Source: Candidatus Woesearchaeota archaeon (lineage in GTDB: Archaea > Nanobdellota > Nanobdellia > Woesearchaeales > ARS49). Taken from it: a DNA stretch of 64,000 nt. Position 1 is the first letter of the stretch. Each line of letters begins with the position of its first letter. The stretch covers positions 56,149-120,148 of the forward strand of contig JAGVZE010000009.1 in NCBI GenBank assembly GCA_018302815.1, in the 5' to 3' direction. Position numbers and translations under genes: made by a program. Below the pieces are notes generated by a model. It saw nothing but the letters and a program-made list of their open reading frames with translations. It was not told the origin of the DNA and searched no databases. This document shows positions 1 to 64,000 of this stretch, piece after piece.

Positions 1-54
1 GTAATTTTTGCCACAAGCCAACAGGAAATCGTCGCGAAAGAACTAATAAAATTC

Positions 55-360
55 ATGGCCTCCAAAAAAGGAGAGATAGACAAAACAACCATGAGCGAGT
101 TCGCCACAAAACTGCACGACGGCAACTACGAATGCATCCTAGAAGAAGCGCCCTACAAAGGAAAACGCGTCAAGCTATCATATAACAAACGACAATTCTA
201 CGACAGAATATTGACGCCGATGAAAGCCATGGGACTTATCGACTACGACCTGTACAAGAAAACATACAGAATCAGCGTCAAATTCGCGCAAGACCTTGCG
301 AAAATAGGCGCGATGTGGAAAGAAAAATGCAGACAAATGGGCATCCACGATTCCCAGTAA
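55..360 (+). CDS. hypothetical protein (possibly winged-helix-like)
   Basis: 101-aa ORF at the window start with a basic C-terminal half. No recognised motif. Confidence 0.3.
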   Translation: MASKKGEIDKTTMSEFATKLHDGNYECILEEAPYKGKRVKLSYNKRQFYDRILTPMKAMGLIDYDLYKKTYRISVKFAQDLAKIGAMWKEKCRQMGIHDSQ

Positions 361-392
361 ACTTTAAAAACCCCCATTCTAGGACTCGGATT

Positions 393-698
393 ATGAGCGA
401 AGACAAGTATGCATACGAAAAACCAAGCGCGCTGACATTCCATCTTGAAACAGCACTCAAGCTATACAGAAAATGCCAAGAGATGGAAATACCCGCGCAA
501 CTGCGAGAGATAGCGCTGGACCACGACCACATTGAAGCGTTTGAATCGCTAAGGCAGCTCGTCCAAGACGAACTACACAGACCATTTGTTTCGGCATTCT
601 GCTGCAGGTTCCCGCTACGAGAATACAGCACCATCCCCGACATAGAACTTTTGCGATTCGCGCTGCAACTCGAAGACAGACGCTGGTACAGATTCTAG
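393..698 (+). CDS. hypothetical protein
   Basis: Start taken at the internal Met (MSEDKY) of the 315..698 ORF to avoid overlap with the upstream ORF. No motif recognised. Confidence 0.25.
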   Translation: MSEDKYAYEKPSALTFHLETALKLYRKCQEMEIPAQLREIALDHDHIEAFESLRQLVQDELHRPFVSAFCCRFPLREYSTIPDIELLRFALQLEDRRWYRF

Positions 699-843
699 AT
701 TGTAAAACGGCTGGACGGCAGGCACGGACGCCCGGAGGACGGCTTGTCGACGGGACGGATTGACGGCAGAATAGAAGTCGGCTTACCGGCAGGAGGGTGG
801 ACGGAATGACTATAGATGACGTTAAACACCGCAAGTTTTAAAT

Positions 844-1131
844 ATGTTTAAACATAAACATACGTTCATGGCAGTCAAGACTATAACCGTGACCACAAAA
901 GCATACGAAGCCGTTAAAGGACTCAAACGCCACGATGAGAGCTTCAGCGAGCTGTTCACCAGAATAGGATACAAACGCGCAACATTCGACACTCTGCGCG
1001 GAGCGCTCAAGACGACGCCCAAGGAAGCGGAAGACTGGCACAAGAGACTGCGCGCCATCCGCGAAGAAATGAGCAAAGACATGGAGGAAAAGATAGAACG
1101 TGTACGTACTCGACTCAAGCGCACTCATTGA
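844..1131 (+). CDS. vapB: VapB-like antitoxin
   Basis: 95 aa. N-terminal 'KTITVTTKAYEAVKGLKRHDESFSELF' matches the archaeal antitoxin family that pairs with PIN toxins. Overlaps the downstream PIN gene by 32 nt. Confidence 0.55.
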   Translation: MFKHKHTFMAVKTITVTTKAYEAVKGLKRHDESFSELFTRIGYKRATFDTLRGALKTTPKEAEDWHKRLRAIREEMSKDMEEKIERVRTRLKRTH

Positions 1132-1477
1132 AGGAATAATCGACGGACCGCGCTCTCAACCTATCAGCGACTCGCTCACAGAGGAAGAATTCCTCACCAC
1201 CAGCGTCTGCGTGCACGAAATCCTCATCGGGGCGCGAAACAGCGCAGAACTATTCGTCCTCAAAGGCATACTCCACGCAGTTCCAACGCTCGACTACACA
1301 AAAGACTGCGCCGTCCACAGCGCGCAAATCGAACGTGAACTCAAGCGCGAAGGAAAACTCATCAATAAAATGGACATCCTCATCGCGGCCATCTGCAAAG
1401 CAAGCAATGCCACACTCATCACCCTCGACAAAGACTTCGAGAAGATAAAAGGATTGAAAGTGAAAGTTATCAATTGA
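1100..1477 (+). CDS. vapC: PIN-domain toxin VapC
   Basis: 125 aa. 'YVLDSSALIEGI' N-terminal PIN motif with acidic residues at the usual positions (D..E..D). Translationally coupled to the upstream antitoxin. Confidence 0.75.
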   Translation: MYVLDSSALIEGIIDGPRSQPISDSLTEEEFLTTSVCVHEILIGARNSAELFVLKGILHAVPTLDYTKDCAVHSAQIERELKREGKLINKMDILIAAICKASNATLITLDKDFEKIKGLKVKVIN

Positions 1478-2071
1478 TTATTTCTTGTTTCGTCCGCGAG
1501 ACTGCACGACCTTCAAACGCTCAAGAACTTCACTTGCATTTGGATTAGAATGACTGTAGCCTTTGATTATAAGATTGAAACATTCCTCATGGACATCATA
1601 ATGCCTGCTCTTTATGGCGTCGTGCAACACGTGCAAATCAACAGCCTTGTCCTCGACCTTCTTGCTGATGAAACTCAAACCGAAATCAATGACTGAAACA
1701 ACATCTTCATGCACGAGCAGATTTGATGTCGTAAGATCGCCGTGGACTATGTCGTTCGTGTGAAGTTTTCCCACAATCTTTCCTATCTGCTCGGCGAAAT
1801 GAACGTGATTGTCAAGAACGTCGCGCAGTTTCTTTCCCTGCACAAAAGACATCTCAACTTCCATCGTCTTGTCATCCATATCCAAAAACTTCGCAGAAGG
1901 AATGCCAAGCGCGTTCACCTTCTTTAGAATCGAGGACTCTCTTCGCGTGCGCTGCCTTCGCAATCTCTCATCAAGAACAGCAACACGATAATCTTTCTTC
2001 AAACGCTCCTTTACAACAACACCATCATGCTCAACAACAACCGCTTCCGCGCCACGGCCAAGAATGTTCAT
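1478..2071 (-). CDS. bud32: Bud32/Kae1-associated serine/threonine kinase (KEOPS subunit)
   Basis: 'ILGRGAEAVV' glycine loop and 'HGDLTTSNLLV' catalytic loop are typical of Bud32/PRPK. The start is taken at the internal Met (MNILGRGAEA) of the 1478..2125 ORF, which places it just downstream of the S3Ae stop. Confidence 0.75.
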   Translation of the reverse strand: MNILGRGAEAVVVEHDGVVVKERLKKDYRVAVLDERLRRQRTRRESSILKKVNALGIPSAKFLDMDDKTMEVEMSFVQGKKLRDVLDNHVHFAEQIGKIVGKLHTNDIVHGDLTTSNLLVHEDVVSVIDFGLSFISKKVEDKAVDLHVLHDAIKSRHYDVHEECFNLIIKGYSHSNPNASEVLERLKVVQSRGRNKK

Positions 2072-2078
2072 ACTAGAA

Positions 2079-2792
2079 TTAAGCCTGCAAAGGCTGCTCG
2101 GACGCCTGATCGAGCGGCTGTTCATCAGCTTGCTGCTCTTCCTTGCGCTTTGGCATCTTGATTTCAGGAAGCTTGTCAGGAGGCAAAGTAATCTTCAAAC
2201 CAAGCTCTTTGACTTTTTCAACAGGAATCACTTCAAGCATACGAATCTCGCACGCACCCACCGGATAAAGCCTGCGAAGCAATTGAGAAAGGCTTGACTG
2301 AAGCTTCTTTTGAACAATATCACGAATAAGAGTGTCGATATCAGACTGAGAAATAACCTTTGCTATAAACGCGCGCTCAAGCTTCTGCATAGTCGCAAGA
2401 ACGCTGCCAGTCGTGTTGCCTCGAGTCACTATGAGAGGCTTAATACGAATAATCTTCTTATCAGCACTTTCGACAATGAAAGAATCCTCTATCTTATTTC
2501 GCTTGCGACGCATCATCTTCTTTGCGGCCGCAGGAAGAAGCCTGTAACCAGTAAGCTCGGTCGTAACCATATCATTTTGGACGCCGACAATCTTGAAAGA
2601 AACACTGACATTCTGCTTTTGAGGATCGCCAGTCAAAACCATAAGGCTAACAGAAACGCACCTGCCGACAAGGTTGGCAGGTTCCTCGACAAAAGACTCG
2701 CCCAAAAGCTGATCGTTGAAAAGCTTAGGCGCAATAATCGCTACCCAACGCTTTTTTTTAATAATGACTGCTTTCGCAGGAGCTTTTACCAT
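2079..2792 (-). CDS. rps3ae: 30S ribosomal protein S3Ae (eS1)
   Basis: 'KKKRWVAIIAPKLFN' N-terminus and overall length and composition typical of archaeal S3Ae. Acidic low-complexity C-terminal tail. Confidence 0.8.
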   Translation of the reverse strand: MVKAPAKAVIIKKKRWVAIIAPKLFNDQLLGESFVEEPANLVGRCVSVSLMVLTGDPQKQNVSVSFKIVGVQNDMVTTELTGYRLLPAAAKKMMRRKRNKIEDSFIVESADKKIIRIKPLIVTRGNTTGSVLATMQKLERAFIAKVISQSDIDTLIRDIVQKKLQSSLSQLLRRLYPVGACEIRMLEVIPVEKVKELGLKITLPPDKLPEIKMPKRKEEQQADEQPLDQASEQPLQA

Positions 2793-2985
2793 AACGCGAA
2801 CAACACAGCAGGGGGTTTATAAACATTGCGGTCTCAGGCACGGAAGACGGCGGGACGGACGACGGTAGGAAGGCTGGACGGCACGAAGGTAAGACGGAAG
2901 ACGGATGAACGGCAGACGGAAGACAAATGCCTGCTGAACAAAATGTGTCACAATAGTTAAATGCGCAATTGCCCGAAAACAAATC

Positions 2986-4833
2986 GTGAGTTTGAAGAAA
3001 GCAAAAGAATTCCTCAAAAACGCAACCATCGCAGCAGCGCTTTCACTTGGCATCACATCAACTTCTAAAGCACAAGAAACACCCGCACCCGACGTACACG
3101 CCCACGCGAGCGCACACGGATTCGCAGGAGACACACAAGGATTCGGCGCAAGCCTTGACCTTCGAGACAACGACCTTGGAATACGAATAGACTACGCAGG
3201 CTCGCGCGAGTATCCCTTGAGAGAAGAATTCGCAAGCGCAGAAATCAACCTCTACGACATTTACGCAGGAGGCGGAGCGCTAGGAGAAAAATGGGGAGCT
3301 TACGCGGCATACCGCCCAGATTTTCGACTTGGAAACGACACAATCGCTTTGAACACCACGCTAAACCTGAGCGTTGGATACGGAAATGACAACTATGATA
3401 CGCAAGCGCTAACTTCCAAACTATACGCCGCAGGACTTGGCGCGCGCCTAGAACTTGACATCAACCCCTGCAGTTTCATCAACACAAAAATCGGAGCGTT
3501 CATCGAAGGATTCTCTGCAGTCCCGGACGATATCGCATACCAGCCACGCGACATCAACAACAAAAAACACAGATACGAATATTTATCGACAATACTCTCA
3601 CTCTCAGAAGCACGCGCGGGAGCTTACGCCGAAATAAACGCGGCGCTCTATCAAGACAAAGACTCAATAACTCTTCTGACTTTGCGCCACATCGCAGAAA
3701 ACGTACAATGGGACCTGAGCGTTCCAGCACTTCCCAACCTTGAAATAGACTATTTCGAAGACTTTGACATAGAGCCTTACGCAATACGCCACATCACCCG
3801 CGCAGAAATCACCCACGAAAGAAGATTCGGCCCGCTGCACTTTCTTGTCGGACTATTCGCCCAGCACACAATGGGCAGCAGAACATTCGAAACACCCCTG
3901 CACAGAAACGGATTCTCAACAGGAGCCACTTTGCTCTTGGATTACGGCATCGCCGACCTTAGACTCGAAGGAGAAATCTATTCCGCATCACAACTGCGAG
4001 AATACACAAGAAAAGAACCGCGCGCATCAATGCTAGCAGAACTCGGACTATCATTCGGAGGCGAAGAAAACGCCCTTCGCGCATTCACAGGAATCGCAAT
4101 CAACAGGTCGCGCGACGCATTCACGGGTCTTGCACAGGAAGGAACACTATTCTACGCAGGCCTCGCATACGAATTTGGCGCAAGCAGATGCAGATACGAC
4201 GCAGTTGACAACGCGAACATTGTACGCAGCACTTCTGAACGACAATTATACGCCGCGTGGCAAGCGCAAAACGCACCGCCTCAATCGAATGAGCCGAACT
4301 ACGGCGCAATCGTAAGAGAACGCCCAACCACGCCAATCACCATCACGCGCGACGAAGCACAAACCCTCCTTGATGTATTCCGAGGAAAAAAACCATTCAA
4401 CGACGCAAAAACAGTCATCACGCGCAACTCTGACCTCAACCGAATAATAGATGTAGACGCGCTCGAAAACATCTACAACCTAACAGGAAACTTAGACGAA
4501 GGACCAACGAGAGAAGGCATACAAGACAATCTACTAGAATCAGACATGCTCGTAGGATATTCCCAAGAAAACACCACTGTCAACATCTTCAACAACGCCG
4601 CAAGAGAAGACCTTGAACACACAGTCGAAGACGGCATCGTCCTTAGCATAACACCAAACAAAAGCGCGAGAGAGTTAATGGCATCACAAAGAAACAGCAG
4701 AGCGACACTCGTGCTTGGAAGAGACATCTATACTTTAAGAGCGCCCTCGACAGAAGCGTTCATGCGCCTCTTAGGCTATCGAAGCCTTGTAAGCGACCTC
4801 ACTGAACCTCGATTCGAGTTCAGACTACGCTGA
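2986..4833 (+). CDS. secreted protein of unknown function (signal peptide)
   Basis: 615 aa. N-terminal signal-like segment 'KNATIAAALSLGITSTSKAQE'. Rich in G/A/Y/N/D, as in surface proteins. No catalytic motif. Confidence 0.5.
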   Translation: MSLKKAKEFLKNATIAAALSLGITSTSKAQETPAPDVHAHASAHGFAGDTQGFGASLDLRDNDLGIRIDYAGSREYPLREEFASAEINLYDIYAGGGALGEKWGAYAAYRPDFRLGNDTIALNTTLNLSVGYGNDNYDTQALTSKLYAAGLGARLELDINPCSFINTKIGAFIEGFSAVPDDIAYQPRDINNKKHRYEYLSTILSLSEARAGAYAEINAALYQDKDSITLLTLRHIAENVQWDLSVPALPNLEIDYFEDFDIEPYAIRHITRAEITHERRFGPLHFLVGLFAQHTMGSRTFETPLHRNGFSTGATLLLDYGIADLRLEGEIYSASQLREYTRKEPRASMLAELGLSFGGEENALRAFTGIAINRSRDAFTGLAQEGTLFYAGLAYEFGASRCRYDAVDNANIVRSTSERQLYAAWQAQNAPPQSNEPNYGAIVRERPTTPITITRDEAQTLLDVFRGKKPFNDAKTVITRNSDLNRIIDVDALENIYNLTGNLDEGPTREGIQDNLLESDMLVGYSQENTTVNIFNNAAREDLEHTVEDGIVLSITPNKSARELMASQRNSRATLVLGRDIYTLRAPSTEAFMRLLGYRSLVSDLTEPRFEFRLR

Positions 4834-5014
4834 TTAAACGGCAAGACAGAGGTAGGAAGTAGGACGGACGACGGATGAACGTAGGATGGAAGACTGCGGG
4901 ACGGAAGGATAGCTTATGAACAGCATAACTACTTACTTTCGAACCACCGCGTTACAGACTTACAGCCAATCACAAACCGTCACATTTATAAACCACCCCT
5001 TATCCAATCAGACT

Positions 5015-5209
5015 ATGGGACGAATCAAAACACAGCTCATCAAGAGATTGACCAAAGACATAATCAAGATGAGCAAGCCTGAACTCGGACAAGAATTCGA
5101 GCAGAACAAGAAAGTAGTCGCAGAACTCATCAGCGGAGCCAGCAAGAAAATACGAAACTCCGTCGCAGGCTACGCAACCCGATTGATGAAAGTCAAAGAA
5201 GAATACTAG
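5015..5209 (+). CDS. rps17e: 30S ribosomal protein S17e
   Basis: 'MGRIKTQLIKRLTKDIIKM...' matches the S17e N-terminus (MGRVRTKxVKR...). Start taken at the internal Met at 5015 rather than the listed ORF start at 4916. Confidence 0.75.
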   Translation: MGRIKTQLIKRLTKDIIKMSKPELGQEFEQNKKVVAELISGASKKIRNSVAGYATRLMKVKEEY

Positions 5210-5217
5210 TTTTCTGC

Positions 5218-5232
5218 AAACCTTTTTATACG
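5218..5232 (+). promoter_or_regulatory. putative archaeal TATA box/BRE upstream of the tRNA
   Basis: 'aaacctttttatacg' lies about 28-35 nt upstream of the tRNA 5' end at 5258, the usual spacing for archaeal promoters. Confidence 0.4.
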
Positions 5233-5257
5233 CTCATAGATGAGTTTCTTTTCAAAC

Positions 5258-5371
5258 GGGCCTGTAGTCTAACGGATAGGATACAGGGCTTCGGACAGCG
5301 CCCTGCGATGATATGAGCACAAGCGTTGGCTAAGACACCCTGCGGTCTGGGTTCGAATCCCAGCAGGCTCG
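5258..5371 (+). tRNA. tRNA-Arg(TCG) with a 42-nt intron at the canonical 37/38 position
   Basis: The acceptor stem GGGCCTG/CAGGCTC pairs with one G-U. The T-arm is CTGGG-TTCGAAT-CCCAG. The anticodon loop is CTTCGGA (U33, anticodon TCG, purine 37). An approximately 42-nt insertion (5295-5336) lies between position 37 and the 3' anticodon stem CCCTG and can form a hairpin, consistent with a bulge-helix-bulge intron. No encoded CCA. Confidence 0.65.
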
Positions 5372-5372
5372 T
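5355..5372. repeat. attL: tRNA 3'-end core sequence 'gaatcccagcaggctcgt'
   Basis: This 18-mer recurs at 18608-18625. A 16-nt subset recurs at 18480-18495, and a 10-11 nt core recurs at 19559-19569. Confidence 0.7.
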
Positions 5373-5433
5373 AGTAATTTTTCTACTAATACCACAGGAA
5401 GGTTTATAAGCAACGCATCGACCCAGACCCGCC

Positions 5434-6717
5434 ATGAGACCATTTATCGACCAAAACAAGCGAGTCACCCAAAACCTCACCAGCCTACAAAAAAACGAAG
5501 CCATCAGCCCACAAAACAAGAAAGAGATAGCAGACATGGCTCGCAAGATGTCAAGCGAAGGACTCGCACCCGCAAGCATCGCCAAGTTCATAACGACATT
5601 CCACAACGGACTCGACAAGTGCGCACCGCCCAATTTCAACATGGCGAGCGCAACAGTAGATGAACTGCGCGAGTTTATCATCAACATCCAAAAATCAAAG
5701 TACAGCATCAAGACACAAGCCGAGATAAAGAAAGCCATCAAGAAATACTACAAGGGCAACGATAAGGAGCACCTTGTCAAATTCTTCAAGACAAGCATTC
5801 CGCAAAGCAAGAAGACAGTTCCCAACGAGGGAGATATGTTGACTCTAGAAGAGGTTGAGCGAATGATAACTGCTTGCAAAAATACCCGTGACAAGGCTAT
5901 CATCTCTCTCCTTGCTGAAAGCGGTATGAGAATAGGCGAGCTTGGCGCGCTTCAAATCAAACACGTCAATTTTGACAATCATGGCGCGGTTATCACAGTT
6001 CCTTCTGGAAAGACAGGAGCTAGGCGCATTCGTGTAGTTCAGTGTGAGCGTCACTTGCGTCAATGGTTGATGGACCACCCACACAAAGATAACGATGAGG
6101 ATTGGTTGTGGATAAACTTGAACGCAAGCCAGAAAAGCGCGCTCTATGATAGAATGGATTACGAGTGTATCCGCATGATGATTGTTAAGAAAGCGATAGA
6201 CGCGCAAGTTAGAACATACAAAGTACGAACTGTTGAAGATAAGAAGAGTCATAAACTTAGAGATGTTTATCGTACAAAGGTTCACCCGCACTTGTTCAGA
6301 CATACTGCCGCGACTCGGCTTGCCAAGTTTATGACTGAGCAACAACTCAAGATTTATCTTGGGTGGACTGCGGGTAGTGATATGGCGAGCGTGTACGTTC
6401 ACTTGTCTGGTAAGGATGTTGATGATACCGTGTTGAAGATGAACGGGTTGCAACCAATGGAAACGCAGGTTGAGAGCGTGCGGTGTCAGGCTTGTGGTAG
6501 GATGAATGCGTCTGAGAGTTCTTCTTGTAACACTTGTTTTAGACCTTTGAGTGTTAAAATGGCTTTGGTGAATGAGGAGCGTGAGAAGCACGCTTCGAAA
6601 GTTTTGGAAGCTATCATGTCAGGTGAGTTGAGTGTTGAAGAAATCAAGGCGTTCACATCAAAGCAGAAGAAAGCGAAAGTTTTTATCGAGCAACCAACTA
6701 ACGAGGGGTTAGTATGA
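5434..6717 (+). CDS. int: tyrosine recombinase/integrase
   Basis: 'HLFRHTAATRLA' is the HxxR box and '...ASVYVHL' the catalytic Tyr region. 'ESGMRIGELGALQ' is the Arg-I region. The C-terminus carries a CxxC...CxxC zinc-ribbon extension. Located next to a tRNA. Confidence 0.85.
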   Translation: MRPFIDQNKRVTQNLTSLQKNEAISPQNKKEIADMARKMSSEGLAPASIAKFITTFHNGLDKCAPPNFNMASATVDELREFIINIQKSKYSIKTQAEIKKAIKKYYKGNDKEHLVKFFKTSIPQSKKTVPNEGDMLTLEEVERMITACKNTRDKAIISLLAESGMRIGELGALQIKHVNFDNHGAVITVPSGKTGARRIRVVQCERHLRQWLMDHPHKDNDEDWLWINLNASQKSALYDRMDYECIRMMIVKKAIDAQVRTYKVRTVEDKKSHKLRDVYRTKVHPHLFRHTAATRLAKFMTEQQLKIYLGWTAGSDMASVYVHLSGKDVDDTVLKMNGLQPMETQVESVRCQACGRMNASESSSCNTCFRPLSVKMALVNEEREKHASKVLEAIMSGELSVEEIKAFTSKQKKAKVFIEQPTNEGLV

Positions 6718-6880
6718 AGAAAGAAATGCCTGTTTTGAATTTGAGACTGCTCGGAAAGACTTTCCGAATTTTCACATACGAAACATTGATGCGCAGGAAC
6801 AAACTCTGAACTTTGTATGGGTAGCTCGCAATAAAACGCTGACATAAGTATATATTTCAAAGCCCTTAACAGTTTGATAC

Positions 6881-9800
6881 ATGGTTGTTCCCAGTCTCCA
6901 GAATTATTCTATTGAGCGTTTGAATAAAGAAATCGCTCAGAACCAGCAACTTATCAGTGAATTACGAGGTCGTGCTGGTCAAGCTAAACGGATTGAGGGC
7001 GCGTCAAAAGGAATTCAACTTCTCCAACTTGAACTTACTTCTCGTCAGATTCAGCAACAGGCGGACGAAGGCATTATTTCTCAAGCTCAAGCTTCGGGTT
7101 TGATACAAGCTAGAGCGTCCAGCACACAAGCGAGTACGAAGCAAGCACCACTAAGCCCTTACGAACGCGCATTCGGACCCGCCAGCTTAACACGACAAGC
7201 AATATTAGCAAAGCCAACAGCACTGCAACAATTAGGCGGTGCGCCGTCACAAATCCAATTCCAAACCATCCCCCGAGAAGTGACATACAAAGTTGGAGAG
7301 CGATTCGGCGAACCAGTCCTAGTCACGCGAAGAGAACAAGCAACGCAAGCACTCCTGCCGTTCGGCAAACTTCAATTCGGCATTCCAGCAAGCCTAGCAT
7401 TCAGCCAAAAAGCACAGCTTGAAGGCATCCCCACCATCACAGACACCAGAGGTATCACCTTAACCGAACAGGGCGAGTTACGCGCTCGCCCAACAACTCG
7501 TTTCGAAAGCCAAACAGAAAAACAACTCCGAGAACAAGTACCGATGGCAAACCGAGCAGTGTTCGAAGCAGACATAACAAAAGAACCTCGCATTCCAGCA
7601 CGAGTCTTAACAGAAACAGAACAACGCGCACTCTTCGCGCCAGCATTCCAAACCAAAGCGAGCATACTAAGCCCACTACTCCAACGACGAGTGGAAGAAC
7701 TTTCACAACCAGAAACCCAACGACCATCCCCTTTCATAGAGCCAACACCAGAAGTGGGGTTGAGTTTTGATTTTCAAAGACAAATACTTGCAAGCCTGCC
7801 TCGACTTGTTGAGCAAACCGCGCAAGAACAAGGCATCACTCCACTCACCAAGTTCACTCGTAAAACTGATTTTTTCAACGCAAAAGAGTTCGGTGGTGAA
7901 ATTCGAAGCATCAGCGAAGAAGTAAATAAAGCCGTTGATTTTGAAAAACTCCTCGCGAAAGCAGGCATCAAAACATCAATACCAAGCAAGGCGATAAGTT
8001 TTGAAGAGTTCAAACTCGTCCCCCTCGTCAAAAAAATAACTCGACCAGAAGAAACTCGACAAAAGCTTCTCAAAGACATTGAGCAAACAGAAAAACTATC
8101 ACCTGCTCTTGCTAAGATAGAACGAGCGTTTGCAGATATTGAGTTCGGAGCGAGAGAGTACGCGAGCAGACCCAGCAACATAGCACTGACCGCCCTTACT
8201 GGTGGAGCGTTCGGACTTGCAGAAAAAGGCGCGCTGGCTGGACTGACTATTTTCAAAGGCGCAACACAAGCCGAAAAAGCGATAAGTAACATTAACAAAA
8301 TACTTCTTGGAGCAACAGCAGGACTTGAAGGTTTACGCATAGCGACAAGCAAGAAGCCTTTTGAAGAAGTCGGAGCCTTGCCATTCAAGCTCATCGCGTT
8401 TGGCGCAGGAGCACAAGCGACGAAAACACTTCTCACACGACAACCTTCAAGGGTTCAAGTTGGTGAGACTTTAATTTTGGAAAAACAAACCATTCCAACA
8501 AGCGAAGGACTGGTTCAAGTCCGAGGAACAGCTATCACTCCTGCTAAAATAACTAGAGTCAGCCCGATAGAAAAAATGTTGACAGACTTACGGTTCAAAC
8601 TCGAAGTTGGAAAAACAGAAGAGTTCAAAATCGTCCGACAGTTCAAAGGAGAAATCAAAATTGCTCGAGAAGAAAAAGTTGACTTGTATGGAGGTGGCAA
8701 AATCGTAAGTGAGAACTTGCGAATAGCAAAAGTCAGCGCGGAAATATTCTCGCAAAACTTGAAAGGCGAACTCGCAAAGTTCGCAGAACAATTAGCTGTT
8801 ATAACCTCATCAGGTCCGTCGGGAGCGAAGGCGTTAGGACAACTAAGAATTCGACGAGTGCGAAAAGGAAAACTCACGCAGAGCATTTTTGAACAAATCG
8901 CGGACATCCAACCATCAGAGATAGGGGGGGTTAGGGTTGTTACTGGAACTGCGAGGCTTCCAGCGATAAAAGGAAAAGTCAGGCGAGAACAGCCTTTCTT
9001 TGAAATTGGCGCGGTTGAAAAGTTCAAACCGCCAAGCCGTCAAAAAATTACTGACATTTTCGAAACAAACATTCGAGAACTGGCAGACAATCTTGACGCG
9101 AGCCTAAGAACTTTAACATTGAAGGAGACACCGCCGCGCAAGCCGTCCAAAAAAACAGTTGAAGAACTATTATCAATACTCCCTCAAGAAAGAGTTTTTT
9201 TCCGTGCGCGAAAAAGAGAAATAACGGCACGACAATTAGAAAAACGTTTCAAAGGAGCCGTTGTTAAACTCCCAAGTAAAGGAGCTTTCAAAGACGCATT
9301 AACTAGAGCGTGGGGCAAAAAAGGACAGTTCATTTTAGGACAGCCGAGTCGCATATCGACAGGCATCAGTCCACGCCCTGCGATAGAACCTGAATCGTTG
9401 AAAGTGAGCATTGATAGAGCACTCTCGCCGTTCCGAACGTTTCAAGTCCCGAAACAAGCTCTTTCACTAGCGTTCGAAAGAGATGTTAGTTTCACCACGC
9501 TCGCGCCAACACAAATTGAAAGAATAGCTCCTTCCAGACTAGCTGAACTTCCCAGACTGCAAACTCGAACGCTTCAAGATGTTGGAACTCAAACTGGTAA
9601 CGCTATCGCAACAATCGTTCAAGGCTTGGAAAAAACTTTGACAGGAACCAAGCCAATAGAAGGCATCAAAATTAAGACGATAACAGGACCGACAGCGCGA
9701 CCGATAGAAATAACCACGCCAGTCACAGGCGCAGGAACAGGAACCACTCCAGCCACAACGCCAAAAGAAGGAACAACCCCCAGACCACGAGGCGAGACAG

Positions 9801-10156
9801 GAACAGGCTTCCAGTTCAGAGAACGACCTTTCGAACCGCCAACACTTCCACTTTTTCCGCCTTTCTTTTTAGGAGGCGGTGGCGGTAGCGAAGAGAGAAG
9901 ACAACAACAACGCTATCCTAGAGCACCAACTCGTCGCGCTCCTAGTTTGTTGGGCTTGTTTTTAGGCAAAAAAGGAATACCGAAAGGAAAACTCACTGGG
10001 CTGGAAATTCGAGGTTTACCAAGAAGCGTTCGGCGCAAACAGTTCGAAATTGAAGGGCGAGACAGGCTTGACTTTGGAATATTAGAACGCAATTTGAAAA
10101 AAGCTTTGGGTATCTCAAAAGTTAAAAAAGGAAAGAGAGGTAAGAAAAAACGATGA
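6881..10156 (+). CDS. large low-complexity protein of the integrated element (candidate structural or DNA-binding protein)
   Basis: 1091 aa. The N-terminus is coiled-coil-like. The protein is rich in Q/T/E/K/R/P. The C-terminus has a TPxTTP stretch, a GGGGGSEERRQQQR segment and a strongly basic tail (KVKKGKRGKKKR). No TM segment and no enzymatic motif. Confidence 0.5.
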   Translation: MVVPSLQNYSIERLNKEIAQNQQLISELRGRAGQAKRIEGASKGIQLLQLELTSRQIQQQADEGIISQAQASGLIQARASSTQASTKQAPLSPYERAFGPASLTRQAILAKPTALQQLGGAPSQIQFQTIPREVTYKVGERFGEPVLVTRREQATQALLPFGKLQFGIPASLAFSQKAQLEGIPTITDTRGITLTEQGELRARPTTRFESQTEKQLREQVPMANRAVFEADITKEPRIPARVLTETEQRALFAPAFQTKASILSPLLQRRVEELSQPETQRPSPFIEPTPEVGLSFDFQRQILASLPRLVEQTAQEQGITPLTKFTRKTDFFNAKEFGGEIRSISEEVNKAVDFEKLLAKAGIKTSIPSKAISFEEFKLVPLVKKITRPEETRQKLLKDIEQTEKLSPALAKIERAFADIEFGAREYASRPSNIALTALTGGAFGLAEKGALAGLTIFKGATQAEKAISNINKILLGATAGLEGLRIATSKKPFEEVGALPFKLIAFGAGAQATKTLLTRQPSRVQVGETLILEKQTIPTSEGLVQVRGTAITPAKITRVSPIEKMLTDLRFKLEVGKTEEFKIVRQFKGEIKIAREEKVDLYGGGKIVSENLRIAKVSAEIFSQNLKGELAKFAEQLAVITSSGPSGAKALGQLRIRRVRKGKLTQSIFEQIADIQPSEIGGVRVVTGTARLPAIKGKVRREQPFFEIGAVEKFKPPSRQKITDIFETNIRELADNLDASLRTLTLKETPPRKPSKKTVEELLSILPQERVFFRARKREITARQLEKRFKGAVVKLPSKGAFKDALTRAWGKKGQFILGQPSRISTGISPRPAIEPESLKVSIDRALSPFRTFQVPKQALSLAFERDVSFTTLAPTQIERIAPSRLAELPRLQTRTLQDVGTQTGNAIATIVQGLEKTLTGTKPIEGIKIKTITGPTARPIEITTPVTGAGTGTTPATTPKEGTTPRPRGETGTGFQFRERPFEPPTLPLFPPFFLGGGGGSEERRQQQRYPRAPTRRAPSLLGLFLGKKGIPKGKLTGLEIRGLPRSVRRKQFEIEGRDRLDFGILERNLKKALGISKVKKGKRGKKKR

Positions 10157-10674
10157 GTGTTAGCTGGCTGAGCAGAATGCTTGCAGTGGCTGCGAAAGAT
10201 GAACTTGTCCTAGCGCAAGCTAAGAAAAACAAGCTCACAATTTATGGTGCTAGAGCGATTCAAAAGCGTTTGGGTTTTTTGAGCCGTCCAACTTATGACT
10301 ATGATGTTTCAGCACGACATCCACAGCGTGAAGCTCGCTTGTTGGAAAAACAGCTTGACAGGATTGCTCAGGGTGACTTGTTTTTTTCGCGTCCGAGCGA
10401 GTTTCATAAAGGAACGCACAAAGTTATTTATGCAGGCTGGGACAACAAGCGAGAAACGAAAGATGACGTTGGCATCGCAGATTTTTCTCGCACTGGAAAA
10501 ATTTGCAGTCAAGCGATAGACGGAGTGAGGTACGCTTGTTTGTCAGCAGTCGAAAAGGACAAGCGCAAAGCGTTATCAAGCAAAGAGTTCGCTTTCAGGC
10601 ATAAGAAGGACGCTGAAGACCTAGAACGCATCAAAATTTACAAGCGAACGTTTGGGTACAGGAGGCGACGATGA
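10153..10674 (+). CDS. hypothetical protein (element)
   Basis: 173 aa. ATGA-type overlap with the upstream gene. Basic C-terminus. Confidence 0.4.
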   Translation: MSVSWLSRMLAVAAKDELVLAQAKKNKLTIYGARAIQKRLGFLSRPTYDYDVSARHPQREARLLEKQLDRIAQGDLFFSRPSEFHKGTHKVIYAGWDNKRETKDDVGIADFSRTGKICSQAIDGVRYACLSAVEKDKRKALSSKEFAFRHKKDAEDLERIKIYKRTFGYRRRR

Positions 10675-10970
10675 AAGACGTATCAATGGATGATTTGAAA
10701 AAAACAAGAGAACTTCTATCAGGCGGAAAAGACAGCGATGATGTGTTAGTCATCCAACTCGCCGTCACAAAACAGGGCGTTGCGGTTCACAGTCTAAGCA
10801 AAATATCGAGTGAACAATACGCCAGCGCGCAAAACGTCGCACAACCAGTAGGTGATGAGGACTGGTCTAGCTTTGAAGAAGACACCGATGAGCCAATGCC
10901 AGCCGTTCAAAACGTCAAACCACTAAGCAAAGCAAAACTCAAACTACAAACAACAAGCTATATTGGGTGA
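10671..10970 (+). CDS. hypothetical acidic protein (element)
   Basis: 99 aa. Overlaps the upstream stop. Acidic composition. Confidence 0.35.
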   Translation: MKDVSMDDLKKTRELLSGGKDSDDVLVIQLAVTKQGVAVHSLSKISSEQYASAQNVAQPVGDEDWSSFEEDTDEPMPAVQNVKPLSKAKLKLQTTSYIG

Positions 10971-10975
10971 AAAAT

Positions 10976-11251
10976 TTACTTTGACAAGTGCGCAGGCAGG
11001 TATTCTTCCATCAAACTAACTTTTTCAGCTATTTTTCTCGTTTTTCGCCAAAGAAGAAAACGTCTTATCCACAAAGGGTCCGTCCACCACTTCATTTGAC
11101 AATATTGATTGTTGAACGCGCTGATTTGTTCTTTGAAACGGGAATATTTATGGTGAATTGATACTTCAAACAAGCCAACAGCCAAGTTCCGCTTGTACTC
11201 GCGCCTCAAAGACGCAACATCGTGTTTGAGGCGTACTCGTGCCATATTCAT
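10976..11251 (-). CDS. hypothetical protein (element)
   Basis: 91-aa ORF, convergent with the plus-strand block. Confidence 0.3.
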   Translation of the reverse strand: MNMARVRLKHDVASLRREYKRNLAVGLFEVSIHHKYSRFKEQISAFNNQYCQMKWWTDPLWIRRFLLWRKTRKIAEKVSLMEEYLPAHLSK

Positions 11252-11401
11252 AAGAAGAACACCAAAATAAGGCAGTTAAAAACCTTTCGAGAAAAACAGC
11301 CCTTACAGTCCTTAATAGTGCTCTAATAGCACTAATAAGAAAACGTTTTTTCTTAACGACCGAAAGACCTAAAAAGAAAGACCCATCGCCAGAGTTTTAA
11401 C

Positions 11402-11563
11402 ATGGCGAAAAAACAAAACGAGTGCGAAAAACGAAACGGACACCGCTTTGACGGATCCAATGCGGACAGTGAGAGCTATGAAAACATGACACTAGAAGTG
11501 ACGTGTTTGGATTGCGAAATGCGATGGGTAGCGGAAAGCAACTGGGAACCTGTCAACGAATAA
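11402..11563 (+). CDS. small Cys/His zinc-ribbon-like protein (53 aa)
   Basis: Read by hand from the sequence: MAKKQNECEKRNGHRFDGSNADSESYENMTLEVTCLDCEMRWVAESNWEPVNE. It has C..H...C..C spacing. It is below the 60-aa cutoff of the ORF track. Confidence 0.25.
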   Translation: MAKKQNECEKRNGHRFDGSNADSESYENMTLEVTCLDCEMRWVAESNWEPVNE

Positions 11564-11589
11564 AACCTTGAATACAAATTCAAAGGCAG

Positions 11590-11612
11590 TTTTTTTTCTT
11601 TATTTTCATTTA
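11590..11612 (+). terminator. T-rich tract (candidate archaeal terminator)
   Basis: 'gttttttttctttattttcattt' lies downstream of the small plus-strand ORF. Confidence 0.25.
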
Positions 11613-11637
11613 CACCAAAACAAACGTCCCTTTAACA

Positions 11638-12174
11638 TCAGGGTGTGCTGGTTGAGGAGTCCAAAACCACACCCCCCTTTTCCTTCTTGGGACGACCACC
11701 TCGCCATTGACCAATGTTGCGTCTTCGCTGAATGCCTGCTTTAGTACGCTCGCTTATCTTGCGCCGTTCCTCGCTCGCCGACCACGCCATGATAGAAAGA
11801 ATCACGTCACCTATCGGGTTATCATTCCCAGTATCAAGCCAGCTTTCCGTAAGACTCTTAACGCCCACGCCGCGCTCTCTGAGCTTCTGCACGCGCCCAA
11901 CAGCGACAAACATAGGCTCACGGCTGAACCTGTCGAACTTCCATACCAGAATGGCTTGGAAGCGTAACAACATCGCGTCTTGAAGCATCTGTCTGAACTG
12001 TGGACGGTTTGGGTCCGCACCACTTCCCCTATCAACGTACTCGTTCACTATTTGCCATTGCTTGTTAATTACCCATTGCCTTAACGGTTCAAGTTGGTTC
12101 TCTGGCTCTTGATACCTGCGGTCTTCTTTGTTTGTCTCATCCAAACTCACGCGAGCATACAAACAAACCTTCAT
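11638..12174 (-). CDS. serine recombinase (resolvase/invertase catalytic domain)
   Basis: 'CLYARVSLDE' carries the YARVS nucleophile motif near the N-terminus. The resolvase-fold length is about 140 aa, followed by a short basic 'GRPKKEKGG' tail. The HTH domain is reduced or absent. Confidence 0.65.
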   Translation of the reverse strand: MKVCLYARVSLDETNKEDRRYQEPENQLEPLRQWVINKQWQIVNEYVDRGSGADPNRPQFRQMLQDAMLLRFQAILVWKFDRFSREPMFVAVGRVQKLRERGVGVKSLTESWLDTGNDNPIGDVILSIMAWSASEERRKISERTKAGIQRRRNIGQWRGGRPKKEKGGVVLDSSTSTP

Positions 12175-12189
12175 TTCGGGTTACACCTG

Positions 12190-12262
12190 TTCTTAACGTA
12201 TCTTTGGCAGGCGTAACGCCACGCTAATAACGCTAATAAGCCTGAAAACATCGCTAATAAGA
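12190..12262. repeat. iteron-like direct repeats CGCTAATAA x3 plus the inverted repeat GGCGT-A-ACGCC
   Basis: 'ggcaggcgtaacgccacgctaataacgctaataagcc...atcgctaataag' lies in the intergenic region between the serine recombinase and the ATPase gene. Confidence 0.5.
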
Positions 12263-12277
12263 AAAACAGCGCGACAA

Positions 12278-13207
12278 TCAAGCAGTATCACCGCCCGTCA
12301 TCCCTGACTTTTCCCGTTCTGATTCTAGGTTACTAACAGTATGAACGCCAACCATTGAGTCTTTGAAACGTGATATTGTACCCTGTACCATGTCTTTTGA
12401 CACTTTTTCACCAGAAAACTTGCTCAAAGCCAATGCTAACTGAGGTTGAGTCCAGCCTTTCTCACTCAAAACCACCATCAAGCTTCCCAAACGATTCAAA
12501 AGCTTCTGAGCAAACTTGTCAGGCTTCTTATCAAGCATCGCCAGCGCGTCAAGCTTACGCCGTTCATACTCTGCGTCATCGAAAGGAAAGAACTTTGTGA
12601 ACGCATCTCGAAAGTCGGGCTGAATGCGCGACGAATAATCCTTTTTGCCCGCAAGGTACAAGCTTTGCTTTCGAGGATACGAGTAAAACTTGAAGAAACC
12701 ACGTTGCAAACGTGTCCCTGCTGGTTTGGTGTACACTTCAATCAAACAACGACTACGATACACCGCGAGATACTTGTCAACCTCGAAAAAGTTTGCGATG
12801 CAAAACAACAAGATGAGTTGTCGGCTCCTGCAAGTTGTCAAAAGCCAAACGAGCCTTTTGTTTTCCGTGCTCATCGAGCCACGACTTGATGCTGTTGCGT
12901 ACGCTTCATCAAATAGTATCACGGTGAACGGCGGAGCCTTCAAAACTAATCTTTGCAAGCTTTCAAAGTCATAACATAAACTTTCAAGCGTGAACGTTGG
13001 CGTTCTTTTGTATCCTTTGCTGATAGCGATGCTTTCACACAACGTGCCCACTTGACAAGCCAGAGTGCTTTTGCCTTCGCCCTCACGACCGCTGAACAAA
13101 AGCACGCCGTCAAACTTATCCGCGACAAGCTCAACAACTGCGTTAAGATTACTGAACAGGTATCCTGAACAGTATACCTCTTGCCCGTTGTGTAATTTTG
13201 TTTTCAT
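12278..13207 (-). CDS. P-loop NTPase (Walker A GREGEGKST, Walker B ILFDEAY)
   Basis: 309 aa. Walker A and Walker B motifs in an AAA/Zot-like arrangement. Located in the mobile element, so possibly a packaging, replication or partition ATPase. Confidence 0.55.
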   Translation of the reverse strand: MKTKLHNGQEVYCSGYLFSNLNAVVELVADKFDGVLLFSGREGEGKSTLACQVGTLCESIAISKGYKRTPTFTLESLCYDFESLQRLVLKAPPFTVILFDEAYATASSRGSMSTENKRLVWLLTTCRSRQLILLFCIANFFEVDKYLAVYRSRCLIEVYTKPAGTRLQRGFFKFYSYPRKQSLYLAGKKDYSSRIQPDFRDAFTKFFPFDDAEYERRKLDALAMLDKKPDKFAQKLLNRLGSLMVVLSEKGWTQPQLALALSKFSGEKVSKDMVQGTISRFKDSMVGVHTVSNLESEREKSGMTGGDTA

Positions 13208-13605
13208 TTCAGCATCGCAACGCTCGGGTTCTCCAGCTCACTCATCAACAAGCCATGTTTTTGCATCAAGTCCCGCAAGAGTTTTTCAAAACTATCAATG
13301 GCTTTGTACGCTTCAAAACCTTTCAGTCCAGTTTCGTGATTGCGCTGGTCGGGGTTACGTAAGCGTAAGACACCATTATAAGCGTTGGTCTTGCGTTGCG
13401 CTTCTGTCTCACTATCACTTGCGCGCTGGCGTTCTTCAACGTTCAAGAAGGGGTATAACTCGCGGTGAACGCTTGTGAGCGTTTGATGCCATTCGGGGAA
13501 CTTTCTCGCAGTCGAACACTGGTTTGACAGCTGTAGGAGCTTGTCAATTCTTTGAAGCGTTGCCTGCGCGCTATTCCAAGAGCTTATACCAAAATCAGCA
13601 CTCAC
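13204..13605 (-). CDS. hypothetical protein (element)
   Basis: 133 aa. Overlaps the neighbouring gene by 4 nt. Confidence 0.35.
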   Translation of the reverse strand: MSADFGISSWNSAQATLQRIDKLLQLSNQCSTARKFPEWHQTLTSVHRELYPFLNVEERQRASDSETEAQRKTNAYNGVLRLRNPDQRNHETGLKGFEAYKAIDSFEKLLRDLMQKHGLLMSELENPSVAMLK

Positions 13606-13991
13606 GAGAAGCTCAAACCTCGGCGAGTTGTTTTTTTATCTTGCGAATTTTGCCCGCGTATTTTGAAGATATTTTTTTCATCTGTCGTCACCTCTTCTTT
13701 TCTTTTAGGAGTAAAATATCCATTCACGTCCTTACCGCATCGCTCGCCTCTGGGAAGAATTCTCAAACGAACACCACCACACTCGCACTGAAGCGCAAAA
13801 GTTTTCATACAAGAAAAACAACCAGCCCAACGGCTTTCGTAAACAATGATGCTCTTGTGGTAACTCTTCGGCGGAACCTTTCCGCAGTGCCTGTGCTTGT
13901 CAACGTAACGGCTTCGCAGAACTGGCTTGTTGCAAAAACGGCACTGCCTAAGAGAAGTTTGATGCACGAGTTCATACTTTGCGCGAGTCAT
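13602..13991 (-). CDS. Cys-rich zinc-finger protein (element)
   Basis: 129 aa with several CxxC / C..H..C clusters. Confidence 0.4.
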   Translation of the reverse strand: MTRAKYELVHQTSLRQCRFCNKPVLRSRYVDKHRHCGKVPPKSYHKSIIVYESRWAGCFSCMKTFALQCECGGVRLRILPRGERCGKDVNGYFTPKRKEEVTTDEKNIFKIRGQNSQDKKTTRRGLSFS

Positions 13992-14636
13992 TCAAACACG
14001 ACCGCGATGTTTTGCGAAAGACGCTTCAAGCTCTTCGGGTGAAAGTTCAGTTGCAGAGTCGAACATCACCATGAAGTCCTGCGGGGTCATCGCCATAAGT
14101 CGGTTCCATGTCATGTTGTCTGCGAGTGGTGGTCCAATGATGAACTTGTTTTTCGGCTGGAATTCGGGCTTGCGAAACCATATCTCGCACATCTGACAAA
14201 CGTTGTGGCGTTTGCAGAATAACCACTGCGTCCCCATGAGACCACAGAAATAACAAAGCTCTTTCGGCTTAACTTCATCGCGTTCAAAAAGACTCATTCT
14301 CTTTCTCCATGTGGCGATGTCTTCAGGTGAGAGTTTGAATTTATAGTTTTGCTTATGACAGTGCGAGCCTCGCAAGCTGGTCTCTTCCGAAGTCATGCCA
14401 ATATCTGCGCCGTGAACGTGCTGCCTTTTGCAGAACGGGCAGTCCACTTGAACGCGGAAGAACCGCGAGCCGTCAAACGCCGTTTCAAGCCCAATGATGC
14501 GCGCTATCACTACAAAAACGCTTAATTGTTCGGCTCTTATAAACCGCCCGCAACACGCGCAATTCTCTGGCGGTTCGCCCTTCATACAGTACGGGTTTGC
14601 GCAATCTCGCTCGCATGGACAACCACTCATTTTCAA
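13992..14636 (-). CDS. Cys-rich protein (element)
   Basis: 214 aa with more than 20 Cys in CxC/CxxC arrangements. Confidence 0.4.
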   Translation of the reverse strand: MKMSGCPCERDCANPYCMKGEPPENCACCGRFIRAEQLSVFVVIARIIGLETAFDGSRFFRVQVDCPFCKRQHVHGADIGMTSEETSLRGSHCHKQNYKFKLSPEDIATWRKRMSLFERDEVKPKELCYFCGLMGTQWLFCKRHNVCQMCEIWFRKPEFQPKNKFIIGPPLADNMTWNRLMAMTPQDFMVMFDSATELSPEELEASFAKHRGRV

Positions 14637-14778
14637 AACACCTCTCTTTTTTGTTTACGAATGAAACGTCGCGCTCTGGTAAGCTCTCTGTGCAACGAAG
14701 ACAGCGCGGTAGCGTTCTCGGCTTCAAGTTGTACGAACAAGCGGTTTAAACCACTACTGCGCTGTTTAAAACCCGTAT

Positions 14779-15765
14779 TCATAATTTATCCCTCATTGCG
14801 ATGAACTGAAGTACGCGGTACGGTACTTTGTCTTTTTTCCCGCAAAGACCGCGATGCCACGCCTGCTTGACGGCGTGATAAAGTGCTTCATCGTTACCTT
14901 CGTAACGGCTTCGCCCGCCATTATGCGGCGTGCCTGCGTCTTCGCAACCCAAAAAACCACTCTCAACACAAAGATATTGTTGCGCGTTCAATGACACAAT
15001 GTGTCGCCAACAATGCCCCAAGCCCCCACTAACGCTCCAGTTTTTCCCCGTGTTTTCGCTTCCATGTAAGGGGTGCGGGACTCTGCCACCCTTCAAACCC
15101 GCAGAGCACACGTCCCTGATTGTTAATTCATAAAATGCACTTTTACGACCCCCCTTCTGATAAGTTCGCGGAACAGGCGCAGTTCTCTCAAGCTCGATGT
15201 TTTCCTGATGTCTTTCGCGGAATACGGGCGGGAGTTCATCGAAGGTGATGTTTGTAGGCATCGTTGCGACCTCAACAGTGTAACGTCCCGCGCTCGCTTT
15301 CAGCTCTTCAGGTAATGTGTTGATGTGTTCTTGGCTTCGCGGAACGTAACTGCCAGCGCAGACGACGTACTGCCAAATCGACCTGACTTCCCCTGACCCG
15401 CCTGTTGGAATGTTCGGTATCTTCTTACCTTCTGGCTGAAAATAGAATGCGTGAAAACCAACGCGCTTACTCGAACGGCTCGTCAAGGTCGGCTTCAATT
15501 TTTCCAACGGTGTTTTCTGGATGTCATCAACGTCAACGATGACCAGCCCGTCAAGGTCAGTCCCCGCTATTCCGATGTTGTATCCCACCTTCAAAAGTTG
15601 AACTGCCTGCTGAACTGTCAGCCTCGCTTTTTTCCACGAACCACTCACGCATGGGTCTTTGCCATTCTTCAACAAGCGGAACAAAAACGGTTCGTATGTC
15701 GCAGGCATTCCCTGTTTCAGGAGCGTGATGAACTTCAAAAACTCATCAGGACACGTCGCATTCAT
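14779..15765 (-). CDS. bifunctional primase-polymerase (PrimPol-domain) protein
   Basis: 'DLDGLVIVDVDD' resembles the PrimPol catalytic D.D motif region. Translationally coupled to the upstream D5-like helicase by a 4-nt overlap. Confidence 0.55.
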   Translation of the reverse strand: MNATCPDEFLKFITLLKQGMPATYEPFLFRLLKNGKDPCVSGSWKKARLTVQQAVQLLKVGYNIGIAGTDLDGLVIVDVDDIQKTPLEKLKPTLTSRSSKRVGFHAFYFQPEGKKIPNIPTGGSGEVRSIWQYVVCAGSYVPRSQEHINTLPEELKASAGRYTVEVATMPTNITFDELPPVFRERHQENIELERTAPVPRTYQKGGRKSAFYELTIRDVCSAGLKGGRVPHPLHGSENTGKNWSVSGGLGHCWRHIVSLNAQQYLCVESGFLGCEDAGTPHNGGRSRYEGNDEALYHAVKQAWHRGLCGKKDKVPYRVLQFIAMRDKL

Positions 15766-17792
15766 TCGAGCACCTTCAACTTATGGGGATTAACCTGAAC
15801 AACCGTGTTTTTGATTAACGCGAGGGATACTGCGCCCTCACCAACCTCTTTCACCACGACATCATACTCTGCGCCCTCACCCAAGTCCAAACGGCGAACG
15901 ACACCCCCCACAAGTTCAGATAACGCGCAGTCTTCACAATACGGTTTTCCCGACCTTTGGTACGAGCAAGGCGACCCAGCACAGCCAATACAAGGGTGGT
16001 GTGTGATGTCAGTCTTTTCAAAACCTGCATTGAACAGAAGTGAGGGAACGCCCTGCTCGACCTGCCCGCCCTGCCCAGTTGGGTTGGGTGGTCTGGGCGG
16101 GCAGTGTGATTTTCTATTATCGTCTACTTTTTCATTATTTACTATATTTTTATCATTATTTACTATATTTTTATCATTTCCCTGTGTGTCAAGAGAGTGA
16201 TTTTCTGCCACCCCACCGTGCCCGCCCTGCCCATTTGTTCGTGGTCGTTCTTTTTCCCCCTGTTCTGACTGTTCGAAAAGCTTAGCTTGGTTATCTTCCG
16301 TGTTATCTTCATTTTCTTCTTTTTTCGCGGTTTTCAATTTAATTCCGCGAACATAATGAACACGTTTTTCACTTTTTTCAATCCGTTTTTTTATCGACCG
16401 CGTGTACGATGCCTTTGCGTACAATTTTTTGAAAAAATCGTTTTCATCGAAACATTCAATTTCGCGGTCGTCGCAATAATCGCGGTACGCGAAGTAAACA
16501 TCATCCTTCAATTCTTTTTCATCATCCGCTTTAATCGTGCAGTCCATAACGAAACACAAAACGGGGTCGGTTTTTCGAAGGTATATTTCGCGGGTTTGCG
16601 CGACCTCCGCGCCGAACCCTTTGGCGTTCAATAATTCGTTTAATCCGTCCAAAGCGAAGTTCAACATTCCCGACAATTCGTTCGGCGTTGTGATTTTTTC
16701 ACTTTTTTTGGTATCCGCATTTTTTTCTTCAAATTTTTGTTTGAATAAAATCAAAATTGGTCTGCGCCACATCGCCGTGTCATCCTCGGGTAATTGCGGT
16801 AATTCGTTCGCCGAAAACGCGAGTTTCGCGTACACATTCAAATTAACATGCGCGCCGAATTTGTATTCCCCTGTGATTGTGTCCCCGCCCGTAATCGTTT
16901 TTATCGTTGACACGGATTGTTTATCTAAATTTTTCCCCGAAATGTCGGGCACGATGTTCGCCAGTTTACCGTGAAGGTTCACGACCGAAAATCGGTCGCG
17001 CATATTGTGCGGGCTTATCGTGCTGATGTTTTTTTGCCCGATGAATTTCGTCATTGCGCGAAGCAGTGTTGATTTTCCGTTCGCGCCCTCGCCTTCAAGC
17101 ATTAAAAAATTGGCGAATCGGTAATCGCGCAGTAAGGTATATCCAAACCATTTTTTTAATACTGCCCTGTCGTTTTGTTGTGTTGTGGGTAGGATTTCTT
17201 CGAGGAATTTTTCGAACTCTGGACATTTGGCGTTGGAGTCGTATTTCACGTCAATTTTTTGTAAAAACGGCGTTTCGGGGGTGTGCGGTGTTATTTTTTT
17301 GGTGAACACGTTTAATATTCCGTTTTGCACGCAGAAAAGTTCGGGTGGTGCTTCGGGAAATTCGGTTTTGCACGTCATGGAATATATTTTTGATGTGACT
17401 TCGTTTTTCATATTTCGCGTGGCGAACGCGCCGAGAATTTGTTGTACCAATAAATTTATTTTTTGTTTTCCGTTGGGCGTGTAATATCCGTTTTCGTAAA
17501 CGTAAATTGTCGGGCGGTCGGGGTCGCCGATGCTGATGAAATGTTGCGTTGTTAATATCGCGTCTGCGGTTTCCTGCGCGATTTCTGCCGTGCTTTTTTC
17601 GCGGTCGCTCGCATCATCGATGCCTTCGGCGCGTAATATTTTCACTGCATCTTTTTTCTGTTTTTTATTTAATTCTTTTTTCTGTGTGGGCTTCTCGTTT
17701 TTCGCTTTTTTCGTTTTTTGTGTTGAAGGTTTTGTTGGCTTGACTGCTGTTTTTCGTGGTGATGTCTTTTTGAGCTTAGTTTTCTTAACCAC
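15762..17792 (-). CDS. D5/P4-family primase C-terminal domain plus SF3 helicase
   Basis: 676 aa. 'FLMLEGEGANGKSTL' is the Walker A in the context of a P4-type primase-helicase. The N-terminus is Lys-rich. The C-terminus has a Cys cluster (CIGCAGSPC...CEDC) and a tandem DKNIVNN repeat. Confidence 0.75.
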   Translation of the reverse strand: MVKKTKLKKTSPRKTAVKPTKPSTQKTKKAKNEKPTQKKELNKKQKKDAVKILRAEGIDDASDREKSTAEIAQETADAILTTQHFISIGDPDRPTIYVYENGYYTPNGKQKINLLVQQILGAFATRNMKNEVTSKIYSMTCKTEFPEAPPELFCVQNGILNVFTKKITPHTPETPFLQKIDVKYDSNAKCPEFEKFLEEILPTTQQNDRAVLKKWFGYTLLRDYRFANFLMLEGEGANGKSTLLRAMTKFIGQKNISTISPHNMRDRFSVVNLHGKLANIVPDISGKNLDKQSVSTIKTITGGDTITGEYKFGAHVNLNVYAKLAFSANELPQLPEDDTAMWRRPILILFKQKFEEKNADTKKSEKITTPNELSGMLNFALDGLNELLNAKGFGAEVAQTREIYLRKTDPVLCFVMDCTIKADDEKELKDDVYFAYRDYCDDREIECFDENDFFKKLYAKASYTRSIKKRIEKSEKRVHYVRGIKLKTAKKEENEDNTEDNQAKLFEQSEQGEKERPRTNGQGGHGGVAENHSLDTQGNDKNIVNNDKNIVNNEKVDDNRKSHCPPRPPNPTGQGGQVEQGVPSLLFNAGFEKTDITHHPCIGCAGSPCSYQRSGKPYCEDCALSELVGGVVRRLDLGEGAEYDVVVKEVGEGAVSLALIKNTVVQVNPHKLKVLE
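16131..16175. repeat. tandem direct repeat and flanking G-rich inverted repeats inside the helicase gene
   Basis: 'ttactatatttttatcattatttactatatttttatcatt' is a 21-22 nt unit repeated twice. Next to it, 'ctgcccgccctgcccag...ctgggcgggcag' forms an inverted repeat (16056-16100), and 'gcccgccctgccca' recurs at 16223. Confidence 0.6.
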
Positions 17793-18007
17793 TACCGCAC
17801 CTGTCCCCGTTGCGGGAGTGTGTTGTTTTGAAGCGTTGTGAGGGCTTCGAGCTTTCTTTGTCGATAGGCTGTCTGCTCACAAGCCCGACTGCAATAAAGC
17901 GCGTCTATGCGTTTATTTCGAGAAAGCTGTTCCTTGCAAAAATCACATCGCCTGAACTGTGAGGTTTTCGCAGGTTTTAAAATTTTAGTTTGGTTTGTTG
18001 TCATCAA
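17792..18007 (-). CDS. small zinc-ribbon protein (element)
   Basis: 71 aa with CDFC...CSRAC. Start/stop overlap with the helicase gene. Confidence 0.35.
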   Translation of the reverse strand: MMTTNQTKILKPAKTSQFRRCDFCKEQLSRNKRIDALYCSRACEQTAYRQRKLEALTTLQNNTLPQRGQVR

Positions 18008-18211
18008 TATCCTCGGCTTTTACGCCTTTTGGCGGGTTTTCGAGATTCGCCTCTCACCCGCCACTTTTTTCTCTTAACTTGAAATCAATTCTTTTTTTAG
18101 CGTGATAACTCGTTGAGTTTTTTGATTAGGCTTTGAGCAGGTGCGGATAATGTCTGGATTTCTTGTGACGGTATGTTGAGAAGTTCGCGGATTGATTTTT
18201 GTAGGTTGTCT

Positions 18212-18370
18212 TTAATCAAGGGATGGTTGAGCATCACCCGTTGCATTTTTCAACGAAGCTCGACGGATGAACGTGGCGACTGGCATGACTTCGCGTTTCG
18301 CCGCATTTCTGAGCGCGCTTAATTCGGCTTCGCTTAAACGTAGGTTCAAAAATTTCGTTCGTGGTTTCAT
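18212..18370 (-). CDS. ribbon-helix-helix (CopG/MobC-like) small DNA-binding protein (52 aa)
   Basis: Read by hand: MKPRTKFLNLRLSEAELSALRNAAKREVMPVATFIRRASLKNATGDAQPSLD. It matches the RHH pattern (beta-strand 'FLNLRLS', then 'SALRNAAKREVMPVATFIRRA'). A TATA-like 'aaatattaaatac' lies upstream on the minus strand. Confidence 0.4.
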   Translation of the reverse strand: MKPRTKFLNLRLSEAELSALRNAAKREVMPVATFIRRASLKNATGDAQPSLD

Positions 18371-18479
18371 CGTGGACTTTTCGAGTGCGTAACAAGTATT
18401 TAATATTTCAGAATTTCAGTGCAGTGCTAACAAGAACTTACCCATGACTATGTATGCGTGATTGTTAGTTATTTTAACC

Positions 18480-18495
18480 ATCCCAGCAGGCTCGT
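18480..18495. repeat. attR1: 'atcccagcaggctcgt' copy of the tRNA 3' end
   Basis: 16/16 match to 5357-5372. Confidence 0.7.
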
Positions 18496-18607
18496 TTCAT
18501 TTTATCACGCTTCGCGTTTCTCATTTCAGTCACTATGGGATTCGAACGTCCAGACATCTGCGGATGTCTATCCCTTAGAATCGCTCGCTGATGCTCGCAC
18601 TTCTAAG

Positions 18608-18625
18608 GAATCCCAGCAGGCTCGT
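18608..18625. repeat. attR2: 'gaatcccagcaggctcgt' second copy of the tRNA 3' end
   Basis: 18/18 match to 5355-5372. The flanking 't.taa.tt' is partly conserved as well. Confidence 0.7.
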
Positions 18626-18714
18626 TATAACTTAACTGAGAAGCACGCTTGGAATTATTATTAGAATAATCTGTGGCAAAAGATTAATAACTGTCTTTCG
18701 TAGTTCGTCATAAA

Positions 18715-19539
18715 ATGGTCAATTCGAATGAGTTACGTTGGGTCGGTTTAGAACTGGATTGGTGCGGGGAAGGTTTTTCTCCTTATTCAGATGGGCGTTC
18801 GCTTTGCTATTCGTCTGGCTTGAAAGGAGGTTATTGTTTGATACATTCGCCGTCGGATGATAATTCGTTCAGAGATTTTGATCGGCTTCAAGATGGATCC
18901 ATAGTGATTTCCTCATTGCTTGACTTTTATGAAAGAGATTGGCTAGGGGCTGCTGCTTCAGGAGCGATATGGACCGATTACTCTTCAAAAGATGTCCCTA
19001 TGATGCGGGCAAAGCTTGAAAAGGAACTTATTATGAAAACTCCTGATGGTCGTCATTTTGTTTGGTTAACAGAACCAAAGCCATATGTGTCTGATGTAAC
19101 GAGCGCATTTTTGCGAAAAGACATCGCCGACTTGCTAACGAGTTCAGAAGGAGATCTTTCAACTGCATTATTCTCTGGAATAAGGGTGTATGGGGAGTTG
19201 CACAAAAGAGGACTCATATTGCAAGGTTCAGATAATGATCTTAAACTGAAAAGAGTGCAATGGGAAAAAACTGCGCTTAACTCATATGATGCGCAATTAG
19301 GTCATTTTTTGCGAACAGGCGAAGGAAAGGAAGCAATAGACAAATTAACTTACGGTGTTCAGATCTTTTGCGGCGTAGATCAAACAAGACTGCGTCGTCT
19401 ATTGACTTATGATGGTGCAGCCTTTCAACAGAATCTGGAGCGAATTGCAGTATTGTATTACAAAAATGATGTGAGCGCGCTTCAAAACGACCTTGAGCAG
19501 TTGAAGCAGGAATTGAAGGGAACTTCTAAACGAGCTTAA
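18715..19539 (+). CDS. hypothetical protein, between att copies
   Basis: 274-aa ORF with no motif recognised. It lies between attR2 and the partial att3. Confidence 0.4.
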   Translation: MVNSNELRWVGLELDWCGEGFSPYSDGRSLCYSSGLKGGYCLIHSPSDDNSFRDFDRLQDGSIVISSLLDFYERDWLGAAASGAIWTDYSSKDVPMMRAKLEKELIMKTPDGRHFVWLTEPKPYVSDVTSAFLRKDIADLLTSSEGDLSTALFSGIRVYGELHKRGLILQGSDNDLKLKRVQWEKTALNSYDAQLGHFLRTGEGKEAIDKLTYGVQIFCGVDQTRLRRLLTYDGAAFQQNLERIAVLYYKNDVSALQNDLEQLKQELKGTSKRA

Positions 19540-19558
19540 GAGTTATTCTACAAAGCAC

Positions 19559-19569
19559 GGCAGGCTCGT
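19559..19569. repeat. partial att-like copy 'ggcaggctcgt' with a flank similar to attR1
   Basis: 'agttattctacaaagcacggcaggctcgttttcatttc' (19541-19578) resembles 'agttattttaaccatcccagcaggctcgtttcatttt' (18468-18504). Confidence 0.5.
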
Positions 19570-19577
19570 TTTCATTT

Positions 19578-20057
19578 CTAAAAAGGCACATCTGAACTTT
19601 TACCAAAATACCCGCAAACCACGTCACTTGCAGGAATCGGCTCGTACATCGTCTGAAGGCCGTTCAACAACTGATCGAGAATCAATTCTCGGTAGACGAA
19701 TTCAAAAGCATGAGGATGACTGCAAGCGCCCTTTCGTTTGCCAGTGTATTCCTTATCTTTCGCGTCCTTGATTTTCAGCAAAGCTTTCAATGAACGGTCC
19801 CTTCGAAAATGATCGTATCGCGAATACAACTCACGATACCAGTTGGGATTGCAGTTCTCGACCACTCTGATTTTGTGGCCGCTAAAATTCTTCTGAGGAG
19901 CTTCAGCAAGAGAAACCTGCAAACGGTGCTCTAACAGATCAGAACGCAAATAATCTGCGTGGCTTTGAAACTCTCTTCGCACACGCCTTGGAAGTTCAAT
20001 AATAGGACGCTCTGGAACCCACATACTTCCCGCTCGAGAGAAGCGGTTTAAAAACAT
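19578..20057 (-). CDS. hypothetical protein
   Basis: 159 aa. Last gene of the argS-led minus-strand operon. Confidence 0.4.
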   Translation of the reverse strand: MFLNRFSRAGSMWVPERPIIELPRRVRREFQSHADYLRSDLLEHRLQVSLAEAPQKNFSGHKIRVVENCNPNWYRELYSRYDHFRRDRSLKALLKIKDAKDKEYTGKRKGACSHPHAFEFVYRELILDQLLNGLQTMYEPIPASDVVCGYFGKSSDVPF

Positions 20058-20446
20058 TATGCCATAATCGACGCAAGAAAGTCCCTTAATTCAGGCGCTT
20101 CATCAAAGTCGCGAAGCTGCGCTCCATCAAAATTACGCATCATCCTTAATCGCTCCAAAAAATAACACAATTCACGCGTTGAAAGACCGCCGAAGTGCGA
20201 ATCTTTTGTTTTAGCAAAAACAGGATCGAGAACGCGAGCGGACACGACAACACTCATCGAACCCCACGACAAAGCGCGCTCCATAAGGCCATCACAGCAA
20301 GAAATCAAATCCTCAGTTATGGCTCGCATCGGATAACTGTTCGAACCTTGCCCGAACTTTCTAACGCCAACTAAAAGCACAGACTTGTCCTTAAATTCAG
20401 AAGAATACCTCGCATCAGAATCAAAAATAACTACACCCTCGCCCAT
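20057..20446 (-). CDS. hypothetical protein
   Basis: 129 aa. Start/stop-coupled to argS and to the downstream ORF. Confidence 0.4.
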   Translation of the reverse strand: MGEGVVIFDSDARYSSEFKDKSVLLVGVRKFGQGSNSYPMRAITEDLISCCDGLMERALSWGSMSVVVSARVLDPVFAKTKDSHFGGLSTRELCYFLERLRMMRNFDGAQLRDFDEAPELRDFLASIMA

Positions 20447-20447
20447 A

Positions 20448-22124
20448 TCACATCTCGAACGGAGCTGTGATACCGAGCAGGCGCAGCCCGTTCTCTAAAA
20501 TCTGCCTAGACGCCTCAATCAAAGTAAGCCTTGCGACTTTAAGGTCCTTATTCTCCTCCTGAAGGCACGGACACGAATGGTAGAACTCGTTGAACGCGTG
20601 GCCGACCTCGAGCAAATACTGCGCGAGAACGTGCGGCTTGTGAACAGCAAGAGCTTCTTTAACCTTCTGCGGGAAAGCTGAAAGCAATTTTATCACCCTA
20701 TCTTCTGCCGGATGCTTAAGAACTTCAAACTTCGCGGCTTTCTTCGGACTCACCTTCTGCTCCTTGCCCTTGCGAACAATGCTCGCCGCCCTTGCGTGAG
20801 TGTACATCAAATACGGACCAGTATCGCCCTCGAATGAAACAAACCTGTCCAAGTCGAAAACTATGTCCTTAGAACGGTCATTCATCATATCGCCAAAGAA
20901 AATCGCGCCAATAGCAACGTCGCACGCTATCTTCTCCTTATCTTTAAGACCAGGATTCTTCTCCTCAATTGTTTTTTTAGCAAGAGCTATCGCTTCGTTC
21001 AATACTCCCTCCATCGAAATACCTGTTCCCTTCCGAGTCGACATCTTAGAGCCATCCTGCGAAAGATACAAACCATAAGAAACGTGAACGAACTCTTTAT
21101 CATAACCAAGCAGTTTCATCAACGCGAACAAATGCTGAAAATGCTGAGACTGCTCGTGTCCAACGACATAAACCAGCTTATTGCACTTCAACGTCTCGAT
21201 TCTGTCAAGAACAGTCGCGACATCACGGCTTGCGTACGTGGTCGAACCATCGCGCTTTCTAAGCATCATCGGCATCTCTGAACCTTGCATCCTGATGATA
21301 AGCGCGCCGTCATCGACAACCGCAAGACCCTTTGCCTGCACACGCTCCAACGCAGCTTCGACCTTGGGCGCGTAGAACGCCTCGCCATTGAAACTATCAA
21401 AAGTAATGCCCAGAGTCTTATACACGCCGCGTAATTCATCAAGGCACAAATGCTTGAACTTACTCCACAACTTAAGCGCCATCGCATCACCCTTCTCAAG
21501 CTTTGCGAACCACTCGCGCGCTTTTTCTTTTAACTCTGCGCTGTTTTCAGCTTCCTTGTTGAATCTGACATAGAGCTCGACCAAATGCTCAACAGGATGC
21601 TCCTTGAAACGCTTCTTATCACCCCAAGTCAAATACGCGTGGATAAGAGTTCCGAACTGCGTTCCCCAATCGCCAAGATAATTCAGGCGCAGAACATTAA
21701 AACCTGCGAACTCGTGCAATCTTGCAATCGAATTGCCCAGCATTGTCGTTCTCAAATTGCCAAAATGCAAAGGCTTTCCGATATTCGGAGAAGAGAAATC
21801 TATACCCACAATCCTGCCTTCGCCATCCCTTGAACTTGCGAAACGCTTCTTCTGCGTCAAAATATCAAGCATCAAACTCTTCGCGACACCGGCCGTGTCC
21901 AAGAAAAAGTTCACATACGGACCTGTCGCAGAAACACGAACGCCCTGCACCTTGATTTTTCCAGCAAGCTCCTGCGCAATCTGCACAGGACTCTTCTTGA
22001 ACTCTTTTGCAAGCGTGAAACAAGGAAACGCGAAATCGCCAAGCTTATGGTCAGGAGGAACCTCAAGAGAGATCTCGCCCTTCACGTGCTTCTTTAGCTC
22101 AGAAATAATCGCTTGCTTGAACAT
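20448..22124 (-). CDS. argS: arginine--tRNA ligase
   Basis: 558 aa. N-terminal anticodon-binding-like domain. 'SPNIGKPLHFGNLR' is the HIGH-region analogue of ArgRS. Terminal '...APFEM' is typical of ArgRS. Confidence 0.9.
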   Translation of the reverse strand: MFKQAIISELKKHVKGEISLEVPPDHKLGDFAFPCFTLAKEFKKSPVQIAQELAGKIKVQGVRVSATGPYVNFFLDTAGVAKSLMLDILTQKKRFASSRDGEGRIVGIDFSSPNIGKPLHFGNLRTTMLGNSIARLHEFAGFNVLRLNYLGDWGTQFGTLIHAYLTWGDKKRFKEHPVEHLVELYVRFNKEAENSAELKEKAREWFAKLEKGDAMALKLWSKFKHLCLDELRGVYKTLGITFDSFNGEAFYAPKVEAALERVQAKGLAVVDDGALIIRMQGSEMPMMLRKRDGSTTYASRDVATVLDRIETLKCNKLVYVVGHEQSQHFQHLFALMKLLGYDKEFVHVSYGLYLSQDGSKMSTRKGTGISMEGVLNEAIALAKKTIEEKNPGLKDKEKIACDVAIGAIFFGDMMNDRSKDIVFDLDRFVSFEGDTGPYLMYTHARAASIVRKGKEQKVSPKKAAKFEVLKHPAEDRVIKLLSAFPQKVKEALAVHKPHVLAQYLLEVGHAFNEFYHSCPCLQEENKDLKVARLTLIEASRQILENGLRLLGITAPFEM

Positions 22125-22177
22125 GAACGAAAATGCGGACTGGAAGTTTATAAAACTTTAGCCAATTCTCGAATCAA

Positions 22178-22540
22178 TTGAGATTTTGCGCTAAATTTAT
22201 ATCCGCAAAGATGTTTAACCCGTTCATGAAAAGAGGACAAGTATCGAATCTTAGCTGGCTGTTCCTTGCGCTGATGGCGATACTTGCGATTGCACTGATT
22301 TATTTGTTCATAGCTCCCCTTGTTGAGGCAGCGGCGAACGTGATAATACTGTACTTCATCGCTCTGCGACTCTACGGCCAAGTCATCAGACGCGAACAGT
22401 GGGAAATGTACGGACTCTCTATGCTCGCAGGACTTTTCGTCATGATTTTGCTCGGAAATATACCACTACTTTGGATGTTCACCGAAGTTCTGCTCGCAGG
22501 AACGCTGATAGCTGAACTTTACAAAATGGCGATTTCTTGA
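22178..22540 (+). CDS. small membrane protein
   Basis: 120 aa with 3-4 hydrophobic helices. Confidence 0.4.
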   Translation: MRFCAKFISAKMFNPFMKRGQVSNLSWLFLALMAILAIALIYLFIAPLVEAAANVIILYFIALRLYGQVIRREQWEMYGLSMLAGLFVMILLGNIPLLWMFTEVLLAGTLIAELYKMAIS

Positions 22541-22567
22541 ACTAATCATCATCACACAGTAGTAAAC

Positions 22568-23287
22568 TTGGAAAAGTTTAAATACGGCCGGACTGCCACG
22601 AATCACATGAATGACGGAAAAACATTGGAACTCACACTCAAAGGAACTGTTGCCTGCGAATCAGGAAAACTTCTCATAATCGATCCTTGCTACCTGCGCA
22701 ACCAGTATCACGATGAAGCAGGCGCCACGTACGAAGCTCATCTAGAACGCAGTCTTGAATTGCAAAGAACAGAACTCGACATAGCCATAGAACAAAGTGC
22801 ACTAATTGGCGCTATCGATCCAAAAATGAGCGATACAGAACTCATCGCGACACTCAGAAATACTGGCCCAAAAATGGAAGAACTAGAACACAGACTGAAT
22901 GCAGTAAAGTCGGATATTGAAGTGTTCGGACGCGAACCCCGCCCTAATCCTCCTTACCTCATGCAAGGAAACGGATACGTCATCTTCCAAAACGGCATAG
23001 GCGATGGCACATACCCTGTAATTCGAACAGACACGGGCTGGAAAATCGTCTTCAACTATCATTTGAAAAAGGACGGCACCCTTGACGAAAGCAAACTAGA
23101 AGGAACGCTCCTGGGCAGCTCAGCAGTGGATTCCGGAAGCCAAATGATCATCGACCCGACAAAAGCAAACATCAAAAAAAATATCGGCACGCACGCATAC
23201 ACCCTCTTGAACCTCAAACCAGGACAATACAAATGCGCGTTCTCTGACGAAAATAAGAGTTTGCTCATAAAAAACTTAACGCAATAA
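22568..23287 (+). CDS. hypothetical protein
   Basis: 239 aa. No motif recognised. Confidence 0.4.
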   Translation: MEKFKYGRTATNHMNDGKTLELTLKGTVACESGKLLIIDPCYLRNQYHDEAGATYEAHLERSLELQRTELDIAIEQSALIGAIDPKMSDTELIATLRNTGPKMEELEHRLNAVKSDIEVFGREPRPNPPYLMQGNGYVIFQNGIGDGTYPVIRTDTGWKIVFNYHLKKDGTLDESKLEGTLLGSSAVDSGSQMIIDPTKANIKKNIGTHAYTLLNLKPGQYKCAFSDENKSLLIKNLTQ

Positions 23288-23637
23288 TACTCTATTTTTG
23301 AACAGAATATGAAACACGATAACTGCACTTTAAATTTTATAGAAAAGTCGTTACCGTCCAGTAATTCCAGAAGCGAAAGCCTTTTATACTAACATACGCG
23401 GCAAAGCAGAATGATCAAATGCCAGCGATGCGGAACCAACGTGCGCTCCTACAGCCCCATGAGAAAATGGTGCGTGGAATGCAGACGCCTCGTAAGCCTC
23501 GAACAAGCCAAAGCACGCAAATTACAAGCGTGATTCACTCTTCTTAAAGCAAGCCATTCAATAGTTGAAAACATTACTTACCCTCTTGAAATTCTTACGA
23601 AATTTTTTCCAGCAACTTTATTATAGACTGCAATCTT

Positions 23638-23931
23638 GTGTTTCAAATGGAACACGTATTTGACGTTGTTGATGAACGCGGAAAAATCATCCATCTTAAC
23701 ATTGAACGATGGAAACACATAACACAAGAACACCCCGGAATCACCAACCCTCAAGCTCTAATCGATACGCTATTATCACCGCAGATCATCAAAACAAGCA
23801 GTTACGACGACCGCGTGCGATGGTATTATCGCAGACATAAACAAAGAAAAGCATACCTGCTTGTCTCGGTTAAATATTTAAACGGACACGGATTCATAAT
23901 AACCGCTTATTTCGTGAGAAACATAAAATGA
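23638..23931 (+). CDS. DUF4258-like putative toxin
   Basis: 97 aa. '...AYLLVSVKYLNGHGFIITAYFVRN' is typical of the DUF4258 family that pairs with DUF2283. 4-nt overlap with the downstream gene. Confidence 0.5.
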   Translation: MFQMEHVFDVVDERGKIIHLNIERWKHITQEHPGITNPQALIDTLLSPQIIKTSSYDDRVRWYYRRHKQRKAYLLVSVKYLNGHGFIITAYFVRNIK

Positions 23932-24140
23932 AAATGCGCATACACTACGACAAAGAAGCAGACTACTTGGAAGTTCGCTTCGGAAAAGCCACACACTCGT
24001 ACTTCGAAGAACTAGGCAAAGACATTTTCGAACGCAGAGATGAAAAAACAGGAAAAATAAAAGGCTACGCAGTCTACAACTTCCTCAAACGAAAACAACT
24101 CAAAGACATACAGATAGAGATGCCTTGTTCGGAACTCTGA
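23928..24140 (+). CDS. DUF2283-family putative antitoxin
   Basis: 'MKMRIHYDKEADYLEVRFGKA' matches the DUF2283 N-terminal signature (YDxExDxLYIxF). Confidence 0.6.
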   Translation: MKMRIHYDKEADYLEVRFGKATHSYFEELGKDIFERRDEKTGKIKGYAVYNFLKRKQLKDIQIEMPCSEL

Positions 24141-24152
24141 ACTAACAATAAC

Positions 24153-24692
24153 TCACCGATCGACAATCGTTTGAAAATATTTCTCATACACCTTCGCTAG
24201 CGAATCATGCGAGTTATCAATCATCCACTCTTTTCTAATATATTTCGAGTCCAAACAGTTAAGCTGATGCTTAGCATTGGCTCGAGCTGCTCTCACATCA
24301 ACGTCGTGGGGTTTTCCTCTGATCCTCTGTCTGGAAAGAAGCGATTTCATACTTGGCCTGAAAACTTTAACAATCACGTTCACTTTGTTCGATAACTTCT
24401 CCAGGTAAAACATCAATGGCTTCGGAGGTTTTTCGTAGATGATAAATTCAAAAACCACGTTTTTCCCTTTTGAAACCGATTCCAGTATCTTCTTAAGCGC
24501 CAAGGATTGCACAATTTTTTGCTCTTCTCGGGTTCTGCCTTCCGCAGGAGGATGATTTCTCTTTATTTCTGCCCAAAAATCATCTTCAGATATATGTGTC
24601 CAACCTTTGTTTTTAGCAATCATCTCAGACGTGCTTGTTTTTCCACTTCCTGCAGGACCAAACAGCAAAAGAACTTTATTCGGTTTCATCAT
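24153..24692 (-). CDS. P-loop nucleotide/nucleoside kinase-like protein
   Basis: 'LLFGPAGSGKTS' Walker A near the N-terminus. The 179-aa size fits a small kinase fold. Confidence 0.55.
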   Translation of the reverse strand: MMKPNKVLLLFGPAGSGKTSTSEMIAKNKGWTHISEDDFWAEIKRNHPPAEGRTREEQKIVQSLALKKILESVSKGKNVVFEFIIYEKPPKPLMFYLEKLSNKVNVIVKVFRPSMKSLLSRQRIRGKPHDVDVRAARANAKHQLNCLDSKYIRKEWMIDNSHDSLAKVYEKYFQTIVDR

Positions 24693-24921
24693 AGAACAAT
24701 AGTATAGTATTGCATATAAATGACTTTTCTTCGTTATTTGGACAAGCTCAATGATTGCTCAATAGAAAACAACTCAAAGACATACAAATAGAGATGCCTG
24801 ATGCATAAAGATAATAATTTAAAAAATCACTCACCTGGTGCATTAAACGTGCGTACAAGAGATTATTTTGGAAAGTTAAACTTATCACAAGTAGCTTAAT
24901 AAATCGACCAAACTTAGTAAA

Positions 24922-25860
24922 GTGCATATGGAACTTGAAAAATTGAAGAATATTCTGAAAACTAAGAAAGAATTCGCGGATTTGGATGCCTGGAAATTCG
25001 ATAAAATTCATCTAGGAAGCATTGGAAAACATACGCACATCTTATCAAAAGGCGGAAAATCATATTTTATCAAAGACATAAAAGAGAACGAAGCCAACGC
25101 GTTGCAAGTAGTAGGAACTATCAATTTAGAGAGCATAATACGTGTGAGTTATCCTGATTTATTGGAAAAAAAGGTATTGGTGGCAGAGTACGTCCATGGA
25201 AAGCCAATCAAAACAAAAAAGCTAAGCGTCCAGTTAATACGGGATTTTACAGAGATGCAAAACAGGCTGAATCACAGGACGTATTGGAAAAGAAACCATC
25301 TGAGCGGCAACAAATTCAGTGACAAAGATGATGGTTTCTTCAAAAAAGGATATGCGAGTTATTTCATATCTGGTTACAAAAATATTATCAAACTAAGAAC
25401 ACTGATAGACCATCCAATAATCAACAAATACATTCAATTAGTCCATTATCTTAAAAGAGACAAAACAAGAATAATCAATGACGCGTCTGGCATGCCATTT
25501 GCTTGGCAGCACCATGATTTCAGAGAAGATAATATCATCCAAAGCAAGAGGAGACAAATAATAGTCGACTGGGGATCGTCATATGGTTACGGCCCATTCA
25601 TGTTCGACCTCGCCCCGTTTTTACTTAGAAATAAAAGAACACTGGATAATTACATCAAGAACTCAGATATATGCAAGACGTATAAAAGGCGACAGGTTGA
25701 AAGATGGGTATATGTCGCAGCAGCCATACGACTGATGGCCGCACTGAATTATTATTTTGAAAACATTGAAGAAAAAGTCAAAAACAAGGAAAAAACAATA
25801 AATTTTCTAGAATATGAGTATGATACTTATAAAATTCTGCTAATAAAAAGCTCCACTTAA
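24922..25860 (+). CDS. aminoglycoside/choline-kinase-like phosphotransferase (APH family)
   Basis: 'HHDFREDNII' is the catalytic-loop analogue (HGDxxxxN) and 'IVDWGSS' the DFG-like motif. Confidence 0.55.
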   Translation: MHMELEKLKNILKTKKEFADLDAWKFDKIHLGSIGKHTHILSKGGKSYFIKDIKENEANALQVVGTINLESIIRVSYPDLLEKKVLVAEYVHGKPIKTKKLSVQLIRDFTEMQNRLNHRTYWKRNHLSGNKFSDKDDGFFKKGYASYFISGYKNIIKLRTLIDHPIINKYIQLVHYLKRDKTRIINDASGMPFAWQHHDFREDNIIQSKRRQIIVDWGSSYGYGPFMFDLAPFLLRNKRTLDNYIKNSDICKTYKRRQVERWVYVAAAIRLMAALNYYFENIEEKVKNKEKTINFLEYEYDTYKILLIKSST

Positions 25861-25943
25861 CCAACTGAGCCAAATACTGTGTACCTTGACAACTCCGGGA
25901 TTTTTCCGAATAGTTTAAAAACCGTATTTTTGACCGTTCTTTC

Positions 25944-27335
25944 ATGAAAGTCCACGTGAAAAGCTTCGGATGCAGCGCGAACATGGCAGAAGGAGAAATA
26001 ATCAAAGGCAAATTCTCAGAAGGCTCTTCTCTAACTGAAACAGAACAAGACGCTGATACAATCGTTCTTAACATCTGCACGGTCAAGGGCGATAAAGGCG
26101 CGCTTGATGAAGTAAAACGAGTGCGCAAAGAAAACCCGGGCAAAAAAATAGTCATCGCAGGATGCATAACGCCAAGCATCACCGCGCCAATCAAAGCAAT
26201 CGACCCAACAATACAACTAGTCAACACGCACCACATAAACGAAATCGCAGAACTGAAAACAGACGCGCTTGCCCACGCAAAACCAATCAAGCTAATGCAG
26301 CCAAGAGTTCGGACAAACCCCGCAGTAGGAATAGTTCCAATATCCTCAGGCTGCCTTGACGCCTGCGCCTTTTGCAGCACACGATTAGTCAAAGGAACGC
26401 TCTTTAGCTTCCCGCCGGATATCATAGTTGATGAAGTCAAAAAATGCGTTGATGACGGCTGCAAAGAAATATGGATAACAGGACAGGACACCTGCTGCTA
26501 CGGATTCGATCGCAAAACAAACCTTGCCAAACTGCTCGCACAACTCGTTGAAATACCCGGTGACTTTAAGATACGGGTGGGCATGGGAAACCCGCGCCAC
26601 CTGCCAAAATTCATCGACGAAATGGCTGAAGTCATGAAAAATCCGAAAATCTTCAAATTCCTGCACATACCAATGCAAAGCGGAAACGATGACGTCCTAA
26701 AAGCGATGAGGCGAGGGCACACAGTAGAACAATTCAAACAGCTCGTGAACAAGTTCAAACAAACAATACCCGAAATCACAATCAGCACAGACATCATAGT
26801 AGGCTATCCGGGAGAAACTACTGAGCAATTCAATGATACTGTGAACCTTGTCAAAGAGCTTGAAATAGACAACATAAACATCTCAAGATTCGCGCCAAGA
26901 CCAGGAACCCCTGCCGCAACAATGAAGAACCAAGTGCACGGAAACATCTCAAAAGAAAGAAGCACAATCCTCGCGCAAGAATACAAAAAACAGTCGATAG
27001 AAAAACACAAAAAATGGCTCGGATGGGAAGGCGACATAATAATCGATGAAAAAGCCAAAGAAAGAATAAAGAAATTGCCTGAAAACTCGCCATCCCCTGC
27101 AGCAAGCCGCGGAGTATTACGCGAGTTTTCTCCTGCAGGACCGGCAATTTCTGTCTTTCATTTTGGGAACGTCCAACAGCAGCAATCTGCAGGGTATCGA
27201 ACCCAAAATGAAATGAGCGGAAGAAACTACGCATACAAAACAGTCATTGTGCGCGAAAACCTGCCCCTTGGAAGCGTCGTGCGTGTTCGAATCATTGAAA
27301 CACAGGCGTGGTGCTTAATCGGCGAAAGAATATGA
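25944..27335 (+). CDS. radical-SAM methylthiotransferase (MiaB/MtaB/RimO family)
   Basis: The N-terminal MTTase domain has 'KSFGCSANMAEGE' and a second Cys at 'ICTVKGD'. The radical-SAM motif is 'CLDACAFC'. The C-terminal segment is TRAM-like. Confidence 0.85.
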   Translation: MKVHVKSFGCSANMAEGEIIKGKFSEGSSLTETEQDADTIVLNICTVKGDKGALDEVKRVRKENPGKKIVIAGCITPSITAPIKAIDPTIQLVNTHHINEIAELKTDALAHAKPIKLMQPRVRTNPAVGIVPISSGCLDACAFCSTRLVKGTLFSFPPDIIVDEVKKCVDDGCKEIWITGQDTCCYGFDRKTNLAKLLAQLVEIPGDFKIRVGMGNPRHLPKFIDEMAEVMKNPKIFKFLHIPMQSGNDDVLKAMRRGHTVEQFKQLVNKFKQTIPEITISTDIIVGYPGETTEQFNDTVNLVKELEIDNINISRFAPRPGTPAATMKNQVHGNISKERSTILAQEYKKQSIEKHKKWLGWEGDIIIDEKAKERIKKLPENSPSPAASRGVLREFSPAGPAISVFHFGNVQQQQSAGYRTQNEMSGRNYAYKTVIVRENLPLGSVVRVRIIETQAWCLIGERI

Positions 27336-27737
27336 ATTACCCTTTCTAAACGCGTTCGCCTGCCCTGAAAACTGAACCTTCACCTGCAAACTATCCGAAA
27401 GAAAATGGCGGAACTCATTAATCCAGCTCTCGCGATACTTTCCCGAAATTATGCGCACAGTCCAAGACCTATCACTTGTCTTCTCGCAAGTTATCTGCGC
27501 CTCGTTTCTTATACGGTCAACCGCGCCTTTGAACAAAGACTCAAATATTCCCGGATTCTCAATCTTCTGAGAAAATTCAACGTCAAGCTCATCTATCAAA
27601 GGAGTGTCAGAAACAGCACGCCTCGCGATGCGCACAACACGCATCGAAACGAACTCACGCGCAGCAGCATCCTTCTCCTTTTGAAACTTATCAGGCAAAC
27701 GCAAACTACCATCAGGATTAAAAGAAAACAAAGCCAT
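27315..27737 (-). CDS. hypothetical protein
   Basis: 140-aa ORF downstream of the hydrolase gene. Confidence 0.35.
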   Translation of the reverse strand: MALFSFNPDGSLRLPDKFQKEKDAAAREFVSMRVVRIARRAVSDTPLIDELDVEFSQKIENPGIFESLFKGAVDRIRNEAQITCEKTSDRSWTVRIISGKYRESWINEFRHFLSDSLQVKVQFSGQANAFRKGNSYSFAD

Positions 27738-27740
27738 ATC

Positions 27741-28649
27741 TTAACCAGGCAAATGCTTAAGCCAGCCCTCAACAACATCCTGCGCCTTATGCTCGTACAA
27801 ACAAAAACAATGGTCAGCAGACTTAACCATAATTTCTTTAGAATAAGGATGAGTGAACTTCTGGCCAAGAATTCGAAGCATCTTTTTCACAGACATCGCC
27901 GCGAACTCCTCCTTCTCTCCAAACAAACTCAGCACCGGAACCTTGATTTTAGACACCATCTTCATCGAACCCTCATAATTGAACAAATTACCCTCAATGC
28001 TTCCCGGACGATAAATCTCATAATAACGCTTCGCGCAAAAATACGTAGGCTCAACCTCAAAAGGCAAAATCTCCTTACCCTTGCCTGAGCGCACAAGTTT
28101 CCTTGCGACCTCAAGATGCGCATTAAACGCGCGCCTGCCAAGCCTTTTCACCTGATAATTCGTATCATCCGCAGGACCAAGAAGAATTATTCCTTTGACA
28201 TTGCGCGCGTTCTTGCGCGCCTGATAATACGCCACCTTCTGACAGCCAGTGCTGTGGCCTGAAAGAATGAACTTCCTATAACCCCTTGCGCGAAGCACCC
28301 TTATAGCCGCGTGAATGTCAAAAACACACTCCTTAAAATTCTCAAAAGACGTTCCGATAGTTCGAGCGATAATGTGATGCCTTAAGCGGTGAAAAGCAGT
28401 GATAGAACCCATACCCCTAGTATTTATAGTGAAAAAAGAAATACCGTTCGAAATCGCAGCGCCCATAATGCTATCAACCAAGCTTAGCCCCACAAAATTA
28501 TCCGTCATTCCGTGGATATGAATGATGCAAGTCTTCGCCCCGGGAGACTCGCACAAAAAACCCTCCAACTGCAAATTATCAAGAGCCTCAAAACTTATCA
28601 ATTCACCAATCATCCTCGTGTAAGTTACCATCAGGACAAGTACCCCCAC
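27741..28649 (-). CDS. alpha/beta-fold hydrolase
   Basis: 'ILSGHSTGCQ' is the GxSxG nucleophile elbow. The catalytic His lies near the C-terminus. 302 aa. Confidence 0.65.
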   Translation of the reverse strand: MGVLVLMVTYTRMIGELISFEALDNLQLEGFLCESPGAKTCIIHIHGMTDNFVGLSLVDSIMGAAISNGISFFTINTRGMGSITAFHRLRHHIIARTIGTSFENFKECVFDIHAAIRVLRARGYRKFILSGHSTGCQKVAYYQARKNARNVKGIILLGPADDTNYQVKRLGRRAFNAHLEVARKLVRSGKGKEILPFEVEPTYFCAKRYYEIYRPGSIEGNLFNYEGSMKMVSKIKVPVLSLFGEKEEFAAMSVKKMLRILGQKFTHPYSKEIMVKSADHCFCLYEHKAQDVVEGWLKHLPG

Positions 28650-29941
28650 GTGTGGAGCCTGTCAGAATCAGTAAACCAGCGAACACCTATATCAGTTCGA
28701 TAAAACATATTCGGAATCATAATGTTACGAACACGCTGATACACCTGCTTTCTCGCATCATCCATCGTGGGGCCTGAACCTGTCACGACAAGAGCATAAC
28801 CAGAATAGCCCGCCAAACGCCAATCGCCCTCAACAAGCTTGACATCACCCAAATGCAAACCATCATCAATCTTCTTCCTGAACATTATAGTCGCATCCTC
28901 TGAATACTTCTTGAACGCGGCAATATCATAGAACGGGAACGGAGGAACCGCAACGACAACGCACACCTGAAAACCCTTTTTCGTCTTCAAATCAAAAGGC
29001 TTCTTATTCGCAAGCGCGTGCAAAAACTCGCCCCACTGAGAGGTCACCCCCTCGATATGCAAACTTATAGTCGGATAACCAAAACGAGTGGTGAACTCCA
29101 ACGGATGAATGCCCTTATTATTCACAATGCAATTAAGGTCAACGTAGCCCACGTAGCCAGACTCGCGCAGCATCGGCAATACTTTCACGAGCGTTTCATT
29201 GAATATACGATTAGACGGAGCCCAATAACAAGAAGTTCCCATCTCTCCAGTAGACGGCCCTATGTCTCCTGGAAACATCCTCTTGTGCTCAAAATTAACA
29301 TTAATCGGACTGATGAAATCAACACCGTTGAAAAACGCGCCAACCGCCACTTCAACACCGCTCGCGTACTTTTGCAGCTGAAAGCCAGTAATCTTCTTTG
29401 ACCACGCCTTTTTGTACAACTCAAGAACTTGAAGCACATCCTTGCCGTCTTCCTCCTGACCGACGTACAAAAGCTCCTTCTCACCAGTCTTACTCGTCGG
29501 TTTTAGAACGTATCGACCGGGATTTTTCTTCACAAAATCAATAGCCTGATCAAAATCCTCGAAATCCCAATGCGGAAGCACGTTCACGCCGACCTTCTTA
29601 AGCTCAGCTTGGCCGAACTCGCGATCCTCCTCAAGCTTATCAGTATACGCGGAGCCCCCGATGACAGCCTTGCCTTCCTTTCGCAATTTATCAGCTGCTT
29701 CGCCAAAAAACACATCATCAAAAACTATGACATCCGCCCAATCCTTGAACTGCTTCCAATCATCTATCTTCTCAACAAAACCATCACAGACATCTTTTTG
29801 CGCCTTCTCGCCGATAAAATATTTCACATCATGGCCTTCCTGCTTAACCTGCCAAGCAAGGTCTCCTATCAGCGCTTCTTCAGACACGAACAGGAATTTC
29901 TTCTTATCAACAGCCTTCTTCTCAACACCGCTTTTTTCCAT
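28631..29941 (-). CDS. ATP-grasp enzyme, PurD-like (phosphoribosylamine--glycine ligase family)
   Basis: 'GPSTGEMGTSCYWAP' resembles PurD 'GPNTGGMGAYSP', within an ATP-grasp central domain. The N-terminal GGREHA motif is not conserved. The start is taken at the internal Met (MEKSGVEKK) of the 28631..30049 ORF. Confidence 0.5.
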   Translation of the reverse strand: MEKSGVEKKAVDKKKFLFVSEEALIGDLAWQVKQEGHDVKYFIGEKAQKDVCDGFVEKIDDWKQFKDWADVIVFDDVFFGEAADKLRKEGKAVIGGSAYTDKLEEDREFGQAELKKVGVNVLPHWDFEDFDQAIDFVKKNPGRYVLKPTSKTGEKELLYVGQEEDGKDVLQVLELYKKAWSKKITGFQLQKYASGVEVAVGAFFNGVDFISPINVNFEHKRMFPGDIGPSTGEMGTSCYWAPSNRIFNETLVKVLPMLRESGYVGYVDLNCIVNNKGIHPLEFTTRFGYPTISLHIEGVTSQWGEFLHALANKKPFDLKTKKGFQVCVVVAVPPFPFYDIAAFKKYSEDATIMFRKKIDDGLHLGDVKLVEGDWRLAGYSGYALVVTGSGPTMDDARKQVYQRVRNIMIPNMFYRTDIGVRWFTDSDRLHTWGYLS

Positions 29942-30023
29942 GAAATAAACAAATGAATGTTCTATATTTAAACATTCTCGTCCAAAACATTTATCAACCT
30001 TATCAATCATTACAAAATTAAAA

Positions 30024-31358
30024 ATGACTCCCCTCACGCTGACCATCATTTTTTTCTTAATCTACATCGCAATCCTTTTGGCAATAGGCATCATTTCTGC
30101 AAGAAAATCAAGCGAAGAAGATTTCATGCTCGCAAACCGCAGTGTTGCAGGGTTTCAAGTCGCCGCAACAATGAGCGCAAGCTTCTTTGACGGCTCTGTC
30201 CTCGCAATCTACCTTGCCTACGTCTATCAATATGGATTTTCAGCAATCTGGCTGTTCATCGGCCTTGCAATCGGCTTTCTCCTCTTAAGAAAATATGCAG
30301 GAATAATCAAACACAAAGCAGACGAGCTAAAAGTATATTCGATGCCAGAGTACTTCTTTAAAATATTCGGCAAGAAAAACGGCCTTATGTTCTCACTGCT
30401 CCTCGTCCTTCAATTCTTCTTACTCCTAGTCGTCAATTTAGTCATCAGCGGCAAAGTATTATCGGCCATTTTTCCGCTAAAGTACTCTCTTGCCGTTGCC
30501 ATCGGCGGAGCAATCGTTCTTACCTATCTTTTGCTTGCAGGCTTCAAAGCAGTAGTTCACACTGATTTCTTCCAACTCATCATAATGTTTGTGCTTAGCC
30601 TTTCCGTTGGAATTTTTCTTTTAGGTAAAACACACATTCCCGCATCAGAATTCAATCTTGGCACTCTTGGCGCCGGCAACATTGTAGGCTTCCTCCTAAT
30701 CGCAGGCCTTGGAATAATGGTCGCACCGGATGTATGGCAGCGAATTTTTGCGACAAAAGACGAAAAAAACCTAAAACGAGGCCTGAGCTACGTCACCATC
30801 ATCCTCCCAGCTCTTGCAACCATCATCAGCATCGTAGGTCTTGCCACAAAACAAGCCTTCCCAAACATACTGCCTGAAGACGCACTCGTCACAGGATTTT
30901 CACACCTTCTCCCATTCGGACTCAAAGAATTCGGCATGGTGCTGCTATACGCTGTCGCACTATCATCATCTGATACAGTCACATTTGTGGTTTCATCAAT
31001 ATTTACACGCGACATAAAAAACTACACTAAACGATACAGCGAAGAATCGATGAAAAAACTGACCCGCGTTTCCATGGTCTTTTTTATCGTTCTCGCAGTA
31101 ATCACCGGCATCATCTATCAAGATATCTTGTCACTGGGATTTTCTCTTGCCAGCCTTAATCTTGCATTATTTCCCGTCGTTTTTGGCTCACTATATTGGA
31201 AACTCAAAGAAAATGCAGTGTTCTGGAGCTTAGTGCTCGCCCTTGTCAGCGTCATAATTCTATTCGCAACACAATCGCTCAGCCCAGAAACCGCAATCAT
31301 ATCTTTGCCAGTATCACTCCTATCATTACTTCTATTCCAAAAAATACTTAAAAAATAA
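30024..31358 (+). CDS. sodium:solute symporter family transporter
   Basis: 444 aa with about 12 TM segments. The N-terminal 'ARKSSEEDFMLANRSVAGF' matches the SSS signature (SxEDFxLAgRS). Confidence 0.7.
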   Translation: MTPLTLTIIFFLIYIAILLAIGIISARKSSEEDFMLANRSVAGFQVAATMSASFFDGSVLAIYLAYVYQYGFSAIWLFIGLAIGFLLLRKYAGIIKHKADELKVYSMPEYFFKIFGKKNGLMFSLLLVLQFFLLLVVNLVISGKVLSAIFPLKYSLAVAIGGAIVLTYLLLAGFKAVVHTDFFQLIIMFVLSLSVGIFLLGKTHIPASEFNLGTLGAGNIVGFLLIAGLGIMVAPDVWQRIFATKDEKNLKRGLSYVTIILPALATIISIVGLATKQAFPNILPEDALVTGFSHLLPFGLKEFGMVLLYAVALSSSDTVTFVVSSIFTRDIKNYTKRYSEESMKKLTRVSMVFFIVLAVITGIIYQDILSLGFSLASLNLALFPVVFGSLYWKLKENAVFWSLVLALVSVIILFATQSLSPETAIISLPVSLLSLLLFQKILKK

Positions 31359-31431
31359 CTAATCGACAATCAATCAACAGTGTTCCCACACAACTTTTTT
31401 AAAGTTCATCACACTAAAACATCATAAAAAG

Positions 31432-31833
31432 GTGATATCAATGGCAATCAAGACAGATATAGGCGCTTACAAGAAAATCCCTGCGAGCTACTTCCAAAAA
31501 CTGCAGCTTAGAATCGCGACGATAGTACGCATCGTTAAACACCCAAAGAACAAATCGCTTTATGTTCTAGGGCTGGACTGCGCAGCAGCAGATGAAGACA
31601 TGCAAGTTGTAGCCAAGCTCGCCGACAGCCACAAAATGGAACATCTAATCGGAAAACAAACAATCGTACTCTGCAACCTCAAACCAACAGAAGTGCAAGG
31701 AATTGAAAGCGACGGAGTCCTCCTCACATCATTCAAAGGCAAAAAACCAGTCCTCATCTCACCGCAAACGCCAACGCCATCCGGCGGACGAGTCAGCCTG
31801 CTAGGCGCCACTGAAACAGCATTCAAAGGCTAA
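31432..31833 (+). CDS. tRNA-binding domain protein (CsaA/Trbp111/MetRS C-terminal-like)
   Basis: 'LRIATIVRIVKHPKNKSLYVLGLD...KQTIVLCNLKPTEVQGIESDGVLL' matches the OB-fold tRNA-binding domain pattern. Confidence 0.7.
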   Translation: MISMAIKTDIGAYKKIPASYFQKLQLRIATIVRIVKHPKNKSLYVLGLDCAAADEDMQVVAKLADSHKMEHLIGKQTIVLCNLKPTEVQGIESDGVLLTSFKGKKPVLISPQTPTPSGGRVSLLGATETAFKG

Positions 31834-31835
31834 CA

Positions 31836-33140
31836 ATGGGACGATTCGCCTACGACATAAGAGGCGTCTATCCTGACGAAGTCAACGAAGAATTAGCATA
31901 CCGCGCAGGACGGGCAATAGCGCTCTTTCTAAAAGCAAAAAACGTAATCGTAGGACGCGACTGCAGAACATCAAGCCTCGCCCTCAAAAAATCACTAATC
32001 TACGGCCTTGCCGACCAAGGATGCCACGTGACCGACATAGGATACTGCAACACGCCAATGGCGTATTTCGCATCTCAAAAACAGCACGCGCTAATGGTCA
32101 CAGCATCGCACAACCCCGCCAAATATAATGGAATAAAAATCACGCGCAAAGGAGTAGAACCCATCGGCGAACACAACGGACTTGGGCGAATCGAAAAACT
32201 CCTTGACAAATGCCATTATCCTCTACCTAGAACGAAAGGAACTGTAAAACCAGGACACCTGCTAAAAGATTACGTCAAATACGTGCGAGCGTTTGTTCGC
32301 GGACGATACAAGCCAATACGCGCGCTAATCGACTGCGGAAACGCAATGGCAGGATACGTCGTTCCTGAACTTCTAAAGGGACTGCCAATCAAATACGAAC
32401 TACTATACGCAGAACTCGACGGCACTTTTCCAAACCACACGCCTAATCCAGCAATACCAGAAAACACAAAAGACCTTGAGCGGGCCATGCGCAAAGGCAG
32501 ATACGACATAGGAATCGCGTACGACGGCGACTGCGATAGAGCATACTTCATTGACGAAAAAGGAAACAGAATACGGCCCGAAATCATAGAAATACTATTC
32601 GCCAAGGAACTAATGAAAAAAGGTGAAAGCCTAGTCTACACTGTAAACTGCAGCAAAATAGTAAAAGACGCCGCGAGCGAACTTGGATTCAAAGCGCACC
32701 CATCGCCGATCGGACACACTGAAATTCCGCGCACGATGAAAAAACACAAATCAGTTGTCGCAGCCGAAATAACAGGCCATTTCTACTTCAAAAAATTCAA
32801 ATACGCAGACAGCGCGGACATAGCCGCGCTGCTGATGCTCAAAATATTATCGAAAAGCAGCAAAAAGATGAGCGAACTAATCAAGCCGTATCAAAGATAC
32901 GCCACAAGCGAAGAACTCAACTTCAGAGTCAAAAACAAACAAGCAGTCCTCAAACGAGTAGAACTTGCGCACAAAGAAATGCACACCAAACGCATAGACG
33001 GGCTTAGCGTAGACGCAGGCGACTACTGGTTCAACATGAGAATCAGCAAAACAGAAGATTATGTAAGATTGAACGTGGAAGCGCGCACACAACAGAAACT
33101 ATTAAATGCTGTACAGACACTAACAAAACTCGTTCAATGA
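31836..33140 (+). CDS. phosphohexomutase (phosphoglucosamine/phosphomannomutase family)
   Basis: 'VTASHNPAKYNGIKI' is the active-site phosphoserine loop (TASHNP). A metal-binding 'DGDCDR' motif is present. Confidence 0.8.
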   Translation: MGRFAYDIRGVYPDEVNEELAYRAGRAIALFLKAKNVIVGRDCRTSSLALKKSLIYGLADQGCHVTDIGYCNTPMAYFASQKQHALMVTASHNPAKYNGIKITRKGVEPIGEHNGLGRIEKLLDKCHYPLPRTKGTVKPGHLLKDYVKYVRAFVRGRYKPIRALIDCGNAMAGYVVPELLKGLPIKYELLYAELDGTFPNHTPNPAIPENTKDLERAMRKGRYDIGIAYDGDCDRAYFIDEKGNRIRPEIIEILFAKELMKKGESLVYTVNCSKIVKDAASELGFKAHPSPIGHTEIPRTMKKHKSVVAAEITGHFYFKKFKYADSADIAALLMLKILSKSSKKMSELIKPYQRYATSEELNFRVKNKQAVLKRVELAHKEMHTKRIDGLSVDAGDYWFNMRISKTEDYVRLNVEARTQQKLLNAVQTLTKLVQ

Positions 33141-33721
33141 ATTCACCATACGTAACTGCAAATCTAACAATGCGTGTTCTTGGAGACCATTTGCCCTGCC
33201 CATACCTACTATACACGCTGGACGTGACAGAAGGACGATGCGAAGAGAAACTAAAACTCGACGCGTTCAAAACCATAACACAAAGTGCACGCGACAGCAT
33301 CCTCGATCACAAAAGTGAAAGGTGGAGACCTGTAAAAAATCTCTACCACTCCCTTAAAGACATCCTGCCGCTCTATTTAAGCATGAGCGACCAACCACTT
33401 CTACAGCCATTCGCGCAATCACAACTACTCATACCAAAAGACAACCGCGCCCTGCACCCAGTAGATGAACTGCGAACGCTCCAAATGATACTAGATGAAC
33501 TCTCCTCACGCGACCCGACATATTTCAACGCAAGCACGCAACCGCTCATCCAAAACATAGGCGATAGACCTATCGACCCGCGCGTATACCGCTTCTTAAG
33601 AAAAGCATACAGAGAGCTCACCCCTTCGGGTAACATTTATAAACCCACCTCTCAAAACCCAAGCCATGGTGAAGAAGAAAAAGGCGGAAGAAGCTCACAC
33701 GAGCGAAAACGCCCAGCCTGA
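33137..33721 (+). CDS. hypothetical protein
   Basis: 194-aa ORF. Its 3' end overlaps the aIF2-gamma start by 56 nt in another frame, so the true C-terminus is uncertain. Confidence 0.3.
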   Translation: MNSPYVTANLTMRVLGDHLPCPYLLYTLDVTEGRCEEKLKLDAFKTITQSARDSILDHKSERWRPVKNLYHSLKDILPLYLSMSDQPLLQPFAQSQLLIPKDNRALHPVDELRTLQMILDELSSRDPTYFNASTQPLIQNIGDRPIDPRVYRFLRKAYRELTPSGNIYKPTSQNPSHGEEEKGGRSSHERKRPA

Positions 33722-34934
33722 AGTCAACATAGGCATGATAGGCCACGTCGACCACGGTAAAACCACACTCGTACAAACCCTCTCCGGCAAGTGGACAGAC
33801 ACCCACAGCGAAGAGATAAAACGAGGAATCACAATCCGCCTAGGATACGCGGATGTCACATTCTACCAATGCCAAACCTGCGAAGGCTCAGACGCGTATG
33901 TCGTACAGCCAAAATGCCCAAAATGCGGAAATGACGCGAAACCTTTACGCAGAATCTCGCTCGTAGACGCCCCCGGACACGAAAGCCTCATGGCAACAAT
34001 GCTATGCGGAGCCAACATAATGGACGGCGCGCTGCTTTTGGTATCGGCGGCAGAAATCTGCCCGCAGCCGCAAACACGAGAACACCTGCAAGCCCTAGAA
34101 ATAATGGGCATCAAAAACCTCATCATAATACAAAACAAAATAGACCTTGTCAAAGAAGAGCAAGCCAAGAAAAACTACGACGAAATCAAAACGTTCCTCA
34201 AAGGCACGCAGTTCGAAAACGCGCCAATCATACCAATGAGCGCCTTGCACTCAATCAACCTCGATGTACTCATCCAGACAATCCAAGAAATCATTCCAAC
34301 TCCAAAACGAGACCTTGACGCAAACCCGCTAATGTTCATCGCGCGAAGCTTTGACATCAACAAGCCAGGATACACCCCTGACAAACTAGTCGGCGGAGTG
34401 CTCGGAGGAGCGCTCAAACAAGGAAAATTCATCGAAGGAGCAGAAATAGAAATAGTCCCAGGCTACGAAGTTCAGGAGAAAAACCAGAAAATCTGGAAGC
34501 CTCTTCGCGCAAAAATAGTATCGCTAATGACCGGAGGCCAAAAATCACACGAAGTTGTGCCCGGCGGAAGCATCGCAGTCATGACCTCGCTTGATCCGAG
34601 CGTGGTCAAAAGCGACAAGCTAGTAGGCTCAATCGCAGGACTACCCGGCACGCTGCCGCCTCTAAGATACGAACTCAAACTGGAAACACACCTGCTTGAA
34701 AGAGTAGTCGGCGCAAAAGACAAACTCGTAGTCGAGCCGGTCAAAATGGCAGAAGTGCTAATGCTCAACGTCAACGCAGCCGCGACAGTAGGAGTAGTAA
34801 AAGAGCTTGGCAAAAACACCATCAAAGTCGTTCTAAAAAAACCAGTATGCGCGCAAGCCGGCGCACGCGTCACAATGGGACGCAACCTCGGACAACGATG
34901 GCGACTCATCGGCTACGGAATAATCAAGCAGTAA
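33666..34934 (+). CDS. eif2g: translation initiation factor aIF-2 gamma subunit
   Basis: 'NIGMIGHVDHGKTTL' is the G1 motif and 'RGITIRLGYA' follows it. The zinc-ribbon insertion CxxC...CPKC is typical of aIF2-gamma. 'DAPGHE' is the G3 motif. Confidence 0.9.
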   Translation: MVKKKKAEEAHTSENAQPEVNIGMIGHVDHGKTTLVQTLSGKWTDTHSEEIKRGITIRLGYADVTFYQCQTCEGSDAYVVQPKCPKCGNDAKPLRRISLVDAPGHESLMATMLCGANIMDGALLLVSAAEICPQPQTREHLQALEIMGIKNLIIIQNKIDLVKEEQAKKNYDEIKTFLKGTQFENAPIIPMSALHSINLDVLIQTIQEIIPTPKRDLDANPLMFIARSFDINKPGYTPDKLVGGVLGGALKQGKFIEGAEIEIVPGYEVQEKNQKIWKPLRAKIVSLMTGGQKSHEVVPGGSIAVMTSLDPSVVKSDKLVGSIAGLPGTLPPLRYELKLETHLLERVVGAKDKLVVEPVKMAEVLMLNVNAAATVGVVKELGKNTIKVVLKKPVCAQAGARVTMGRNLGQRWRLIGYGIIKQ

Positions 34935-35544
34935 ACCTTTTCACCACAAATTCTATCGCAATACGAGTATCCTCATCCTCGGTGAAAGAACAATAACCAA
35001 GATACCTTGGAATCTGCTCCTTCAAACCGACAACGAACTGGCCCGAATGGCTCGCGACGCACTCCTTGAAATCCTCCTCACTTCTAGGCCATTCAAACCC
35101 CGTCCCAACCATACGACTGAATGAATCGATAAGACAAACATTCCACGCGTAATCAAAGCCGGAAAGCGAAGAAAGCCACTTTGCCATATCTATCTTGATA
35201 GTACCCGCAAGATTCACCGCGCAATCCTCTTCCTTTCGAAGATAATGATACTCAAGAGCCTCAACATCAACATTCACGTGGAAAAACGTCGGCTCCTCAC
35301 GATAAAACGCGACACCAATAAGAAAATCGACAAGCTCCAAAAGATGTGCAGGATTCATCAACGCGGATTTTAACGACGCTCCTGAAACAACCAAATCATT
35401 GCCTGTCTGACGAGAAAGATAAGAACATAAAAGCTCACCACCATCTCCAAAATCTTTCAAATGCGTATCAAGCATACGCGCGTTAGAATAGAAAACAACT
35501 CCCCCTGAACGCACAAATTCTTCAAGACTCATCGGCAAACGCAA
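34924..35544 (-). CDS. hypothetical protein
   Basis: 206 aa. Overlaps the stop of the upstream surface-protein gene. Confidence 0.4.
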   Translation of the reverse strand: MRLPMSLEEFVRSGGVVFYSNARMLDTHLKDFGDGGELLCSYLSRQTGNDLVVSGASLKSALMNPAHLLELVDFLIGVAFYREEPTFFHVNVDVEALEYHYLRKEEDCAVNLAGTIKIDMAKWLSSLSGFDYAWNVCLIDSFSRMVGTGFEWPRSEEDFKECVASHSGQFVVGLKEQIPRYLGYCSFTEDEDTRIAIEFVVKRFTA

Positions 35545-38096
35545 GGAAGCTTCTCGCGCAAGTCATTGCTCATATAATTGCAATAAGCAGACTCCTGAGT
35601 AACAGGCTTATGAGAACAATAAGGAATGCCCTTGCCCGCAGCAGCGTACACATCTACGCACTGGACGAACTTTCCATCAACATAAAGCGGCTCGTAGCCC
35701 ATACCGCAACTCGCGTCCCAGAACCTGCACGTCGCAGGATTAGAACAAATCACGCCCGCTGCAGGAGCTGGAATCTCAAGCGAAGGAGCGGAAGGCCCCT
35801 TGAACAACTGGCGCAGCCAAGCCGTGAACTTCTGCCAAAGCGAAACCTTCTCTACAGGCGAAGGAACCTCCAAAATCGGAGCAGGAGGACAGGTGCACGA
35901 CAATTTCGTTTGCGCATCCATATAATTGCACTTCAAACTACCCCTTGATATAGGCATAGTTCCGCAATAAGGAACACCTTCTGCAGCAGCCTTGTATGGG
36001 TCAACACAACCCTGCGCCTGACCATCCGCCATCAACTGATCAGTACCAAGGCCGCAACCTGAAAACACACGGCACTTGCCCGCAATGGCGCAAGTAGGAA
36101 CTTGACACTTGCAACCATTGCACGACATACCTGTCGGACAATCAGCCGCACTCTCGCACTGCTCACCAGGCTCTATAATCTTGTTGCCACAAGCAGGAGC
36201 TTGACACTTGCAGCCATTGCAAACAAGCCCTGCAGCGCAATCGGCAGCTACTTCACACTGCTCGCCAACTTCCAAAATCTTGTTACCGCACGCAGCCTTA
36301 GGCTTTGCAACACAAGTCTTGCAGTCATTCGAACACGTTCCGCGCTCGAAAACATTCGGAGTCGCGCACAAACTTGCAGGAGGATCGCAATATTCAGGAG
36401 CCACTATCAAGCCATCACCGCACTTTTGAACAGGAGAAGGCACTTGCTGGCCCGGCTTCATCAAAGCCGCGCGCTCGAAAGTTATCCAAACTTCAGCGCC
36501 AGCGCCGCCGCTTGAACCGCCCGAATAAGAACCAGGCATTATAAGACGCAAACTGTCGCTGTCGCTCTCAGTATCCCAATCGAACAAAATTCCGTATTGA
36601 GTCAAACCCTGCTTTCTGCCATCAACGCTTTCAAGCTCGAAAACAGCGCCCTGAGGCGATGGGACATTCAAATCTATTTCAGCGCCGAAAAGAATGCTGA
36701 ACTGAGTGTTCTCATCAGCTACCGCCTCATCGAACAAACGCTCAGGAGTAGTAATAGTAATTGTGAAACCCGGACCGAAATCAACTCTTGAGCCGCCCGC
36801 GAAAACGAAACGCGCCTCGCCACCGCTTATGCTGTTATCATTAGTCTGGTCCATCGCAAGAGAATCACCCGCTCCGACAACAAACTCGTACGTGCCTTCG
36901 CCGACAAGAAGCTGGCCTTCTCCAGTCACTGAATCAAACGTCGCAGTCCTAGAATTGCCCGCGAGGTCCTCGAAATAAAGCTGATTGCCTTCCCTTCTAT
37001 CATATCGCAGAACGTGCGAAGAACCCGAAATATCATTCTTGCTATTGACTAGGAAATAATCATCAACGTTGATGTTAGGAGCAGCTGAATTCGCAGCCTC
37101 GACAAAAACAAAATTCCTGCCACGATTACCATATGAACCCGGAAGCTGAGCCAGCGGAATGTTATAAGTTTGGCCCCTCGTGTTGGTCGCAGTCATAACA
37201 TACTCGTCATCTCCTCTTGGACTGATGCGAACCTCGTTGCCTGAAATTCCGCTTACAACAACGTTCCCGCCAGAACCGCCTAAGCCCTTGTAACAAATGT
37301 CGAAATCAGGAGAGAGCATGCCCAACGGATATTGGAGGAATTCGCGCACACAATGAAGCGGAAGAACCTGAAGATCGCCTCCCTCCTTCGCGTTCGCATT
37401 CAAAATGTACTGAAGAGAATAAATAACAAGAAAATCACTGCTCTCGGTCGCCTTTATCTTCACCAGCGCATCGATGCTCTGGCCGTTCACCTTGACACCA
37501 CTATAATAATTGTCATCCGCGTAATTGCCGTCGGTGAATTCAATGCTTCCAAACCCTCCGAAAAGCTTGAGCGAAACGCGATTGCTGTCAGTGTTCACAT
37601 TAGAATCGACAATACTATAAGTGTCGCCGAGCAACATTATATCCTCATCCTCAATATCAGGAAGAGAATTATCTTCTATGTTGCTCTGAAGACCTGAACC
37701 AAATTCTATCTGGTATTTGAAAACAGCATCTTCGAATTCAAGAAAATCAGTAACATCGCCAAGCTCGTGCTGGCCGAACACCATCCTTGCGCCATTGAAC
37801 GTGCCAGGGTCTCTGAAACGAAGGCTCTGGACGTAGTCTGTCCTGCCCTCGGCTCCATGAACTGTCCCCGAACGAAGACCTGAAATCTGTGTGCCGGTCA
37901 AACTCTCAACCTCATTGCCAAGATACTCACCGACCTCAAGACGCGCAATTACAGTGTCAGATGGTGAACTCGCAGCCTGTCCAACAAAAACTGTCGCGAA
38001 AGGAGCTGGCCTATCAAGAAGAGAAACTGAAAGCATAAGCGTCGCGATACCTACCACCGCGACAATTGCCAAAATACTTATCGGAACGTGACGCAT
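35529..38096 (-). CDS. large cell-surface protein with N-terminal signal/TM and C-terminal tandem Cys-rich repeats
   Basis: 855 aa. The hydrophobic N-terminus is 'ISILAIVAVVGIATLMLSVSLL'. The C-terminal repeats are 'ACGNKI(L/I)E.GEQCE.AADC..G..CNGCKCQ.P.C' x2, plus further Cys-rich modules. The underlying ~96-nt tandem repeats lie at about 36100-36300. Confidence 0.55.
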   Translation of the reverse strand: MRHVPISILAIVAVVGIATLMLSVSLLDRPAPFATVFVGQAASSPSDTVIARLEVGEYLGNEVESLTGTQISGLRSGTVHGAEGRTDYVQSLRFRDPGTFNGARMVFGQHELGDVTDFLEFEDAVFKYQIEFGSGLQSNIEDNSLPDIEDEDIMLLGDTYSIVDSNVNTDSNRVSLKLFGGFGSIEFTDGNYADDNYYSGVKVNGQSIDALVKIKATESSDFLVIYSLQYILNANAKEGGDLQVLPLHCVREFLQYPLGMLSPDFDICYKGLGGSGGNVVVSGISGNEVRISPRGDDEYVMTATNTRGQTYNIPLAQLPGSYGNRGRNFVFVEAANSAAPNINVDDYFLVNSKNDISGSSHVLRYDRREGNQLYFEDLAGNSRTATFDSVTGEGQLLVGEGTYEFVVGAGDSLAMDQTNDNSISGGEARFVFAGGSRVDFGPGFTITITTPERLFDEAVADENTQFSILFGAEIDLNVPSPQGAVFELESVDGRKQGLTQYGILFDWDTESDSDSLRLIMPGSYSGGSSGGAGAEVWITFERAALMKPGQQVPSPVQKCGDGLIVAPEYCDPPASLCATPNVFERGTCSNDCKTCVAKPKAACGNKILEVGEQCEVAADCAAGLVCNGCKCQAPACGNKIIEPGEQCESAADCPTGMSCNGCKCQVPTCAIAGKCRVFSGCGLGTDQLMADGQAQGCVDPYKAAAEGVPYCGTMPISRGSLKCNYMDAQTKLSCTCPPAPILEVPSPVEKVSLWQKFTAWLRQLFKGPSAPSLEIPAPAAGVICSNPATCRFWDASCGMGYEPLYVDGKFVQCVDVYAAAGKGIPYCSHKPVTQESAYCNYMSNDLREKLPCVCR

Positions 38097-38142
38097 AACA
38101 CCTCTTTACCAGTATAGAGAAGTGTATACTATTTAAATTTTT

Positions 38143-38667
38143 TCATTTACAAAAAATCGGCAAAACTCCTTGACACTCAAGAGATTTTCTTGCACGCTCG
38201 ACGAGAACATCATATTGTAAATCAACAACAGGAATATTTTTCACGAACTCCTGAATCTCAAACATCTGCTCGTTCTTTATCTCGGGAAACATCCTGCAAA
38301 TTTCAGGACGGTCCTCGTAAATAGTGCACTCGTTGTCGCCCTTAAGGAACGGACAAATATCGTGATCGACGAACCAGTCCCAGACCACTGCTTTGTCGTT
38401 CACAGCATCATAGATGACTTTTTTTGGAAGAATTGAAATCGAGACGCTGCGCTCTTTGGCTATACGTTCAAGACGCGCTTTCTCCTCGTGGCTAAGAGAG
38501 ATAGTGTAACGGTTCATCGGATACAAATAAATGACTCGCGTACGCGCATAGACTTTCTGCTTTATGGTCAGTTCGTCAACTACATCCATCCTGAAATTCT
38601 CGCGGATCTTGCAGCAGCCGCCACAGCGGTTGCAAGGCTCGCCGTTTTGACAAGGAAATTTGGCCAT
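38143..38667 (-). CDS. YkgJ-family Fe-S/Zn-binding protein (CxxCxxCC)
   Basis: 'CNRCGGCC' near the N-terminus, and a later 'CPFL...C.IYEDRPEICRMFP', match the UPF0153/YkgJ pattern. Confidence 0.55.
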   Translation of the reverse strand: MAKFPCQNGEPCNRCGGCCKIRENFRMDVVDELTIKQKVYARTRVIYLYPMNRYTISLSHEEKARLERIAKERSVSISILPKKVIYDAVNDKAVVWDWFVDHDICPFLKGDNECTIYEDRPEICRMFPEIKNEQMFEIQEFVKNIPVVDLQYDVLVERARKSLECQGVLPIFCK

Positions 38668-38816
38668 AGTGTAAATTGAAACTACATATTAAAGAAATAG
38701 AACAAAAAAAGGTATTTAAAAAGCTTTGGACTACTCGTCGTCAGAGCTGTCGTCGTCATCAAAGTCGTCGAAATCGTCGTCAGACATATAGGTCACCCCG
38801 GCTATTACTCGTGTTC

Positions 38817-38972
38817 CTACTTCTTTCCAAGGATACGGAAGACTTTTGTTCCGCACGTACCGCAAACGCCCTTAAGAGCTTTCATACCATTCTTCATAAT
38901 TGTCTCTTTGGCGTCCTTAATTGGCACCTGCTTCTTGCACTTCATACATCTACCTTCCATAACTGCTGCCAT
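38817..38972 (-). CDS. small zinc-ribbon protein (DUF5679-like, 51 aa)
   Basis: Read by hand: MAAVMEGRCMKCKKQVPIKDAKETIMKNGMKALKGVCGTCGTKVFRILGKK. It has two CxxC pairs with the 'KNG.KAL.G.C..CGT' spacing of a conserved small archaeal protein family. Confidence 0.4.
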   Translation of the reverse strand: MAAVMEGRCMKCKKQVPIKDAKETIMKNGMKALKGVCGTCGTKVFRILGKK

Positions 38973-39090
38973 AGTCAATCACCCCTCCAAGAGTGTTGGA
39001 TGTTCTTGAGCCATGAATTGATATAAAGCTTTGCATAAAGTGTAGTAATTTCTTAGTAGCGAAAGAGCCATGAATAACGTGCAAGGAGTC

Positions 39091-39678
39091 TTAAACGTCC
39101 ACGAAAACCCTGTGCTTCTCTGCCCCACTGAGTTCTAGCAAAATACGACGCATAACAATCTTTTCAGGGTCAGGCATCAGTTTAACACGAGCTTTTATAT
39201 CAGCAAAGCTCTCAAACGGCTTTTCTTCACGCTTTTCAATCAATTCCCACATATGTTTCTTGCCTAAGCCCGGCAAAAGCTCCAAACTGTGCATCCGAGT
39301 CGTTAACGGCTGACTTTTGTTGAAAAACTCCACGAAACGAGCTTCGTTTTTCTTTATTATATCGTGAAGCACGAAGTCAAGAGTGTTCTTTCCAGTAGCA
39401 GTAAGTTTATCGACGGTAAGCCTGCCAACAATGTGATGAATCTGGTCGCGCTTGCCTTCGCCAATATAGACCTCTGCAAGAGGCTGAAGGAACACATCAC
39501 GCTTAGGCACAAGCTCCAACAGAACCAAATGAGAAACGCCTATAGCCTGAACAAGAGGAGTCTTTTTATGAGAAGGCCTTGAATCTAACGGATCACCGTG
39601 CGGCAAGAAGTCTAGAACAATCGCTTTTTCCTCCCGAACTCTCTGCTCGGGTGACTGCATTTGATATCCTTCTTCCAT
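39091..39678 (-). CDS. DUF655/COG1491-like predicted nucleic-acid-binding protein
   Basis: An N-terminal OB-like segment ('AIVLDFLPHGDP...') is followed by a helix-hairpin-helix-like segment ('LELLPGLGKKHMWELIEKR'). It sits in the conserved archaeal L21e-RpoF neighbourhood. Confidence 0.45.
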   Translation of the reverse strand: MEEGYQMQSPEQRVREEKAIVLDFLPHGDPLDSRPSHKKTPLVQAIGVSHLVLLELVPKRDVFLQPLAEVYIGEGKRDQIHHIVGRLTVDKLTATGKNTLDFVLHDIIKKNEARFVEFFNKSQPLTTRMHSLELLPGLGKKHMWELIEKREEKPFESFADIKARVKLMPDPEKIVMRRILLELSGAEKHRVFVDV

Positions 39679-39753
39679 CGTAATTATACTCTTGCATTTT
39701 GCTTTAAACAGTGTAGAACGCCTAAGTATATATAATTTTGCACGATAAAGACG

Positions 39754-40527
39754 CTATTGGCGAGGTTTTCGGCTCTGCTGGGCAACTGAAGCGATATGAT
39801 CGTAGAGCGCCATGACCGACATAAACGCTATCTCCTCAACTATCTGCGCGCTAGCATCCCGCAAAGAACCAACTGATGGAATACCACCATACAGAAGCTG
39901 AACTAATCCTTGCATTTCCTGCACATCATAACCCGGATGGCTCACCGTTAACGAACGTGAACCATGAACACCGTGCTTTAAAAGAACATCCAACTCAGCC
40001 TTAGGAACAAGCACGCCATTATCCGCAAGAATTCGCACTGTCAAACGCTCGCCGAACCCAACAGATTTGAGCGAAGGAGAACTTAGCACACGATGATAAT
40101 CATCCGCCAAGGTCTTACCTTGCAAATACTCTGCAGGAACAAGACCTGTTCTCACATGAACATACACAGGAACACTCTCGCCCTGCGCGAAAACCGGAGC
40201 AGGCGTCTCATTCCTCAAAAACTTCAAACACTGCTCGTCACCCATTCGCACATCAGTCAAGACACCCGGCGGAAGCACGCCAAGAACAGTCTCTAAGCCT
40301 GACTTTTTCGAACGCGCGCCCTGCGGCAAAACAAGAGAAGCTACAGCACTGATATCGCCTGCTTTCGTTCTAATAAACGCTATGACGTCATCCTCGCTAG
40401 GTTGAGTGTATTTATCAATCAATAAAAGATCAGCCATAAGAACAGGCTGGCCCTCTAGAAGAACCTGCTGCTCGCGCGAATAAACAGTGTTCTCGACAAC
40501 CTCAGTATAGCCTGGAAAATTCATCAT
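39754..40527 (-). CDS. conserved hypothetical protein
   Basis: 257 aa, between rpoF and the DUF655 gene. No motif recognised. Confidence 0.4.
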   Translation of the reverse strand: MMNFPGYTEVVENTVYSREQQVLLEGQPVLMADLLLIDKYTQPSEDDVIAFIRTKAGDISAVASLVLPQGARSKKSGLETVLGVLPPGVLTDVRMGDEQCLKFLRNETPAPVFAQGESVPVYVHVRTGLVPAEYLQGKTLADDYHRVLSSPSLKSVGFGERLTVRILADNGVLVPKAELDVLLKHGVHGSRSLTVSHPGYDVQEMQGLVQLLYGGIPSVGSLRDASAQIVEEIAFMSVMALYDHIASVAQQSRKPRQ

Positions 40528-40560
40528 AAAACAAACCTGAAAAGAACTCAGATATAAAGC

Positions 40561-40905
40561 TTACTTGGCATATTGCGCTACAGCATCCGCAATCTTCTTG
40601 CAGGACTCCGCAGAAACAGTAACCTGATAACCCTGAAGAACGGTCTTAACATCTTTTGCTGAAACCGGCATCAAGTCGATAATTTTGTGAAAATGAATGT
40701 CACGAAGCCTTGGAACCTCGAGCTTGCCAAGAGCTTCGAAAAGATCCTTTGCAGTCTTAGCGTCAAGCGTTCCTAAACTCTCAAAATAGTCAAGAGCTTT
40801 CTGAGCCCTAAAACCAAGCTCGCCATCACGCACCTTAATGCGGTTAAGCTCAGCGTGAACCTGAGGAGCGTTCAAAGCAGCCTGAGAAATAACTTTCTGC
40901 GCCAT
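40561..40905 (-). CDS. rpoF: DNA-directed RNA polymerase subunit F (Rpo4)
   Basis: 114-aa helical protein. 'GELGFRAQKALDYFESLGTLDAKTAKDLFEAL' follows the RpoF pattern (sYEQ..alDYl..f..ld.e.A..lveeL). Located directly downstream of L21e, as in many archaea. Confidence 0.55.
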   Translation of the reverse strand: MAQKVISQAALNAPQVHAELNRIKVRDGELGFRAQKALDYFESLGTLDAKTAKDLFEALGKLEVPRLRDIHFHKIIDLMPVSAKDVKTVLQGYQVTVSAESCKKIADAVAQYAK

Positions 40906-41213
40906 TATGCCTTCATCTCCAATTTCTTCATGTGAACAGGATGAACAACAATCATCTTAGTCTTACCGCCGTCCTTAATCTCAAGCTCGTAACAATCTCC
41001 TCTGCTGCCCACGATGAAACCCGCTTTGCCGTGGAAACGCTGGTGGTACAAAGCCTTTTGGACCGCAGGCTCAGCTGAAAGAACAGCTCTTTCACCAACA
41101 GCGTACGGAGTGAAGTATTTAGTCAAAGAAATCTTACCCTTCGATCTTGGATGCTTCCTGAATAGGCGTCTTGTGCCTGCCCTTGATCCACCCTTTCGCG
41201 ATGACATACGCAA
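40905..41213 (-). CDS. rpl21e: 50S ribosomal protein L21e
   Basis: 'SSRKGGSRAGTRRLFRKHPRSKGKISLTKYF' matches the L21e N-terminus. 102 aa. Confidence 0.8.
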   Translation of the reverse strand: MRMSSRKGGSRAGTRRLFRKHPRSKGKISLTKYFTPYAVGERAVLSAEPAVQKALYHQRFHGKAGFIVGSRGDCYELEIKDGGKTKMIVVHPVHMKKLEMKA

Positions 41214-41252
41214 GAAGTGTTGAGGAGGGGTTTATAAAGGTTACTATTCCAA

Positions 41253-43220
41253 TCAGTATTCTTTGAGATCAAGCACGCGAACTTTCACTCCAACAGGCAC
41301 GCCCGCCCTAGAAAGCTCAGATACAAGAGCGCCCTTGAACGAAGAAACATCAGAGGGAACGTTGAACGCGGCATAAGGCACTCCCATCACTTCAACAGCA
41401 GGAATCTGCGCTCCAAGCAAAAGCTCGACTGCCTCAAGACACTTGTGCTCAAGCGGAGCCACCGATGCGGAAACATCCACAGGAGCTAACATATGCTTAT
41501 CAACCATGTTGACGACCAGCTCAAGAACTGAAGACTCGACAATCTTCACATGCTTGTCCCGATCAGCAATCACCTGGTCGTAATGCGCCTTGTGCTTTAC
41601 CGAAACATCATAATCATCCACAAACTTCTGAGCTTCAGCGCGATTGATGAACGGATTCCCTTCAGGAAGCTCTAAAACATTCTTTGCAGCAGCATACTTC
41701 TTTGACGCATCGGCATCCAATTCCTTGAAGTCAGAAAGCTTTTTGCCACCAAACACATCAGACGCCAATTCTTCGTCAAGTATACGAATGTACGAAAACG
41801 CGTCCTTAGACTCACTTGAAAAACTCGAAGGCACATACACCGGACGGCGGGAAATCTCGTCCTCAAGAGATTGTATAGCGCTCTTGCACTCCTCGTGCGA
41901 AACAACAACAGCAGGACTTTCTGAAGCTCTCTCGCCCCTTAAAAACTCATCCAAATCGTGCTCGAGCTGCTCTTTTGCGGCAAGCGCATCCTCCTTCTCC
42001 TTTTGAGCGTTCTCCAGCTTTGCCGTGTAACTTTCAACCTGTCCTTTGAAGTAAACAACAGCCCTCTCCAAAAGCTGAAGCTTTCTTTCCGAAGGCATCT
42101 TGTCTTCCTCATCTTGCTCGTAGGTATTGGCAAGAACTAGTTCTGCTTTTCGCTGCTCGCGCTCGTTGAATAACTGCAACTGTCTTGCCACAAGAGACTT
42201 AAGCGCATCAATTGTGAATTCAGTTGAGCTTACACGTATGAGCTTTGCACCATTATCAAGAACAGCCCTCACTCCCTTAGCAGACAGATGATCATTAAGA
42301 GTGTTCTTGAAATTGACTCCCTCCGGAGGCATCCTCGTGATAGAATACTCCACAAAATATTGTGTTTTCTTAGCGCGATACGACTCGAGCGCAGCGCGTA
42401 AATCATTGCACTCCTTTTCCATACGCCAACTATACATCTCAGGCATACGAAGCGGTTTGCCGTCAACCTGTGTAGAAGTGAAATGAATCCAGTCTGAATC
42501 CACACTTGCTGAAGAATCATATTTTCCGGTGAAAACCACAAAATTGTTCGGGTCTCGACCAGTCACCAAAGCGCCAATGTGCATCGGACTTTCAGGATTG
42601 AACAAAAGCCGAGCGCAATCCTGAGCAAGCACGCTTTGACATTTGTCAAGAGTGACCAGCGCCACAGGAACGCTTTTCTCATAGAACTGCGTGAACGCGT
42701 ACGCGACAAGCTCAATATCCGCTTTGCTAGGACGCCTGTCCTCTCCTGCGAAAACTTTTCCGTTCACTTTATCGATAAAACTTGTGAACCCAGCAGTCCT
42801 CACATTAGCAGAAGGCACCCTGCGCCTCATATTCTTGTAAACTTCATCGCGCAGAACCTTAAGAGAAGAAATGTTCGCACGGCAAGCGTGGTCAACAGAA
42901 CCGGAAATACCGTCAAGAAACACCAAATCTGAAATCTCGGAAAGCTGCATCGGAGACGAATAAACACTTTCGTCATCAAGAACTGTCCTCTTCACACGCC
43001 TGAAAAGATCGAGCGCGTCCTGGAATGAAAGCGGATCTTTGCAGCCATCCCTCTTTCCGAAAAGTGAAGATAACGTAGGACTAGTCGGAGCGCAGATAAA
43101 GCTCGCATCCACAAATAATGAGCCGTCGATGAACGGACGCAGCGCGCCGGTAGGGTCAGTAACTCCTGCGAACTGCTTATCCATCAACTTAAGCATCGTT
43201 TCGAGCCCGATATCAACCAT
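41253..43220 (-). CDS. large hypothetical protein with a coiled-coil segment
   Basis: 655 aa. The central region (EREQRKAELV...KLENAQKEKEDALAAKEQLEHDLDEF) is a predicted coiled coil. No catalytic motif. Confidence 0.45.
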   Translation of the reverse strand: MVDIGLETMLKLMDKQFAGVTDPTGALRPFIDGSLFVDASFICAPTSPTLSSLFGKRDGCKDPLSFQDALDLFRRVKRTVLDDESVYSSPMQLSEISDLVFLDGISGSVDHACRANISSLKVLRDEVYKNMRRRVPSANVRTAGFTSFIDKVNGKVFAGEDRRPSKADIELVAYAFTQFYEKSVPVALVTLDKCQSVLAQDCARLLFNPESPMHIGALVTGRDPNNFVVFTGKYDSSASVDSDWIHFTSTQVDGKPLRMPEMYSWRMEKECNDLRAALESYRAKKTQYFVEYSITRMPPEGVNFKNTLNDHLSAKGVRAVLDNGAKLIRVSSTEFTIDALKSLVARQLQLFNEREQRKAELVLANTYEQDEEDKMPSERKLQLLERAVVYFKGQVESYTAKLENAQKEKEDALAAKEQLEHDLDEFLRGERASESPAVVVSHEECKSAIQSLEDEISRRPVYVPSSFSSESKDAFSYIRILDEELASDVFGGKKLSDFKELDADASKKYAAAKNVLELPEGNPFINRAEAQKFVDDYDVSVKHKAHYDQVIADRDKHVKIVESSVLELVVNMVDKHMLAPVDVSASVAPLEHKCLEAVELLLGAQIPAVEVMGVPYAAFNVPSDVSSFKGALVSELSRAGVPVGVKVRVLDLKEY

Positions 43221-43387
43221 GACCCGACTGGAAAGAAGGCCCTTTATAAATCTTACCTTTTAAACCACTTAGCAGTAATGACTTTTCATTGAAGTTTCCC
43301 ATCATCATTTTGGAGTTCCGAAGAATTTATAAATATCAAATACGTCCATTCCTACAAGAGTGATGAATAAAATCGAGGTGTTGTGAT

Positions 43388-43795
43388 ATGGGCCTATTTA
43401 CAAAAATAAAAGACAAGTTCTCCTCACCAAAATATGAGGAACTAGAAAAAGAATCCGAATACGTCGAACTTGAAAACGACAGCGAAGTGCAACGCTCAAA
43501 AGTTATGGTGCGACCATTCCTGCTTGAAGATTTTGACGACGTGAAGCCAGTACTTGATTCGCTGCGCGAAGGATACACCATCGCGCTCGTGAACATACGA
43601 CCGCTCAAGGAAAAAGACCTTGTGGAATTGAAACGCGCGATCAACAAGATAAAGAAAACAACCGACGCAGTCGAAGGAGAAATCGCAGGATTCGGCGATG
43701 ACTTCCTCGTTGTGACCCCCGCGTTCGCAAGCATCTACCGCAACAAACAGACAAAACAAGTCCAATCAGAAGAATCTGTGCATCTAGCGGATTAA
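43388..43795 (+). CDS. sepF: cell division protein SepF-like
   Basis: 'VMVRPFLLEDFDDVKPVLDSLREGYTIALVNIRPL...DAVEGEIAGFGDDFLVVTPAFASI' follows the SepF/DUF552 pattern. Confidence 0.55.
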   Translation: MGLFTKIKDKFSSPKYEELEKESEYVELENDSEVQRSKVMVRPFLLEDFDDVKPVLDSLREGYTIALVNIRPLKEKDLVELKRAINKIKKTTDAVEGEIAGFGDDFLVVTPAFASIYRNKQTKQVQSEESVHLAD

Positions 43796-43798
43796 TTT

Positions 43799-44032
43799 TT
43801 ATTTTTTATACCATTTTTCAAAATCTTCTCTTGTAATTTTCAATTCTTTCTTGATGATTCTCGTGAGCAAACCCGGACCTATTTCCTCTTTCGCATGAAC
43901 CGGAATCACCACAATCTGACCGTCAGGTCGTTTTAGAATATGATGACTGCCCTCCACACGAGCGAGAGTAAAACCTTGCTTCAGAAGAATTTTAACGAAC
44001 TCGCTCCCCTTCAACCTAGGAAGCTTTGCCAC
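43799..44032 (-). CDS. hicA: HicA-family mRNA interferase toxin
   Basis: 'LKGSEFVKILLKQGFTLARVEGSHHILKRPDGQIVVIPVHAKEEIGPGLLTRIIK' is a canonical HicA/YcfA sequence. Confidence 0.8.
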   Translation of the reverse strand: MAKLPRLKGSEFVKILLKQGFTLARVEGSHHILKRPDGQIVVIPVHAKEEIGPGLLTRIIKKELKITREDFEKWYKK

Positions 44033-44033
44033 C

Positions 44034-44240
44034 TTAAACCTCTATCGCGGCAATCTCCACAAATTTATGCTGAGAACTATCTTCCTCAACCACTGCAAGA
44101 TATCCCGTAATCGCCTCTTTAATACGAACAAGAAGCTCCTTCTTAGTCTTCGCCTGAGTATAGCAACCCGGAAGCTCCACTACCTCCGCCACAAACCATC
44201 CGTCCTCATCCTGCTCAATCACAATATTGAATTTTGCCAT
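44034..44240 (-). CDS. hicB: HicB-family antitoxin
   Basis: 'NIVIEQDEDGWFVAEVVELPGCYTQAKTKKE' is a HicB/UPF0150 N-terminal fold. It lies 1 nt upstream of hicA. Confidence 0.75.
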   Translation of the reverse strand: MAKFNIVIEQDEDGWFVAEVVELPGCYTQAKTKKELLVRIKEAITGYLAVVEEDSSQHKFVEIAAIEV

Positions 44241-44297
44241 GCAGTCCTAAATAGAATTTCGTTTTATAAACTCTTCGGTGAAAAATATGGAACTATT

Positions 44298-45023
44298 CTA
44301 ACGCGCAAGAACCACTAATGCATCACGCCAAGAAGTCCTATCAAGCTTGAATCGAGCATCGATGTACAAAGTTGTGTAAGGTTCATCCACATCCAACCTC
44401 AACACGCGGGTTCGCAGACTACGCGGACACGTAGTCATCAATGAATCCGAAACACCATAGAGATCGCGCACTTTTCGCGCCAACTGCACAGAACAGACGC
44501 GTTCAACAATAGGAACACGAACTTCTTCAAGCGGAGACGAGGCAGCTCTTGAAAGACGAACCCCCTCACTTGCGCAGTCCACTCCTTGAGCAAGAGGAGT
44601 GTAACCGTTCCTTGCTATCAATTCATCGCACACAGAAATAATATCAAAATGCATCAACTCAAACCTTCCAGAATACCTCACCGCAGAACAAGTATCAATA
44701 TAGTCAGACTCACACACCCTGTGAGCAGATTCGCACCGTCCACTCGTAAGTGCCTCGAGCGTCTCAGCCAAACTTAACGGCCGATATCTTCCGTTCACGA
44801 ACGGCTGAGATTCTGAAGCAACCGACTGCAAACCATCAATCATAAAACCATACGAATACTTCTCAAGAGGAAGACGCACAACCTCATACGAAGAAACAAC
44901 CCGCGCGTCAAAAGGAGCACTCTGCCCCGCACGCTTACGCGCAACACGCAGGCGAATGCCATCATCACGAGCGCCGGACTCGCTGAACCTGCGCTCCAAA
45001 TCACGAAGACGAGAATCGCTCAT
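44298..45023 (-). CDS. hypothetical protein, paralog family 1 (N-terminal MSDSRLRDLERRFSES)
   Basis: 241 aa. The N-terminal ~35 aa resemble those of the adjacent 265-aa gene. 4-nt start/stop overlap with it. Confidence 0.45.
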   Translation of the reverse strand: MSDSRLRDLERRFSESGARDDGIRLRVARKRAGQSAPFDARVVSSYEVVRLPLEKYSYGFMIDGLQSVASESQPFVNGRYRPLSLAETLEALTSGRCESAHRVCESDYIDTCSAVRYSGRFELMHFDIISVCDELIARNGYTPLAQGVDCASEGVRLSRAASSPLEEVRVPIVERVCSVQLARKVRDLYGVSDSLMTTCPRSLRTRVLRLDVDEPYTTLYIDARFKLDRTSWRDALVVLAR

Positions 45024-45817
45024 TGGGAATCACCTGCTGGTTTCCTAATTATTGTTCCCGCAGGAAAACGGAAGCGAATATTTCGCACATGCTCAAAAGC
45101 CACATCATTCTGCCGTCCCGGAGAAACAACCGCGCACGCAATAGAACCCTGGACGGCAAGATCAAAATAATCCACCATAAACGGAAAAGATTCTCCAAAA
45201 TGCTGCACGCTCAACTCGTCATAAACATTAAAGAATTCTCTCCGAAGAGCGCGATCCTTAACTTGCATTGAATATACATAGTTATCCGGAAATGAGCCCA
45301 TGAACGCAACCTTCCCACCCAACTCCTCACGCGCATCCCCCCTTAACCTCGCACAAGAGCCAGCAAGAGATAGATGATTATAAACCAGCCCGCACAAAGC
45401 GTCCGACCCCGGCACCAATTCTGCTCTTTGAAAACAATCAGCAGTCAACCAATACGACCTGCTCCGGCCAAAAACAGAAACAACAGAATCACGAGCGGAC
45501 GAATTGTAACCCTCAACAACAGAACGCATCAATTCCTCTAAAGTCAACAACCGTGGAACAAGCTGCGAGCCATTGAAAATGTGCGGATGCACGCACTGCC
45601 CTGCAAGCTCGCTTTCAACACGCGCGATAAGAGCGGAAACATTCGGACCGCAATAATCATCAGAGCCCGTCTCAATCAAATCCAACTCCCAACCAGAACC
45701 AATAACCGGAACATCATTACCAACACGGACACACTCCCGCGCATAACGCTCGAAGTCCGCTTTAGCACGGCTTTCTTTCCACGCTCTTTCAAGCTCACGA
45801 AGACGCTCGTCGCTCAT
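45020..45817 (-). CDS. hypothetical protein, paralog family 1 (N-terminal MSDERLRELERAWKES)
   Basis: 265 aa. Shares the N-terminal leader with the 44298..45023 gene and with the plus-strand array at 48530-50654. Confidence 0.45.
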   Translation of the reverse strand: MSDERLRELERAWKESRAKADFERYARECVRVGNDVPVIGSGWELDLIETGSDDYCGPNVSALIARVESELAGQCVHPHIFNGSQLVPRLLTLEELMRSVVEGYNSSARDSVVSVFGRSRSYWLTADCFQRAELVPGSDALCGLVYNHLSLAGSCARLRGDAREELGGKVAFMGSFPDNYVYSMQVKDRALRREFFNVYDELSVQHFGESFPFMVDYFDLAVQGSIACAVVSPGRQNDVAFEHVRNIRFRFPAGTIIRKPAGDSQ

Positions 45818-46305
45818 CTGGCACCGCTGAAATCGTGAAGCACCACGACAGGCCTATCTCCTGCCTTGAGAAGGACCAGCTCATCATCTACATCGACTCC
45901 GAGCGTCTTTACCTCGCGGCACTTTTTGCCCCATGAATCACAGTACTCGGCAACGACAGGAATGTCTTGAACCTTCAGCTCTCGTTTGATAGCATTGAAA
46001 TGACTTTTCGCTCCACCTGTAACAACCGCCCTCACACTATCCAATGAAGACTTCCTGCCCAATCTTTCAAGAACCTGAGGAATGTATTCCTTTGGATGCA
46101 GATAGGACAAATCATAATGTGAAAGCGCGACAGCATCAGGCGCTATCAAAACCAGACCGTTGCAATCCAAATAACCAGAAGAATACAACGAACCTGACCT
46201 CACCGCCAGATGGTCAAGATACACCACACGATCACGCCTGAAATCGCCAAGCTCAGAAAGACGCGCATCCAAATCAGTCGTTACACTTTGCATCTCACTC
46301 ACCAC
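45814..46305 (-). CDS. hypothetical protein (operon member)
   Basis: 163 aa. 4-nt overlaps on both sides. Confidence 0.45.
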   Translation of the reverse strand: MVSEMQSVTTDLDARLSELGDFRRDRVVYLDHLAVRSGSLYSSGYLDCNGLVLIAPDAVALSHYDLSYLHPKEYIPQVLERLGRKSSLDSVRAVVTGGAKSHFNAIKRELKVQDIPVVAEYCDSWGKKCREVKTLGVDVDDELVLLKAGDRPVVVLHDFSGAR

Positions 46306-47213
46306 CCAAACATCCGCCCTAACCAGCTCTTCTTTTTTCCGGGTCCACCCCAGATAGTCGCAGCTTGCGCATCAGACATGACCTCGAATCGCGGCGCGTC
46401 ACGTACCCCGCGAGAGGCCCCGTCGCCGTAGACGCCGTACCTGCTGCCGAAGCCGCTGACGCTGAACCTGTAGTCGCCGCGGGCAACAGGCCACGCAACA
46501 CCATCTGACGGCAAGTATACGTGAACCTTTTTGTTGCCTTCACGCATTTCTGTTGGAAGCTGATCAAAACGTCGTCCACAGAGGAACTGGACGAAATAAG
46601 GTCTGAACTTGTCAAGTCCAACCCATTGACCAGATGTGATTCCATTAATATCAAAAGAACATTCTCCTGAATAACCGAAATTCTGTTTATCGTACTTAAT
46701 TCCAGTCCAAACCAGACCAACAGGATCAAGATAGCAAACGAGCAGTTCTCCTTTTCTTTCAAAAGCAAGACTCAACCACTCGCCATGGCCAGTACTCATA
46801 TCAGCGCTGACCTTCGACAACTCCCCGTTGAGTTTTCCTTCAAGACCATCAATAATCAAGCCAAACGCCTCCTGAGGCCTTGCGTGCCGCTCGAATCCCG
46901 CTGCGCGCAGACGTTCAAGACTTTCATCGAACGTCAGAATGTCTTTAGTTTGTTCATTTTGCGCTCGATACGCGCGCGACTCGAAATCGACCCGCTCGTA
47001 TGAACCAACACTCACCACACTCTCAATGCCATCATCCTTCAAATTCTTCAACGGTTTCTGCGCAGCACCTGTTAACCCCTCAAGATACTCGCTCTTACAC
47101 AACGCATGATAAGGAACACTCTTTATCAAACCAACGAGGTCATCATCAGTGATTTTCGTCCTGCAAAAACCGCACAAATCAAACCGCGTACCGCCGAATT
47201 GGATGTCAGACAT
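46299..47213 (-). CDS. hypothetical protein (operon member, starts MSDIQFGG)
   Basis: The start is taken at the internal Met (MSDIQ), 2 nt after the stop of the upstream gene. The listed ORF (46299..47282) would overlap that gene by 77 nt. About 304 aa, rich in Gly, Trp and Tyr in the C-terminal part. Confidence 0.45.
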   Translation of the reverse strand: MSDIQFGGTRFDLCGFCRTKITDDDLVGLIKSVPYHALCKSEYLEGLTGAAQKPLKNLKDDGIESVVSVGSYERVDFESRAYRAQNEQTKDILTFDESLERLRAAGFERHARPQEAFGLIIDGLEGKLNGELSKVSADMSTGHGEWLSLAFERKGELLVCYLDPVGLVWTGIKYDKQNFGYSGECSFDINGITSGQWVGLDKFRPYFVQFLCGRRFDQLPTEMREGNKKVHVYLPSDGVAWPVARGDYRFSVSGFGSRYGVYGDGASRGVRDAPRFEVMSDAQAATIWGGPGKKKSWLGRMFGW

Positions 47214-47748
47214 TTCTCTCACCCAACGCGTCATTTCGCTCTTTTGCCCACGCGCGATATTTGTTCGCCTCGTCAAAAGCACCTGAGAACTCCTGCTTGG
47301 ACTTTTCTAGCTGCGCATTCAAATCACGGCTTATGAAATACGCAAAAACGCACTGAACGTATGCGGCAGGAGGAATCGCCAAGCAAAGAAACTTATTCAC
47401 CATACGCTGCGAAAGTTCGGGTTTTGATGCATCCGCTCCTTTGGCTGCAGACTCAATCCCCCTGCATTCATCAAGCGCAGAATCAAGATACCCTTTTGCA
47501 ATATCATCCACTGCAGAACATTTCTCCACAGTTATCTCTTCAGAAAGCTTCCCTGCCCGCTCGCATAGTGAATCAAGCTCGCCACGGCACCCAGCCATCG
47601 AATTGCCAAGTAAAGCATCACTTACCAAAGAAACCACAAGACCACTCGCATGAAAACGCAAATCACCAAAATAATCCCACAACGCAAAAGTCAACGCACC
47701 GGCGAATACATTGCCCAACAGAACGTAATTCGACTGAAAATCGCTCAT
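47206..47748 (-). CDS. hypothetical protein (operon member, starts MSDFQ; hydrophobic N-terminal segment)
   Basis: 180 aa. 'YVLLGNVFAGALTFALW' may be a TM or amphipathic segment. 4-nt overlap with the nfi stop. Confidence 0.45.
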   Translation of the reverse strand: MSDFQSNYVLLGNVFAGALTFALWDYFGDLRFHASGLVVSLVSDALLGNSMAGCRGELDSLCERAGKLSEEITVEKCSAVDDIAKGYLDSALDECRGIESAAKGADASKPELSQRMVNKFLCLAIPPAAYVQCVFAYFISRDLNAQLEKSKQEFSGAFDEANKYRAWAKERNDALGERNV

Positions 47749-48416
47749 AGCTCCTCAACAATCTCTTCCTTTAGCTGCGGGTTTCTTCGCTCTTCTGCGG
47801 CTTTTTTCGCGAATCTGTGCGCTACGTGCAAAGGCTCAGGAAGCTTGTGCGGAGGAATCACCATCTTAAGAATTATTTTAGCTGCAACGTCCATTGGAAT
47901 TATGTTGCCGGTCGAGACGTAAAGCGCATTCGCGTGCTCTTTTGTCTTCACCGCTTTTCCAACCTTCTCGCCGTTCATAATTATGAAGCCGTCTTTCTCT
48001 TCGCATTCAATTAGGCTTTTGGCGATGCCGATAGTAGGCTTTGCGAGTTCGACGCCCACAAATGTCGCAGGACCGCAATTCATCGGATGAGCGATGCCGT
48101 GGCCATTGATGATGATGACATCAGGATCGTATTCCAGATCGTAATAAAGTTGGCAGATTATCGGACCTTCTCGAAATGCTGCGAAACCAGGAACATAATT
48201 CATCGGAGCTTTTGCAACGAGAAACTTGCGCTCCTTTACTTCCAAAGTTTTGTAATCAAGAACTGCGGCAGCGCATATGCACTCCTTGCCAAAGAAAATA
48301 GTCTCAAAGCCCGCGATGTATTTGATACCCTCTTCCTTGAACTCATCATCCACAACTACTTTGGATGCGACTTCAATCTGCGAATGCTTTAGATTGCCAA
48401 AATCAGGTTTTATCAT
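47745..48416 (-). CDS. nfi: endonuclease V (deoxyinosine 3' endonuclease)
   Basis: 'YVPGFAAFREGP', 'INGHGIAHP' and 'PTIGIAKS' match the endonuclease V catalytic motifs (DGxG.xHPR and PxIGVAK). Confidence 0.8.
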   Translation of the reverse strand: MIKPDFGNLKHSQIEVASKVVVDDEFKEEGIKYIAGFETIFFGKECICAAAVLDYKTLEVKERKFLVAKAPMNYVPGFAAFREGPIICQLYYDLEYDPDVIIINGHGIAHPMNCGPATFVGVELAKPTIGIAKSLIECEEKDGFIIMNGEKVGKAVKTKEHANALYVSTGNIIPMDVAAKIILKMVIPPHKLPEPLHVAHRFAKKAAEERRNPQLKEEIVEEL

Positions 48417-48529
48417 TGAGCCACCCTTTCTTTACGAAGGAATCTCAAAAAGCAGTATATAAAGCTTTCTATTTGTATTTACTGCCAAGTGGCGAAATGT
48501 TTAAATGCGGATGCGGAACTCTTCAAGAC
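48417..48529. promoter_or_regulatory. divergent promoter region between the nfi operon and the paralog array
   Basis: A 113-bp AT-rich spacer with 'tatataaag' (48459-48467) and 'tttaaatg' lies about 25-30 nt upstream of each divergent start. Confidence 0.35.
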
Positions 48530-49208
48530 ATGAGCGACGAACGATTCAGAGAGCATCAACGAGCGGTTGATTCAGGAGATATGAACGCGCTGCCAAGCCT
48601 CATAACAGAAGCAGTACGCACCAGCACGCCAATCTACAAATACGCAGGAAGAATACTCTACAATCTAAACGACAACGTTGTAAGACGCACCGCGAGTAAC
48701 GAGGGCAGACAAAGCTATCGCCTCACTCGAAGTTATCCTCATCAACAATCTCATCACACACGTTCCTAGAAGCGATCGTTACCACCTTGTTAAAGCAAGC
48801 TGCTTTTGGAGCGAAGTATTCAACAGCACATTCATCATACGAGGACTCCCCCTTCGACAAATAACAAACGGAGAACTACTTGGAACAGCCGACATAACTC
48901 CTTACTTTAGCAGAGCGAACGAAGATGCGCAAAAGCATCCGCAAGATAGAACAATACTTGTCTACAACAATAAAACAAACGCCACTCCCTGCCACTTTTT
49001 TGGACTCGAGCGCGATGCGGTCATAATTGATGAACTTCACAAAGATGGAAGAATCCACCCACTAATGATGACTGTTGGAAGAAGAACTCAACCTTTCTCA
49101 CTGACTGCATCACCCCGCCAAAATTACACGGCCATCGCCCTAACCACCAAACACGCCGAACACATACTCGGAAATCCGAACGTATTCGACTTTGAGGGAA
49201 TATTATGA
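48530..49208 (+). pseudogene. paralog family 2, copy A (frameshifted)
   Basis: The N-domain 'MSDERFREHQRAVDSGDMNALPSLITEAVRTSTPIYKYAGRILYNLNDNVVR' is in frame 1, which stops at 48769. The homologous body and the conserved C-terminus '...TKHAEHILGNPNVFDFEGIL' continue in the +1 frame to 49208. Confidence 0.5.
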
Positions 49209-49866
49209 GCGACGAGAAATTCAGAGAGTATCAACGAGCAGTTGATTCAGGAGACATTGAAGCGCTGCCAAGCCTCATAACAGAAGCAGTACGCACCAGC
49301 ACGCCAATCTACAAATACGCAGGAAGAATACTCTACAATCTAAACGACAACGTTGTAAGATCACAGACAAAGTCATTCCATCGCTTGAACTCAACCTAAT
49401 CAACAACGCAGTCGTACGCCCTCCGGGATACGAATACGTCCATGCAGTCAAAGCGAGTTGTTTTTGGAGCAGCGTATTCGACTGCCGTTTTCTAATCAGA
49501 GAAACACCTCTTCGCCAAATGGCAAATGGCGCTCGGATCGGCACATTCGATATCAGCCCATACGGCAACCGAGCGAGCGCTGATGCAAATAAACCTGCGC
49601 AGGAAAGAGCAGTTCTCGTGCACGGCAAAAAGACCCCAGACACACCCGGACTGTTCTTTGGCCTTGAACATAATGCACTAACAATCTCAGATGTTCGAAA
49701 AGACGGCACAGTCCATCCACTCACAATACATTTGGGAGAATCACGCCAGCACTACACCCTATATTCATCCAACAATCGAAATCAGACCGCAATCCCCCTC
49801 ACAACCAAACACGCCGAACACATACTCGGAAATCCGAATGTCTTTGATTTCGAGGCGATAAAATGA
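49205..49866 (+). pseudogene. paralog family 2, copy B (frameshifted)
   Basis: The N-domain is 98% identical to copy A. Its frame stops at 49399. The body, homologous to copies A and D, continues in the -1 frame (listed ORF 49519..49866) and ends '...TKHAEHILGNPNVFDFEAIK'. ATGA overlaps lie at both junctions. Confidence 0.5.
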
Positions 49867-50654
49867 GCGATGCGGAGTTCAGAAAATACGAACGCGCGGT
49901 GAACGAAGGAGATATCGATGCCATACCTCAATTAATCACTGCGGCGCTAAGAACAAACACGCCGATTCACAAGTATTTACCAACGATAAATGACAATCTA
50001 AACCAAAACGTAATCAGAACGCTCGAAGGAAGCGAACTTATGGATTTGAGAATGTATCGCGTGCATTCCATCCCTGAAGCCGCAGCGATACTCGAACGCT
50101 CAGGAAGAGTGTTGCCGTCGCTTGAAATTATCGCGCTCAATCACGAGATAACCGGATTTGCCGGAAAAGAAAACTCAGACATCCTCATGAAAGAGAGCAT
50201 CGTAAGATTCGACGTTCCATATTTTGTGAGAGCCTCGCACATTTTCAGATTGGCACACGAACAGGGAATACGGGGCACTCATGAAGAACTAATTGAGCGC
50301 ATGTCAACATATCAAGCTTTAACAGCCGCTCAAATAGAGAGAACACGATGCACAAGGTCCATCTCACAAATTCTCCAAACCGCAACCAGGCACGAACTAT
50401 CACAGCTATACGAACTATCACAATTATTCTTGATCGACCAATCGATGCGCGTCACCCTTGAAATAATTTATCCTTATCGCCAAGAAGCGCACACCAACCC
50501 ACACGAGCAACACATATTCGTTCGAAAAATTGCAGAACATATCGAATGCCAGTCCAACCCGTTCATCTTCAACGAGGCCCTCATGATCCCGACCGTCAGC
50601 CCAAAAGCTGAACACATTCTTGGCAATCCGAACGTGTTTGAGTTCCCTGAATAA
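49863..50654 (+). CDS. paralog family 2, copy C (intact, 263 aa)
   Basis: A single frame holds the N-domain 'MSDAEFRKYERAVNEGDIDAIPQLITAALRTNTPIHKY', a body homologous to copies A and B ('RVLPSLEIIALNHEIT' versus 'DKAIASLEVILINNLIT'), and the C-terminus 'KAEHILGNPNVFEFPE'. Confidence 0.5.
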   Translation: MSDAEFRKYERAVNEGDIDAIPQLITAALRTNTPIHKYLPTINDNLNQNVIRTLEGSELMDLRMYRVHSIPEAAAILERSGRVLPSLEIIALNHEITGFAGKENSDILMKESIVRFDVPYFVRASHIFRLAHEQGIRGTHEELIERMSTYQALTAAQIERTRCTRSISQILQTATRHELSQLYELSQLFLIDQSMRVTLEIIYPYRQEAHTNPHEQHIFVRKIAEHIECQSNPFIFNEALMIPTVSPKAEHILGNPNVFEFPE

Positions 50655-50719
50655 TCGGGTTGGATTCGGAACTCTTACGAGTTTTTCTTACGAACGCATA
50701 TTAAGGAACGCCAGCTTGA

Positions 50720-51127
50720 TTGGTCATGCGATATTATCTGGACACTTCAATTTGGCTCGACTATTATGAAAAAAGAGGAAAGAATGGAGAAGAGGCCGTA
50801 AAACTCATACTTAAAATAATGGAAAGACAGAGGGTTGTTTGTTTTTCTGATTATCACACCATAGAGTTAAAGCGTCTAAATTACAATCTTGAGCAAATAG
50901 CTGAAATGCTCAAAATTGTAAAACCTCACCTGCTCAGAAGAATACACCTGCAAAGACACCACTTTAGGACCTCACGACAACTTGCGTCTCAACGCTCAAT
51001 TCCTCCAGGAGACGCCCTGCATGCCTTGCTTGCTAAAGAAAATGACGCCACACTAATATCAAGAGACGCTGATTTTGAAAAACTCAAAGACCTCTGTGAA
51101 ACAAAGAAACCAGAGAATATTCACTGA
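50720..51127 (+). CDS. PIN-domain protein (VapC-like)
   Basis: 'YYLDTSIWLDYY' is the N-terminal PIN motif. '...DALHALLAKENDATLISRDADF' is the C-terminal PIN segment. Confidence 0.7.
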   Translation: MVMRYYLDTSIWLDYYEKRGKNGEEAVKLILKIMERQRVVCFSDYHTIELKRLNYNLEQIAEMLKIVKPHLLRRIHLQRHHFRTSRQLASQRSIPPGDALHALLAKENDATLISRDADFEKLKDLCETKKPENIH

Positions 51128-51375
51128 AATTGTTTTTCAAGCTCCTCAAACGCTTCCTCGCGCGCCTTATGCAGCTCCTCATCGGTCGTCTTCCTGTTCG
51201 ACGCGCCGTACATCTTGTACACTCTTTGGCGCGCCTCTTCAAGCTCGAGCTGTTTTAACTTATCGCGCATCGCCTCGCGGATGAATTCAGTCTTTGTAGT
51301 ATAGTGATGCTTCTTGATTGCCTTCTCAACGCTATGCGCGAACTCCTGCTCTAATTTCAAACTAACAGTTTCCAT
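51121..51375 (-). CDS. ribbon-helix-helix (CopG-like) protein, convergent with the PIN gene
   Basis: 'METVSLKLEQEFAHSVEKAIKKHHYTTKTEFIREAMRDKL' follows the RHH pattern. Its 3' end overlaps the PIN gene's 3' end by 7 nt on the opposite strand. Confidence 0.55.
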   Translation of the reverse strand: METVSLKLEQEFAHSVEKAIKKHHYTTKTEFIREAMRDKLKQLELEEARQRVYKMYGASNRKTTDEELHKAREEAFEELEKQFQ

Positions 51376-51520
51376 CGTATTATTTTGTAATACTAAGTAA
51401 TATTTAAGCTTTACGCCACCAGTACTTAAGTGTCATATTTGACATAAATATGCTAAATAACCCACATTTAGCACCATTTTGGCACAAAATATATAAGTAT
51501 CAAGACACTATATCCTAGGT

Positions 51521-52003
51521 ATGAACGCCTGCATGGAAGACATCCTGAAGGAAGAATTCACCAAAGAATTCGGCGAAGAAGAACTTGACAGCCAAGCGTA
51601 CAAGCTCCTCACCCAATCACTTGAAACACCTGAAGACTGCACAATATCAAGCGACTATATGGACAACACGGGACGCGATGTCGTTTCAGGAAACACCGCA
51701 GAGTTATGCGCACATCGAGCGCTCCACGAATACCTCGACCACCCTGAAACCAACCGACACGTCGTAATGGAAGACTTAAGATTCTACCTGAAAAAAGCAG
51801 GCCAAGCGCAAATCTCGAGCAGATTAACAGAAATACTCAACACGGCATACCACTGCGGAATTAGAAAAAGAAAGACAGAATTCGATACGGTCCTAGAAAC
51901 ACACGACCGCGAAAAAATAAAACAAGAATGCGCAAGACTATACGCGATAGGACCTGAAGAAGTACGAGAATACATCCTAGATCGGATGCTTCCTACTGCT
52001 TAA
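51521..52003 (+). CDS. hypothetical protein
   Basis: 160-aa ORF. No motif recognised. Confidence 0.35.
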   Translation: MNACMEDILKEEFTKEFGEEELDSQAYKLLTQSLETPEDCTISSDYMDNTGRDVVSGNTAELCAHRALHEYLDHPETNRHVVMEDLRFYLKKAGQAQISSRLTEILNTAYHCGIRKRKTEFDTVLETHDREKIKQECARLYAIGPEEVREYILDRMLPTA

Positions 52004-52126
52004 GAAGCTTCTTTGCCTTGACTTCAATTGATTGCTCTCTAAGCGCTATCAACTCATCTAAATGCTGAAGCGGAAGCTCCTTTGACTCCAGATACTTTTC
52101 CGCTATCTTGAACTTTGGTTTCAAAC

Positions 52127-52666
52127 TCATATTTTCGACCTCACCGCTTTATCAGAAATAATCGCGCTATTGCCTGTCGGGTCCTCGATAGACATCTTAA
52201 GCTTCTCAGAACCCCACAAGACATTCTGTAACTTCTTAAGCATGTTCTTCGCTTTCTTCCTGTCTTCCTCTTCTTCAGCACTATCACGCAAAAGTTCAAT
52301 CTGCTTCTTGAACTTCAAAATAACGCCCTCTATATTTGAAACAAAACCTTCAGCGTTCACTCCCGGCTCCATAGAACCCACGTGAGGAATCTTGATAATG
52401 CCCTCGGAACTTCTAACGACGCGCACAGACAAATCATCCTTGCCGTCAACCTCGAATGTGAACTTGCACGGCTCTTTTTGCTCAGCAGCCTCGACATCCG
52501 CCTTATGATAATGACAATTCGAACAATGCATGCTGAAAACGAAAATCTTGCCAAAAAACGGAATCTCGCTTTGAGCCTCAGCCAAAGTCAAATTCTTAGT
52601 GTTGCACATAGGACAAGGCTGTCCTGCGAGCGATTCTGACCCCAAATCCTTAACATCATTTGCCAT
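52127..52666 (-). CDS. ZPR1-type zinc-finger protein
   Basis: 'CPMCNTK...EIPFFGKIFVFSMHCSNCHY' matches the ZPR1 zinc-finger (CxxC-x25-CxxC) and the following beta-rich module. Confidence 0.55.
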   Translation of the reverse strand: MANDVKDLGSESLAGQPCPMCNTKNLTLAEAQSEIPFFGKIFVFSMHCSNCHYHKADVEAAEQKEPCKFTFEVDGKDDLSVRVVRSSEGIIKIPHVGSMEPGVNAEGFVSNIEGVILKFKKQIELLRDSAEEEEDRKKAKNMLKKLQNVLWGSEKLKMSIEDPTGNSAIISDKAVRSKI

Positions 52667-52733
52667 ACCCCAAAAAAGGATAAAAAGTTTTAAAAAGCTT
52701 GTGTAGGAAGATTAAAAAAGGGAGAATAAACCA

Positions 52734-52982
52734 TCAATCATAGATATTCTTGCGGTGGCCGACCTCAATCACCAAAATCAAAAGGCGTTGATGTTCAAGA
52801 TCCGCGATAACGCGATAATCTCCCACGCGCAAACGATATGTCTCTTTGCCAACAAGCCTTCTAAGAAAAGCTTGCGGACGCACCCTTATCCTCTCAAGCG
52901 CAGCACTTATCCGCAACTGAACAGAACGTTCAAGCTTCTCAAACTGCTTTAACGCAGAATCAGAAAACACCATAGAATACAT
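52734..52982 (-). CDS. relE: RelE/ParE-family toxin
   Basis: 'SDSALKQFEKLERSVQLRISAALERI...YRLRVGDYRVIADLEHQRLLILVIEVGHRKNIY' is a canonical RelE/StbE sequence. Confidence 0.75.
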   Translation of the reverse strand: MYSMVFSDSALKQFEKLERSVQLRISAALERIRVRPQAFLRRLVGKETYRLRVGDYRVIADLEHQRLLILVIEVGHRKNIYD

Positions 52983-53200
52983 CAGAGCTTGAGCCTCTTC
53001 TTTACCTGCTCAAAAGTGTGAACCTTGCCCAGCTTTATCTCCTCACGTGACTTCTCCATCGATCTTTTTGTCTCCTCGCTCAACTCCTGCGTATCCTCAA
53101 TCAAATCCCAAATCACATCCTCAAAGCTCTCATTCGAGAAAAGCTTACGCTTCTCGAGCTTTTTATGCAGTTCCTCGGATATCTGTATCGTCGTTGCCAT
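52982..53200 (-). CDS. putative antitoxin of the RelE pair
   Basis: 72-aa acidic protein directly upstream. Its stop overlaps the toxin start by 1 nt. Confidence 0.5.
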   Translation of the reverse strand: MATTIQISEELHKKLEKRKLFSNESFEDVIWDLIEDTQELSEETKRSMEKSREEIKLGKVHTFEQVKKRLKL

Positions 53201-53282
53201 AGCATACTATAGACTGCCATAGTATTTAAACCTTTTCTCCAGTCCAACAATCTTTATAACAAAACAACCGCGCCGCTAACGA

Positions 53283-55328
53283 ATGCAACTCAACTGGGTG
53301 AACATTCACAACATACGAAGCTATACAAACGCCCGAATAGAATTCCCAACAGGCATTGTCATGCTATCAGGAGACATCGGCTGCGGAAAAAGCACTATAC
53401 TGCAAGCGATAGAATTCGCGCTTTTCGGGCTCTTGCGCGCGGAATTATCAGGAAACTCCCTGCTTCGAAACGGCGCTCTCAACGGCAGCGCAGAATTATG
53501 CTTTTCAATCGGACCAAACAAATACATCATAAAGCGAACCCTCAAACGCGGCAAAAGCGTCGAACAAGACGCAGGATACCTCATCACTAACGACGTCAAA
53601 CAAGAAGCCACAGCCACAGAACTAAAAAGCAAAATCCTCGAACTGCTCGGCTACCCTGAAGACCAACTCACCAAAGCCAAAAATTATCTTTATCGATACA
53701 CAGTCTACACCCCGCAAGAAGAAATGAAACGCATAATCCTTGAAGAAAATGAGCAAAGAGTGTCTCTTCTTCGAAAAGTCTTCGACATAGACAAATACGC
53801 GCGCATAAAAACCAACGCCGCGACATACGCCAAAGCCCTTCGCGAAAGAAAACGCGCATTCGAAGCTGCCAGCGCAGACCTTCCCGAAAAAAGAAAACAA
53901 GCCGAACAATGCGAACACGAACTCGCCATTTGCGACAAACAACTAAAAGAACTCGCGCCGCAGCTCTCAATATCAAAAGACTTTCTAATAAAAGCCAAAC
54001 AAGACATTTTGGAACTTGAGAACAAACGCTCGCAGGCGGAAAACACTTTACGCGAATTCCACGTCAAAAAAACACAACTCGCATCCAAAGAACAACAGCA
54101 GAACGCAGTGTTATCTGATCTAAAAATCCTAACTGAACAAACAGCGACAATACCTGAACAAACACCCATTGAACAGCCAATCGCGCCCGCACTCCAATCC
54201 ATCCAAAAAGATATCCTGCTAAAAGAGGCGCAGCTTCGCAGCTCCACGATCAAAACAACGGAATTCACAACGCTAAAAAAACAGGCAAGAGAAAGCTCGC
54301 AAAAAATCATCAGCCTCGCGCAATGCCCGACCTGCCTTCAGACAGTCAGCGACGGACACAAACACTCCATCATCTCAAAACAAGAACAAACCATCGAAGA
54401 ATACGACTCACACATTTTAAACCACAAAAACGCAACACAAGCCGCTGAAAAAGAGCTGAGCGAACTTAAAACCAGGCTTGAGGAATTGCGAAAACAGGAA
54501 AGAGACTTCGCAGTCAATTCTGCGCGAGCAAAACACAAAGAGCAGTTGACTGTCAGAAAAACAATGCTCGAAAGCCAACACTCAATCATCTCACAAAGCA
54601 TCCAAACCTTGCGCCAAGAAACAATACTGCTCGAACAGCAGACAAAACTTAACACTGAACTTACCAACACATATGAAACTGCCAGAAAAACACTTGACGA
54701 CGCAGGAGCGCTTGAACGCTCCCTTAGCATACAGCACGCGGGACTCTTCCAGAAAAAAGAAACACTTTCAAGAACTTTGATAATCCACAAAATAGACATA
54801 GAACGCAAAGAAAAAGCCATAGCGCAGCTCGATACGACAAACAAACGGCACTATTTTGTCACAGACTACTTCACGCCCCTGCTTGACATAATGGAAAAAC
54901 ACGTCATGGCGAGAATCCACCACGAATTCGACGCGCTATTCCAACAATGGTTCGCAATGCTCGTAGAAGACCTGATGACCGCGCGATTGGATGATACGTA
55001 CACGCCAATAATCTCGCAGAACGGATACGACACCGAAGTTGAAAACCTGAGCGGAGGAGAAAAAACAGCGTGCGCACTCGCATACCGCCTCGCATTGAAC
55101 AAGACAATCAACTCGCTCATTTCAGGAATAAAAACAAAAGACCTGCTGATACTTGATGAACCAACCGATGGATTCTCAGCAGAACAGCTAGACAAACTGC
55201 GCGATGTGCTCTCGCAGCTGAACCTCAATCAAATCATCATCGTAAGCCACGAACAAAAAGTTGAGGGCTTCGCTAACCAAGTCATAAGAATTCGAAAAGA
55301 GAATCACCAGAGCATCATCAGCGCTTGA
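53283..55328 (+). CDS. Rad50/SbcC-like ATPase with coiled coil and CPTC zinc hook
   Basis: 'VMLSGDIGCGKSTILQAIEFALFG' is the Walker A. The long coiled coil has a central 'AQCPTCLQTV' zinc hook. 'LSGGEKTACALAYRLAL' is the signature motif and 'LLILDEPTDGF' the Walker B/D-loop. At 681 aa it is short for an archaeal Rad50. Confidence 0.75.
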   Translation: MQLNWVNIHNIRSYTNARIEFPTGIVMLSGDIGCGKSTILQAIEFALFGLLRAELSGNSLLRNGALNGSAELCFSIGPNKYIIKRTLKRGKSVEQDAGYLITNDVKQEATATELKSKILELLGYPEDQLTKAKNYLYRYTVYTPQEEMKRIILEENEQRVSLLRKVFDIDKYARIKTNAATYAKALRERKRAFEAASADLPEKRKQAEQCEHELAICDKQLKELAPQLSISKDFLIKAKQDILELENKRSQAENTLREFHVKKTQLASKEQQQNAVLSDLKILTEQTATIPEQTPIEQPIAPALQSIQKDILLKEAQLRSSTIKTTEFTTLKKQARESSQKIISLAQCPTCLQTVSDGHKHSIISKQEQTIEEYDSHILNHKNATQAAEKELSELKTRLEELRKQERDFAVNSARAKHKEQLTVRKTMLESQHSIISQSIQTLRQETILLEQQTKLNTELTNTYETARKTLDDAGALERSLSIQHAGLFQKKETLSRTLIIHKIDIERKEKAIAQLDTTNKRHYFVTDYFTPLLDIMEKHVMARIHHEFDALFQQWFAMLVEDLMTARLDDTYTPIISQNGYDTEVENLSGGEKTACALAYRLALNKTINSLISGIKTKDLLILDEPTDGFSAEQLDKLRDVLSQLNLNQIIIVSHEQKVEGFANQVIRIRKENHQSIISA

Positions 55329-55938
55329 AAACGCAATCGACTTCATCTTTTAACTGCTGGAAAAGCACAGAATGAACAGAGCCTTCGCTGCGCTTGATGA
55401 AAATCTTCGCAAGCTCAGTGTAATACCACTGCTGCTCCACTTTGCCCTTGTGGAATTTTAACCAAGTGACTTCTCCGCGATTCTGCAAGTCGATTTTTGT
55501 CGAACGGATGTTGTCAAGCTTATCAGCGCAAGCGACAAGCAGAACGTCAACCGGAGCGGTCTTTAGAAACTCAATAGTGTGCTTCTTGCGAACTTCCCAC
55601 GGCTCGTTGTTGTGGTGAGGCTCTGTGCACCCCTCAACAATAAAAGCCACACGCTCGCCGAACTCTTTTTTAATATCCTCAAGAGTGAACTTGGTGTCTT
55701 CAACAACATCATGCAAAAGCGCGGCGATAACAACATCCTCCTCGCACCCAAGCTCTATCAGAGTTCTTGCCGCGCCCAGAGGGTGAACGATATACGGAAC
55801 TGCAGTTCCCTTGCGATACTGCCCTCTGTGTGCCATTGCCGCGAATTCGACTGCCCTGAACATACGCTCATTGCGCGCAGGCACGTTTTCCTCGTTCATA
55901 TATTTGGGAGAAATCGAGCGGTATAAAAAAGTACCCAA
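55318..55938 (-). CDS. HD-domain (p)ppGpp-hydrolase-like protein (SpoT/Mesh1-type small alarmone hydrolase)
   Basis: 'AHRGQYRKGTAVPYIVHPLGAARTLIELGCEEDVVIAALLHDVVEDT' is the canonical Rel/Spo HD hydrolase motif set (HxGQxRK...PYIxHP...LLHDxxEDT). Confidence 0.7.
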   Translation of the reverse strand: MGTFLYRSISPKYMNEENVPARNERMFRAVEFAAMAHRGQYRKGTAVPYIVHPLGAARTLIELGCEEDVVIAALLHDVVEDTKFTLEDIKKEFGERVAFIVEGCTEPHHNNEPWEVRKKHTIEFLKTAPVDVLLVACADKLDNIRSTKIDLQNRGEVTWLKFHKGKVEQQWYYTELAKIFIKRSEGSVHSVLFQQLKDEVDCVFKR

Positions 55939-55971
55939 ACGCTTAAATGCGCAAACAGCTAAAATAAAAAA

Positions 55972-56469
55972 ATGATCGAATGGATAGCACTCATCATCCT
56001 GCTCTTATTTTGCACCGCAGGACTCGTCTTATGTTTGACAGGAATAGGAGGAACTTTCATGATGTTTTTAGGAGCGCTCCTCTATAACTTACTGCTTTGG
56101 AACATGAACATTTCGTTAAACACACTTGCAATACTATTTGTTTTAGCTTTCGCAGGAGAAGTGCTTGAATGGATGCTGACTCTTGTCGGCGTTAAGTCGC
56201 AGGGCGTCTCGCGCTACGGACTCATCGGAACAATCGCAGGAGCAGTAGTTGGCGGAATGCTCCTTAGCATATTCCCCATAATAGGAACAATAATAGGCAT
56301 CTTCCTTGGCTCGCTAATAGGCGCGTTCCTTTTAGAATTATACAACGCACGCGACACAAGAAGAGCATTCAAAGCGGCAAAAGCCGCAGTGCTTGGACGA
56401 ATGCTCACCTCGGTTTGCAAAACAACAATCGCGCTCATTCAAATATTAATAATTGTAAGAACCATTTAA
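55972..56469 (+). CDS. DUF456-like small membrane protein
   Basis: 165 aa with four hydrophobic helices and Gly-rich TM segments (GTIAGAVVGGML). Confidence 0.45.
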   Translation: MIEWIALIILLLFCTAGLVLCLTGIGGTFMMFLGALLYNLLLWNMNISLNTLAILFVLAFAGEVLEWMLTLVGVKSQGVSRYGLIGTIAGAVVGGMLLSIFPIIGTIIGIFLGSLIGAFLLELYNARDTRRAFKAAKAAVLGRMLTSVCKTTIALIQILIIVRTI

Positions 56470-56999
56470 AGCTGTTTTTTCACATAATCAAGCCAAGAAA
56501 GCGCCCTGCGCGCTTCTTGAGACTGGCGCACCGCATCCAAAGACTGCACACAGAACGCAAGCGCCTGATCAAGCGTGTACTGCTGATTATTTACCAAAAT
56601 CATCTTGCCGCTACCTTTTGAAACACCTGCAAGCGAATCTTTGGCCTTTTTGAAATCGCCCTGGCTTGCATCGAAAAACGCAGAATCAAACAAAACCCGC
56701 TCAGAAGAAACATCCGGAACTTTGGTGGAAGGCCTATTTCCCGCAAGAACTTGAAACGCCTGAACCGGATTATTCGCGCGCAGAAATTTCTCGGCAATAT
56801 CAACTGCAAGCACATAAGAAAGCGAAGTTCCAGCACCCATGTCAGTCATATCGCTCAATGACTCGAGTTGGAAACTATTTTTTAACCCAACAAGCAGCTT
56901 GAGCGCAGTATTGACATCGCCTGCAGAGATTACGGCGCGTATTTTCTTGATCTCGCCGGCAACATAATCCATGTTCCTAATAGTATCCTCAAAAGACAT
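56466..56999 (-). CDS. hypothetical protein
   Basis: 177-aa ORF. No motif recognised. Confidence 0.35.
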   Translation of the reverse strand: MSFEDTIRNMDYVAGEIKKIRAVISAGDVNTALKLLVGLKNSFQLESLSDMTDMGAGTSLSYVLAVDIAEKFLRANNPVQAFQVLAGNRPSTKVPDVSSERVLFDSAFFDASQGDFKKAKDSLAGVSKGSGKMILVNNQQYTLDQALAFCVQSLDAVRQSQEARRALSWLDYVKKQL

Positions 57000-57052
57000 A
57001 TGACTCTTGACAGAAGAACACTATTAAAAGATTCATCAAAACCCAAAAGTAG

Positions 57053-57784
57053 TCACATCTTCAGCTCATAATTAAAATCTTTCACGCGCGTCTTCCACTC
57101 GAAGAGCTTCGCGCGCTCATCGGTCAACGGATACGGCATGTGCAGACATTTGACACCGGTGTATGCCACGCACTTGAAACCGTTCGCGCGCGCGTCCACA
57201 AAAAACGCTATGTCCTCACCGCCCGTGCTTGACTTTCCGAATGTGCGGATATCAACTTTCTCAAGAACTTTGCGCGAGATTAGAACGCAGCCAAGCCCTG
57301 CCGCGCCAATATCGATAAGCTTAGGCTGAGCTACACCCTCATAAGTATACTGCTGGCAGTCACCACCACCCAAATCCTTGTAAAGAACAGGAGCGATAAC
57401 TTCTTTGCCCTCGATTTGGAAAACGCTCAAATACGCGCCTGAAGCGACATCAGCTTTTGTCTGAAGCAGGAACTCTATCGCCCTTGCAGGAAGCATTATG
57501 TCGCTATCGAGGAAAAGCAAATAATCATAACCCTTTTTGAGAGCATACTGCCGCAAATACTTGCGATTGTTGACTATATTCCCTATGCGTGTTTTGCTTG
57601 GCTCAGGAGCCTCAACTGCCTCAAAACCCTTGGAACGAATAAGCGTAGCGTACGCGGACTCACCGTGATTCACGATGAATATGACATCCGCCTTCACAGT
57701 CTGCTTCTTTATGCAATCTATCAGCAAGTCAAGACAGTAGCGCTGTTTGCCGTACGTCGGGATACCGATGAGGATTTTTGGCAT
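57053..57784 (-). CDS. family 2 glycosyltransferase
   Basis: 'ILIGIPTYGKQ' is the GT-A N-terminus and 'LFLDSDIMLP' the DxD motif. Confidence 0.7.
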   Translation of the reverse strand: MPKILIGIPTYGKQRYCLDLLIDCIKKQTVKADVIFIVNHGESAYATLIRSKGFEAVEAPEPSKTRIGNIVNNRKYLRQYALKKGYDYLLFLDSDIMLPARAIEFLLQTKADVASGAYLSVFQIEGKEVIAPVLYKDLGGGDCQQYTYEGVAQPKLIDIGAAGLGCVLISRKVLEKVDIRTFGKSSTGGEDIAFFVDARANGFKCVAYTGVKCLHMPYPLTDERAKLFEWKTRVKDFNYELKM

Positions 57785-57908
57785 ACGGTACGCTCGATTC
57801 AGGGGCTATAAATATATTGTGCTAGATAAATATCTTCAATATAGATAAAAATAACTTCTTCGTCACAATGTTTAAATAACAACATCCCCCACAGAACCCT
57901 GAAAAAGA

Positions 57909-59987
57909 ATGGTGAAAATAACGCAGGTGCGCAAGCGCGACGGCAGATTAGAACAGTTCCAACCTGAAAAAATCAAGGCGGCAATAGAGAAAACGTTCCT
58001 TGCGCTCAAACGCAAAGACGCAAAATCAGCGGCAAAAGCCACCGAACAAGTCCTAAAAGAAATCGATAAATACTTCACTCACAACGTCATTCCCACAGTC
58101 GAAGACATCCAAGACATCGTAGAAGAGACTCTTCTTAAGAATAAATTCGCGGACGCCGCAAAAGCATTCATACTCTATCGCGAAAAACACAAAGAACTAC
58201 GCGAGTTCAAAACATTCCTTGGAGTGCGCGACGAACTCAAACTCCCAACAAACGCCATCAGAGTCCTTGCCGCGCGATATCTTTTGCGCGACGAAAAAGG
58301 CCACATCACAGAAACACCAGCAAGGCTGTTTAGACGAGTAGCCAAGACTGTCGCGCAAGCGGACGCACTCTACACCAAAGGAACACTCAAAAAAACCGAA
58401 GACACATTCTACGACATGATGGCAAACCTAGAATTTTTGCCCAACACTCCGACACTAATGAACGCAGGAGCTCCCCTTGGCCAACTAAGCGCGTGCTTCG
58501 TCCTTCCAATAGAAGACAGCCTGCCCGACATTTTCAACGCGGTCAAATACACCGCAATAGTCCACCAAAGCGGAGGAGGCACAGGATTTAGCTTCTCATC
58601 GCTGCGACCAAAAGGAGACATAGTAAAAACAACAAAAGGAGTCGCATCAGGACCTGTAAGCTTCATGAACGTCTTTGACATCACAACTGAAGTTCTAAAG
58701 CAAGGCGGAAAACGAAGAGGCGCAAACATGGGAATCCTTTCCTGCGATCACCCAGACATACTAGAATTCATCACTGCGAAATCCACCGAAGGCAAACTCT
58801 CAAACTTCAACCTATCAGTATCCGTTACAGATGCATTCATTGAAGCTGCGCAAAAAAACAAAGAATACGCGCTCATAAACCCGCGAACAAAAGAGAAAAC
58901 ACGCACGATAAACGCCAAACAAATCCTGGATCTGATTGTAGACAACGCTTGGAAAAATGGAGACCCCGGACTTATATTCATAGACGAAATAAACCGCAAA
59001 AATCCCACAGCTGCGCTTGGCAAGATACAAAGCACCAACCCCTGCGGAGAACAGCCATTGCACCCGAATGAAAGCTGCAACCTTGGAAGCATCAACCTCA
59101 CACGAATGCTCAAAAACGGAAAATTTGACTGGGACAAATTCAAAAAAACAATCCACAACGCAGTCCACTTCCTAGACAACGTAATTGACGTCAACAAGTA
59201 TCCTCTTCCGCAAATCGAAGAAACAACAAAAGCGAACAGGCGCGTAGGACTTGGAGTCATGGGCTTTGCCGAACTGCTCATAAACCTAGGACTGCCATAC
59301 GATTCTACTTTGGCGCTAAAGCTAGCGGAAAAACTCGCCAAATTCCTAAACGATGAAGCTCGAAAAGCCAGCAACAAATTCGCCGAAGAAAGAGGAAGCT
59401 TTCCCAACTTTGAAAGAAGCACGCACAAAGAAACGCTCAAAGCCACACGAAACGCCACAGTCACAACAATCGCCCCGACCGGAACAATATCCATAATCGC
59501 AGCAGCCACCTCAGGAATAGAACCGCTATTCGCAGTAACATTCGTTCGCAACGTCCTTTCAGGAGCGCACCTACTAGAAACAAATCCCTCTTTCGAAACT
59601 ATCGCTCGCAAAAAAGGATTCGCATCCAAAGCGCTAATGCTCAAAATCGCGAAAACCGGAAGCGTACAAGGACTCAAAGAAGTGCCTAAAGACATCCAAA
59701 AAATATTCAAGACCGCGCTTGAAATCAAGCCCGAAATCCACGTCAAAATGCAGGCAGCATGGCAAAAATACTGCGACAACGCAGTCAGCAAGACAATAAA
59801 CCTACCGGAAAACTGCAAACCTGACGATGTCAAAAAAGCATACCTTCTCGCGCACAAACTAAAATGCAAAGGCATCACAGTCTACAGATACGGCAGCAAA
59901 AAAGAACAAGTGCTCACCACAGCTGAAGTCGTAATCGCACAAAGCGACTTTGCCGGCGGCAACATCTGCAACGAATGCCTCTTCTAG
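57909..59987 (+). CDS. nrdJ: adenosylcobalamin-dependent ribonucleotide reductase (class II, NrdJ) with an N-terminal ATP-cone
   Basis: 'VRKRDGRLEQFQPEKI' is the ATP-cone. 'NPCGEQPL' is the catalytic Cys loop. The C-terminal redox pair is 'CNECLF'. 692 aa. Confidence 0.9.
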   Translation: MVKITQVRKRDGRLEQFQPEKIKAAIEKTFLALKRKDAKSAAKATEQVLKEIDKYFTHNVIPTVEDIQDIVEETLLKNKFADAAKAFILYREKHKELREFKTFLGVRDELKLPTNAIRVLAARYLLRDEKGHITETPARLFRRVAKTVAQADALYTKGTLKKTEDTFYDMMANLEFLPNTPTLMNAGAPLGQLSACFVLPIEDSLPDIFNAVKYTAIVHQSGGGTGFSFSSLRPKGDIVKTTKGVASGPVSFMNVFDITTEVLKQGGKRRGANMGILSCDHPDILEFITAKSTEGKLSNFNLSVSVTDAFIEAAQKNKEYALINPRTKEKTRTINAKQILDLIVDNAWKNGDPGLIFIDEINRKNPTAALGKIQSTNPCGEQPLHPNESCNLGSINLTRMLKNGKFDWDKFKKTIHNAVHFLDNVIDVNKYPLPQIEETTKANRRVGLGVMGFAELLINLGLPYDSTLALKLAEKLAKFLNDEARKASNKFAEERGSFPNFERSTHKETLKATRNATVTTIAPTGTISIIAAATSGIEPLFAVTFVRNVLSGAHLLETNPSFETIARKKGFASKALMLKIAKTGSVQGLKEVPKDIQKIFKTALEIKPEIHVKMQAAWQKYCDNAVSKTINLPENCKPDDVKKAYLLAHKLKCKGITVYRYGSKKEQVLTTAEVVIAQSDFAGGNICNECLF

Positions 59988-60752
59988 TTGCCACTCACTC
60001 ATCCTCAAACAACCTTTTATAGTACACCCGCTTACCAACAACTGGTGGAACAACACCTACGCGCTGCCATCGAGCGAACCGGCTATTGCATAGCGCTAGA
60101 AATCACCAGCTCTGTCTCGGATTATCACTTCAAAACACTCGAAGCCCAATGGGGCAAGGAACACATAGAAAAACTAACCCGCGCGAACGTCCATAGCGGA
60201 CTCATATTCTACCGCGACGCCGCATCTGAAATAACCGAAGGCAAAGTCGACTACCTAGCGCAGCTGCGAGGCTATGAACCTGCCAAAAGCATACAAGCTC
60301 TGAACCGCATAACAACGCGCCTGCACGAACGAGACAAAGAAATAGCCGCATTCTTCGCAGACCAAATAATAGACCTTGGAACAAAACTCGAAGAGCTAAT
60401 ATTCAGCGACCCTGCCAGTTGGAACGACCTTAGACACAAAGTCAAACCAGTCATACGCGCAGACAGCCACAAAGACTATTCAAACAAGATAAGCCAGATA
60501 AAAGGCGCGCTAGTCGAAGAATACACCAAACTCATATTTGAAGAGCTCTTACCCACCGCGGTCAAAATACACCGATACGAATACACTCACCGCAACAGAG
60601 GCAGAAACAAAGGAATAGACATCGACCTAATAATCATAGACAAACCCGAACACATACATCAAGCGCTAAAAAATCCAAGATTCTTCATCGACAGAACACC
60701 AGACGGCGACAACAGAAGAACAGGCTCGCAAAGAGTCAGATTTGCCGGGTAA
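59988..60752 (+). CDS. hypothetical protein
   Basis: 254 aa. Begins directly after the nrdJ stop. Confidence 0.35.
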   Translation: MPLTHPQTTFYSTPAYQQLVEQHLRAAIERTGYCIALEITSSVSDYHFKTLEAQWGKEHIEKLTRANVHSGLIFYRDAASEITEGKVDYLAQLRGYEPAKSIQALNRITTRLHERDKEIAAFFADQIIDLGTKLEELIFSDPASWNDLRHKVKPVIRADSHKDYSNKISQIKGALVEEYTKLIFEELLPTAVKIHRYEYTHRNRGRNKGIDIDLIIIDKPEHIHQALKNPRFFIDRTPDGDNRRTGSQRVRFAG

Positions 60753-61212
60753 CAATAGTGTCCAAATTCAACTTATCCTTATCACCCATCTCGCACGGCA
60801 AGACACCAAGATATCTACTCACATAATAAGGCATACGCTCAATAGTAAGCATCATATCACCAGGAATATGCCGAGTACTCGCCTGCAAAACCTCAGCAGG
60901 ATCCATCTCTGCATGTTCACGGAATAAAACAACCGCTTTTTGGACCCACTCGGACCTCTCACGATGCGAATCATTAGAATAAAACTCCTGAAGAAAAATA
61001 CCCCTGTAGCTCTTCTCTTCACATTCAGGGTCGCCCATCAACAAAAACCCTTCACCATATTGATTAGTGCCTAAATAAACATCCTTCAAATCAGAAGCGA
61101 AAAAACCAAGAATCGAAGATTTCGCAAGCTGGAATCTGCGCGGAAAATAATTCTGCAACGTCGGGTGCGGCGCATCTTCACACGGAACCCACACAGGAGG
61201 AAATAAACGCAT
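60736..61212 (-). CDS. hypothetical protein
   Basis: 158-aa ORF. Confidence 0.35.
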   Translation of the reverse strand: MRLFPPVWVPCEDAPHPTLQNYFPRRFQLAKSSILGFFASDLKDVYLGTNQYGEGFLLMGDPECEEKSYRGIFLQEFYSNDSHRERSEWVQKAVVLFREHAEMDPAEVLQASTRHIPGDMMLTIERMPYYVSRYLGVLPCEMGDKDKLNLDTIVTRQI

Positions 61213-61278
61213 GAAGTTTTACAAAGGATGACTCGTTTAAAAGTATTGTGACCATCTTTTTAAAAAGAGCTGACACAT

Positions 61279-61701
61279 TTAAGCCCAATAATCAAAACGC
61301 GCCCTCGCGATACCCTGAACGCTCGTTACTAATGCCTGCCTCTCGCGATCAGGAACAGCAATATAATTCGCGCCCACTATATCCGCAATCGTGATTCCGA
61401 ACTTTGAAAGCGCGTCTTTTGCCGATTGAACACGAAGCGTCTTGTCACGAGAGATCGCATACTGCGCATCATGCTCTGTAACTGCTGCAATGACAGAAAT
61501 ATCACGTCCAGAGTATTTATCATTGCTATTGTGCCCCTCATTCACCAAAATCAGCTGGGCATTAAACTCAAGCCAGCGCAAGTAAACATCCAAAGGCTTA
61601 TGCCTAAACAACCTTGCCTGATGAAACTGATAAATCACACCTTCACGATAATTCCAAAGCTCCATAGGAGCCTTCTTCAAACGCTCCAAAAACAACCGCA
61701 T
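61279..61701 (-). CDS. hypothetical protein
   Basis: 140-aa ORF. Confidence 0.35.
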   Translation of the reverse strand: MRLFLERLKKAPMELWNYREGVIYQFHQARLFRHKPLDVYLRWLEFNAQLILVNEGHNSNDKYSGRDISVIAAVTEHDAQYAISRDKTLRVQSAKDALSKFGITIADIVGANYIAVPDRERQALVTSVQGIARARFDYWA

Positions 61702-61874
61702 TATTCCTCCTCAAGACGCTCCTCTTCCTCATCGCTCTCCTTGTGGACAGACTCATCATGCTCTTCTTTAGCCACATCCTTCTCACGACCCTCTATCTCA
61801 TTCCACAATTCCTGCACATCCTTCTTATGCTTCTTCTTATGCTCCGAAGGAGCCTCTTCATTAGGAGTTTCCAT
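61701..61874 (-). CDS. small acidic protein (57 aa)
   Basis: Read by hand: METPNEEAPSEHKKKHKKDVQELWNEIEGREKDVAKEEHDESVHKESDEEEERLEEE. Its stop overlaps the downstream start by 1 nt. Confidence 0.2.
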   Translation of the reverse strand: METPNEEAPSEHKKKHKKDVQELWNEIEGREKDVAKEEHDESVHKESDEEEERLEEE

Positions 61875-61938
61875 AATAAGAACAATCCTCTTGATTCTTT
61901 ATAAATATTATCAAAGAGAAAAAAACATGATGCGATAT

Positions 61939-62532
61939 TTATCGAGAAGCGTCAGCTTGTCGTTCCAATTCGCCCTTCTTGGACAAAGCCAAAGATTTAG
62001 CATCAAGCCTGTATGCCGCAAGAATCTCTTCAGCAAGAGCGTCTTCAATCGATTTCTTCTTATTGAAACTCTGCTCATACGCACCCTGAACGAACAAACG
62101 CAAAGCGACATCGATACGGCGTTGAGGAGAACAATCAACCGCCTTAGGATACCTCGCGCCACCATACTCGATAGCGACAATCTCCTCACGCGGAGCTGCA
62201 TTCTCAAGCGCTTTAACAAAAACCTTGATAGGATTCTCCTTTGTCCTATCCTCGATAATCTTAAAAGCAGAAGTCACTATTCCATACGCAGTAGAGCTCT
62301 TTCCCGTGATGTGTCCTGAACTTCGAAAATGCTTCTTAGCCTTGTGGCCAGGAACCATGACCTTGTTCAACAAACGCTCAACGATAAAAGTCTTAGACTT
62401 GTGGAACTTCCTTCCAGCGTACCTTGCGCCGGTCTTTGGAACAACACGCGGCTCCAAAGAAATATAGCGGACAAGACCCGCATCATCTACCTTGATGCCC
62501 TCAACGCTCCACTTGTTAAAAACATTGATCAT
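61939..62532 (-). CDS. rps7: 30S ribosomal protein S7 (uS7)
   Basis: '...SAFKIIEDRTKENPIKVFVKALENAAPREEIVAIEYGGARYPKAVDCSPQRRIDVALR' is typical uS7. Confidence 0.9.
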   Translation of the reverse strand: MINVFNKWSVEGIKVDDAGLVRYISLEPRVVPKTGARYAGRKFHKSKTFIVERLLNKVMVPGHKAKKHFRSSGHITGKSSTAYGIVTSAFKIIEDRTKENPIKVFVKALENAAPREEIVAIEYGGARYPKAVDCSPQRRIDVALRLFVQGAYEQSFNKKKSIEDALAEEILAAYRLDAKSLALSKKGELERQADASR

Positions 62533-62533
62533 T

Positions 62534-62971
62534 TTACTTTCTCGCCTTCTCTATCTTGCCCCTCAAAAGAGCATCGAGACTTTGACCGTTAACTTTGATA
62601 ACCTGCCACCTGACACCAGGGATATCTCCCTTTGACTTGCCCTGACAGCCGCCGATGCTCTCGATGAAAACCTCATCGTGCTCATCGACCATCTTCTGCG
62701 CGCCATCTCTTGGCATAAACGCGGTAACCTGACGTGAATTCTTAACAAGCTGGACACGACAACACTTCCTCATCGCTGAGTTCGGCTGCTTAGCCTCAAG
62801 CTGGATTTTTTCAAGAACAATACCACGAGCCTGGGAAGCGCCCTCTAATGGATCCGCTTTTCTCTTCAACTGAAGAGTCCTGCTGACAAAATTAGCATCG
62901 AGCCATCTACTGCTGTGACGTCTGCGCTTAAGCGCCTTTCCTGTCCTCAATCCATTTGATTTTCTTCCCAT
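62534..62971 (-). CDS. rps12: 30S ribosomal protein S12 (uS12)
   Basis: '[16 protein letters not shown]...[24 protein letters not shown]' is typical uS12. Confidence 0.9.
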
Positions 62972-62972
62972 A

Positions 62973-63389
62973 CTAAACGACTCTCAATTCCTTAATCGGA
63001 AAATAACGCTTCACAATCGACTCAAAAAACCGAAGATTGGAAGCTCCACGCCCTATCAGCAAGCCTCGGCTTTTTAAATCTTTCGCATCCATAAAATACA
63101 CATCATCCTCGGCCCGAACCTCCCTAAGCTCTATCGGAGCCACCACATTTTGAATAAATAATGTAAGGTCCAAATTGAACTCGATGACCTTAACACGCCT
63201 CTTGAGCATATGCTCCAAATCACGGATATTCCTTCCGCCCTTTCCTATCGCCTTTGCGATTTCGCCTTCATTCACAATGAACACTATCTGCTCTTCATTC
63301 GGAATACAATCCTTGACGTGCGCTCCACTCATACGCTCAAAAAGAGCAATAGTCTGCATCGCCTGCGTGTCAAGAACAATCTTCATCAT
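62973..63389 (-). CDS. nusA: archaeal NusA-like protein (KH domains)
   Basis: '[25 protein letters not shown]' and '[20 protein letters not shown]' are two KH-type GxxG motifs. The start is taken at MMKIVLD, overlapping the L30e stop (ATGA type), rather than at the listed ORF start at 63428. Confidence 0.7.
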
Positions 63390-63664
63390 ATCACGCTGAT
63401 AACAGAAACGCCAAAAGGCTTCTTGCAAATGACTCCAATCTCATCGCTTGCCTGCGAAAGCGTGACAAGCTCAACACCTGAAACTTTGCACAAATTCTCG
63501 ACATCAGACCTTACAACATCATTGCAAGTCGCGACTATGTACACCTTCTGAACGCCGCCCTTTCGCAACGCCTTAACCGTCTCCTCTGCTCCGAACAAAA
63601 GTTTCTTCGCAGTAAGAAGCTTCTTAAGCTCCACTGATAAATCGCTTGTTTCAATCTTTGCCAT
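63386..63664 (-). CDS. rpl30e: 50S ribosomal protein L30e
   Basis: 'LKKLLTAKKLLFGAEETVKALRKGGVQKVYIVATCNDVV' is typical L30e. 92 aa. Confidence 0.85.
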   Translation of the reverse strand: MAKIETSDLSVELKKLLTAKKLLFGAEETVKALRKGGVQKVYIVATCNDVVRSDVENLCKVSGVELVTLSQASDEIGVICKKPFGVSVISVI

Positions 63665-64000
63665 TATTCATTCACCTTCTCAACCGACTTCTCATTCGAC
63701 TTTTTCGACACCAGCCCCGGAAGACCCGTGCCTACAGGAACAGTCTGGTTCAACATAACATTCTCCACAACGCTATTGAGATAATCAACCTCGCCCTTGA
63801 GCGCTGCGTTAATCACGTGCTTGATAGGAGTTTCGAAAGAAGCTCTTGCGAGCACGGACGCTTTCTCGCTCACGACACCATACCTCGTGATTCCCTTTAT
63901 CTCGCCGCTCACAGTCATAGTGTCTGCCACAAGCATGATGTGGCGGATATCAACGTTAAGACCCTGAGTCTCGATAACCTTGAAAACCTCATCGATAATC
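63664..64000 (-). CDS. rpoA2: DNA-directed RNA polymerase subunit A'' (partial, 5' end beyond the window)
   Basis: The C-terminal segment 'ARASFETPIKHVINAALKGEVDYLNSVVENVMLNQTVPVGTGLPGLV' is the conserved A''/Rpb1 C-terminus. The reading frame stays open to the window edge. Confidence 0.8.
   Translation of the reverse strand, partial: IIDEVFKVIETQGLNVDIRHIMLVADTMTVSGEIKGITRYGVVSEKASVLARASFETPIKHVINAALKGEVDYLNSVVENVMLNQTVPVGTGLPGLVSKKSNEKSVEKVNE

Follow-up and report, generated by a model that had tools for sequence, protein, structure and literature searches.

G-rich 7-8-nt repeat arrays at promoters of a Woesearchaeota archaeon, tentatively read as protein-binding sites

What are G-rich repeat arrays doing between the genes of an archaeon whose median intergenic distance is 8 nt? 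We analyzed a stretch of 64,000 nt from a Candidatus Woesearchaeota archaeon (the window), in which the original prediction had described a purine-rich, non-coding GGACGG repeat family in three spacers, each immediately upstream of a plus-strand gene. A G-quadruplex, a small ncRNA family and a protein-binding array had been proposed as explanations.

Repeat arrays in three spacers of the window

The dispersed repeat family was genuine. Dense ACGG/GACGG clusters were found in the 64 kb only at 707-810, 2835-2924 and 4838-4912, all on the plus strand, and a sliding scan of both strands for at least four ACGG per 80 nt returned the same three spacers only. These spacers, about 270 nt together, held 18 of the 46 plus-strand GACGG words of the 64 kb. 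GACGG-N2-3-GACGG occurred five times, always on the plus strand and within the three spacers, against 0.13 expected. The long words were located where the prediction had placed them. GGACGGACGACGG was present only at 2853 and 4862 (2 matches against 0.04 expected from dinucleotide shuffles, one mismatch allowed), GACGGATGAACG at 2900 and 4870 with a single isolated match at 18262, and GACGGATTGACGGCAG began at 754 in spacer 1. The window has 27 intergenic spacers of 60 nt or more; a high G content (0.23-0.31, against 0.07-0.25 elsewhere) coincided with a 7/8-nt periodicity (z about 4) in the three array spacers alone. When the arrays themselves were dinucleotide-shuffled, GACGG was observed 19 times against 5.2 expected (z = 7). 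GTAGG, TAGGA and GGAAG were likewise enriched in the window arrays, as were GAAGG and GTAGG in the arrays of a related lineage, L013. Chains of at least six GG at 7-8-nt spacing occurred in arrays only, across the 64 kb and 580 kb of relatives, with zero in shuffles. The enrichment goes against the background, since the plus strand is globally G-poor (GC skew of the window, −0.135), and it stood well above the background purine skew, the alternative named in the original prediction. Indels between relatives were not multiples of three, in agreement with a non-coding origin. A fourth array was found beyond the window. The arrays and neighbouring parts were as follows.

L014 2110-2185: array 0, the fourth array, same genome, upstream of ThrRS at 2.6 kb to the left of the window
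707-810, plus strand: array 1, about 12 units GG..GAC of 7-8 nt (some longer); G 42%, purine 65%
836-845, plus strand: vapB TATA-like box TTTTAAATAT, ATG at 868; candidate promoter, from spacing only
2816-2823, minus strand: palindromic TATA box of S3Ae, TTTATAAA, within the conserved motif TTTATAAACCCC
2835-2924, plus strand: array 2, 11 consecutive 7/8-nt units (GGAAGAC GGCGGGAC GGACGAC ... GGAAGAC)
2941-2967, plus strand: promoter block of the 615-aa gene, TATA-like ATAGTTAAAT at 2953-2962; GTG start at 2986
4838-4912, plus strand: array 3, mixed GTAGG/GACGG units, beginning 4 nt past the stop of the 615-aa gene
4913-4973, plus strand: A/C-rich segment, found where array 3 is found and, like it, missing in L095; no similarity elsewhere
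4985-4992, plus strand: S17e TATA box TTTATAAACC, true start codon at 5015; same promoter and start in the L095 orthologue

The GGACGG words were real, but the true unit was a 7-8-nt repeat. It consisted of a conserved 5-nt core (GACGG, some GTAGG or GAAGG) and 2-3 variable bases. The general core was G-W-M-G-G, with GACGG in the window genome and GAAGG/GTAGG in the L013 lineage, and each array had 8-17 head-to-tail units, all in the same orientation. The units were imperfect (55-80% matched). Tandem Repeats Finder reported AAGACGG x4.7 at 2891-2924, an 11-unit GG chain spanned 2842-2924, and array 2 contained an internal duplication of about 54 nt. Words of 12-19 nt were shared between arrays: array 3 had 19 nt in common with the out-of-window array (GGAAGTAGGACGGACGACG) and 13- and 12-nt words in common with array 2. 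The spacing alternated between 7 and 8 bp with a few larger gaps in the window arrays, which showed periodicity at lags 4, 7, 8, 11 and 15 (z = 3-4), whereas the L013 arrays kept a strict 7-nt period (lag-7 z = 5-6, lag-14 z about 4). Information in the L013 heptads (n = 31), in registers set partly by eye, was 1.29, 0.83, 1.79, 1.45, 1.01, 0.16 and 0.07 bits from the first to the seventh position. Inverted repeats were not found within or flanking the arrays.

Position of the arrays relative to promoters

In the window genome, every array was followed by a plus-strand promoter with its gene: ORF192, vapBC, the 615-aa ORFan and S17e. All four arrays fall within a stretch of 7.6 kb, at distances of 5-73 nt from a TATA box. 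The claim that they stand immediately upstream of a plus-strand gene was loosely right, but a promoter intervenes between array and gene; the arrays are located upstream of BRE/TATA promoters, outside 5' UTRs. The link to plus-strand genes was also incomplete, because array 2 and the out-of-window array abut minus-strand promoters as well, those of S3Ae and ThrRS. The array ends were 7-27 nt from the S3Ae and ThrRS TATA boxes in both lineages, where the sense strand of the gene was the C-rich one. The orientation of the arrays relative to the nearest promoter was not uniform.

Array 1 begins 9 nt past the stop of the ORF at 393-698 and ends about 25 nt before the TATA-like box of vapB, which was identified, together with vapC, with Pfam. 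Spacer 2 doubles as the upstream region of the divergent S3Ae gene. Array 2 occupies the gap between the divergent S3Ae and 615-aa promoters and begins 11 nt from the S3Ae TATA box. The S3Ae start codon was about 25 nt downstream of its TATA box, and therefore the mRNA is probably leaderless. In the window and related loci, 29 sites with the TTTATAAACCCC motif lay ahead of ribosomal-protein-type genes. At the right end, S17e had been thought to start at 4916; the actual start is 5015. The 615-aa protein is a secreted, fast-evolving ORFan. A tRNA att site and an integrase border the array region.

Comparison with relatives

Arrays with the core G-W-A-G-G were found in the L013/L097 Woesearchaeota lineage. 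Their locations matched: S3Ae and ThrRS each have an array upstream, and ORF135 has one downstream. The S3Ae proteins of the two lineages were only 65% identical, and the genes beyond the far side of the arrays differed.

Turnover of the arrays was rapid, and closely related strains differed in whether they had them. Array 2 was present in L095 and L096 in a shorter form, about 60% identical, between promoter blocks that were 40/41 (S3Ae, window genome against L095) and 27/27 identical, the latter despite a protein identity of only 70% between the 615-aa protein and its L095 counterpart. Between the window genome and L095, array 2 diverged about as much as four-fold degenerate sites, with 15- and 20-nt indels. 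It was identical in L094 and absent in L100. Array 3 was absent in L095, where the stop of the 610-aa gene is followed directly by the S17e TATA box. In L096, array 1 was missing together with the vapBC segment, and the Bud32 stop abuts the ORF101b stop. The ThrRS array was absent in L103, whose ThrRS is 99% identical, and the S3Ae array in L099, whose S3Ae protein is identical. Given these absences, the arrays are dispensable. In five strain comparisons, the boundary of the indel or replacement was the array edge. No arrays were found at about 80 other related loci or at most TTTATAAACCCC promoters. Eight near-identical contigs, several from different samples, showed zero indels or mismatches in any array. 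A 596-nt tract was identical between the window genome and L094 and was flanked by 5-7% divergence, which indicated recent recombination here.

Candidate explanations and their weight

Several known repeat classes were rejected. MIRU units are 40-100 bp long, and REPs are palindromic hairpins. The arrays resemble MIRU and REP/BIME elements as a dispersed, lineage-specific, strain-variable intergenic repeat family, but their units are 7-8 bp without dyad symmetry. A MITE or REP element was ruled out by the absence of inverted repeats and hairpins and by the ragged right-hand ends, and a CRISPR array by contiguous 7-8-nt units, compared with 24-48-nt repeats and unique spacers. An archaeal replication origin (ORB/mini-ORB) was rejected since all repeats are direct and the cumulative GC skew is monotonic across the window; no Orc1/Cdc6 was found among the annotated neighbours.

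Among the explanations in the original prediction, a protein-binding array fitted best. We tentatively read the arrays as DNA sites for a putative oligomerising DNA-binding protein, formally like the omega/ParB heptads of plasmid pSM19035, and considered this plausible although short of probable. Anatomy, periodicity, conservation by position, location ahead of promoters, synteny in two lineages and rapid turnover were observed; the binding itself, its action on DNA rather than RNA and any regulatory effect are what we infer. In pSM19035 the parS sites consist of uninterrupted 7-bp heptads, with one ParB/omega dimer on each, and activity requires at least four contiguous heptads (PMC9499535). 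The likeness lies in the 7-10 or more repeats per array, of strictly 7 bp in the L013 lineage, and in several arrays upstream of different promoters within a few kb. The pSM19035 heptad, however, is WATCACW, well conserved and in both orientations, on a bacterial plasmid that encodes an RHH protein and ParA alongside, whereas the core here is GACGG/GWAGG in one orientation, with a 7-8-bp wobble, on an archaeal chromosome. Runs of at least four gapless 7-bp repeats were seen in the L013 arrays, while the window arrays had 7/8-nt spacing with some larger gaps. Several promoter-upstream arrays in one region were found in the window genome. No annotated RHH protein or ParA ATPase was detected nearby among the proteins scanned, and a scan of 30 further proteins of the window turned up neither ParA nor an obvious DNA-binding regulator. 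The neighbouring small proteins had no informative Pfam, NCBIfam or PDB match, and VapB (PF02697) adjoins array 1 only.

The position-specific conservation of the core counted for binding sites, since neutral decay would blur all seven positions alike. Word enrichment beyond composition, fixed spacing, matching positions in two lineages, the geometry relative to the S3Ae and ThrRS TATA boxes in both lineages, G-rich arrays on a G-poor strand among 8-nt median spacers and the pSM19035 precedent were consistent with this reading. Against it were the negative protein scans, the dispensability of the arrays and their absence from most comparable loci and promoters, the neutral-like divergence of array 2, the non-uniform orientation and the registers partly chosen by eye. 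The 7/8-bp wobble and the larger gaps are also awkward for strictly phased cooperative DNA binding. If the reading holds, the arrays would be multi-site landing pads for a putative sequence-specific protein, each subunit or dimer of which would occupy one core while the protein polymerises from unit to unit. Bound just upstream of BRE/TATA, it might modulate or insulate the tightly packed neighbouring promoters of S3Ae, ThrRS, vapBC, the 615-aa gene and S17e. The arrays would grow, shrink and spread via segmental duplication and gene conversion.

The main rival is that the arrays are functionless cryptic simple sequence, filler that slippage, segmental duplication and ectopic gene conversion create and reshape where the DNA is prone to recombination and varies between strains, beside a tRNA integration site, and that persists only briefly in each lineage. 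Presence and absence among very close strains, homology that breaks exactly at array edges, the neutral-like rate and large indels of array 2, the recent recombination with L094 and the many relatives that have no arrays agreed with filler, and the internal duplication and shared words fitted copy-and-paste. Yet neutral decay does not explain a conserved core beside randomised spacer positions, and filler explains neither why two distant lineages have this family at three corresponding positions nor the G-richness against the mutational skew of the strand. Imperfect units are poor substrates for slippage, and a genome with such short spacers should purge 100 nt of filler. We regarded filler as a serious but doubtful explanation. 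An element acting as RNA, in which a transcribed 3' UTR, intercistronic or divergent promoter-upstream RNA binds a multimeric protein, appeared unlikely. TRAP binds (G/U)AG repeats, HutP binds UAG-N4 repeats with a 7-nt period, and CsrA binds GGA-rich sponge RNAs; such TRAP, HutP and CsrB/RsmZ-type elements are transcribed 5' leaders or sRNAs of bacteria. The arrays share with them a short purine-rich core, many repeats (11 units in array 2) and short spacers. All units of an array point the same way, ring-shaped TRAP-like RNA binders tolerate variable 2-3-nt spacers, and in the L013 units, UAGGNNN, UAG recurs at 7-nt intervals. Three arrays (1, 3 and the L013 one behind ORF135) begin 0-9 nt past a same-strand stop and therefore would be in the 3' UTR of that gene. 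However, at four of the seven arrays, which precede promoters, no same-sense upstream gene or suitably oriented promoter would feed the G-rich sense. Most arrays are upstream of promoters, where a G-rich-sense transcript is not expected, and a TRAP/HutP-type 5'-leader target was rejected on the same grounds. At ThrRS, the L013 array stands behind a same-strand gene in the C-rich sense, the sense in which one orthologous array (L097 3801-3930) would be transcribed. No TRAP, HutP or CsrA-like protein was detected among 30 window proteins scanned. The proposed small ncRNA family found no support: Rfam searches, at E ≤ 1 over positions 1-20000 and at gathering scores over the window, L014, L095 and L098, gave only the tRNA and one chance match far from the arrays. 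No stable fold or hairpin was found on either strand against shuffles (z −1.68 to +1.17); a covariation test would need more, and less repetitive, array sequences.

It was decidedly improbable that the arrays are recombination sites, recognised by a recombinase or stimulating recombination, that mark the 5' ends of array-promoter-gene cassettes. The junctions at array edges in five strain comparisons, the plus-strand gene behind each window-genome array and the adjoining att site and integrase suggested it. But the arrays have neither inverted repeats nor hairpins, the only linked recombinase is a tRNA-targeting integrase with an unrelated att core, two of the three arrays of L013 have no same-sense gene behind them, and array 3 was gained or lost without any gene. 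Edges at conserved promoters may simply mark where selection stops. A G-quadruplex in DNA or RNA affecting transcription or replication was still less credible, and very unlikely. Many GG runs are 5-6 nt apart, which formally allows two-tetrad motifs (2-13 overlapping matches in each array of the window genome). But by the criterion of at least four runs of at least three G with short loops, or G4Hunter of at least 1.2, no motif was found, and G4Hunter averaged 0.5-0.7 over the arrays with a 25-nt maximum of 0.72-1.12. The conserved core also has non-G positions (A/C at 2-3) that a G-quadruplex does not require. Phase variation, in which copy number would tune the 615-aa surface protein, was hardly conceivable. 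Heptanucleotide repeats lie here between divergent promoters beside a fast-evolving secreted ORFan, and the hmw promoters of Haemophilus influenzae, beside a surface-protein gene, carry perfect 7-bp repeats whose copy number varies between cells. But the units here are degenerate, copy number was invariant across the eight near-identical contigs, array 2 of L094 was identical, and the remaining arrays stand beside housekeeping genes.

A wider proposal, which we considered distinctly unlikely, is that the arrays and a dedicated putative binding protein are to an archaeal chromosome what the omega-heptad system is to its plasmid. They would then be either a lineage-specific regulon or organising centre coupling S3Ae, S17e and ThrRS with vapBC and the surface ORFan, or recombination sites bounding array-promoter-gene cassettes in DPANN archaea. 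The genomes of this group are minimal, and to our knowledge almost nothing is known about its gene regulation. A family of about 100 nt at translation-gene promoters in two lineages, variable between strains, could lead to a lineage-specific DNA-binding factor, or equally to an understanding of gene-cassette exchange in uncultivated archaea. Even if they are only filler, the arrays would still mark a recombination hotspot that breaks metagenome assemblies; one of them lies about 55 nt from the end of the L013 contig.

Anatomy and setting of the G-rich arrays

The source organism was a Candidatus Woesearchaeota (DPANN) archaeon whose S3Ae was identical to NCBI protein J4219_04070, and Rifle-type groundwater metagenomes were the source of near-identical contigs. 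The genome was highly compact: the median distance between genes was 8 nt. The genes at the left end of the window were assigned using Pfam unless stated otherwise.

Genes and arrays at the left end of the window
55-360, plus strand: C-terminal part of ORF135
393-698, plus strand: ORF
707-810, plus strand: array 1
868-1131, plus strand: vapB
1100-1477, plus strand: vapC/PIN
1478-2125, minus strand: Bud32-type kinase
2079-2792, minus strand: S3Ae
2835-2924, plus strand: array 2
2986-4833, plus strand: 615-aa protein with a signal-peptide-like N-terminus, without family
4838-4912, plus strand: array 3
5015-5209, plus strand: S17e
5258-5371: intron-containing tRNA (Rfam, 50.7 bits)
5434-6717: tyrosine integrase, adjoining the tRNA

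The repeat words quoted in the original prediction were each found where it had placed them, and the shared word GGACGGACGACGG occurred twice against 0.04 expected. GACGG-N2-3-GACGG was found five times against 0.13 expected, always on the plus strand and inside the three spacers. When both strands were scanned, a density of at least four ACGG per 80 nt was reached solely at 707-810, ~2833-2930 and 4838-4912. The remaining 24 spacers that reached 60 nt included none that was both G-rich and periodic, and the window's other 59 kb contained nothing resembling the arrays. The plus strand was otherwise G-poor (GC skew −0.135), and the G-rich arrays thus opposed the background instead of mirroring it. 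The strand asymmetry of the whole window was independent of gene orientation (AT skew +0.139), with a monotonic cumulative skew. This suggests that a single replichore contains the whole window and that the plus strand is its lagging-type strand.

The arrays were degenerate tandem repeats with a period of 7-8 nt. In array 2, TRF detected AAGACGG (×4.7) at 2891-2924 and, with relaxed scoring, a period of 8 (consensus unit ACGGAAG, ×11.3) across 2840-2924, and 11 units starting with GG were chained without a break. Autocorrelation of the window arrays was maximal at lags 4, 7, 8, 11 and 15 (z = 3-4). The unit was GG-(2-3 variable nt)-GAC, with a conserved GACGG core straddling every unit junction; a minority of the cores were GTAGG or GAAGG. 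GACGG, GTAGG, TAGGA and GGAAG were commoner than in dinucleotide shuffles of the arrays themselves (z ~7). A fourth array (array 0, at 2110-2185 of L014, from the same genome) was located 2.6 kb left of the window between the divergent promoters of ThrRS and ORF192. It had a 19-nt word in common with array 3.

Start codons were located ~25 nt downstream of TATA boxes, and for this reason the mRNAs are probably leaderless. The promoter motif TTTATAAACCCC was found at 29 sites ahead of ribosomal-protein-type genes in the window and related loci. The true start of S17e was the ATG at 5015, preceded by the promoter TTTATAAACC; the mechanical ORF 4916-5209 was too long. ORF135 (135 aa, without family assignment; full gene at 12433-12840 of L001, minus strand) was 79-81% identical across Woesearchaeota whose S3Ae showed just 65-74%, and metagenomes yielded 295 related stretches. 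A hint of a winged helix in it was weak (MCM_C wHTH, E = 0.056). The 615-aa protein was an ORFan. Its sole homologue among 5.8 billion proteins was the orthologue in the close relative L095, with 70% identity against 93% for the adjacent S3Ae, and the secreted-looking product is apparently a surface protein that evolves fast. The second toxin-antitoxin-type gene of the window was a HicA toxin gene (43799-44032, Pfam E = 1.4e-18), in the vicinity of SepF, L21e, Rpb4 and endonuclease V. A 99-nt tandem repeat (36091-36295, 2.1 copies, 75% matches) was located within an 855-aa minus-strand ORF (35529-38096).

ARAGORN called no tRNA, including the intron-containing one detected by Rfam. The 16-nt 3' end of this tRNA, ATCCCAGCAGGCTCGT, recurred at 18480-18495, and 5357-18495 is a probable integrated element of ~13 kb. 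S17e adjoined the same tRNA also in L095 and in L098 of a second lineage. Both of these relatives had an additional copy of the tRNA 3' end at a distance of 110-190 nt, which resembles an att scar. The integrated element carried a 21-nt AT-rich tandem repeat (16128-16178, 2.5 copies, 96% matches), a T-rich heptamer run (TCTTTTT ×9, 17650-17718) and a heptamer repeat AAACTAC (×3.9, 10935-10960). The reverse complement of the last, GTAGTTT, was also a unit of the array upstream of S3Ae in locus L013 of the second lineage, but the repeat in the element was on the strand opposite to the studied arrays.

Conservation and turnover among relatives

Highly conserved ORF135 was used as the anchor for 80 related loci, and S3Ae as the query for closer relatives. 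In the main scan of ~580 kb of related loci, array-like sequence was confined to the lineage of the window genome and to L013/L097/L098 (GCA_016203305.1). Nine loci added later contributed no further arrays except array 2 of L094 and those of the L013 lineage, found again in L097. In all, the sequence examined amounted to ~75 kb for the window genome and 11 kb for the second lineage. A composition-only scan for G/purine-rich islands gave output dominated by coding sequence. A fixed-gap scan of viral contigs with GACGGNNGACGGNNNGACGG gave 120 loci, mostly high-GC chance matches. The best match, L215, which was the sole one checked, was coding, within a ribonucleotide-reductase-like ORF, and the scan gave no support for a viral origin. 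Literature searches did not find such arrays described in DPANN or other archaea.

The second lineage had three arrays, located upstream of S3Ae, directly after the ORF135 stop codon and upstream of ThrRS. These positions corresponded to those of arrays 2, 1 and 0 in the window genome, even though the far-side genes differed and S3Ae was just 65% identical between the lineages. The period was strictly 7 nt (lag-7 z = 5-6) with the heptad G-W-A-G-G-N-N. Its information was 1.29, 1.79, 1.45 and 1.01 bits at four of the core positions, 0.83 at W and 0.16 and 0.07 at the last two; the registers were set partly by eye, whereas the periodicity statistics were register-free. The arrays of both lineages were treated as one family, since GACGG and GAAGG are one position apart and GTAGG and GAAGG also occurred in the window arrays. 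The array end was 7-27 nt from the S3Ae or ThrRS TATA box in both lineages, and the sense strand of both genes was the C-rich strand. The common strand of all arrays is not informative, because three of them are orthologous between the lineages and just one is an independent copy.

Turnover was observed among closer relatives. Between the window genome and L095/L096, S3Ae was 93% identical and four-fold degenerate sites differed by 30-57%. The promoter blocks flanking array 2 were identical at 40/41 and 27/27 positions, and array 2 itself was ~60% identical and 32 nt shorter in these relatives. L095 was without array 3 and 61 further nt, and L096 was without array 1 and vapBC. In the latter case loss rather than gain is suggested, because the more distant L102 had vapC at the corresponding position (48% identity). 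Array 2 and the 615-aa gene were both missing from L100 (S3Ae 92%). L099 had the same S3Ae protein as L013 and diverged precisely from the array start. L103, from the same sample as the window-strain contig L005, had a 99% identical ThrRS with another promoter and neighbour and without the array. The ThrRS search returned no relative at identities between 64% and 99%, and the search with the 615-aa protein returned only itself and the L095 protein, with no new array instances.

A 17-mer right after array 2, CAAATGCCTGCTGAACA (2924-2940), had exact matches in several relatives, within a conserved protein-coding segment read by eye as ftsZ, and was not present in the L095 spacer. The match was judged to be chance, and the 17-mer may alternatively be a fragment captured from elsewhere.

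Possible function of the arrays

Several structural explanations were rejected. A replication origin was not consistent with the lack of a GC-skew switch and of origin-associated genes, CRISPR and MITE were dismissed by membership tests, and H-DNA on inspection of the sequence, where purine runs were at most ~8 nt. No inverted repeats were found in the arrays. The non-coding character proposed originally was upheld by indels of 15 and 20 nt between relatives. The proposed small ncRNA family fared poorly, with no Rfam family and no significant RNA fold on either strand, as did the G-quadruplex, with no canonical G4 motif and G4Hunter values of at most 1.12. The third proposal, a protein-binding array, was carried forward as the leading reading, albeit a tentative one.

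The main rival, which we consider somewhat less likely than protein binding, is that the arrays are neutral filler, functionless repeats in a recombination-prone region beside a tRNA att site. It accounts for the presence and absence among strains and for the neutral-like divergence, but leaves the position-specific conservation and the synteny unexplained. The remaining probability is shared by RNA-level binding, recombination or cassette sites, G4 and phase variation. Phase variation of array length was argued against by eight near-identical contigs with zero change in whichever arrays they covered, and by array 2 of L094, which was identical to that of the window genome. Selection was rejected as the cause of this identity, because the array is part of a 596-nt identical tract (2763-3357). 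The flanking S3Ae and 615-aa genes diverged by 5-7%, and the tract is a recent recombination mosaic.

Protein binding would be consistent with several array features, which argue for selection on a short motif kept at a fixed spacing, as is typical of a binding-site array. The core positions were conserved beside free spacer positions and the period was fixed. Two diverged lineages had the same family at corresponding sites upstream of promoters. The arrays were G-rich against the strand skew, and they persisted where the genome tolerates hardly any spacer DNA. Pfam/NCBIfam searches of the adjacent ORFs and of 30 more window proteins gave no candidate binder, nor did PDB sequence searches with VapB and ORF135. 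The closest formal precedent is the omega/ParB heptad arrays (parS) of plasmid pSM19035. In contrast to these, neither a cognate protein nor a ParA was found here, all units had one orientation and the spacing wobbled, so the arrays cannot be assigned to that family. DNA would be a more economical level of action than RNA, because four of the seven arrays were upstream of promoters with nothing placed to drive transcription of the G-rich sense, and for one orthologous array the predicted transcript is C-rich. On these sequence grounds, we suggest, at somewhat below even chances, that the arrays are DNA-level protein-binding arrays, which would act as DNA bound by a protein at the cores.

Follow-up and report, generated by a model that had tools for sequence, protein, structure and literature searches.

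A probable cryptic integrated element of about 13.1 kb at the tRNA-Arg(TCG) gene of a Candidatus Woesearchaeota archaeon

In the window analysed here (the whole 64,000-nucleotide stretch of DNA, with position 1 as its first letter), a tRNA gene is followed by genes typical of mobile elements, which raises the questions of what kind of element they form, where it begins and ends, and how it moves. Little is known in detail about the mobile elements of DPANN archaea, which are mostly represented by host-less metagenomic contigs; this locus provides a host-anchored example with exact boundaries. The host is a Candidatus Woesearchaeota (DPANN) MAG of a tiny groundwater archaeon, and the helicase of the element is NCBI J4219_04150; the small-genome archaeal host proposed in an earlier note on this DNA is supported.

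The target of integration, tRNA-Arg(TCG), is located at 5258–5371 on the + strand and is still an intact gene. Rfam RF00005 aligned to it over model positions 1–71 of 71 (50.7 bits), although ARAGORN made no call at 5258–5371. The anticodon loop, CUUCGGA, corresponds to anticodon TCG and hence to Arg, and a 45-nt intron is located 3′ of this loop. The final 10–18 nt of the tRNA occur as four same-strand direct repeats (5355–5372, 18478–18495, 18608–18625 and 19560–19569). The 18-mer GAATCCCAGCAGGCTCGT was found exactly at 5355–5372 and 18608–18625, and with 2 mismatches (16 contiguous matches) at 18478–18495; shuffled sequences gave a mean of 0.08 matches, and at least three matches in 0 of 100 shuffles. 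The 10-mer GCAGGCTCGT was found four times in the 64 kb, always on the + strand (5363, 18486, 18616 and 19560), compared with a shuffle mean of 0.09 and at least four matches in 0 of 100 shuffles. The complete tRNA match and the excess of repeats over shuffles bear out the proposal that integration took place at the 3′ end of this gene. Three of the repeats had been described before and all three were reproduced, whereas the fourth, shorter copy at 19560–19569 had been missed.

The attL core (5355–5372, + strand) consists of the final 17 nt of the tRNA plus 1 nt. Att copy 2 (18478–18495, + strand), which matches at 16 of 18 positions, is likely to be attR of the 13.1-kb element, and copy 3 (18608–18625, + strand, 18/18 matches) is the other candidate. 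Copies 2 and 3 are separated in the sequence by a 112-bp remnant (18496–18607, no strand assigned), in which positions 18537–18556 are an inverted copy of the variable-loop and T-arm sequence of the tRNA (reverse complement GTCTGGACGTTCGAATCCCA, compared with GTCTGGGTTCGAATCCCA in the tRNA). Copy 4 (19552–19577, + strand) is degenerate, with the exact core at 19560–19569 and flanks similar to those of copy 2, and forms the outer limit of the inserted array. Between copies 3 and 4 lies a 274-aa ORFan gene (18715–19539, + strand) that had no family match in Pfam, PHROG and NCBIfam scans. This gene had been taken for the chromosomal flank and the inserted DNA had been thought to end at 18625; because copy 4 bounds the gene on its far side, it is probably a remnant of an older insertion, and the inserted DNA extends to approximately 19577. 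The repeats therefore appear to delimit a tandem array composed of a complete 13.1-kb element (5373–18495), the 112-bp remnant and a 0.94-kb remnant with one ORFan.

The genes of the element are arranged in two opposed blocks, as the strands of the ORFs indicate and as had been described. The rightward block begins with an intact, XerA-like tyrosine integrase of 427 aa (5434–6717, + strand), which carries a C-terminal CxxC...CxxC Zn-ribbon. It matched PF00589 (Phage_integrase, 1.1e-17) over residues 136–325 and PDB XerA 4a8e (3.4e-14), and its best named model was NF040815 XerA, at 98 bits and thus under the 220-bit cut-off; the R (GMRIGE), HxxR (HLFRH), W and Y (SVYVHL) motifs can be recognised on inspection of the protein. 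The ORF starts 62 nt past 5372, so that the att core is outside the ORF and the gene is full length and unsplit, as the earlier note had stated. In type I (SSV-type) elements, attP lies within the integrase gene, and integration splits the gene. Since a single uninterrupted 427-aa ORF adjoins attL, an SSV-type element was rejected, as it had been before; the alternative label, pNOB8-type, is valid operationally because the gene stays intact, but by sequence the enzyme is XerA-like. A “293-aa” integrase found in the database is an alternative gene call on identical DNA.

The integrase is followed by a 1091-aa ORFan protein (6881–10156, + strand), which, judging from its sequence, has a coiled-coil-like N-terminal region, a hydrophobic Gly/Ala-rich centre, a Thr/Pro-rich region, a conserved motif at the C-terminal end and a polybasic tail. 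No match was found in Pfam, PHROG, NCBIfam or PDB, and the sole match among 5.8 billion clusters was the protein itself. Downstream are a 173-aa protein (p173; 10153–10674, + strand), with no family match except a weak one to a PHROG “excisionase” (E 0.0077), and a 99-aa protein (p99; 10671–10970, + strand), called in public assemblies and without a family match. A possible minimal nucleotidyltransferase motif (G-x16-DxD) was noticed by eye in p173. The 386-nt gap separating the two gene blocks contains a 53-aa ORF with C/H pairs (11402–11563, + strand), which is present in the ORF list but uncalled by public gene callers and is a doubtful gene.

The remaining genes of the element are all on the - strand. 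A 91-aa protein (10976–11251, -), called in the public contig L004, weakly matched phrog_2799. A small serine recombinase of 178 aa (11638–12174, -) matched PF00239 (Resolvase, 4.6e-32) over residues 4–157, with a visible YARVS motif; judging from its sequence, it appears to lack the usual C-terminal HTH, with about 21 residues past the catalytic domain. A P-loop ATPase of 309 aa with a helical, HTH-like C-terminus (12278–13207, -) is preceded by a 133-aa helical protein (p133; 13204–13605, -), whose stop shares a 4-nt overlap with the ATPase start and whose model was a four-helix bundle (pLDDT 68.7). Two Cys-rich proteins, of 129 aa (13602–13991, -) and 212–214 aa (13992–14636, -), were recognised from the sequence and had no match in Pfam, PHROG or NCBIfam. 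A 49-aa ORF (14633–14782, -) was called in public assemblies (L004 gene table, coordinates converted).

The remainder of this block encodes replication and regulatory functions. A PrimPol (archaeo-eukaryotic primase-polymerase; 14779–15765, -) with a conserved Cys/His-rich C-terminal domain matched PF09250 (Prim-Pol, 1.1e-6) and has 276 full-length relatives in archaeal MGEs, while no sequence match was found among PLSDB plasmids. The adjacent 676-aa SF3 helicase of the P4/D5 type (15762–17792, -) matched PF19263 (1.4e-18) and PF08706 (7.3e-11), and scored 187.5 bits against TIGR01613, over the 108.7-bit cut-off, with D5_N and DUF5906 domains; the presence of D5_N together with a C-terminal domain of the P4 family places the element among replicons of the P4/D5 primase-helicase type. 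A 71-aa Zn-ribbon protein (17792–18007, -), with CxxC...CxxxC in its sequence and weak PHROG zinc-finger-type matches, and a 52-aa ribbon-helix-helix (RHH) protein resembling CopG/NikA (18212–18370, -; PF21983, 2.9e-7) complete the block. The RHH protein is probably a regulator, and in a circular form its gene would lie opposite the integrase gene across attP. The gene functions named in the earlier note were all reproduced by HMM searches (Phage_integrase, Resolvase, AAA, although weakly, Prim-Pol, D5_N/DUF5906/TIGR01613 and NikA-like RHH). Homologues of the PrimPol, helicase and integrase modules are also present in other integrated elements of archaea.

When all ORFs were scanned with Pfam, PHROG and NCBIfam, no capsid, terminase, portal or conjugation gene was recognised, in agreement with the earlier observation for capsid and terminase. 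A hydropathy scan detected no transmembrane protein in any annotated ORF; its matches were just in antisense ORFs within annotated genes and were regarded as spurious. Because no recognisable capsid, terminase, conjugation or membrane protein is present, the class that suits the element best is that of cryptic integrated elements or integrative plasmids. We consider it likely that 5373–18495 is a complete integrative element of this kind, of approximately 13.1 kb, in a Candidatus Woesearchaeota chromosome. A tailed provirus (Caudoviricetes) was rejected on the grounds that Pfam and PHROG identified no terminase large subunit, portal or HK97-fold MCP and that 13 kb is too small.

Two metagenomic contigs, L030 and L031, carry the same gene set as the window element without recognisable host genes. 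L030 is 12,680 bp long once a 30-nt terminal overlap is removed, and is probably circular because its ends overlap, a conclusion based on one 30-nt (k-1) overlap in a single assembly. It shares the PrimPol (58%), the helicase (41%), the ATPase (36%), a p133 homologue (33% identity by tblastn, E 7e-17) and a weakly similar giant protein, and its integrase-like gene is likewise followed by the giant protein. This 1286-aa protein showed weak homology to the 1091-aa protein (E 8e-8 and 1.4e-7) and a similar architecture. L030 encodes two small multi-transmembrane proteins where the window element has p173 and p99. L031 shares the PrimPol (62%), the helicase (47%) and the integrase (26%), and p133 is conserved in both contigs. 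The RHH gene of L031 is divergent from the integrase gene, the arrangement that an intervening attP site would predict; inspection by eye of the integrase–RHH intergenic regions of L030 and L031 revealed no tRNA-like att sequence. The five gene families common to the element and the probably circular L030 suggest that the family can exist as an episome. Together, the element and its two relatives form a small new family, a family-level addition to the known class of tRNA-integrating archaeal elements, although elements of this general type are familiar from archaea.

The strongest alternative, which we regard as possible but unlikely, is that the element is a provirus or virus satellite, in which p133, the ATPase and the giant protein would form a spindle-virus-like morphogenesis or egress module serving either ORFan particles of its own or packaging by a helper. 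Structural proteins of archaeal viruses are frequently ORFans, so that the missing capsid match is compatible with a virus, and pSSVx and pSSVi are packaged by fusellovirus helpers. The ATPase had a single tblastn match among 50,697 phage and archaeal-virus records, to the spindle-shaped Thermococcus virus TPV1 (28% identity, E 2e-6), with no match to PAV1, and hhalign identified the TPV1 protein, gp20, as its homologue (probability 96.9%, E 1.4e-10). TPV1 gp20 is also preceded by an overlapping ORF, of 146 aa, and the protein encoded after it has 884 aa and a polybasic C-terminus. A weaker match linked the ATPase family profile to B251, the ATPase of SSV1 (78.8%, E 1.7e-5), PHROG 5484 “DnaA-like” matched 29 of 51 family members, and the putatively circular L030 has its two multi-transmembrane proteins. 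A preprint describes spindle-virus morphogenetic modules consisting of an AAA+ ATPase plus MCPs, and plasmid-derived satellites in DPANN-associated systems that combine that AAA+ ATPase with AEP primase-helicases (10.1101/2025.02.15.638363). However, the window element lacks a small hydrophobic MCP-like protein, as it lacks any transmembrane protein, and its giant protein had no detectable homology to TPV1 gp21 (hhalign 5%). The AAA Pfam match of the ATPase was weak, and the fold matches of its AlphaFold model (pLDDT 89.6) were to generic P-loop folds. Moreover, the family matched Sv326_1329 of the 25.5-kb record deposited as plasmid pSv326-1 of a Micrarchaeota MAG (hhalign probability 99.3%) and comprises 1735 representatives, which argues that it is not virus-specific, and no relative was found in IMG/VR. 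A small helical protein, a gp20-like ATPase and a giant protein whose tail is polybasic were seen together in the element, L030, pSv326-1 and TPV1. It is doubtful, and in our view quite improbable, that this trio is a conserved, unrecognised DNA-transfer or particle-forming apparatus that would make the element an integrated capsid-less or unconventionally encapsidated DPANN virus or satellite lineage rather than a plain plasmid.

Whether the cryptic integrated element is still mobile was judged from junctions and strain variants in public contigs. The variant contig L001 matched the host flank at 99.9% and diverged exactly past the att core at 5372, into sequence that is none of the att right flanks of the window; contigs from other samples terminate at 5384, 5420 and 5485. 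At the opposite end, contig L035, from a strain approximately 92% identical, parts from the window exactly at 19577/19578, the outer end of copy 4, and the 274-aa gene is missing at the corresponding position. The precise empty site (attB) proposed in the earlier note was not recovered, as all contigs with the 274-aa flank gene also carry the element, and neither the attP junction it had proposed to seek nor a free copy of the window element was recovered in public contigs and metagenome searches; a single metagenome scan with the tRNA 3′ end gave the occupied junction only. The nearest sequenced GTDB relatives are distant (ArgRS just 54% identical) and were uninformative for comparison of the locus. 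In contigs of a second strain, strain B, a block from about 4960 to about 19640 is identical to the window while the flanking host genes are approximately 7% diverged, and this block does not stop at the att sites but continues into S17e and into a 159-aa gene at its 3′ end.

These observations also bear on a further reading, that the element is a fixed, immobile and possibly domesticated relic whose present transfer among strains depends solely on homologous recombination in the flanking DNA. The identical block overrunning the att sites fits import by flank recombination, and the failure to find an empty site, attP junction or free copy, the apparent lack of a DNA-binding domain in the serine recombinase, and the att2/att3 duplication with its remnants, which represents decay at the site, point in the same direction. 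Nevertheless, this reading is rather improbable: the approximately 15 ORFs are all intact and tightly packed, the catalytic motifs of the integrase are preserved, 18/18 identity persists between att copies 1 and 3, L030 appears circular, and the contig breaks and the variant junction exactly at the att core suggest junction heterogeneity, while the strain-B evidence consists of contigs of 0.7–1.8 kb that could be graph chimeras.

GC content is equal inside and outside the element, but in the tetranucleotide comparison that had been proposed, its 5-kb windows lay at distances of 0.020–0.0255 from the host mean, beyond the range of all host windows (0.0095–0.018). The notion that the repeats match by chance, or belong to a host repeat dispersed in the genome, and that the interval is ordinary chromosome, with which the equal GC content and the missing empty site would agree, is vanishingly improbable and is effectively refuted by the shuffles and the tetranucleotide composition, given also four one-strand copies that include the tRNA 3′ end and recur nowhere else in the 64 kb, the mobile-element gene content, and the same gene set in L030 and L031 without recognisable host genes.

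For the integrative element we infer the following sequence of events. The XerA-like recombinase would have recombined the 3′ end of tRNA-Arg(TCG) with an attP site that carries a 16–18-nt copy of this tRNA end and is flanked by the integrase and RHH genes. Integration would have restored an intact tRNA with an element-supplied T-run just downstream and kept the integrase gene whole, operationally a “type II / pNOB8-type” mode. One site was probably re-used, leaving the element as the tRNA-proximal unit, then the 112-bp remnant and then the 0.94-kb remnant with its ORFan; if every arrival used the intact tRNA, the tRNA-proximal unit would be the most recent. After excision, PrimPol and the SF3 helicase may replicate a small circle under RHH control, and the serine recombinase may resolve multimers. 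Our best guess for p133, the TPV1-gp20-like ATPase and the polybasic-tail giant protein is a role in DNA transfer, packaging or partition.

The locus defines a target tRNA-Arg(TCG), a 16–18-nt core, an intact integrase and a putatively circular relative, and with the attP and attB sequences that it predicts, excision can be tested for directly in read sets that already exist. The ATPase module ties the element by homology to a Thermococcus spindle-shaped virus and a Micrarchaeota plasmid. The array of tandem att copies, together with an island that is identical in two host backgrounds approximately 7% diverged, gives an example of how elements of this type build up and spread among symbionts with small genomes.

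Among known systems, the pT26-2 family of Thermococcales and Methanococcales resembles the element in its tRNA 3′-end att sites, often in tRNA-Arg, its type I or II integrases, an ATPase proposed for DNA transfer, and its large core proteins (PMC6972569). These plasmids of 17–38 kb have seven core genes (t26-5p, 6p, 7p, 11p, 13p, 14p and 15p), and most proteins of their conserved region are transmembrane (PMC6972569). Membership of this family is unlikely because the element has no transmembrane protein. The plasmid pSv326-1 (Candidatus Fermentimicrarchaeum limneticum, Micrarchaeota, DPANN; CP058999.1) shares the ATPase family, a small ORF (152 aa) preceding the ATPase gene and a large protein (907 aa) ending in a polybasic tail; unlike the element, it is 25.5 kb long and carries a partition gene resembling ParB, no homology could be detected between the giant proteins, and no integrase or PrimPol is annotated within the 18.5 kb inspected. 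In PAV1 and pTN2-like plasmids, a tandem small protein/P-loop ATPase pair is shared, together with a large coiled-coil protein (PMC3543421). TPV1 resembles the element in its gp20 homologue, in the small ORF overlapping the ATPase start and in a very large protein with a polybasic C-terminus, but no membrane or structural protein was recognised in the element, its giant protein and that of TPV1 show no detectable homology, and the replication modules differ, that of TPV1 containing MCM. Spindle-shaped viruses in general (Fuselloviridae-like and TPV1/PAV1-like) have a small, highly hydrophobic MCP, which the hydropathy scan did not find in the element.

The Sulfolobales pRN family and pSSVi/pSSVx are small circular replicons with a CopG/RHH regulator and a primpol-helicase replicase, some of which integrate into tRNA genes. 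In pSSVx, which depends on a helper virus for packaging, a plasmid replicon is joined to an AAA+ ATPase of the fusellovirus type, while pSSVi has an SSV-type integrase that is split upon integration; in the pRN-family and pSSV plasmids, primpol and helicase are fused. The element shares the RHH regulator, primpol and helicase, and integration into a tRNA gene, but its integrase is intact and its PrimPol and helicase are separate genes. Further counterparts by description are the cryptic integrated elements (CIE) defined for Thaumarchaeota by Krupovic et al. 2019 (PMC6563490), with which it shares a tyrosine recombinase, integration into a tRNA gene, a size below 20 kb, a primpol and superfamily-3 helicase, and the lack of virus or conjugation hallmarks. 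The CIE CalSub-E1 also has primpol and superfamily-3 helicase as separate genes, and arrays produced by re-use of one att site are reported among CIE (PMC6563490). Tandem arrays at a re-used tyrosine-recombinase site, tRNA 3′-end att sites and CIE with primpol and S3H are documented (PMC6563490, PMC6972569), and the present element is an incremental addition to a known class that introduces no new principle. It differs from the described CIE in its host phylum, DPANN (Woesearchaeota), in that the shared families shown are the PrimPol/helicase type alone, and in adding a TPV1-like ATPase module, a giant ORFan and a serine recombinase.

In the 64-kb window, the Rfam covariance model detected a full-length tRNA at positions 5258–5371 on the forward strand (50.7 bits), in which a 45-nt intron follows the anticodon loop CUUCGGA, thereby identifying it as a tRNA-Arg(TCG). 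ARAGORN reported no tRNA in the entire stretch of 64 kb, so tRNA-anchored island searches based on that program would miss this site. The 18-mer at the tRNA 3′ end, GAATCCCAGCAGGCTCGT (attL, 5355–5372, forward strand), recurs exactly at 18608–18625 (att copy 3, forward strand), and a further copy with 16 contiguous matches lies at 18478–18495 (att copy 2, forward strand); the shuffle control gave a mean of 0.08 matches, with three or more in none of 100 shuffles. The shorter 10-mer GCAGGCTCGT is present four times in the window, always on the forward strand (5363, 18486, 18616 and 19560), against a shuffle mean of 0.09 and four or more occurrences in none of 100 shuffles. The repeats of the tRNA 3′ end are therefore real, as shown by the Rfam tRNA and by the excess of copies over shuffles. 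An earlier note, made from the sequence alone, had correctly recognized three copies but missed the fourth (att copy 4, 19552–19577, forward strand), which contains the 10-mer at 19560. Both flanks of copies 2 and 4 are alike (AGTTATTyTA...GCAGGCTCGTTT(T)CATTT). From attL through att copy 4, the inserted DNA forms a tandem array: the 13.1-kb element (5373–18495) is followed by a 112-bp remnant, which separates att copies 2 and 3, and by a 0.94-kb remnant with one 274-aa ORFan gene, which separates copies 3 and 4. Inside the 112-bp remnant, the sequence of the variable loop and T arm of the tRNA recurs in inverted orientation at 18537–18556 (reverse complement, GTCTGGACGTTCGAATCCCA; tRNA, GTCTGGGTTCGAATCCCA); this stretch may be an inverted repeat bound by the integrase or what is left of an inverted tRNA.

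HMM searches recovered every function that the earlier note had named in the element. The integrase is a tyrosine recombinase of 427 aa (5434–6717, forward strand; PF00589, 1.1e-17), whose nearest named relatives are archaeal XerA proteins (NF040815, 98 bits, which is below the equivalog cut-off; PDB 4a8e, 3.4e-14). Its ORF starts 62 nt beyond the att core and is unbroken, in agreement with the earlier view that the element is not of the SSV type. A database entry of 293 aa that looked like a truncated integrase was rejected as a variant, because the DNA is identical and only the gene was called differently. The 1091-aa giant protein (6881–10156, forward strand) retrieved itself and no other homologue among 5.8 billion protein clusters, and had neither a family match nor a solved relative in PDB. 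On the reverse strand, a 178-aa protein (11638–12174) carries a serine recombinase catalytic domain. Since the Pfam domain occupies residues 4–157 and only about 21 residues follow it, the protein appears to lack the usual C-terminal HTH DNA-binding domain; no frame-shifted continuation was evident downstream of this ORF. In two sequences, L029 and L041, this gene contains an inverted segment of 53 nt, which was set aside as a scaffold-gap or assembly artefact. The same strand encodes a P-loop ATPase (12278–13207), a PrimPol (14779–15765), an SF3 helicase of the P4/D5 type (15762–17792; TIGR01613, 187.5 bits) and a ribbon-helix-helix (RHH) protein (18212–18370), and the element also encodes two Cys-rich proteins and one Zn-ribbon protein. 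None of the ORFs of the element contains a transmembrane segment or resembles a capsid, portal, terminase or conjugation protein, and the earlier statement that no capsid or terminase is recognizable thus holds for these ORFs. A sigma-70 promoter scan of the window was disregarded as not applicable to an archaeon.

The element does not differ from its surroundings in GC content, but is set apart by its tetranucleotides, a comparison that the earlier note had proposed: the distance to the host mean was 0.020–0.0255 in all 5-kb segments of the element and 0.0095–0.018 in all host segments. Searches for an empty site and for an attP junction gave negative results. Exact-protein look-ups of both flanks yielded occupied or truncated contigs only, all contigs with the 274-aa gene have the element too, and a single metagenome scan for the tRNA 3′ end recovered nothing but the occupied junction, on a contig ending 12 nt past the core; a precise empty site was not recovered in these searches. 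Likewise, an 18-mer search of IMG/VR for the circular attP junction produced two chance matches within unrelated coding sequence.

Three observations on contigs nevertheless point to real junctions at the att sites. First, a contig from another sample (L001; ENA ERZ27254767 k141_2400560) is 99.9% identical to window positions 4135–5372, comprising the left flank and the tRNA, and departs from the window exactly after 5372, where the junction reads ...GCAGGCTCGT-TATTTTTTATTCGAATAGC. Its divergent stretch (1239–1415) consists of 55 unique nt followed by an inverted, 96.7%-identical 3′ end of the ribosomal protein S17e gene (counterpart, window 5093–5215). L001 represents either a genome without the element after the tRNA 3′ end or a graph path that runs through a genome of this kind; the arrangement could be that of an element-free strain in which tRNA-Arg is convergent on S17e, an inverted duplication, or an assembly-graph path. 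Second, contigs of other samples stop at 5384, 5420 and 5485. Third, L035, a contig from a strain about 92% identical to the window, departs from it exactly at 19577/19578, where att copy 4 ends on its outer side. At positions 1392–1422 of L035 (Rifle ANAN16-1, SAMN03842437), the sequence TGCAAAACCTTTTAAAGCG... follows the stop codon of the 159-aa gene in place of att copy 4 and the 274-aa gene; it resembles the promoter-like sequence TGCAAACCTTTTTATACGC at 5216–5234, upstream of the window tRNA.

In a second strain, represented by the short contigs L033 and L034, the host genes on both sides are about 7% diverged from the window, whereas the covered parts between approximately 4960 and 19640 are 100% identical to it. 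On one side, the identity covers S17e, the tRNA, attL and the 5′ end of the integrase gene; on the other, it covers att copy 4 together with the 3′ ends of the 159-aa and 274-aa genes. Since identical ends lie in diverged flanks, the whole island appears to be present in two host backgrounds. The identical block runs past the att sites, which suggests a recent import by homologous recombination between diverged hosts; both readings are based on contigs of 0.7–1.8 kb. The presence of this block in a diverged strain would also account for the several contigs that stop at 19654.

The helicase is identical to the NCBI protein J4219_04150 of Candidatus Woesearchaeota archaeon, and the integrase is MBS3148038.1, encoded on a 218-kb contig. 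The array is bordered on the left by the S17e gene and on the right by a 159-aa gene, a 129-aa gene and the arginyl-tRNA synthetase (ArgRS) gene. A GTDB genome scan with ArgRS showed 54% identity or less to the nearest species representatives, and these relatives are therefore too distant to serve as an empty-site test. In distant Woesearchaeota-like MAGs (L008, 10001–13078, and L009), ArgRS, the 129-aa gene, S17e and tRNA-Arg(TCG) are all on one strand, together with an ORF that is Alba-like by eye. In the window, by comparison, the S17e–tRNA pair is inverted relative to ArgRS (segments compared, 4916–5371 and 20057–22124), and the mobile array lies between them; this seems to reflect a rearrangement at the integration hotspot. 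Farther to the right, a 45-nt direct repeat (24081–24125 and 24755–24799; 91% identical) surrounds a 179-aa AAA_33 kinase-like gene in the region of lowest GC of the window (24–26 kb, GC 0.37), and may mark a further small insertion or the duplication of a regulatory region. A pair of neighboring segments, each about 0.8 kb long (48530–49353 and 49205–50011; 69% identical), look like tandem paralogous genes.

The most likely history would begin with a circular replicon of about 13.1 kb, with attP between the RHH and integrase genes, that entered the 3′ end of tRNA-Arg(TCG) by means of its own XerA-like tyrosine recombinase. The recombination core would be ATCCCAGCAGGCTCGT, possibly extended to 18 nt, and insertion would have rebuilt the tRNA and brought a T-run just downstream. 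The site was apparently used several times, which is a known behavior of tyrosine-recombinase elements (PMC6563490). Provided that every arrival inserted at the intact tRNA, the complete, tRNA-proximal element would be the most recent and the distal units would have decayed. In the free state, PrimPol would prime and the SF3 helicase would drive replication, the RHH protein would act as a regulator, and the serine recombinase could resolve multimers. The predicted attP junction is ...GTTAGTTATTTTAACC-ATCCCAGCAGGCTCGT-AGTAATTTTTCTACTAATACC..., or, with the left flank of copy 3, CACTTCTAAG-GAATCCCAGCAGGCTCGT-AGTAA...; the predicted attB is GGTTCGAATCCCAGCAGGCTCGT followed by TTCATTTTATCACG, TATAACTTAACTG or TTTCATTTCTAAAAAGG.

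The helicase has only two close relatives (41–47% identity), beyond which generic P4-type helicases follow. One is encoded on L030, a metagenomic contig of 12,710 bp whose 30-nt terminal overlap indicates that it is probably a circle of 12,680 bp. L030 carries an integrase-like gene and then a 1286-aa protein across the contig junction, and shares with the element the PrimPol (58% identity), the helicase (41%), the ATPase (36%) and a homologue (33%) of p133, a 133-aa helical protein (13204–13605, reverse strand). Its giant protein is weakly similar to that of the window (E values, 8e-8 and 1.4e-7), and the two have a similar layout: an N-terminal part that resembles a coiled coil, a hydrophobic stretch rich in Gly and Ala at the center, a region rich in Thr and Pro, and, at the C-terminus, a conserved motif and a polybasic tail. 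The other relative is on the 8.1-kb metagenomic contig L031 (PrimPol, 62%; helicase, 47%; integrase, 26%), where the RHH gene is divergent from the integrase gene, the order expected across attP in the free element. The PrimPol falls in a family of stand-alone primase-polymerases that is widespread in archaeal MGEs; its profile search gave 276 full-length matches with 40–46% identity in Methanosarcina, Nitrososphaerota, Bathyarchaeota and others, and both of the contexts inspected were elements with integrase, PrimPol and SF3-helicase genes. In Methanosarcina sp. MSH10X1 (SCHL01000001.1), the region 7367–21110 encodes an integrase, an SF3 helicase, small ORFs, a protein of >1670 aa and a PrimPol 42% identical to that of the window; this is probably an integrated element with the same general layout. 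Searches of IMG/VR with the helicase, PrimPol, ATPase and the PrimPol profile found no true relatives, and the PLSDB plasmids contained no sequence match for the PrimPol.

As a whole, we rate the element as a new family within a known class. Relatives may be catalogued in the survey by Wu et al. 2024 (cited in PMC13573593), which reportedly covers DPANN-associated viruses and MGEs. The class that it fits is that of archaeal cryptic integrated elements or integrative plasmids (PMC6563490), and its unsplit integrase gene fits the operational “type II” integration mode (PMC6972569). The locus is clean and host-anchored, and its attP and attB predictions are testable. The element reveals no new principle, but the ATPase module that it shares with other elements is intriguing.

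An exhaustive search with the ATPase retrieved 1735 representatives, and its AlphaFold model is confident (pLDDT 89.6), with only generic P-loop proteins (MutS, TRIP13 and Zot-type assembly ATPases) as fold neighbors. For p133, whose possible resemblance to PAV1-137 was considered, a PDB profile search gave no match, and the single-sequence model (pLDDT 68.7, low confidence) had Foldseek matches only to generic four-helix bundles (E > 0.2). Candidate roles for the set of ATPase, p133 and giant protein are DNA transfer, packaging or partition.

Among 50,697 phage and archaeal-virus records, the single match of the ATPase was gp20 of the spindle-shaped Thermococcus prieurii virus 1 (TPV1; E value, 2e-6), and profile comparison of the two gave 96.9% probability over 206 columns. 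In TPV1, an overlapping 146-aa ORF precedes gp20 and an 884-aa protein follows it; in the window, p133 overlaps the start of the ATPase. The similarity of p133 to TPV1 gp19 was not significant. In the DPANN plasmid pSv326-1 of Ca. Fermentimicrarchaeum limneticum, the ATPase family profile matched a gene (99.3%) that is preceded by a small ORF, and the same plasmid encodes a 907-aa protein. The SSV1 ATPase B251 matched the family more weakly (78.8%). Homology of the giant proteins was detected for the window–L030 pair only, and not with TPV1 gp21 or pSv326-1 Sv326_1316. A polybasic tail ends the giant proteins (884–1286 aa) of all four elements: KKGKRGKKKR in the window (10097–10156), KKKRSRKRRKK in L030, GKRRKGGRKRGIL in TPV1 (protein at 11437–14091) and GKRKRKKRLI in pSv326-1 (protein at 1272–3995). 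Unlike spindle-shaped viruses, the element lacks their hallmark capsid protein. The virus PAV1 and pTN2-like plasmids have in common a large coiled-coil protein and a tandem in which a small protein is paired with a P-loop ATPase (PMC3543421). Plasmid-derived satellites have also been described in which the ATPase of a spindle virus occurs together with AEP primase-helicases (10.1101/2025.02.15.638363).

Follow-up and report, generated by a model that had tools for sequence, protein, structure and literature searches.

Spindle-shaped archaeal viruses are recognised by a hairpin coat protein and an AAA+ ATPase, and the union of a plasmid replicon with this ATPase defines the pSSVx/SRCE satellites, DPANN hosts included (bioRxiv 10.1101/2021.07.29.453957; 10.1101/2025.02.15.638363). 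These satellites, pSSVx and pSSVi of Saccharolobus and the SRCE of haloarchaea and nanohaloarchaea, combine a primase-helicase replicon and the spindle-virus AAA+ ATPase with an incomplete morphogenetic module (bioRxiv 10.1101/2025.02.15.638363); they measure 2.7-9 kb and lack a 120-kDa protein, and pSSVi carries an integrase. A large coiled-coil orphan, moreover, is common to a spindle-shaped virus and primase plasmids, as PAV1 ORF898 and the proteins of pTN2, pCIR10 and pIRI48 illustrate (PMC3543421). Large proteins are also encoded by the lemon-shaped viruses TPV1 (gp21, 884 aa, its gene directly after the ATPase) and Haloferax LSV-48N (CDS0015, 824 aa, adjoining two hairpin proteins). Virion preparations contain an abundant LSV-48N protein of 679 aa, P_03685, recovered with 81% coverage (PMC12714723); from the gene order, we equate it with CDS0015, its start having been called differently. 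In tailed phages, finally, tape-measure and ejection or pilot proteins (lambda gpH, T5 pb2, T7 gp16) are long and extended, are often encoded by the largest gene, and pair Gly-rich hydrophobic segments with a conserved end through which they dock to a partner.

The 64-kb stretch of DNA analysed here, referred to as the window, comes from a Woesearchaeota archaeon. Within it, a plasmid-like element of 13.1 kb has integrated at the 3' end of a tRNA-Arg gene that contains an intron. The features of the element and its target are as follows.

5258..5371, forward strand: intron-containing tRNA-Arg, the integration target (Rfam RF00005, 50.7 bits, E 2.4e-8; anticodon TCG by eye)
5357..5372, forward strand: attL core ATCCCAGCAGGCTCGT, T-arm and acceptor 3' end of the tRNA (direct-repeat family D2)
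5434..6717, forward strand: tyrosine integrase, 427 aa (PF00589 E 1.1e-17; phrog_1 E 4e-30)
6849..6857, forward strand: TATA-like box TATATATTT, ~28 nt upstream of the ATG (read from the sequence)
6881..10156, forward strand: gene of the 1091-aa protein, ATG start, 1091 codons plus stop (120 kDa, pI 10.3; NCBI MBS3148039.1)
10153..10674, forward strand: basic ORF of 173 aa, its ATG overlapping the stop of the 1091-aa gene (ATGA)
11638..12174, reverse strand: serine recombinase with resolvase domain (PF00239 E 4.6e-32)
12278..13207, reverse strand: AAA+/P-loop ATPase of the spindle-virus morphogenesis type (phrog_5484 E 0.0017; phrog_38691)
14779..15765, reverse strand: Prim-Pol primase-polymerase (PF09250 E 1.1e-6)
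15762..17792, reverse strand: D5-like SF3 helicase (PF19263 1.4e-18; PF08706 7e-11)
18480..18495, forward strand: attR core ATCCCAGCAGGCTCGT (direct repeat, 16 nt)

The two att cores, direct repeats at a tRNA that set the bounds of the element, lie 13,123 nt apart, start to start. The sequence-only reading, which had taken the 1091-aa gene for element cargo next to the integrase, on its downstream side, holds. The tRNA itself was missed by ARAGORN. The 1091-aa gene begins 163 nt after the end of the integrase and is, as had been claimed, the largest of the element; the TATA-like box ~28 nt upstream of its ATG suggests that it has its own promoter and is transcribed into a leaderless or near-leaderless mRNA. 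The overlapping 173-aa ORF has no family or PDB match (AlphaFold pLDDT 38, no alignment), and small orphan ORFs make up the rest of the element. Coat, membrane and large glycoprotein genes are absent from its 13 kb: no genuine ORF has the two hydrophobic helices of a hairpin major coat protein, and its hydrophobic ORFs are without exception antisense shadows of real genes. In gene content, the element thus shares the trait of pSSVx, pSSVi and SRCE, namely PrimPol plus D5 helicase, the ATPase, and no coat or membrane protein, and like pSSVi it has an integrase. It differs from them in its size, in the 120-kDa protein and in its host, a groundwater Woesearchaeota archaeon. IMG/VR and GTDB scans came back empty and revealed no candidate for a helper virus, and for this host neither a virion nor an excised circle nor a CRISPR link was found.

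The 1091-aa protein, annotated as a hypothetical protein of Ca. Woesearchaeota, had been called with the correct frame, start and stop. It occupies the longest stop-free frame in the window (runner-up, 858 codons), and because the longest runs in 200 shuffled versions of the window averaged 174 codons and peaked at 272, a frame of 1091 codons is far beyond chance. With a net charge of +66, one Trp and three Met, the protein has an extreme composition. Its most striking trait, absent from the earlier description, is the complete lack of Cys (P ~4e-10) and His (P ~5e-12) relative to the window background. The protein had been called Q/T/E/K-rich; Q, T and E, and P as well, are indeed enriched over the window background, but L and A are the most frequent residues. 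Long low-complexity stretches had likewise been proposed, and by 50-aa entropy this applies to ~aa 900-1000 (2.98-3.23 bits) but not to the rest of the protein (3.26-3.8 bits), the value of 3.26 belonging to a 41-residue C-terminal block. The absence of transmembrane segments was confirmed (best 19-residue Kyte-Doolittle window 1.11 or below), and the highlighted segments were located at aa 955-975 (TPATTPKEGTTPRPRGETGTG), aa 998-1019 (GGGGGSEERRQQQRYPRAPTRR) and, for the basic tail, at the C-terminal end (KVKKGKRGKKKR). Within the protein, the following regions can be distinguished, P0005 being one of the relatives described below.

6911..7075, forward strand: N-terminal long helix, aa 11-65, coiled-coil-like (AlphaFold pLDDT 60-70)
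8171..8440, forward strand: Gly/Ala-rich, moderately hydrophobic segments, aa 431-520, GxxxG-type (highest Kyte-Doolittle windows)
8405..9028, forward strand: weak internal duplication, aa 509-583 versus 647-716 (self-comparison 29% identity over 80 aa, E 0.001)
9821..10018, forward strand: conserved C-terminal module, aa 981-1046 (P0005 E 8.6e-8; alignments; metagenome motif matches)
9989..10015, forward strand: invariant nonapeptide KLTGLEIRG, aa 1037-1045 (five-member alignment)
10112..10153, forward strand: polybasic C-terminal tail ISKVKKGKRGKKKR (read from the sequence)

The helix accords with the coiled-coil-like N-terminus that had been suggested, at moderate confidence; it is the sole part of the AlphaFold model to reach that level, the remainder being mostly non-helical and of low confidence (mean pLDDT of the whole protein 37, no alignment). 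The first of the Gly/Ala-rich segments, aa 431-457, weakly echoes the C-terminal module (BLAST against residues 398-425 of P0005, 48% over 29 aa, E 0.27).

That the protein has no recognisable fold also holds against the databases. Pfam, NCBIfam, PADLOC and a PDB sequence search gave zero matches, the single PHROGs match (E 0.0096) is below significance, and a PDB search with the C-terminal profile returned nothing. No cellular housekeeping family was matched. A tblastn search with the 1091-aa protein and its L014 homologue against 50,697 phage/virus and 72,556 plasmid records found no match, a word-indexed protein search with the 1091-aa protein recovered only itself, and a gappy five-sequence profile produced no matches.

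Relatives emerged from an exhaustive HMMER scan of 1.84 billion representative proteins, together with a metagenome DNA-motif scan whose matches have matching upstream context. There are four: P0005 (E 8.6e-8 against the 1.84 billion proteins), L014 (778 aa), L039 (798 aa) and L009/L019, the L009 fragment having been recovered with a two-sequence tail profile. These relatives lie on virus-like contigs. In IMG/VR, scans with protein profiles and with DNA motifs, one of them a relaxed motif-plus-stop pattern, found no family member; in GTDB representative genomes, 21 motif matches were all due to chance and fell in cellular enzymes. All occurrences of the family are in mobile or virus-like contexts. 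What the members share is only a C-terminal module, consisting of a P/F-rich stretch, a GGG or Gly run, a basic stretch, [AS]PS[LI]xG (APSLTGL) and K-x-K[LF]TGLEIRG. In the 1091-aa protein, where it is the sole part with demonstrable homologues, the order is P/F-rich stretch, GGGGG, basic stretch, APSLLGL and KGKLTGLEIRG. TGLEIRG, preceded by K[LF], is identical in all five family members. Judged by alignment, this is a previously undescribed small family defined by one sharply conserved terminal peptide. All five members are large and basic and lack Cys; the four full-length ones are poor in His and Trp and carry net charges of +46 to +83, and Gly/Ala-rich segments of a comparable kind occur in L014, L039 and L009. 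Homology can be demonstrated over ~45-110 C-terminal residues alone: upstream, blastp finds the tail only, and an hhalign comparison of the upstream 340-460 residues between the two sub-groups gives a probability of 0.1%, leaving a likeness limited to composition and segment order. As the upstream regions give no signal, the module may be a shuffled tail on unrelated proteins.

A second gene, the morphogenesis ATPase, is common to the element and the virus-like contigs of the relatives. It is of the B251/pI/Zot-like AAA+ type without a transmembrane domain, a trait of spindle-shaped viruses. The ATPases of the window, L014 and L039 form one family (blastp E 6e-7 and 8e-7 for the window against L014 and L039, and 7e-37), the L009 ATPase joins the window ATPase at an hhalign E of 1.6e-5, and the L014 ATPase matches phrog_5484 at 1.2e-11 as well as Zot. 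The same family is thus present at every locus with enough flank, the P0005 contig being too short to tell. In tblastn searches of the 50,697 virus records, the sole match of the window ATPase was that of lemon-shaped TPV1 (E 2e-6) and the sole match of the L014 ATPase was lemon-shaped LSV-48N (1e-23); IMG/VR scans with the ATPase returned TPV1 only. All three assembled contigs (L014, L039, L019) also encode multi-TM proteins and a large glycoprotein, which in L019 has Laminin_G_3 and CBM5_12 domains. In L039, two tandem paralogous two-helix hydrophobic proteins, with a weak 'major coat protein' match (E 0.024), and in L019 a similar 72-aa protein adjoin the big gene and are weak candidates for coat proteins. 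The big gene of the relatives thus sits in a structural-looking module of virus-like contigs.

In layout, the family resembles TPV1 gp21 and LSV-48N CDS0015. These proteins are of the same size class as the 1091-aa protein (800-1100 aa) and equally Cys-free; like the family, they display a coiled coil, a Gly/Ala-rich hydrophobic segment, a Pro-rich stretch with PF/GG and a basic C-terminal end, and their genes lie near the same ATPase family, adjoining coat-like hairpin or adhesin genes. Unlike the family, they lack the K[LF]TGLEIRG motif, and where the family is basic, the LSV-48N protein has the overall acidity typical of proteins from haloarchaea. Since the family has no significant similarity to either (blastp E >0.3, hhalign probability <1%), the proteomics of LSV-48N transfers to the 1091-aa protein only by analogy.

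Because its tail is common to four large proteins on virus-like contigs with a lemon-shaped-virus-type ATPase, a virus-derived particle or packaging protein is the most likely identity. We tentatively favour, at somewhat less than an even chance, a virion or packaging adaptor of the lemon/spindle-shaped archaeal virus type, carried by a pSSVx-like plasmid-virus hybrid. A new virion component had been among the earlier proposals, and it gains indirect support from the relatives on contigs with the lemon-virus ATPase, two with candidate hairpin coats and three with membrane proteins and a glycoprotein. The protein would be an extended, largely unstructured and very basic product of the morphogenetic side of such viruses. 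Its N-terminal long helix may serve oligomerisation, its Lys/Arg residues (net +66) and polybasic tail may hold the element DNA, and its Gly/Ala-rich amphipathic segments may be in contact with a membrane or a shell containing lipid. As a docking peptide, the C-terminal module (P/F-rich, GGG, APSLxGL, K[LF]TGLEIRG) could then couple protein and DNA to a conserved assembly partner. The AAA+ morphogenesis ATPase is the prime candidate for this partner, as it is the sole other protein common to all loci; the coat of a helper virus is the alternative. The element itself, having its own replicon (PrimPol and SF3 helicase) and integrase, yet no coat or membrane protein, would persist either integrated or as a plasmid replicon and rely on a helper virus for its packaging, like pSSVx/pSSVi or SRCE. 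A bolder proposal, which we consider distinctly unlikely, is that K[LF]TGLEIRG and the upstream P/F-GGG-APSLTGL are an unrecognised C-terminal virion-incorporation or ATPase-docking signal of deep-branching lemon-shaped viruses. The element would have captured this signal on a DNA-coating protein of 120 kDa, enabling an integrated plasmid that lacks a capsid to load its own DNA into helper particles. If so, the element would be a satellite with its own genome chaperone, a kind of system new to non-halophilic DPANN archaea.

An unalignable orphan has in this way become a member of a small family with a conserved terminal peptide, linked to a morphogenesis ATPase wherever the flank suffices, and plasmid-virus hybrids of the pSSVx/SRCE type extend to groundwater Woesearchaeota. 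The peptide offers a concrete handle for peptide-ATPase or peptide-coat binding and for cleavage after RG. Should the docking idea be wrong, the virus-linked relatives would keep their value, as would the exclusion of a tape measure, a defence gene and a cellular gene.

The DNA-compacting role considered earlier is compatible with the charge of +66 and the K/R tail, charge alone being in its favour. It returns in the strongest of the rival explanations, unlikely overall, in which a large coiled-coil DNA binder of the plasmid itself compacts, partitions or tethers the element DNA in the cell and has no role in a particle, like the PAV1 ORF898/pTN2-type proteins. The pI of 10.3, net +66, polybasic tail and N-terminal long helix would suit such a maintenance protein, as would a plasmid-like element with PrimPol, helicase and resolvase and without coat or membrane proteins, and the large orphan coiled-coil proteins of Thermococcales plasmids and PAV1, each likewise the largest gene, offer a precedent (PMC3543421). 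Against this, the relatives occur only in structural-looking blocks of virus-like contigs, with membrane proteins, glycoproteins and two candidate coats; tblastn against the phage and plasmid collections shows no similarity, to the PAV1 ORF898/pTN2 group or otherwise; and no DNA-binding domain was detected with Pfam or NCBIfam.

We regard it as improbable that the gene evolves rapidly and has, apart from the tail, no molecular function that is conserved, as would a lineage-specific anti-defence or host-interaction protein or a decaying remnant. The protein is an orphan outside its C-terminal module, has low predicted order in AlphaFold, and is confined to one population, its seven metagenome copies being identical in DNA. 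A fragment, P0004, is 94% identical. The open frame far beyond chance speaks against this explanation, as does an extreme composition common to the family (no Cys, strongly basic), which, being shared, points to a common physical constraint. PADLOC identified no anti-phage defence for the protein or its neighbours, one sub-threshold match falling on the ATPase; anti-defence genes are outside its coverage.

Improbable, too, is a precursor in which the LEIRG motif is a maturation site whose cleavage frees the basic tail, in both groundwater members, and may also free internal fragments. Three members do end one residue past LEIRG, while the 1091-aa protein and P0005, alone in having this extension, run on for ~45 residues, and FGGEIRSIS at aa 336-344 resembles VGGDIRSIS in L014. 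The internal echoes are insignificant (E >1), however, sequence pattern is the sole support, and the element has no protease gene.

The tape-measure-like protein of a tailed virus proposed earlier, for which the largest gene, extended character, Gly-rich hydrophobic segments and strongest conservation at the C-terminus could be cited, retains next to no credibility and is effectively refuted by gene content, given that Pfam, PHROGs and NCBIfam yield no tape-measure match and no portal, terminase, HK97 capsid, tail tube, chaperone or baseplate in the element, that the relatives accompany membrane proteins and a Zot/B251-type ATPase rather than tail modules, and that the low-confidence model is mostly non-helical. 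We also rejected a terminal protein for protein-primed replication, as the element is integrative and has no family-B polymerase, and an adhesin or S-layer protein, as the 1091-aa protein has neither Cys nor a signal peptide and matches no lectin or beta-sandwich, and the relatives have separate large glycoproteins, that of L019 with a lectin domain.

No stop-free frame in the 64-kb window is longer than the 1091-codon ORF; the runner-up reaches 858 codons, and no run exceeded 272 codons in any of 200 window shuffles. The encoded protein (120 kDa, pI 10.3, net charge +66) contains neither cysteine nor histidine (P about 4e-10 and 5e-12, respectively, against the window's own ORF background), one tryptophan and three methionines. 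All segments quoted in the sequence-only reading were found in it, and the absence of transmembrane segments was borne out, as hydrophobicity peaks at 1.11 across all 19-residue windows; the long low-complexity stretches are real at about aa 900-1000 and limited to that region. Its description as a protein of no recognisable fold also held: we obtained no match in Pfam, NCBIfam, PADLOC or PDB and a single sub-threshold match in PHROGs (E 0.0096), and AlphaFold, run without alignment, returned a mean pLDDT of 37, with only helix 11-65 at 60-70. Because a TATATATTT box lies ~28 nt 5' of the ATG, the gene may have its own promoter and a near-leaderless mRNA. An identical protein is deposited as MBS3148039.1 (hypothetical protein, Candidatus Woesearchaeota archaeon), and several assemblies with ANAN16 or SRR labels contain the locus in unchanged form; we take these to be Rifle aquifer groundwater samples.

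Features of the integrated element
5258-5371: intron-containing tRNA (Rfam, 50.7 bits; missed by ARAGORN)
5357-5372: attL core ATCCCAGCAGGCTCGT, last 16 nt of the tRNA
6881-10156, + strand: 1091-codon ORF, ATG start
10153-10674: basic 173-aa ORF, its ATG overlapping the stop of the 1091-codon ORF (ATGA)
13602-14636, - strand: two neighbouring ORFs (129 and 214 aa) rich in Cys, with several CxxC pairs
16063-16081 and 16219-16237: 19-nt GC-rich direct repeat bracketing the 21-bp tandem repeat
16128-16178: 21-bp AT-rich tandem repeat, 2.5 copies, within the D5-helicase coding region
18480-18495: attR core, second copy of ATCCCAGCAGGCTCGT, direct repeat of the tRNA end

The gene resides among archaeal host genes, with ribosomal proteins S17e and S3Ae, a RIO-type kinase and ArgRS flanking the element. 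The integration target is the tRNA-Arg, whose anticodon reads TCG and whose intron of ~42 nt follows position 37; repeats of its 3' end at 5357-5372 and 18480-18495 therefore delimit an integrated element of 13.1 kb. An 18-nt version of the repeat forms a perfect copy at 18608-18625, 113 nt beyond attR, a degenerate copy lies at 19541-19571, about 1 kb beyond it, and 18 nt at 18637-18654 match the 3' end of the integrase (6582-6599); together these suggest remnants of earlier or tandem integrations. A 274-aa ORF (18715-19539) sits among these copies. Two independent metagenome contigs begin at about 5411 and 5428 of the window, 40-55 nt past attL; these breaks are compatible with an assembly-graph branch such as coexisting integrated and empty or excised forms would produce. 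The sole population variation seen in the element is a short indel or variant stretch in two other contigs near 12168-12211, between the resolvase and ATPase genes, the big gene being invariant.

Besides the 1091-aa gene, the element encodes a Tyr integrase, ORFs of 173, 99 and 91 aa, a serine recombinase, a 309-aa P-loop ATPase, PrimPol and a D5-type SF3 helicase, together with three small ORFs, of which two are Cys-rich. The 129-aa and 214-aa Cys-rich products look like the Zn-finger proteins common in archaeal viruses and plasmids, and had no family match. A G-x(n)-DYD stretch in the 173-aa product recalls minimal nucleotidyltransferases; the product matched no family or PDB entry, and its AlphaFold pLDDT was 38. 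The repeats at 16063-16237 may mark an embedded replication origin or a regulatory site. None of the element's genes matched a PADLOC defence system, and its genuine ORFs contain no transmembrane helix or hydrophobic hairpin.

Relatives of the 1091-aa protein are few. A tblastn search of 50,697 virus and 72,556 plasmid records gave no match, and HMMER, run exhaustively over 1.84 billion representative proteins, gave two: a 94%-identical fragment and P0005 (463/474 aa; E 8.6e-8), which is encoded on a 2-kb contig of the same ANAN16 sample series and aligns over aa 957-1067 only. A profile of this tail retrieved a 64-aa fragment that ends in ...KSKLTGLEIRGI and forms the last part of a large gene on L009, a 30%-GC contig of 10.6 kb where runs of N (2124-3403 and 6764-9301) mask much of the sequence and hide most of the homologue. 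Scanning the metagenome collection at DNA level for K[LF]TG[LF]EI[RS]G yielded 32 loci, mostly chance matches inside cellular enzymes; five were clearly related, including those on contigs L014 (778 aa, motif close to the C-terminal end), L039 (798 aa, motif at residue 789), L019 and L034, the last two agreeing with L009 over the stretch read. In the clearly related loci the protein stops one residue after the motif, and upstream of it the relatives keep [AS]PSLTGL, a basic stretch, a Gly run and a P/F-rich stretch. Further upstream neither blastp nor hhalign detected similarity, and homology is thus demonstrable for the C-terminal module only. All four full-length proteins are Cys-free, with net charges of +46 to +83, and share a segment order (variable N-part, Gly/Ala-rich hydrophobic segments, basic region, simple linker, tail), which is a resemblance and not proof of kinship. 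The 1091-aa protein belongs to a small, undescribed family that has a short terminal module as its defining feature. As for the check for homologues in viral metagenomes proposed in the sequence-only reading, no members were found in IMG/VR, nor in GTDB representative genomes. L014, L039 and L009/L019 are virus-like contigs of high AT content.

On L014 and L039 the big gene is followed by genes for a 183-186-aa soluble protein and several multi-TM proteins, and on L014 also for a 990-aa glycoprotein that bears a signal or anchor sequence. Multi-TM proteins are likewise encoded on L019, as is a 209-aa soluble protein that resembles the other two by eye only. L019 also encodes, at 3167-7723 on the - strand, a protein of 1518 aa that combines CBM5_12, Laminin_G_3 and sialidase-like N-terminal domains and is probably a receptor-binding adhesin. 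Just upstream of the big gene, L039 carries tandem two-helix hydrophobic paralogues of 82 and 104 aa (5648-6230, - strand; 70% identity; weak 'major coat protein' PHROG match, E 0.024). A similar 72-aa protein lies close to the large Cys-free gene of L019 (within 9108-9464, - strand), and two such small proteins adjoin that of the cultured Haloferax virus LSV-48N (7518-8053, - strand); all are candidate hairpin coat proteins.

The window ATPase is homologous to those of L014 and L039 (E 6e-7 and 8e-7; L014 versus L039, 7e-37) and to the divergently oriented ATPase adjoining the big gene of L009 (hhalign E 1.6e-5); big protein and ATPase therefore travel together, and they co-occur at every locus with flanking sequence. 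The L014 ATPase matches phrog_5484 ('DnaA-like', 1.2e-11), presumably the fusellovirus B251 family, although the PHROG table gives no virus source, and also Zot. Of the 50,697 virus records, only that of Thermococcus prieurii virus 1 (TPV1; E 2e-6) was matched by the window ATPase, and only that of LSV-48N (E 1e-23) by the L014 ATPase; both viruses are lemon-shaped.

Near its ATPase each of these viruses encodes a large Cys-free protein that combines a coiled coil, a hydrophobic segment rich in Gly/Ala, a Pro-rich stretch and a basic end: TPV1 gp21 (884 aa) directly follows the ATPase and precedes two ConA-like adhesins, and LSV-48N CDS0015 (824 aa) adjoins the two hairpin proteins. Neither has significant similarity to the family, and the likeness should be read as analogy only. 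In LSV-48N particle proteomics, the ATPase and entry P_03685 (679 aa; 81% coverage, 52 peptides) were detected (PMC12714723); judging by gene order, we equate P_03685 with CDS0015, called from a different start. As further precedent, the spindle virus PAV1 and pTN2-type plasmids have a large orphan coiled-coil protein in common (PMC3543421).

Elements combining a plasmid replicon with a spindle-virus ATPase, such as pSSVx, pSSVi and SRCEs, some in DPANN Nanohaloarchaeota, are satellites, known or proposed, that helper viruses package (bioRxiv 10.1101/2025.02.15.638363). Set beside pSSVx and pSSVi, the window element has a plasmid replicon, integrase, virus-type ATPase and big protein, without coat or membrane proteins. 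It is best supported as a further member of this known kind of plasmid-virus hybrid, with the 1091-aa protein its second virus-derived gene. Because the tail is the one strongly constrained part of the protein and the ATPase its one constant companion, we propose that the tail would dock the protein onto assembly machinery, either the ATPase or the coat of a putative helper that would package the element; DNA would be held by the basic body together with the K/R tail, and contact with a lipid-containing shell may come from the Gly/Ala-rich segments. We put this reading forward tentatively, as possible yet short of likely; as an orphan the protein is well delimited, its motif is testable, and its role is plausible but unproven.

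An intracellular protein for plasmid maintenance or compaction seems unlikely, and a fast-evolving lineage-specific protein distinctly improbable. The window protein and P0005 extend roughly 45 residues past the otherwise terminal motif, as a precursor cleaved at LEIRG would, but we consider such processing more improbable still. Against the tape-measure-like role once suggested stand the total lack of head and tail genes and the failure to match any TMP profile, and it hardly merits consideration.

Outside the element, upstream of the RIO-type kinase gene, one assembly has a called VapB/PIN (VapC) toxin-antitoxin pair (844-1477; L002 3964-4597) that is absent from the calls of the others, and a 99-bp tandem repeat, unconnected with the element, occupies 36091-36295 (2.1 copies, 75% matches).
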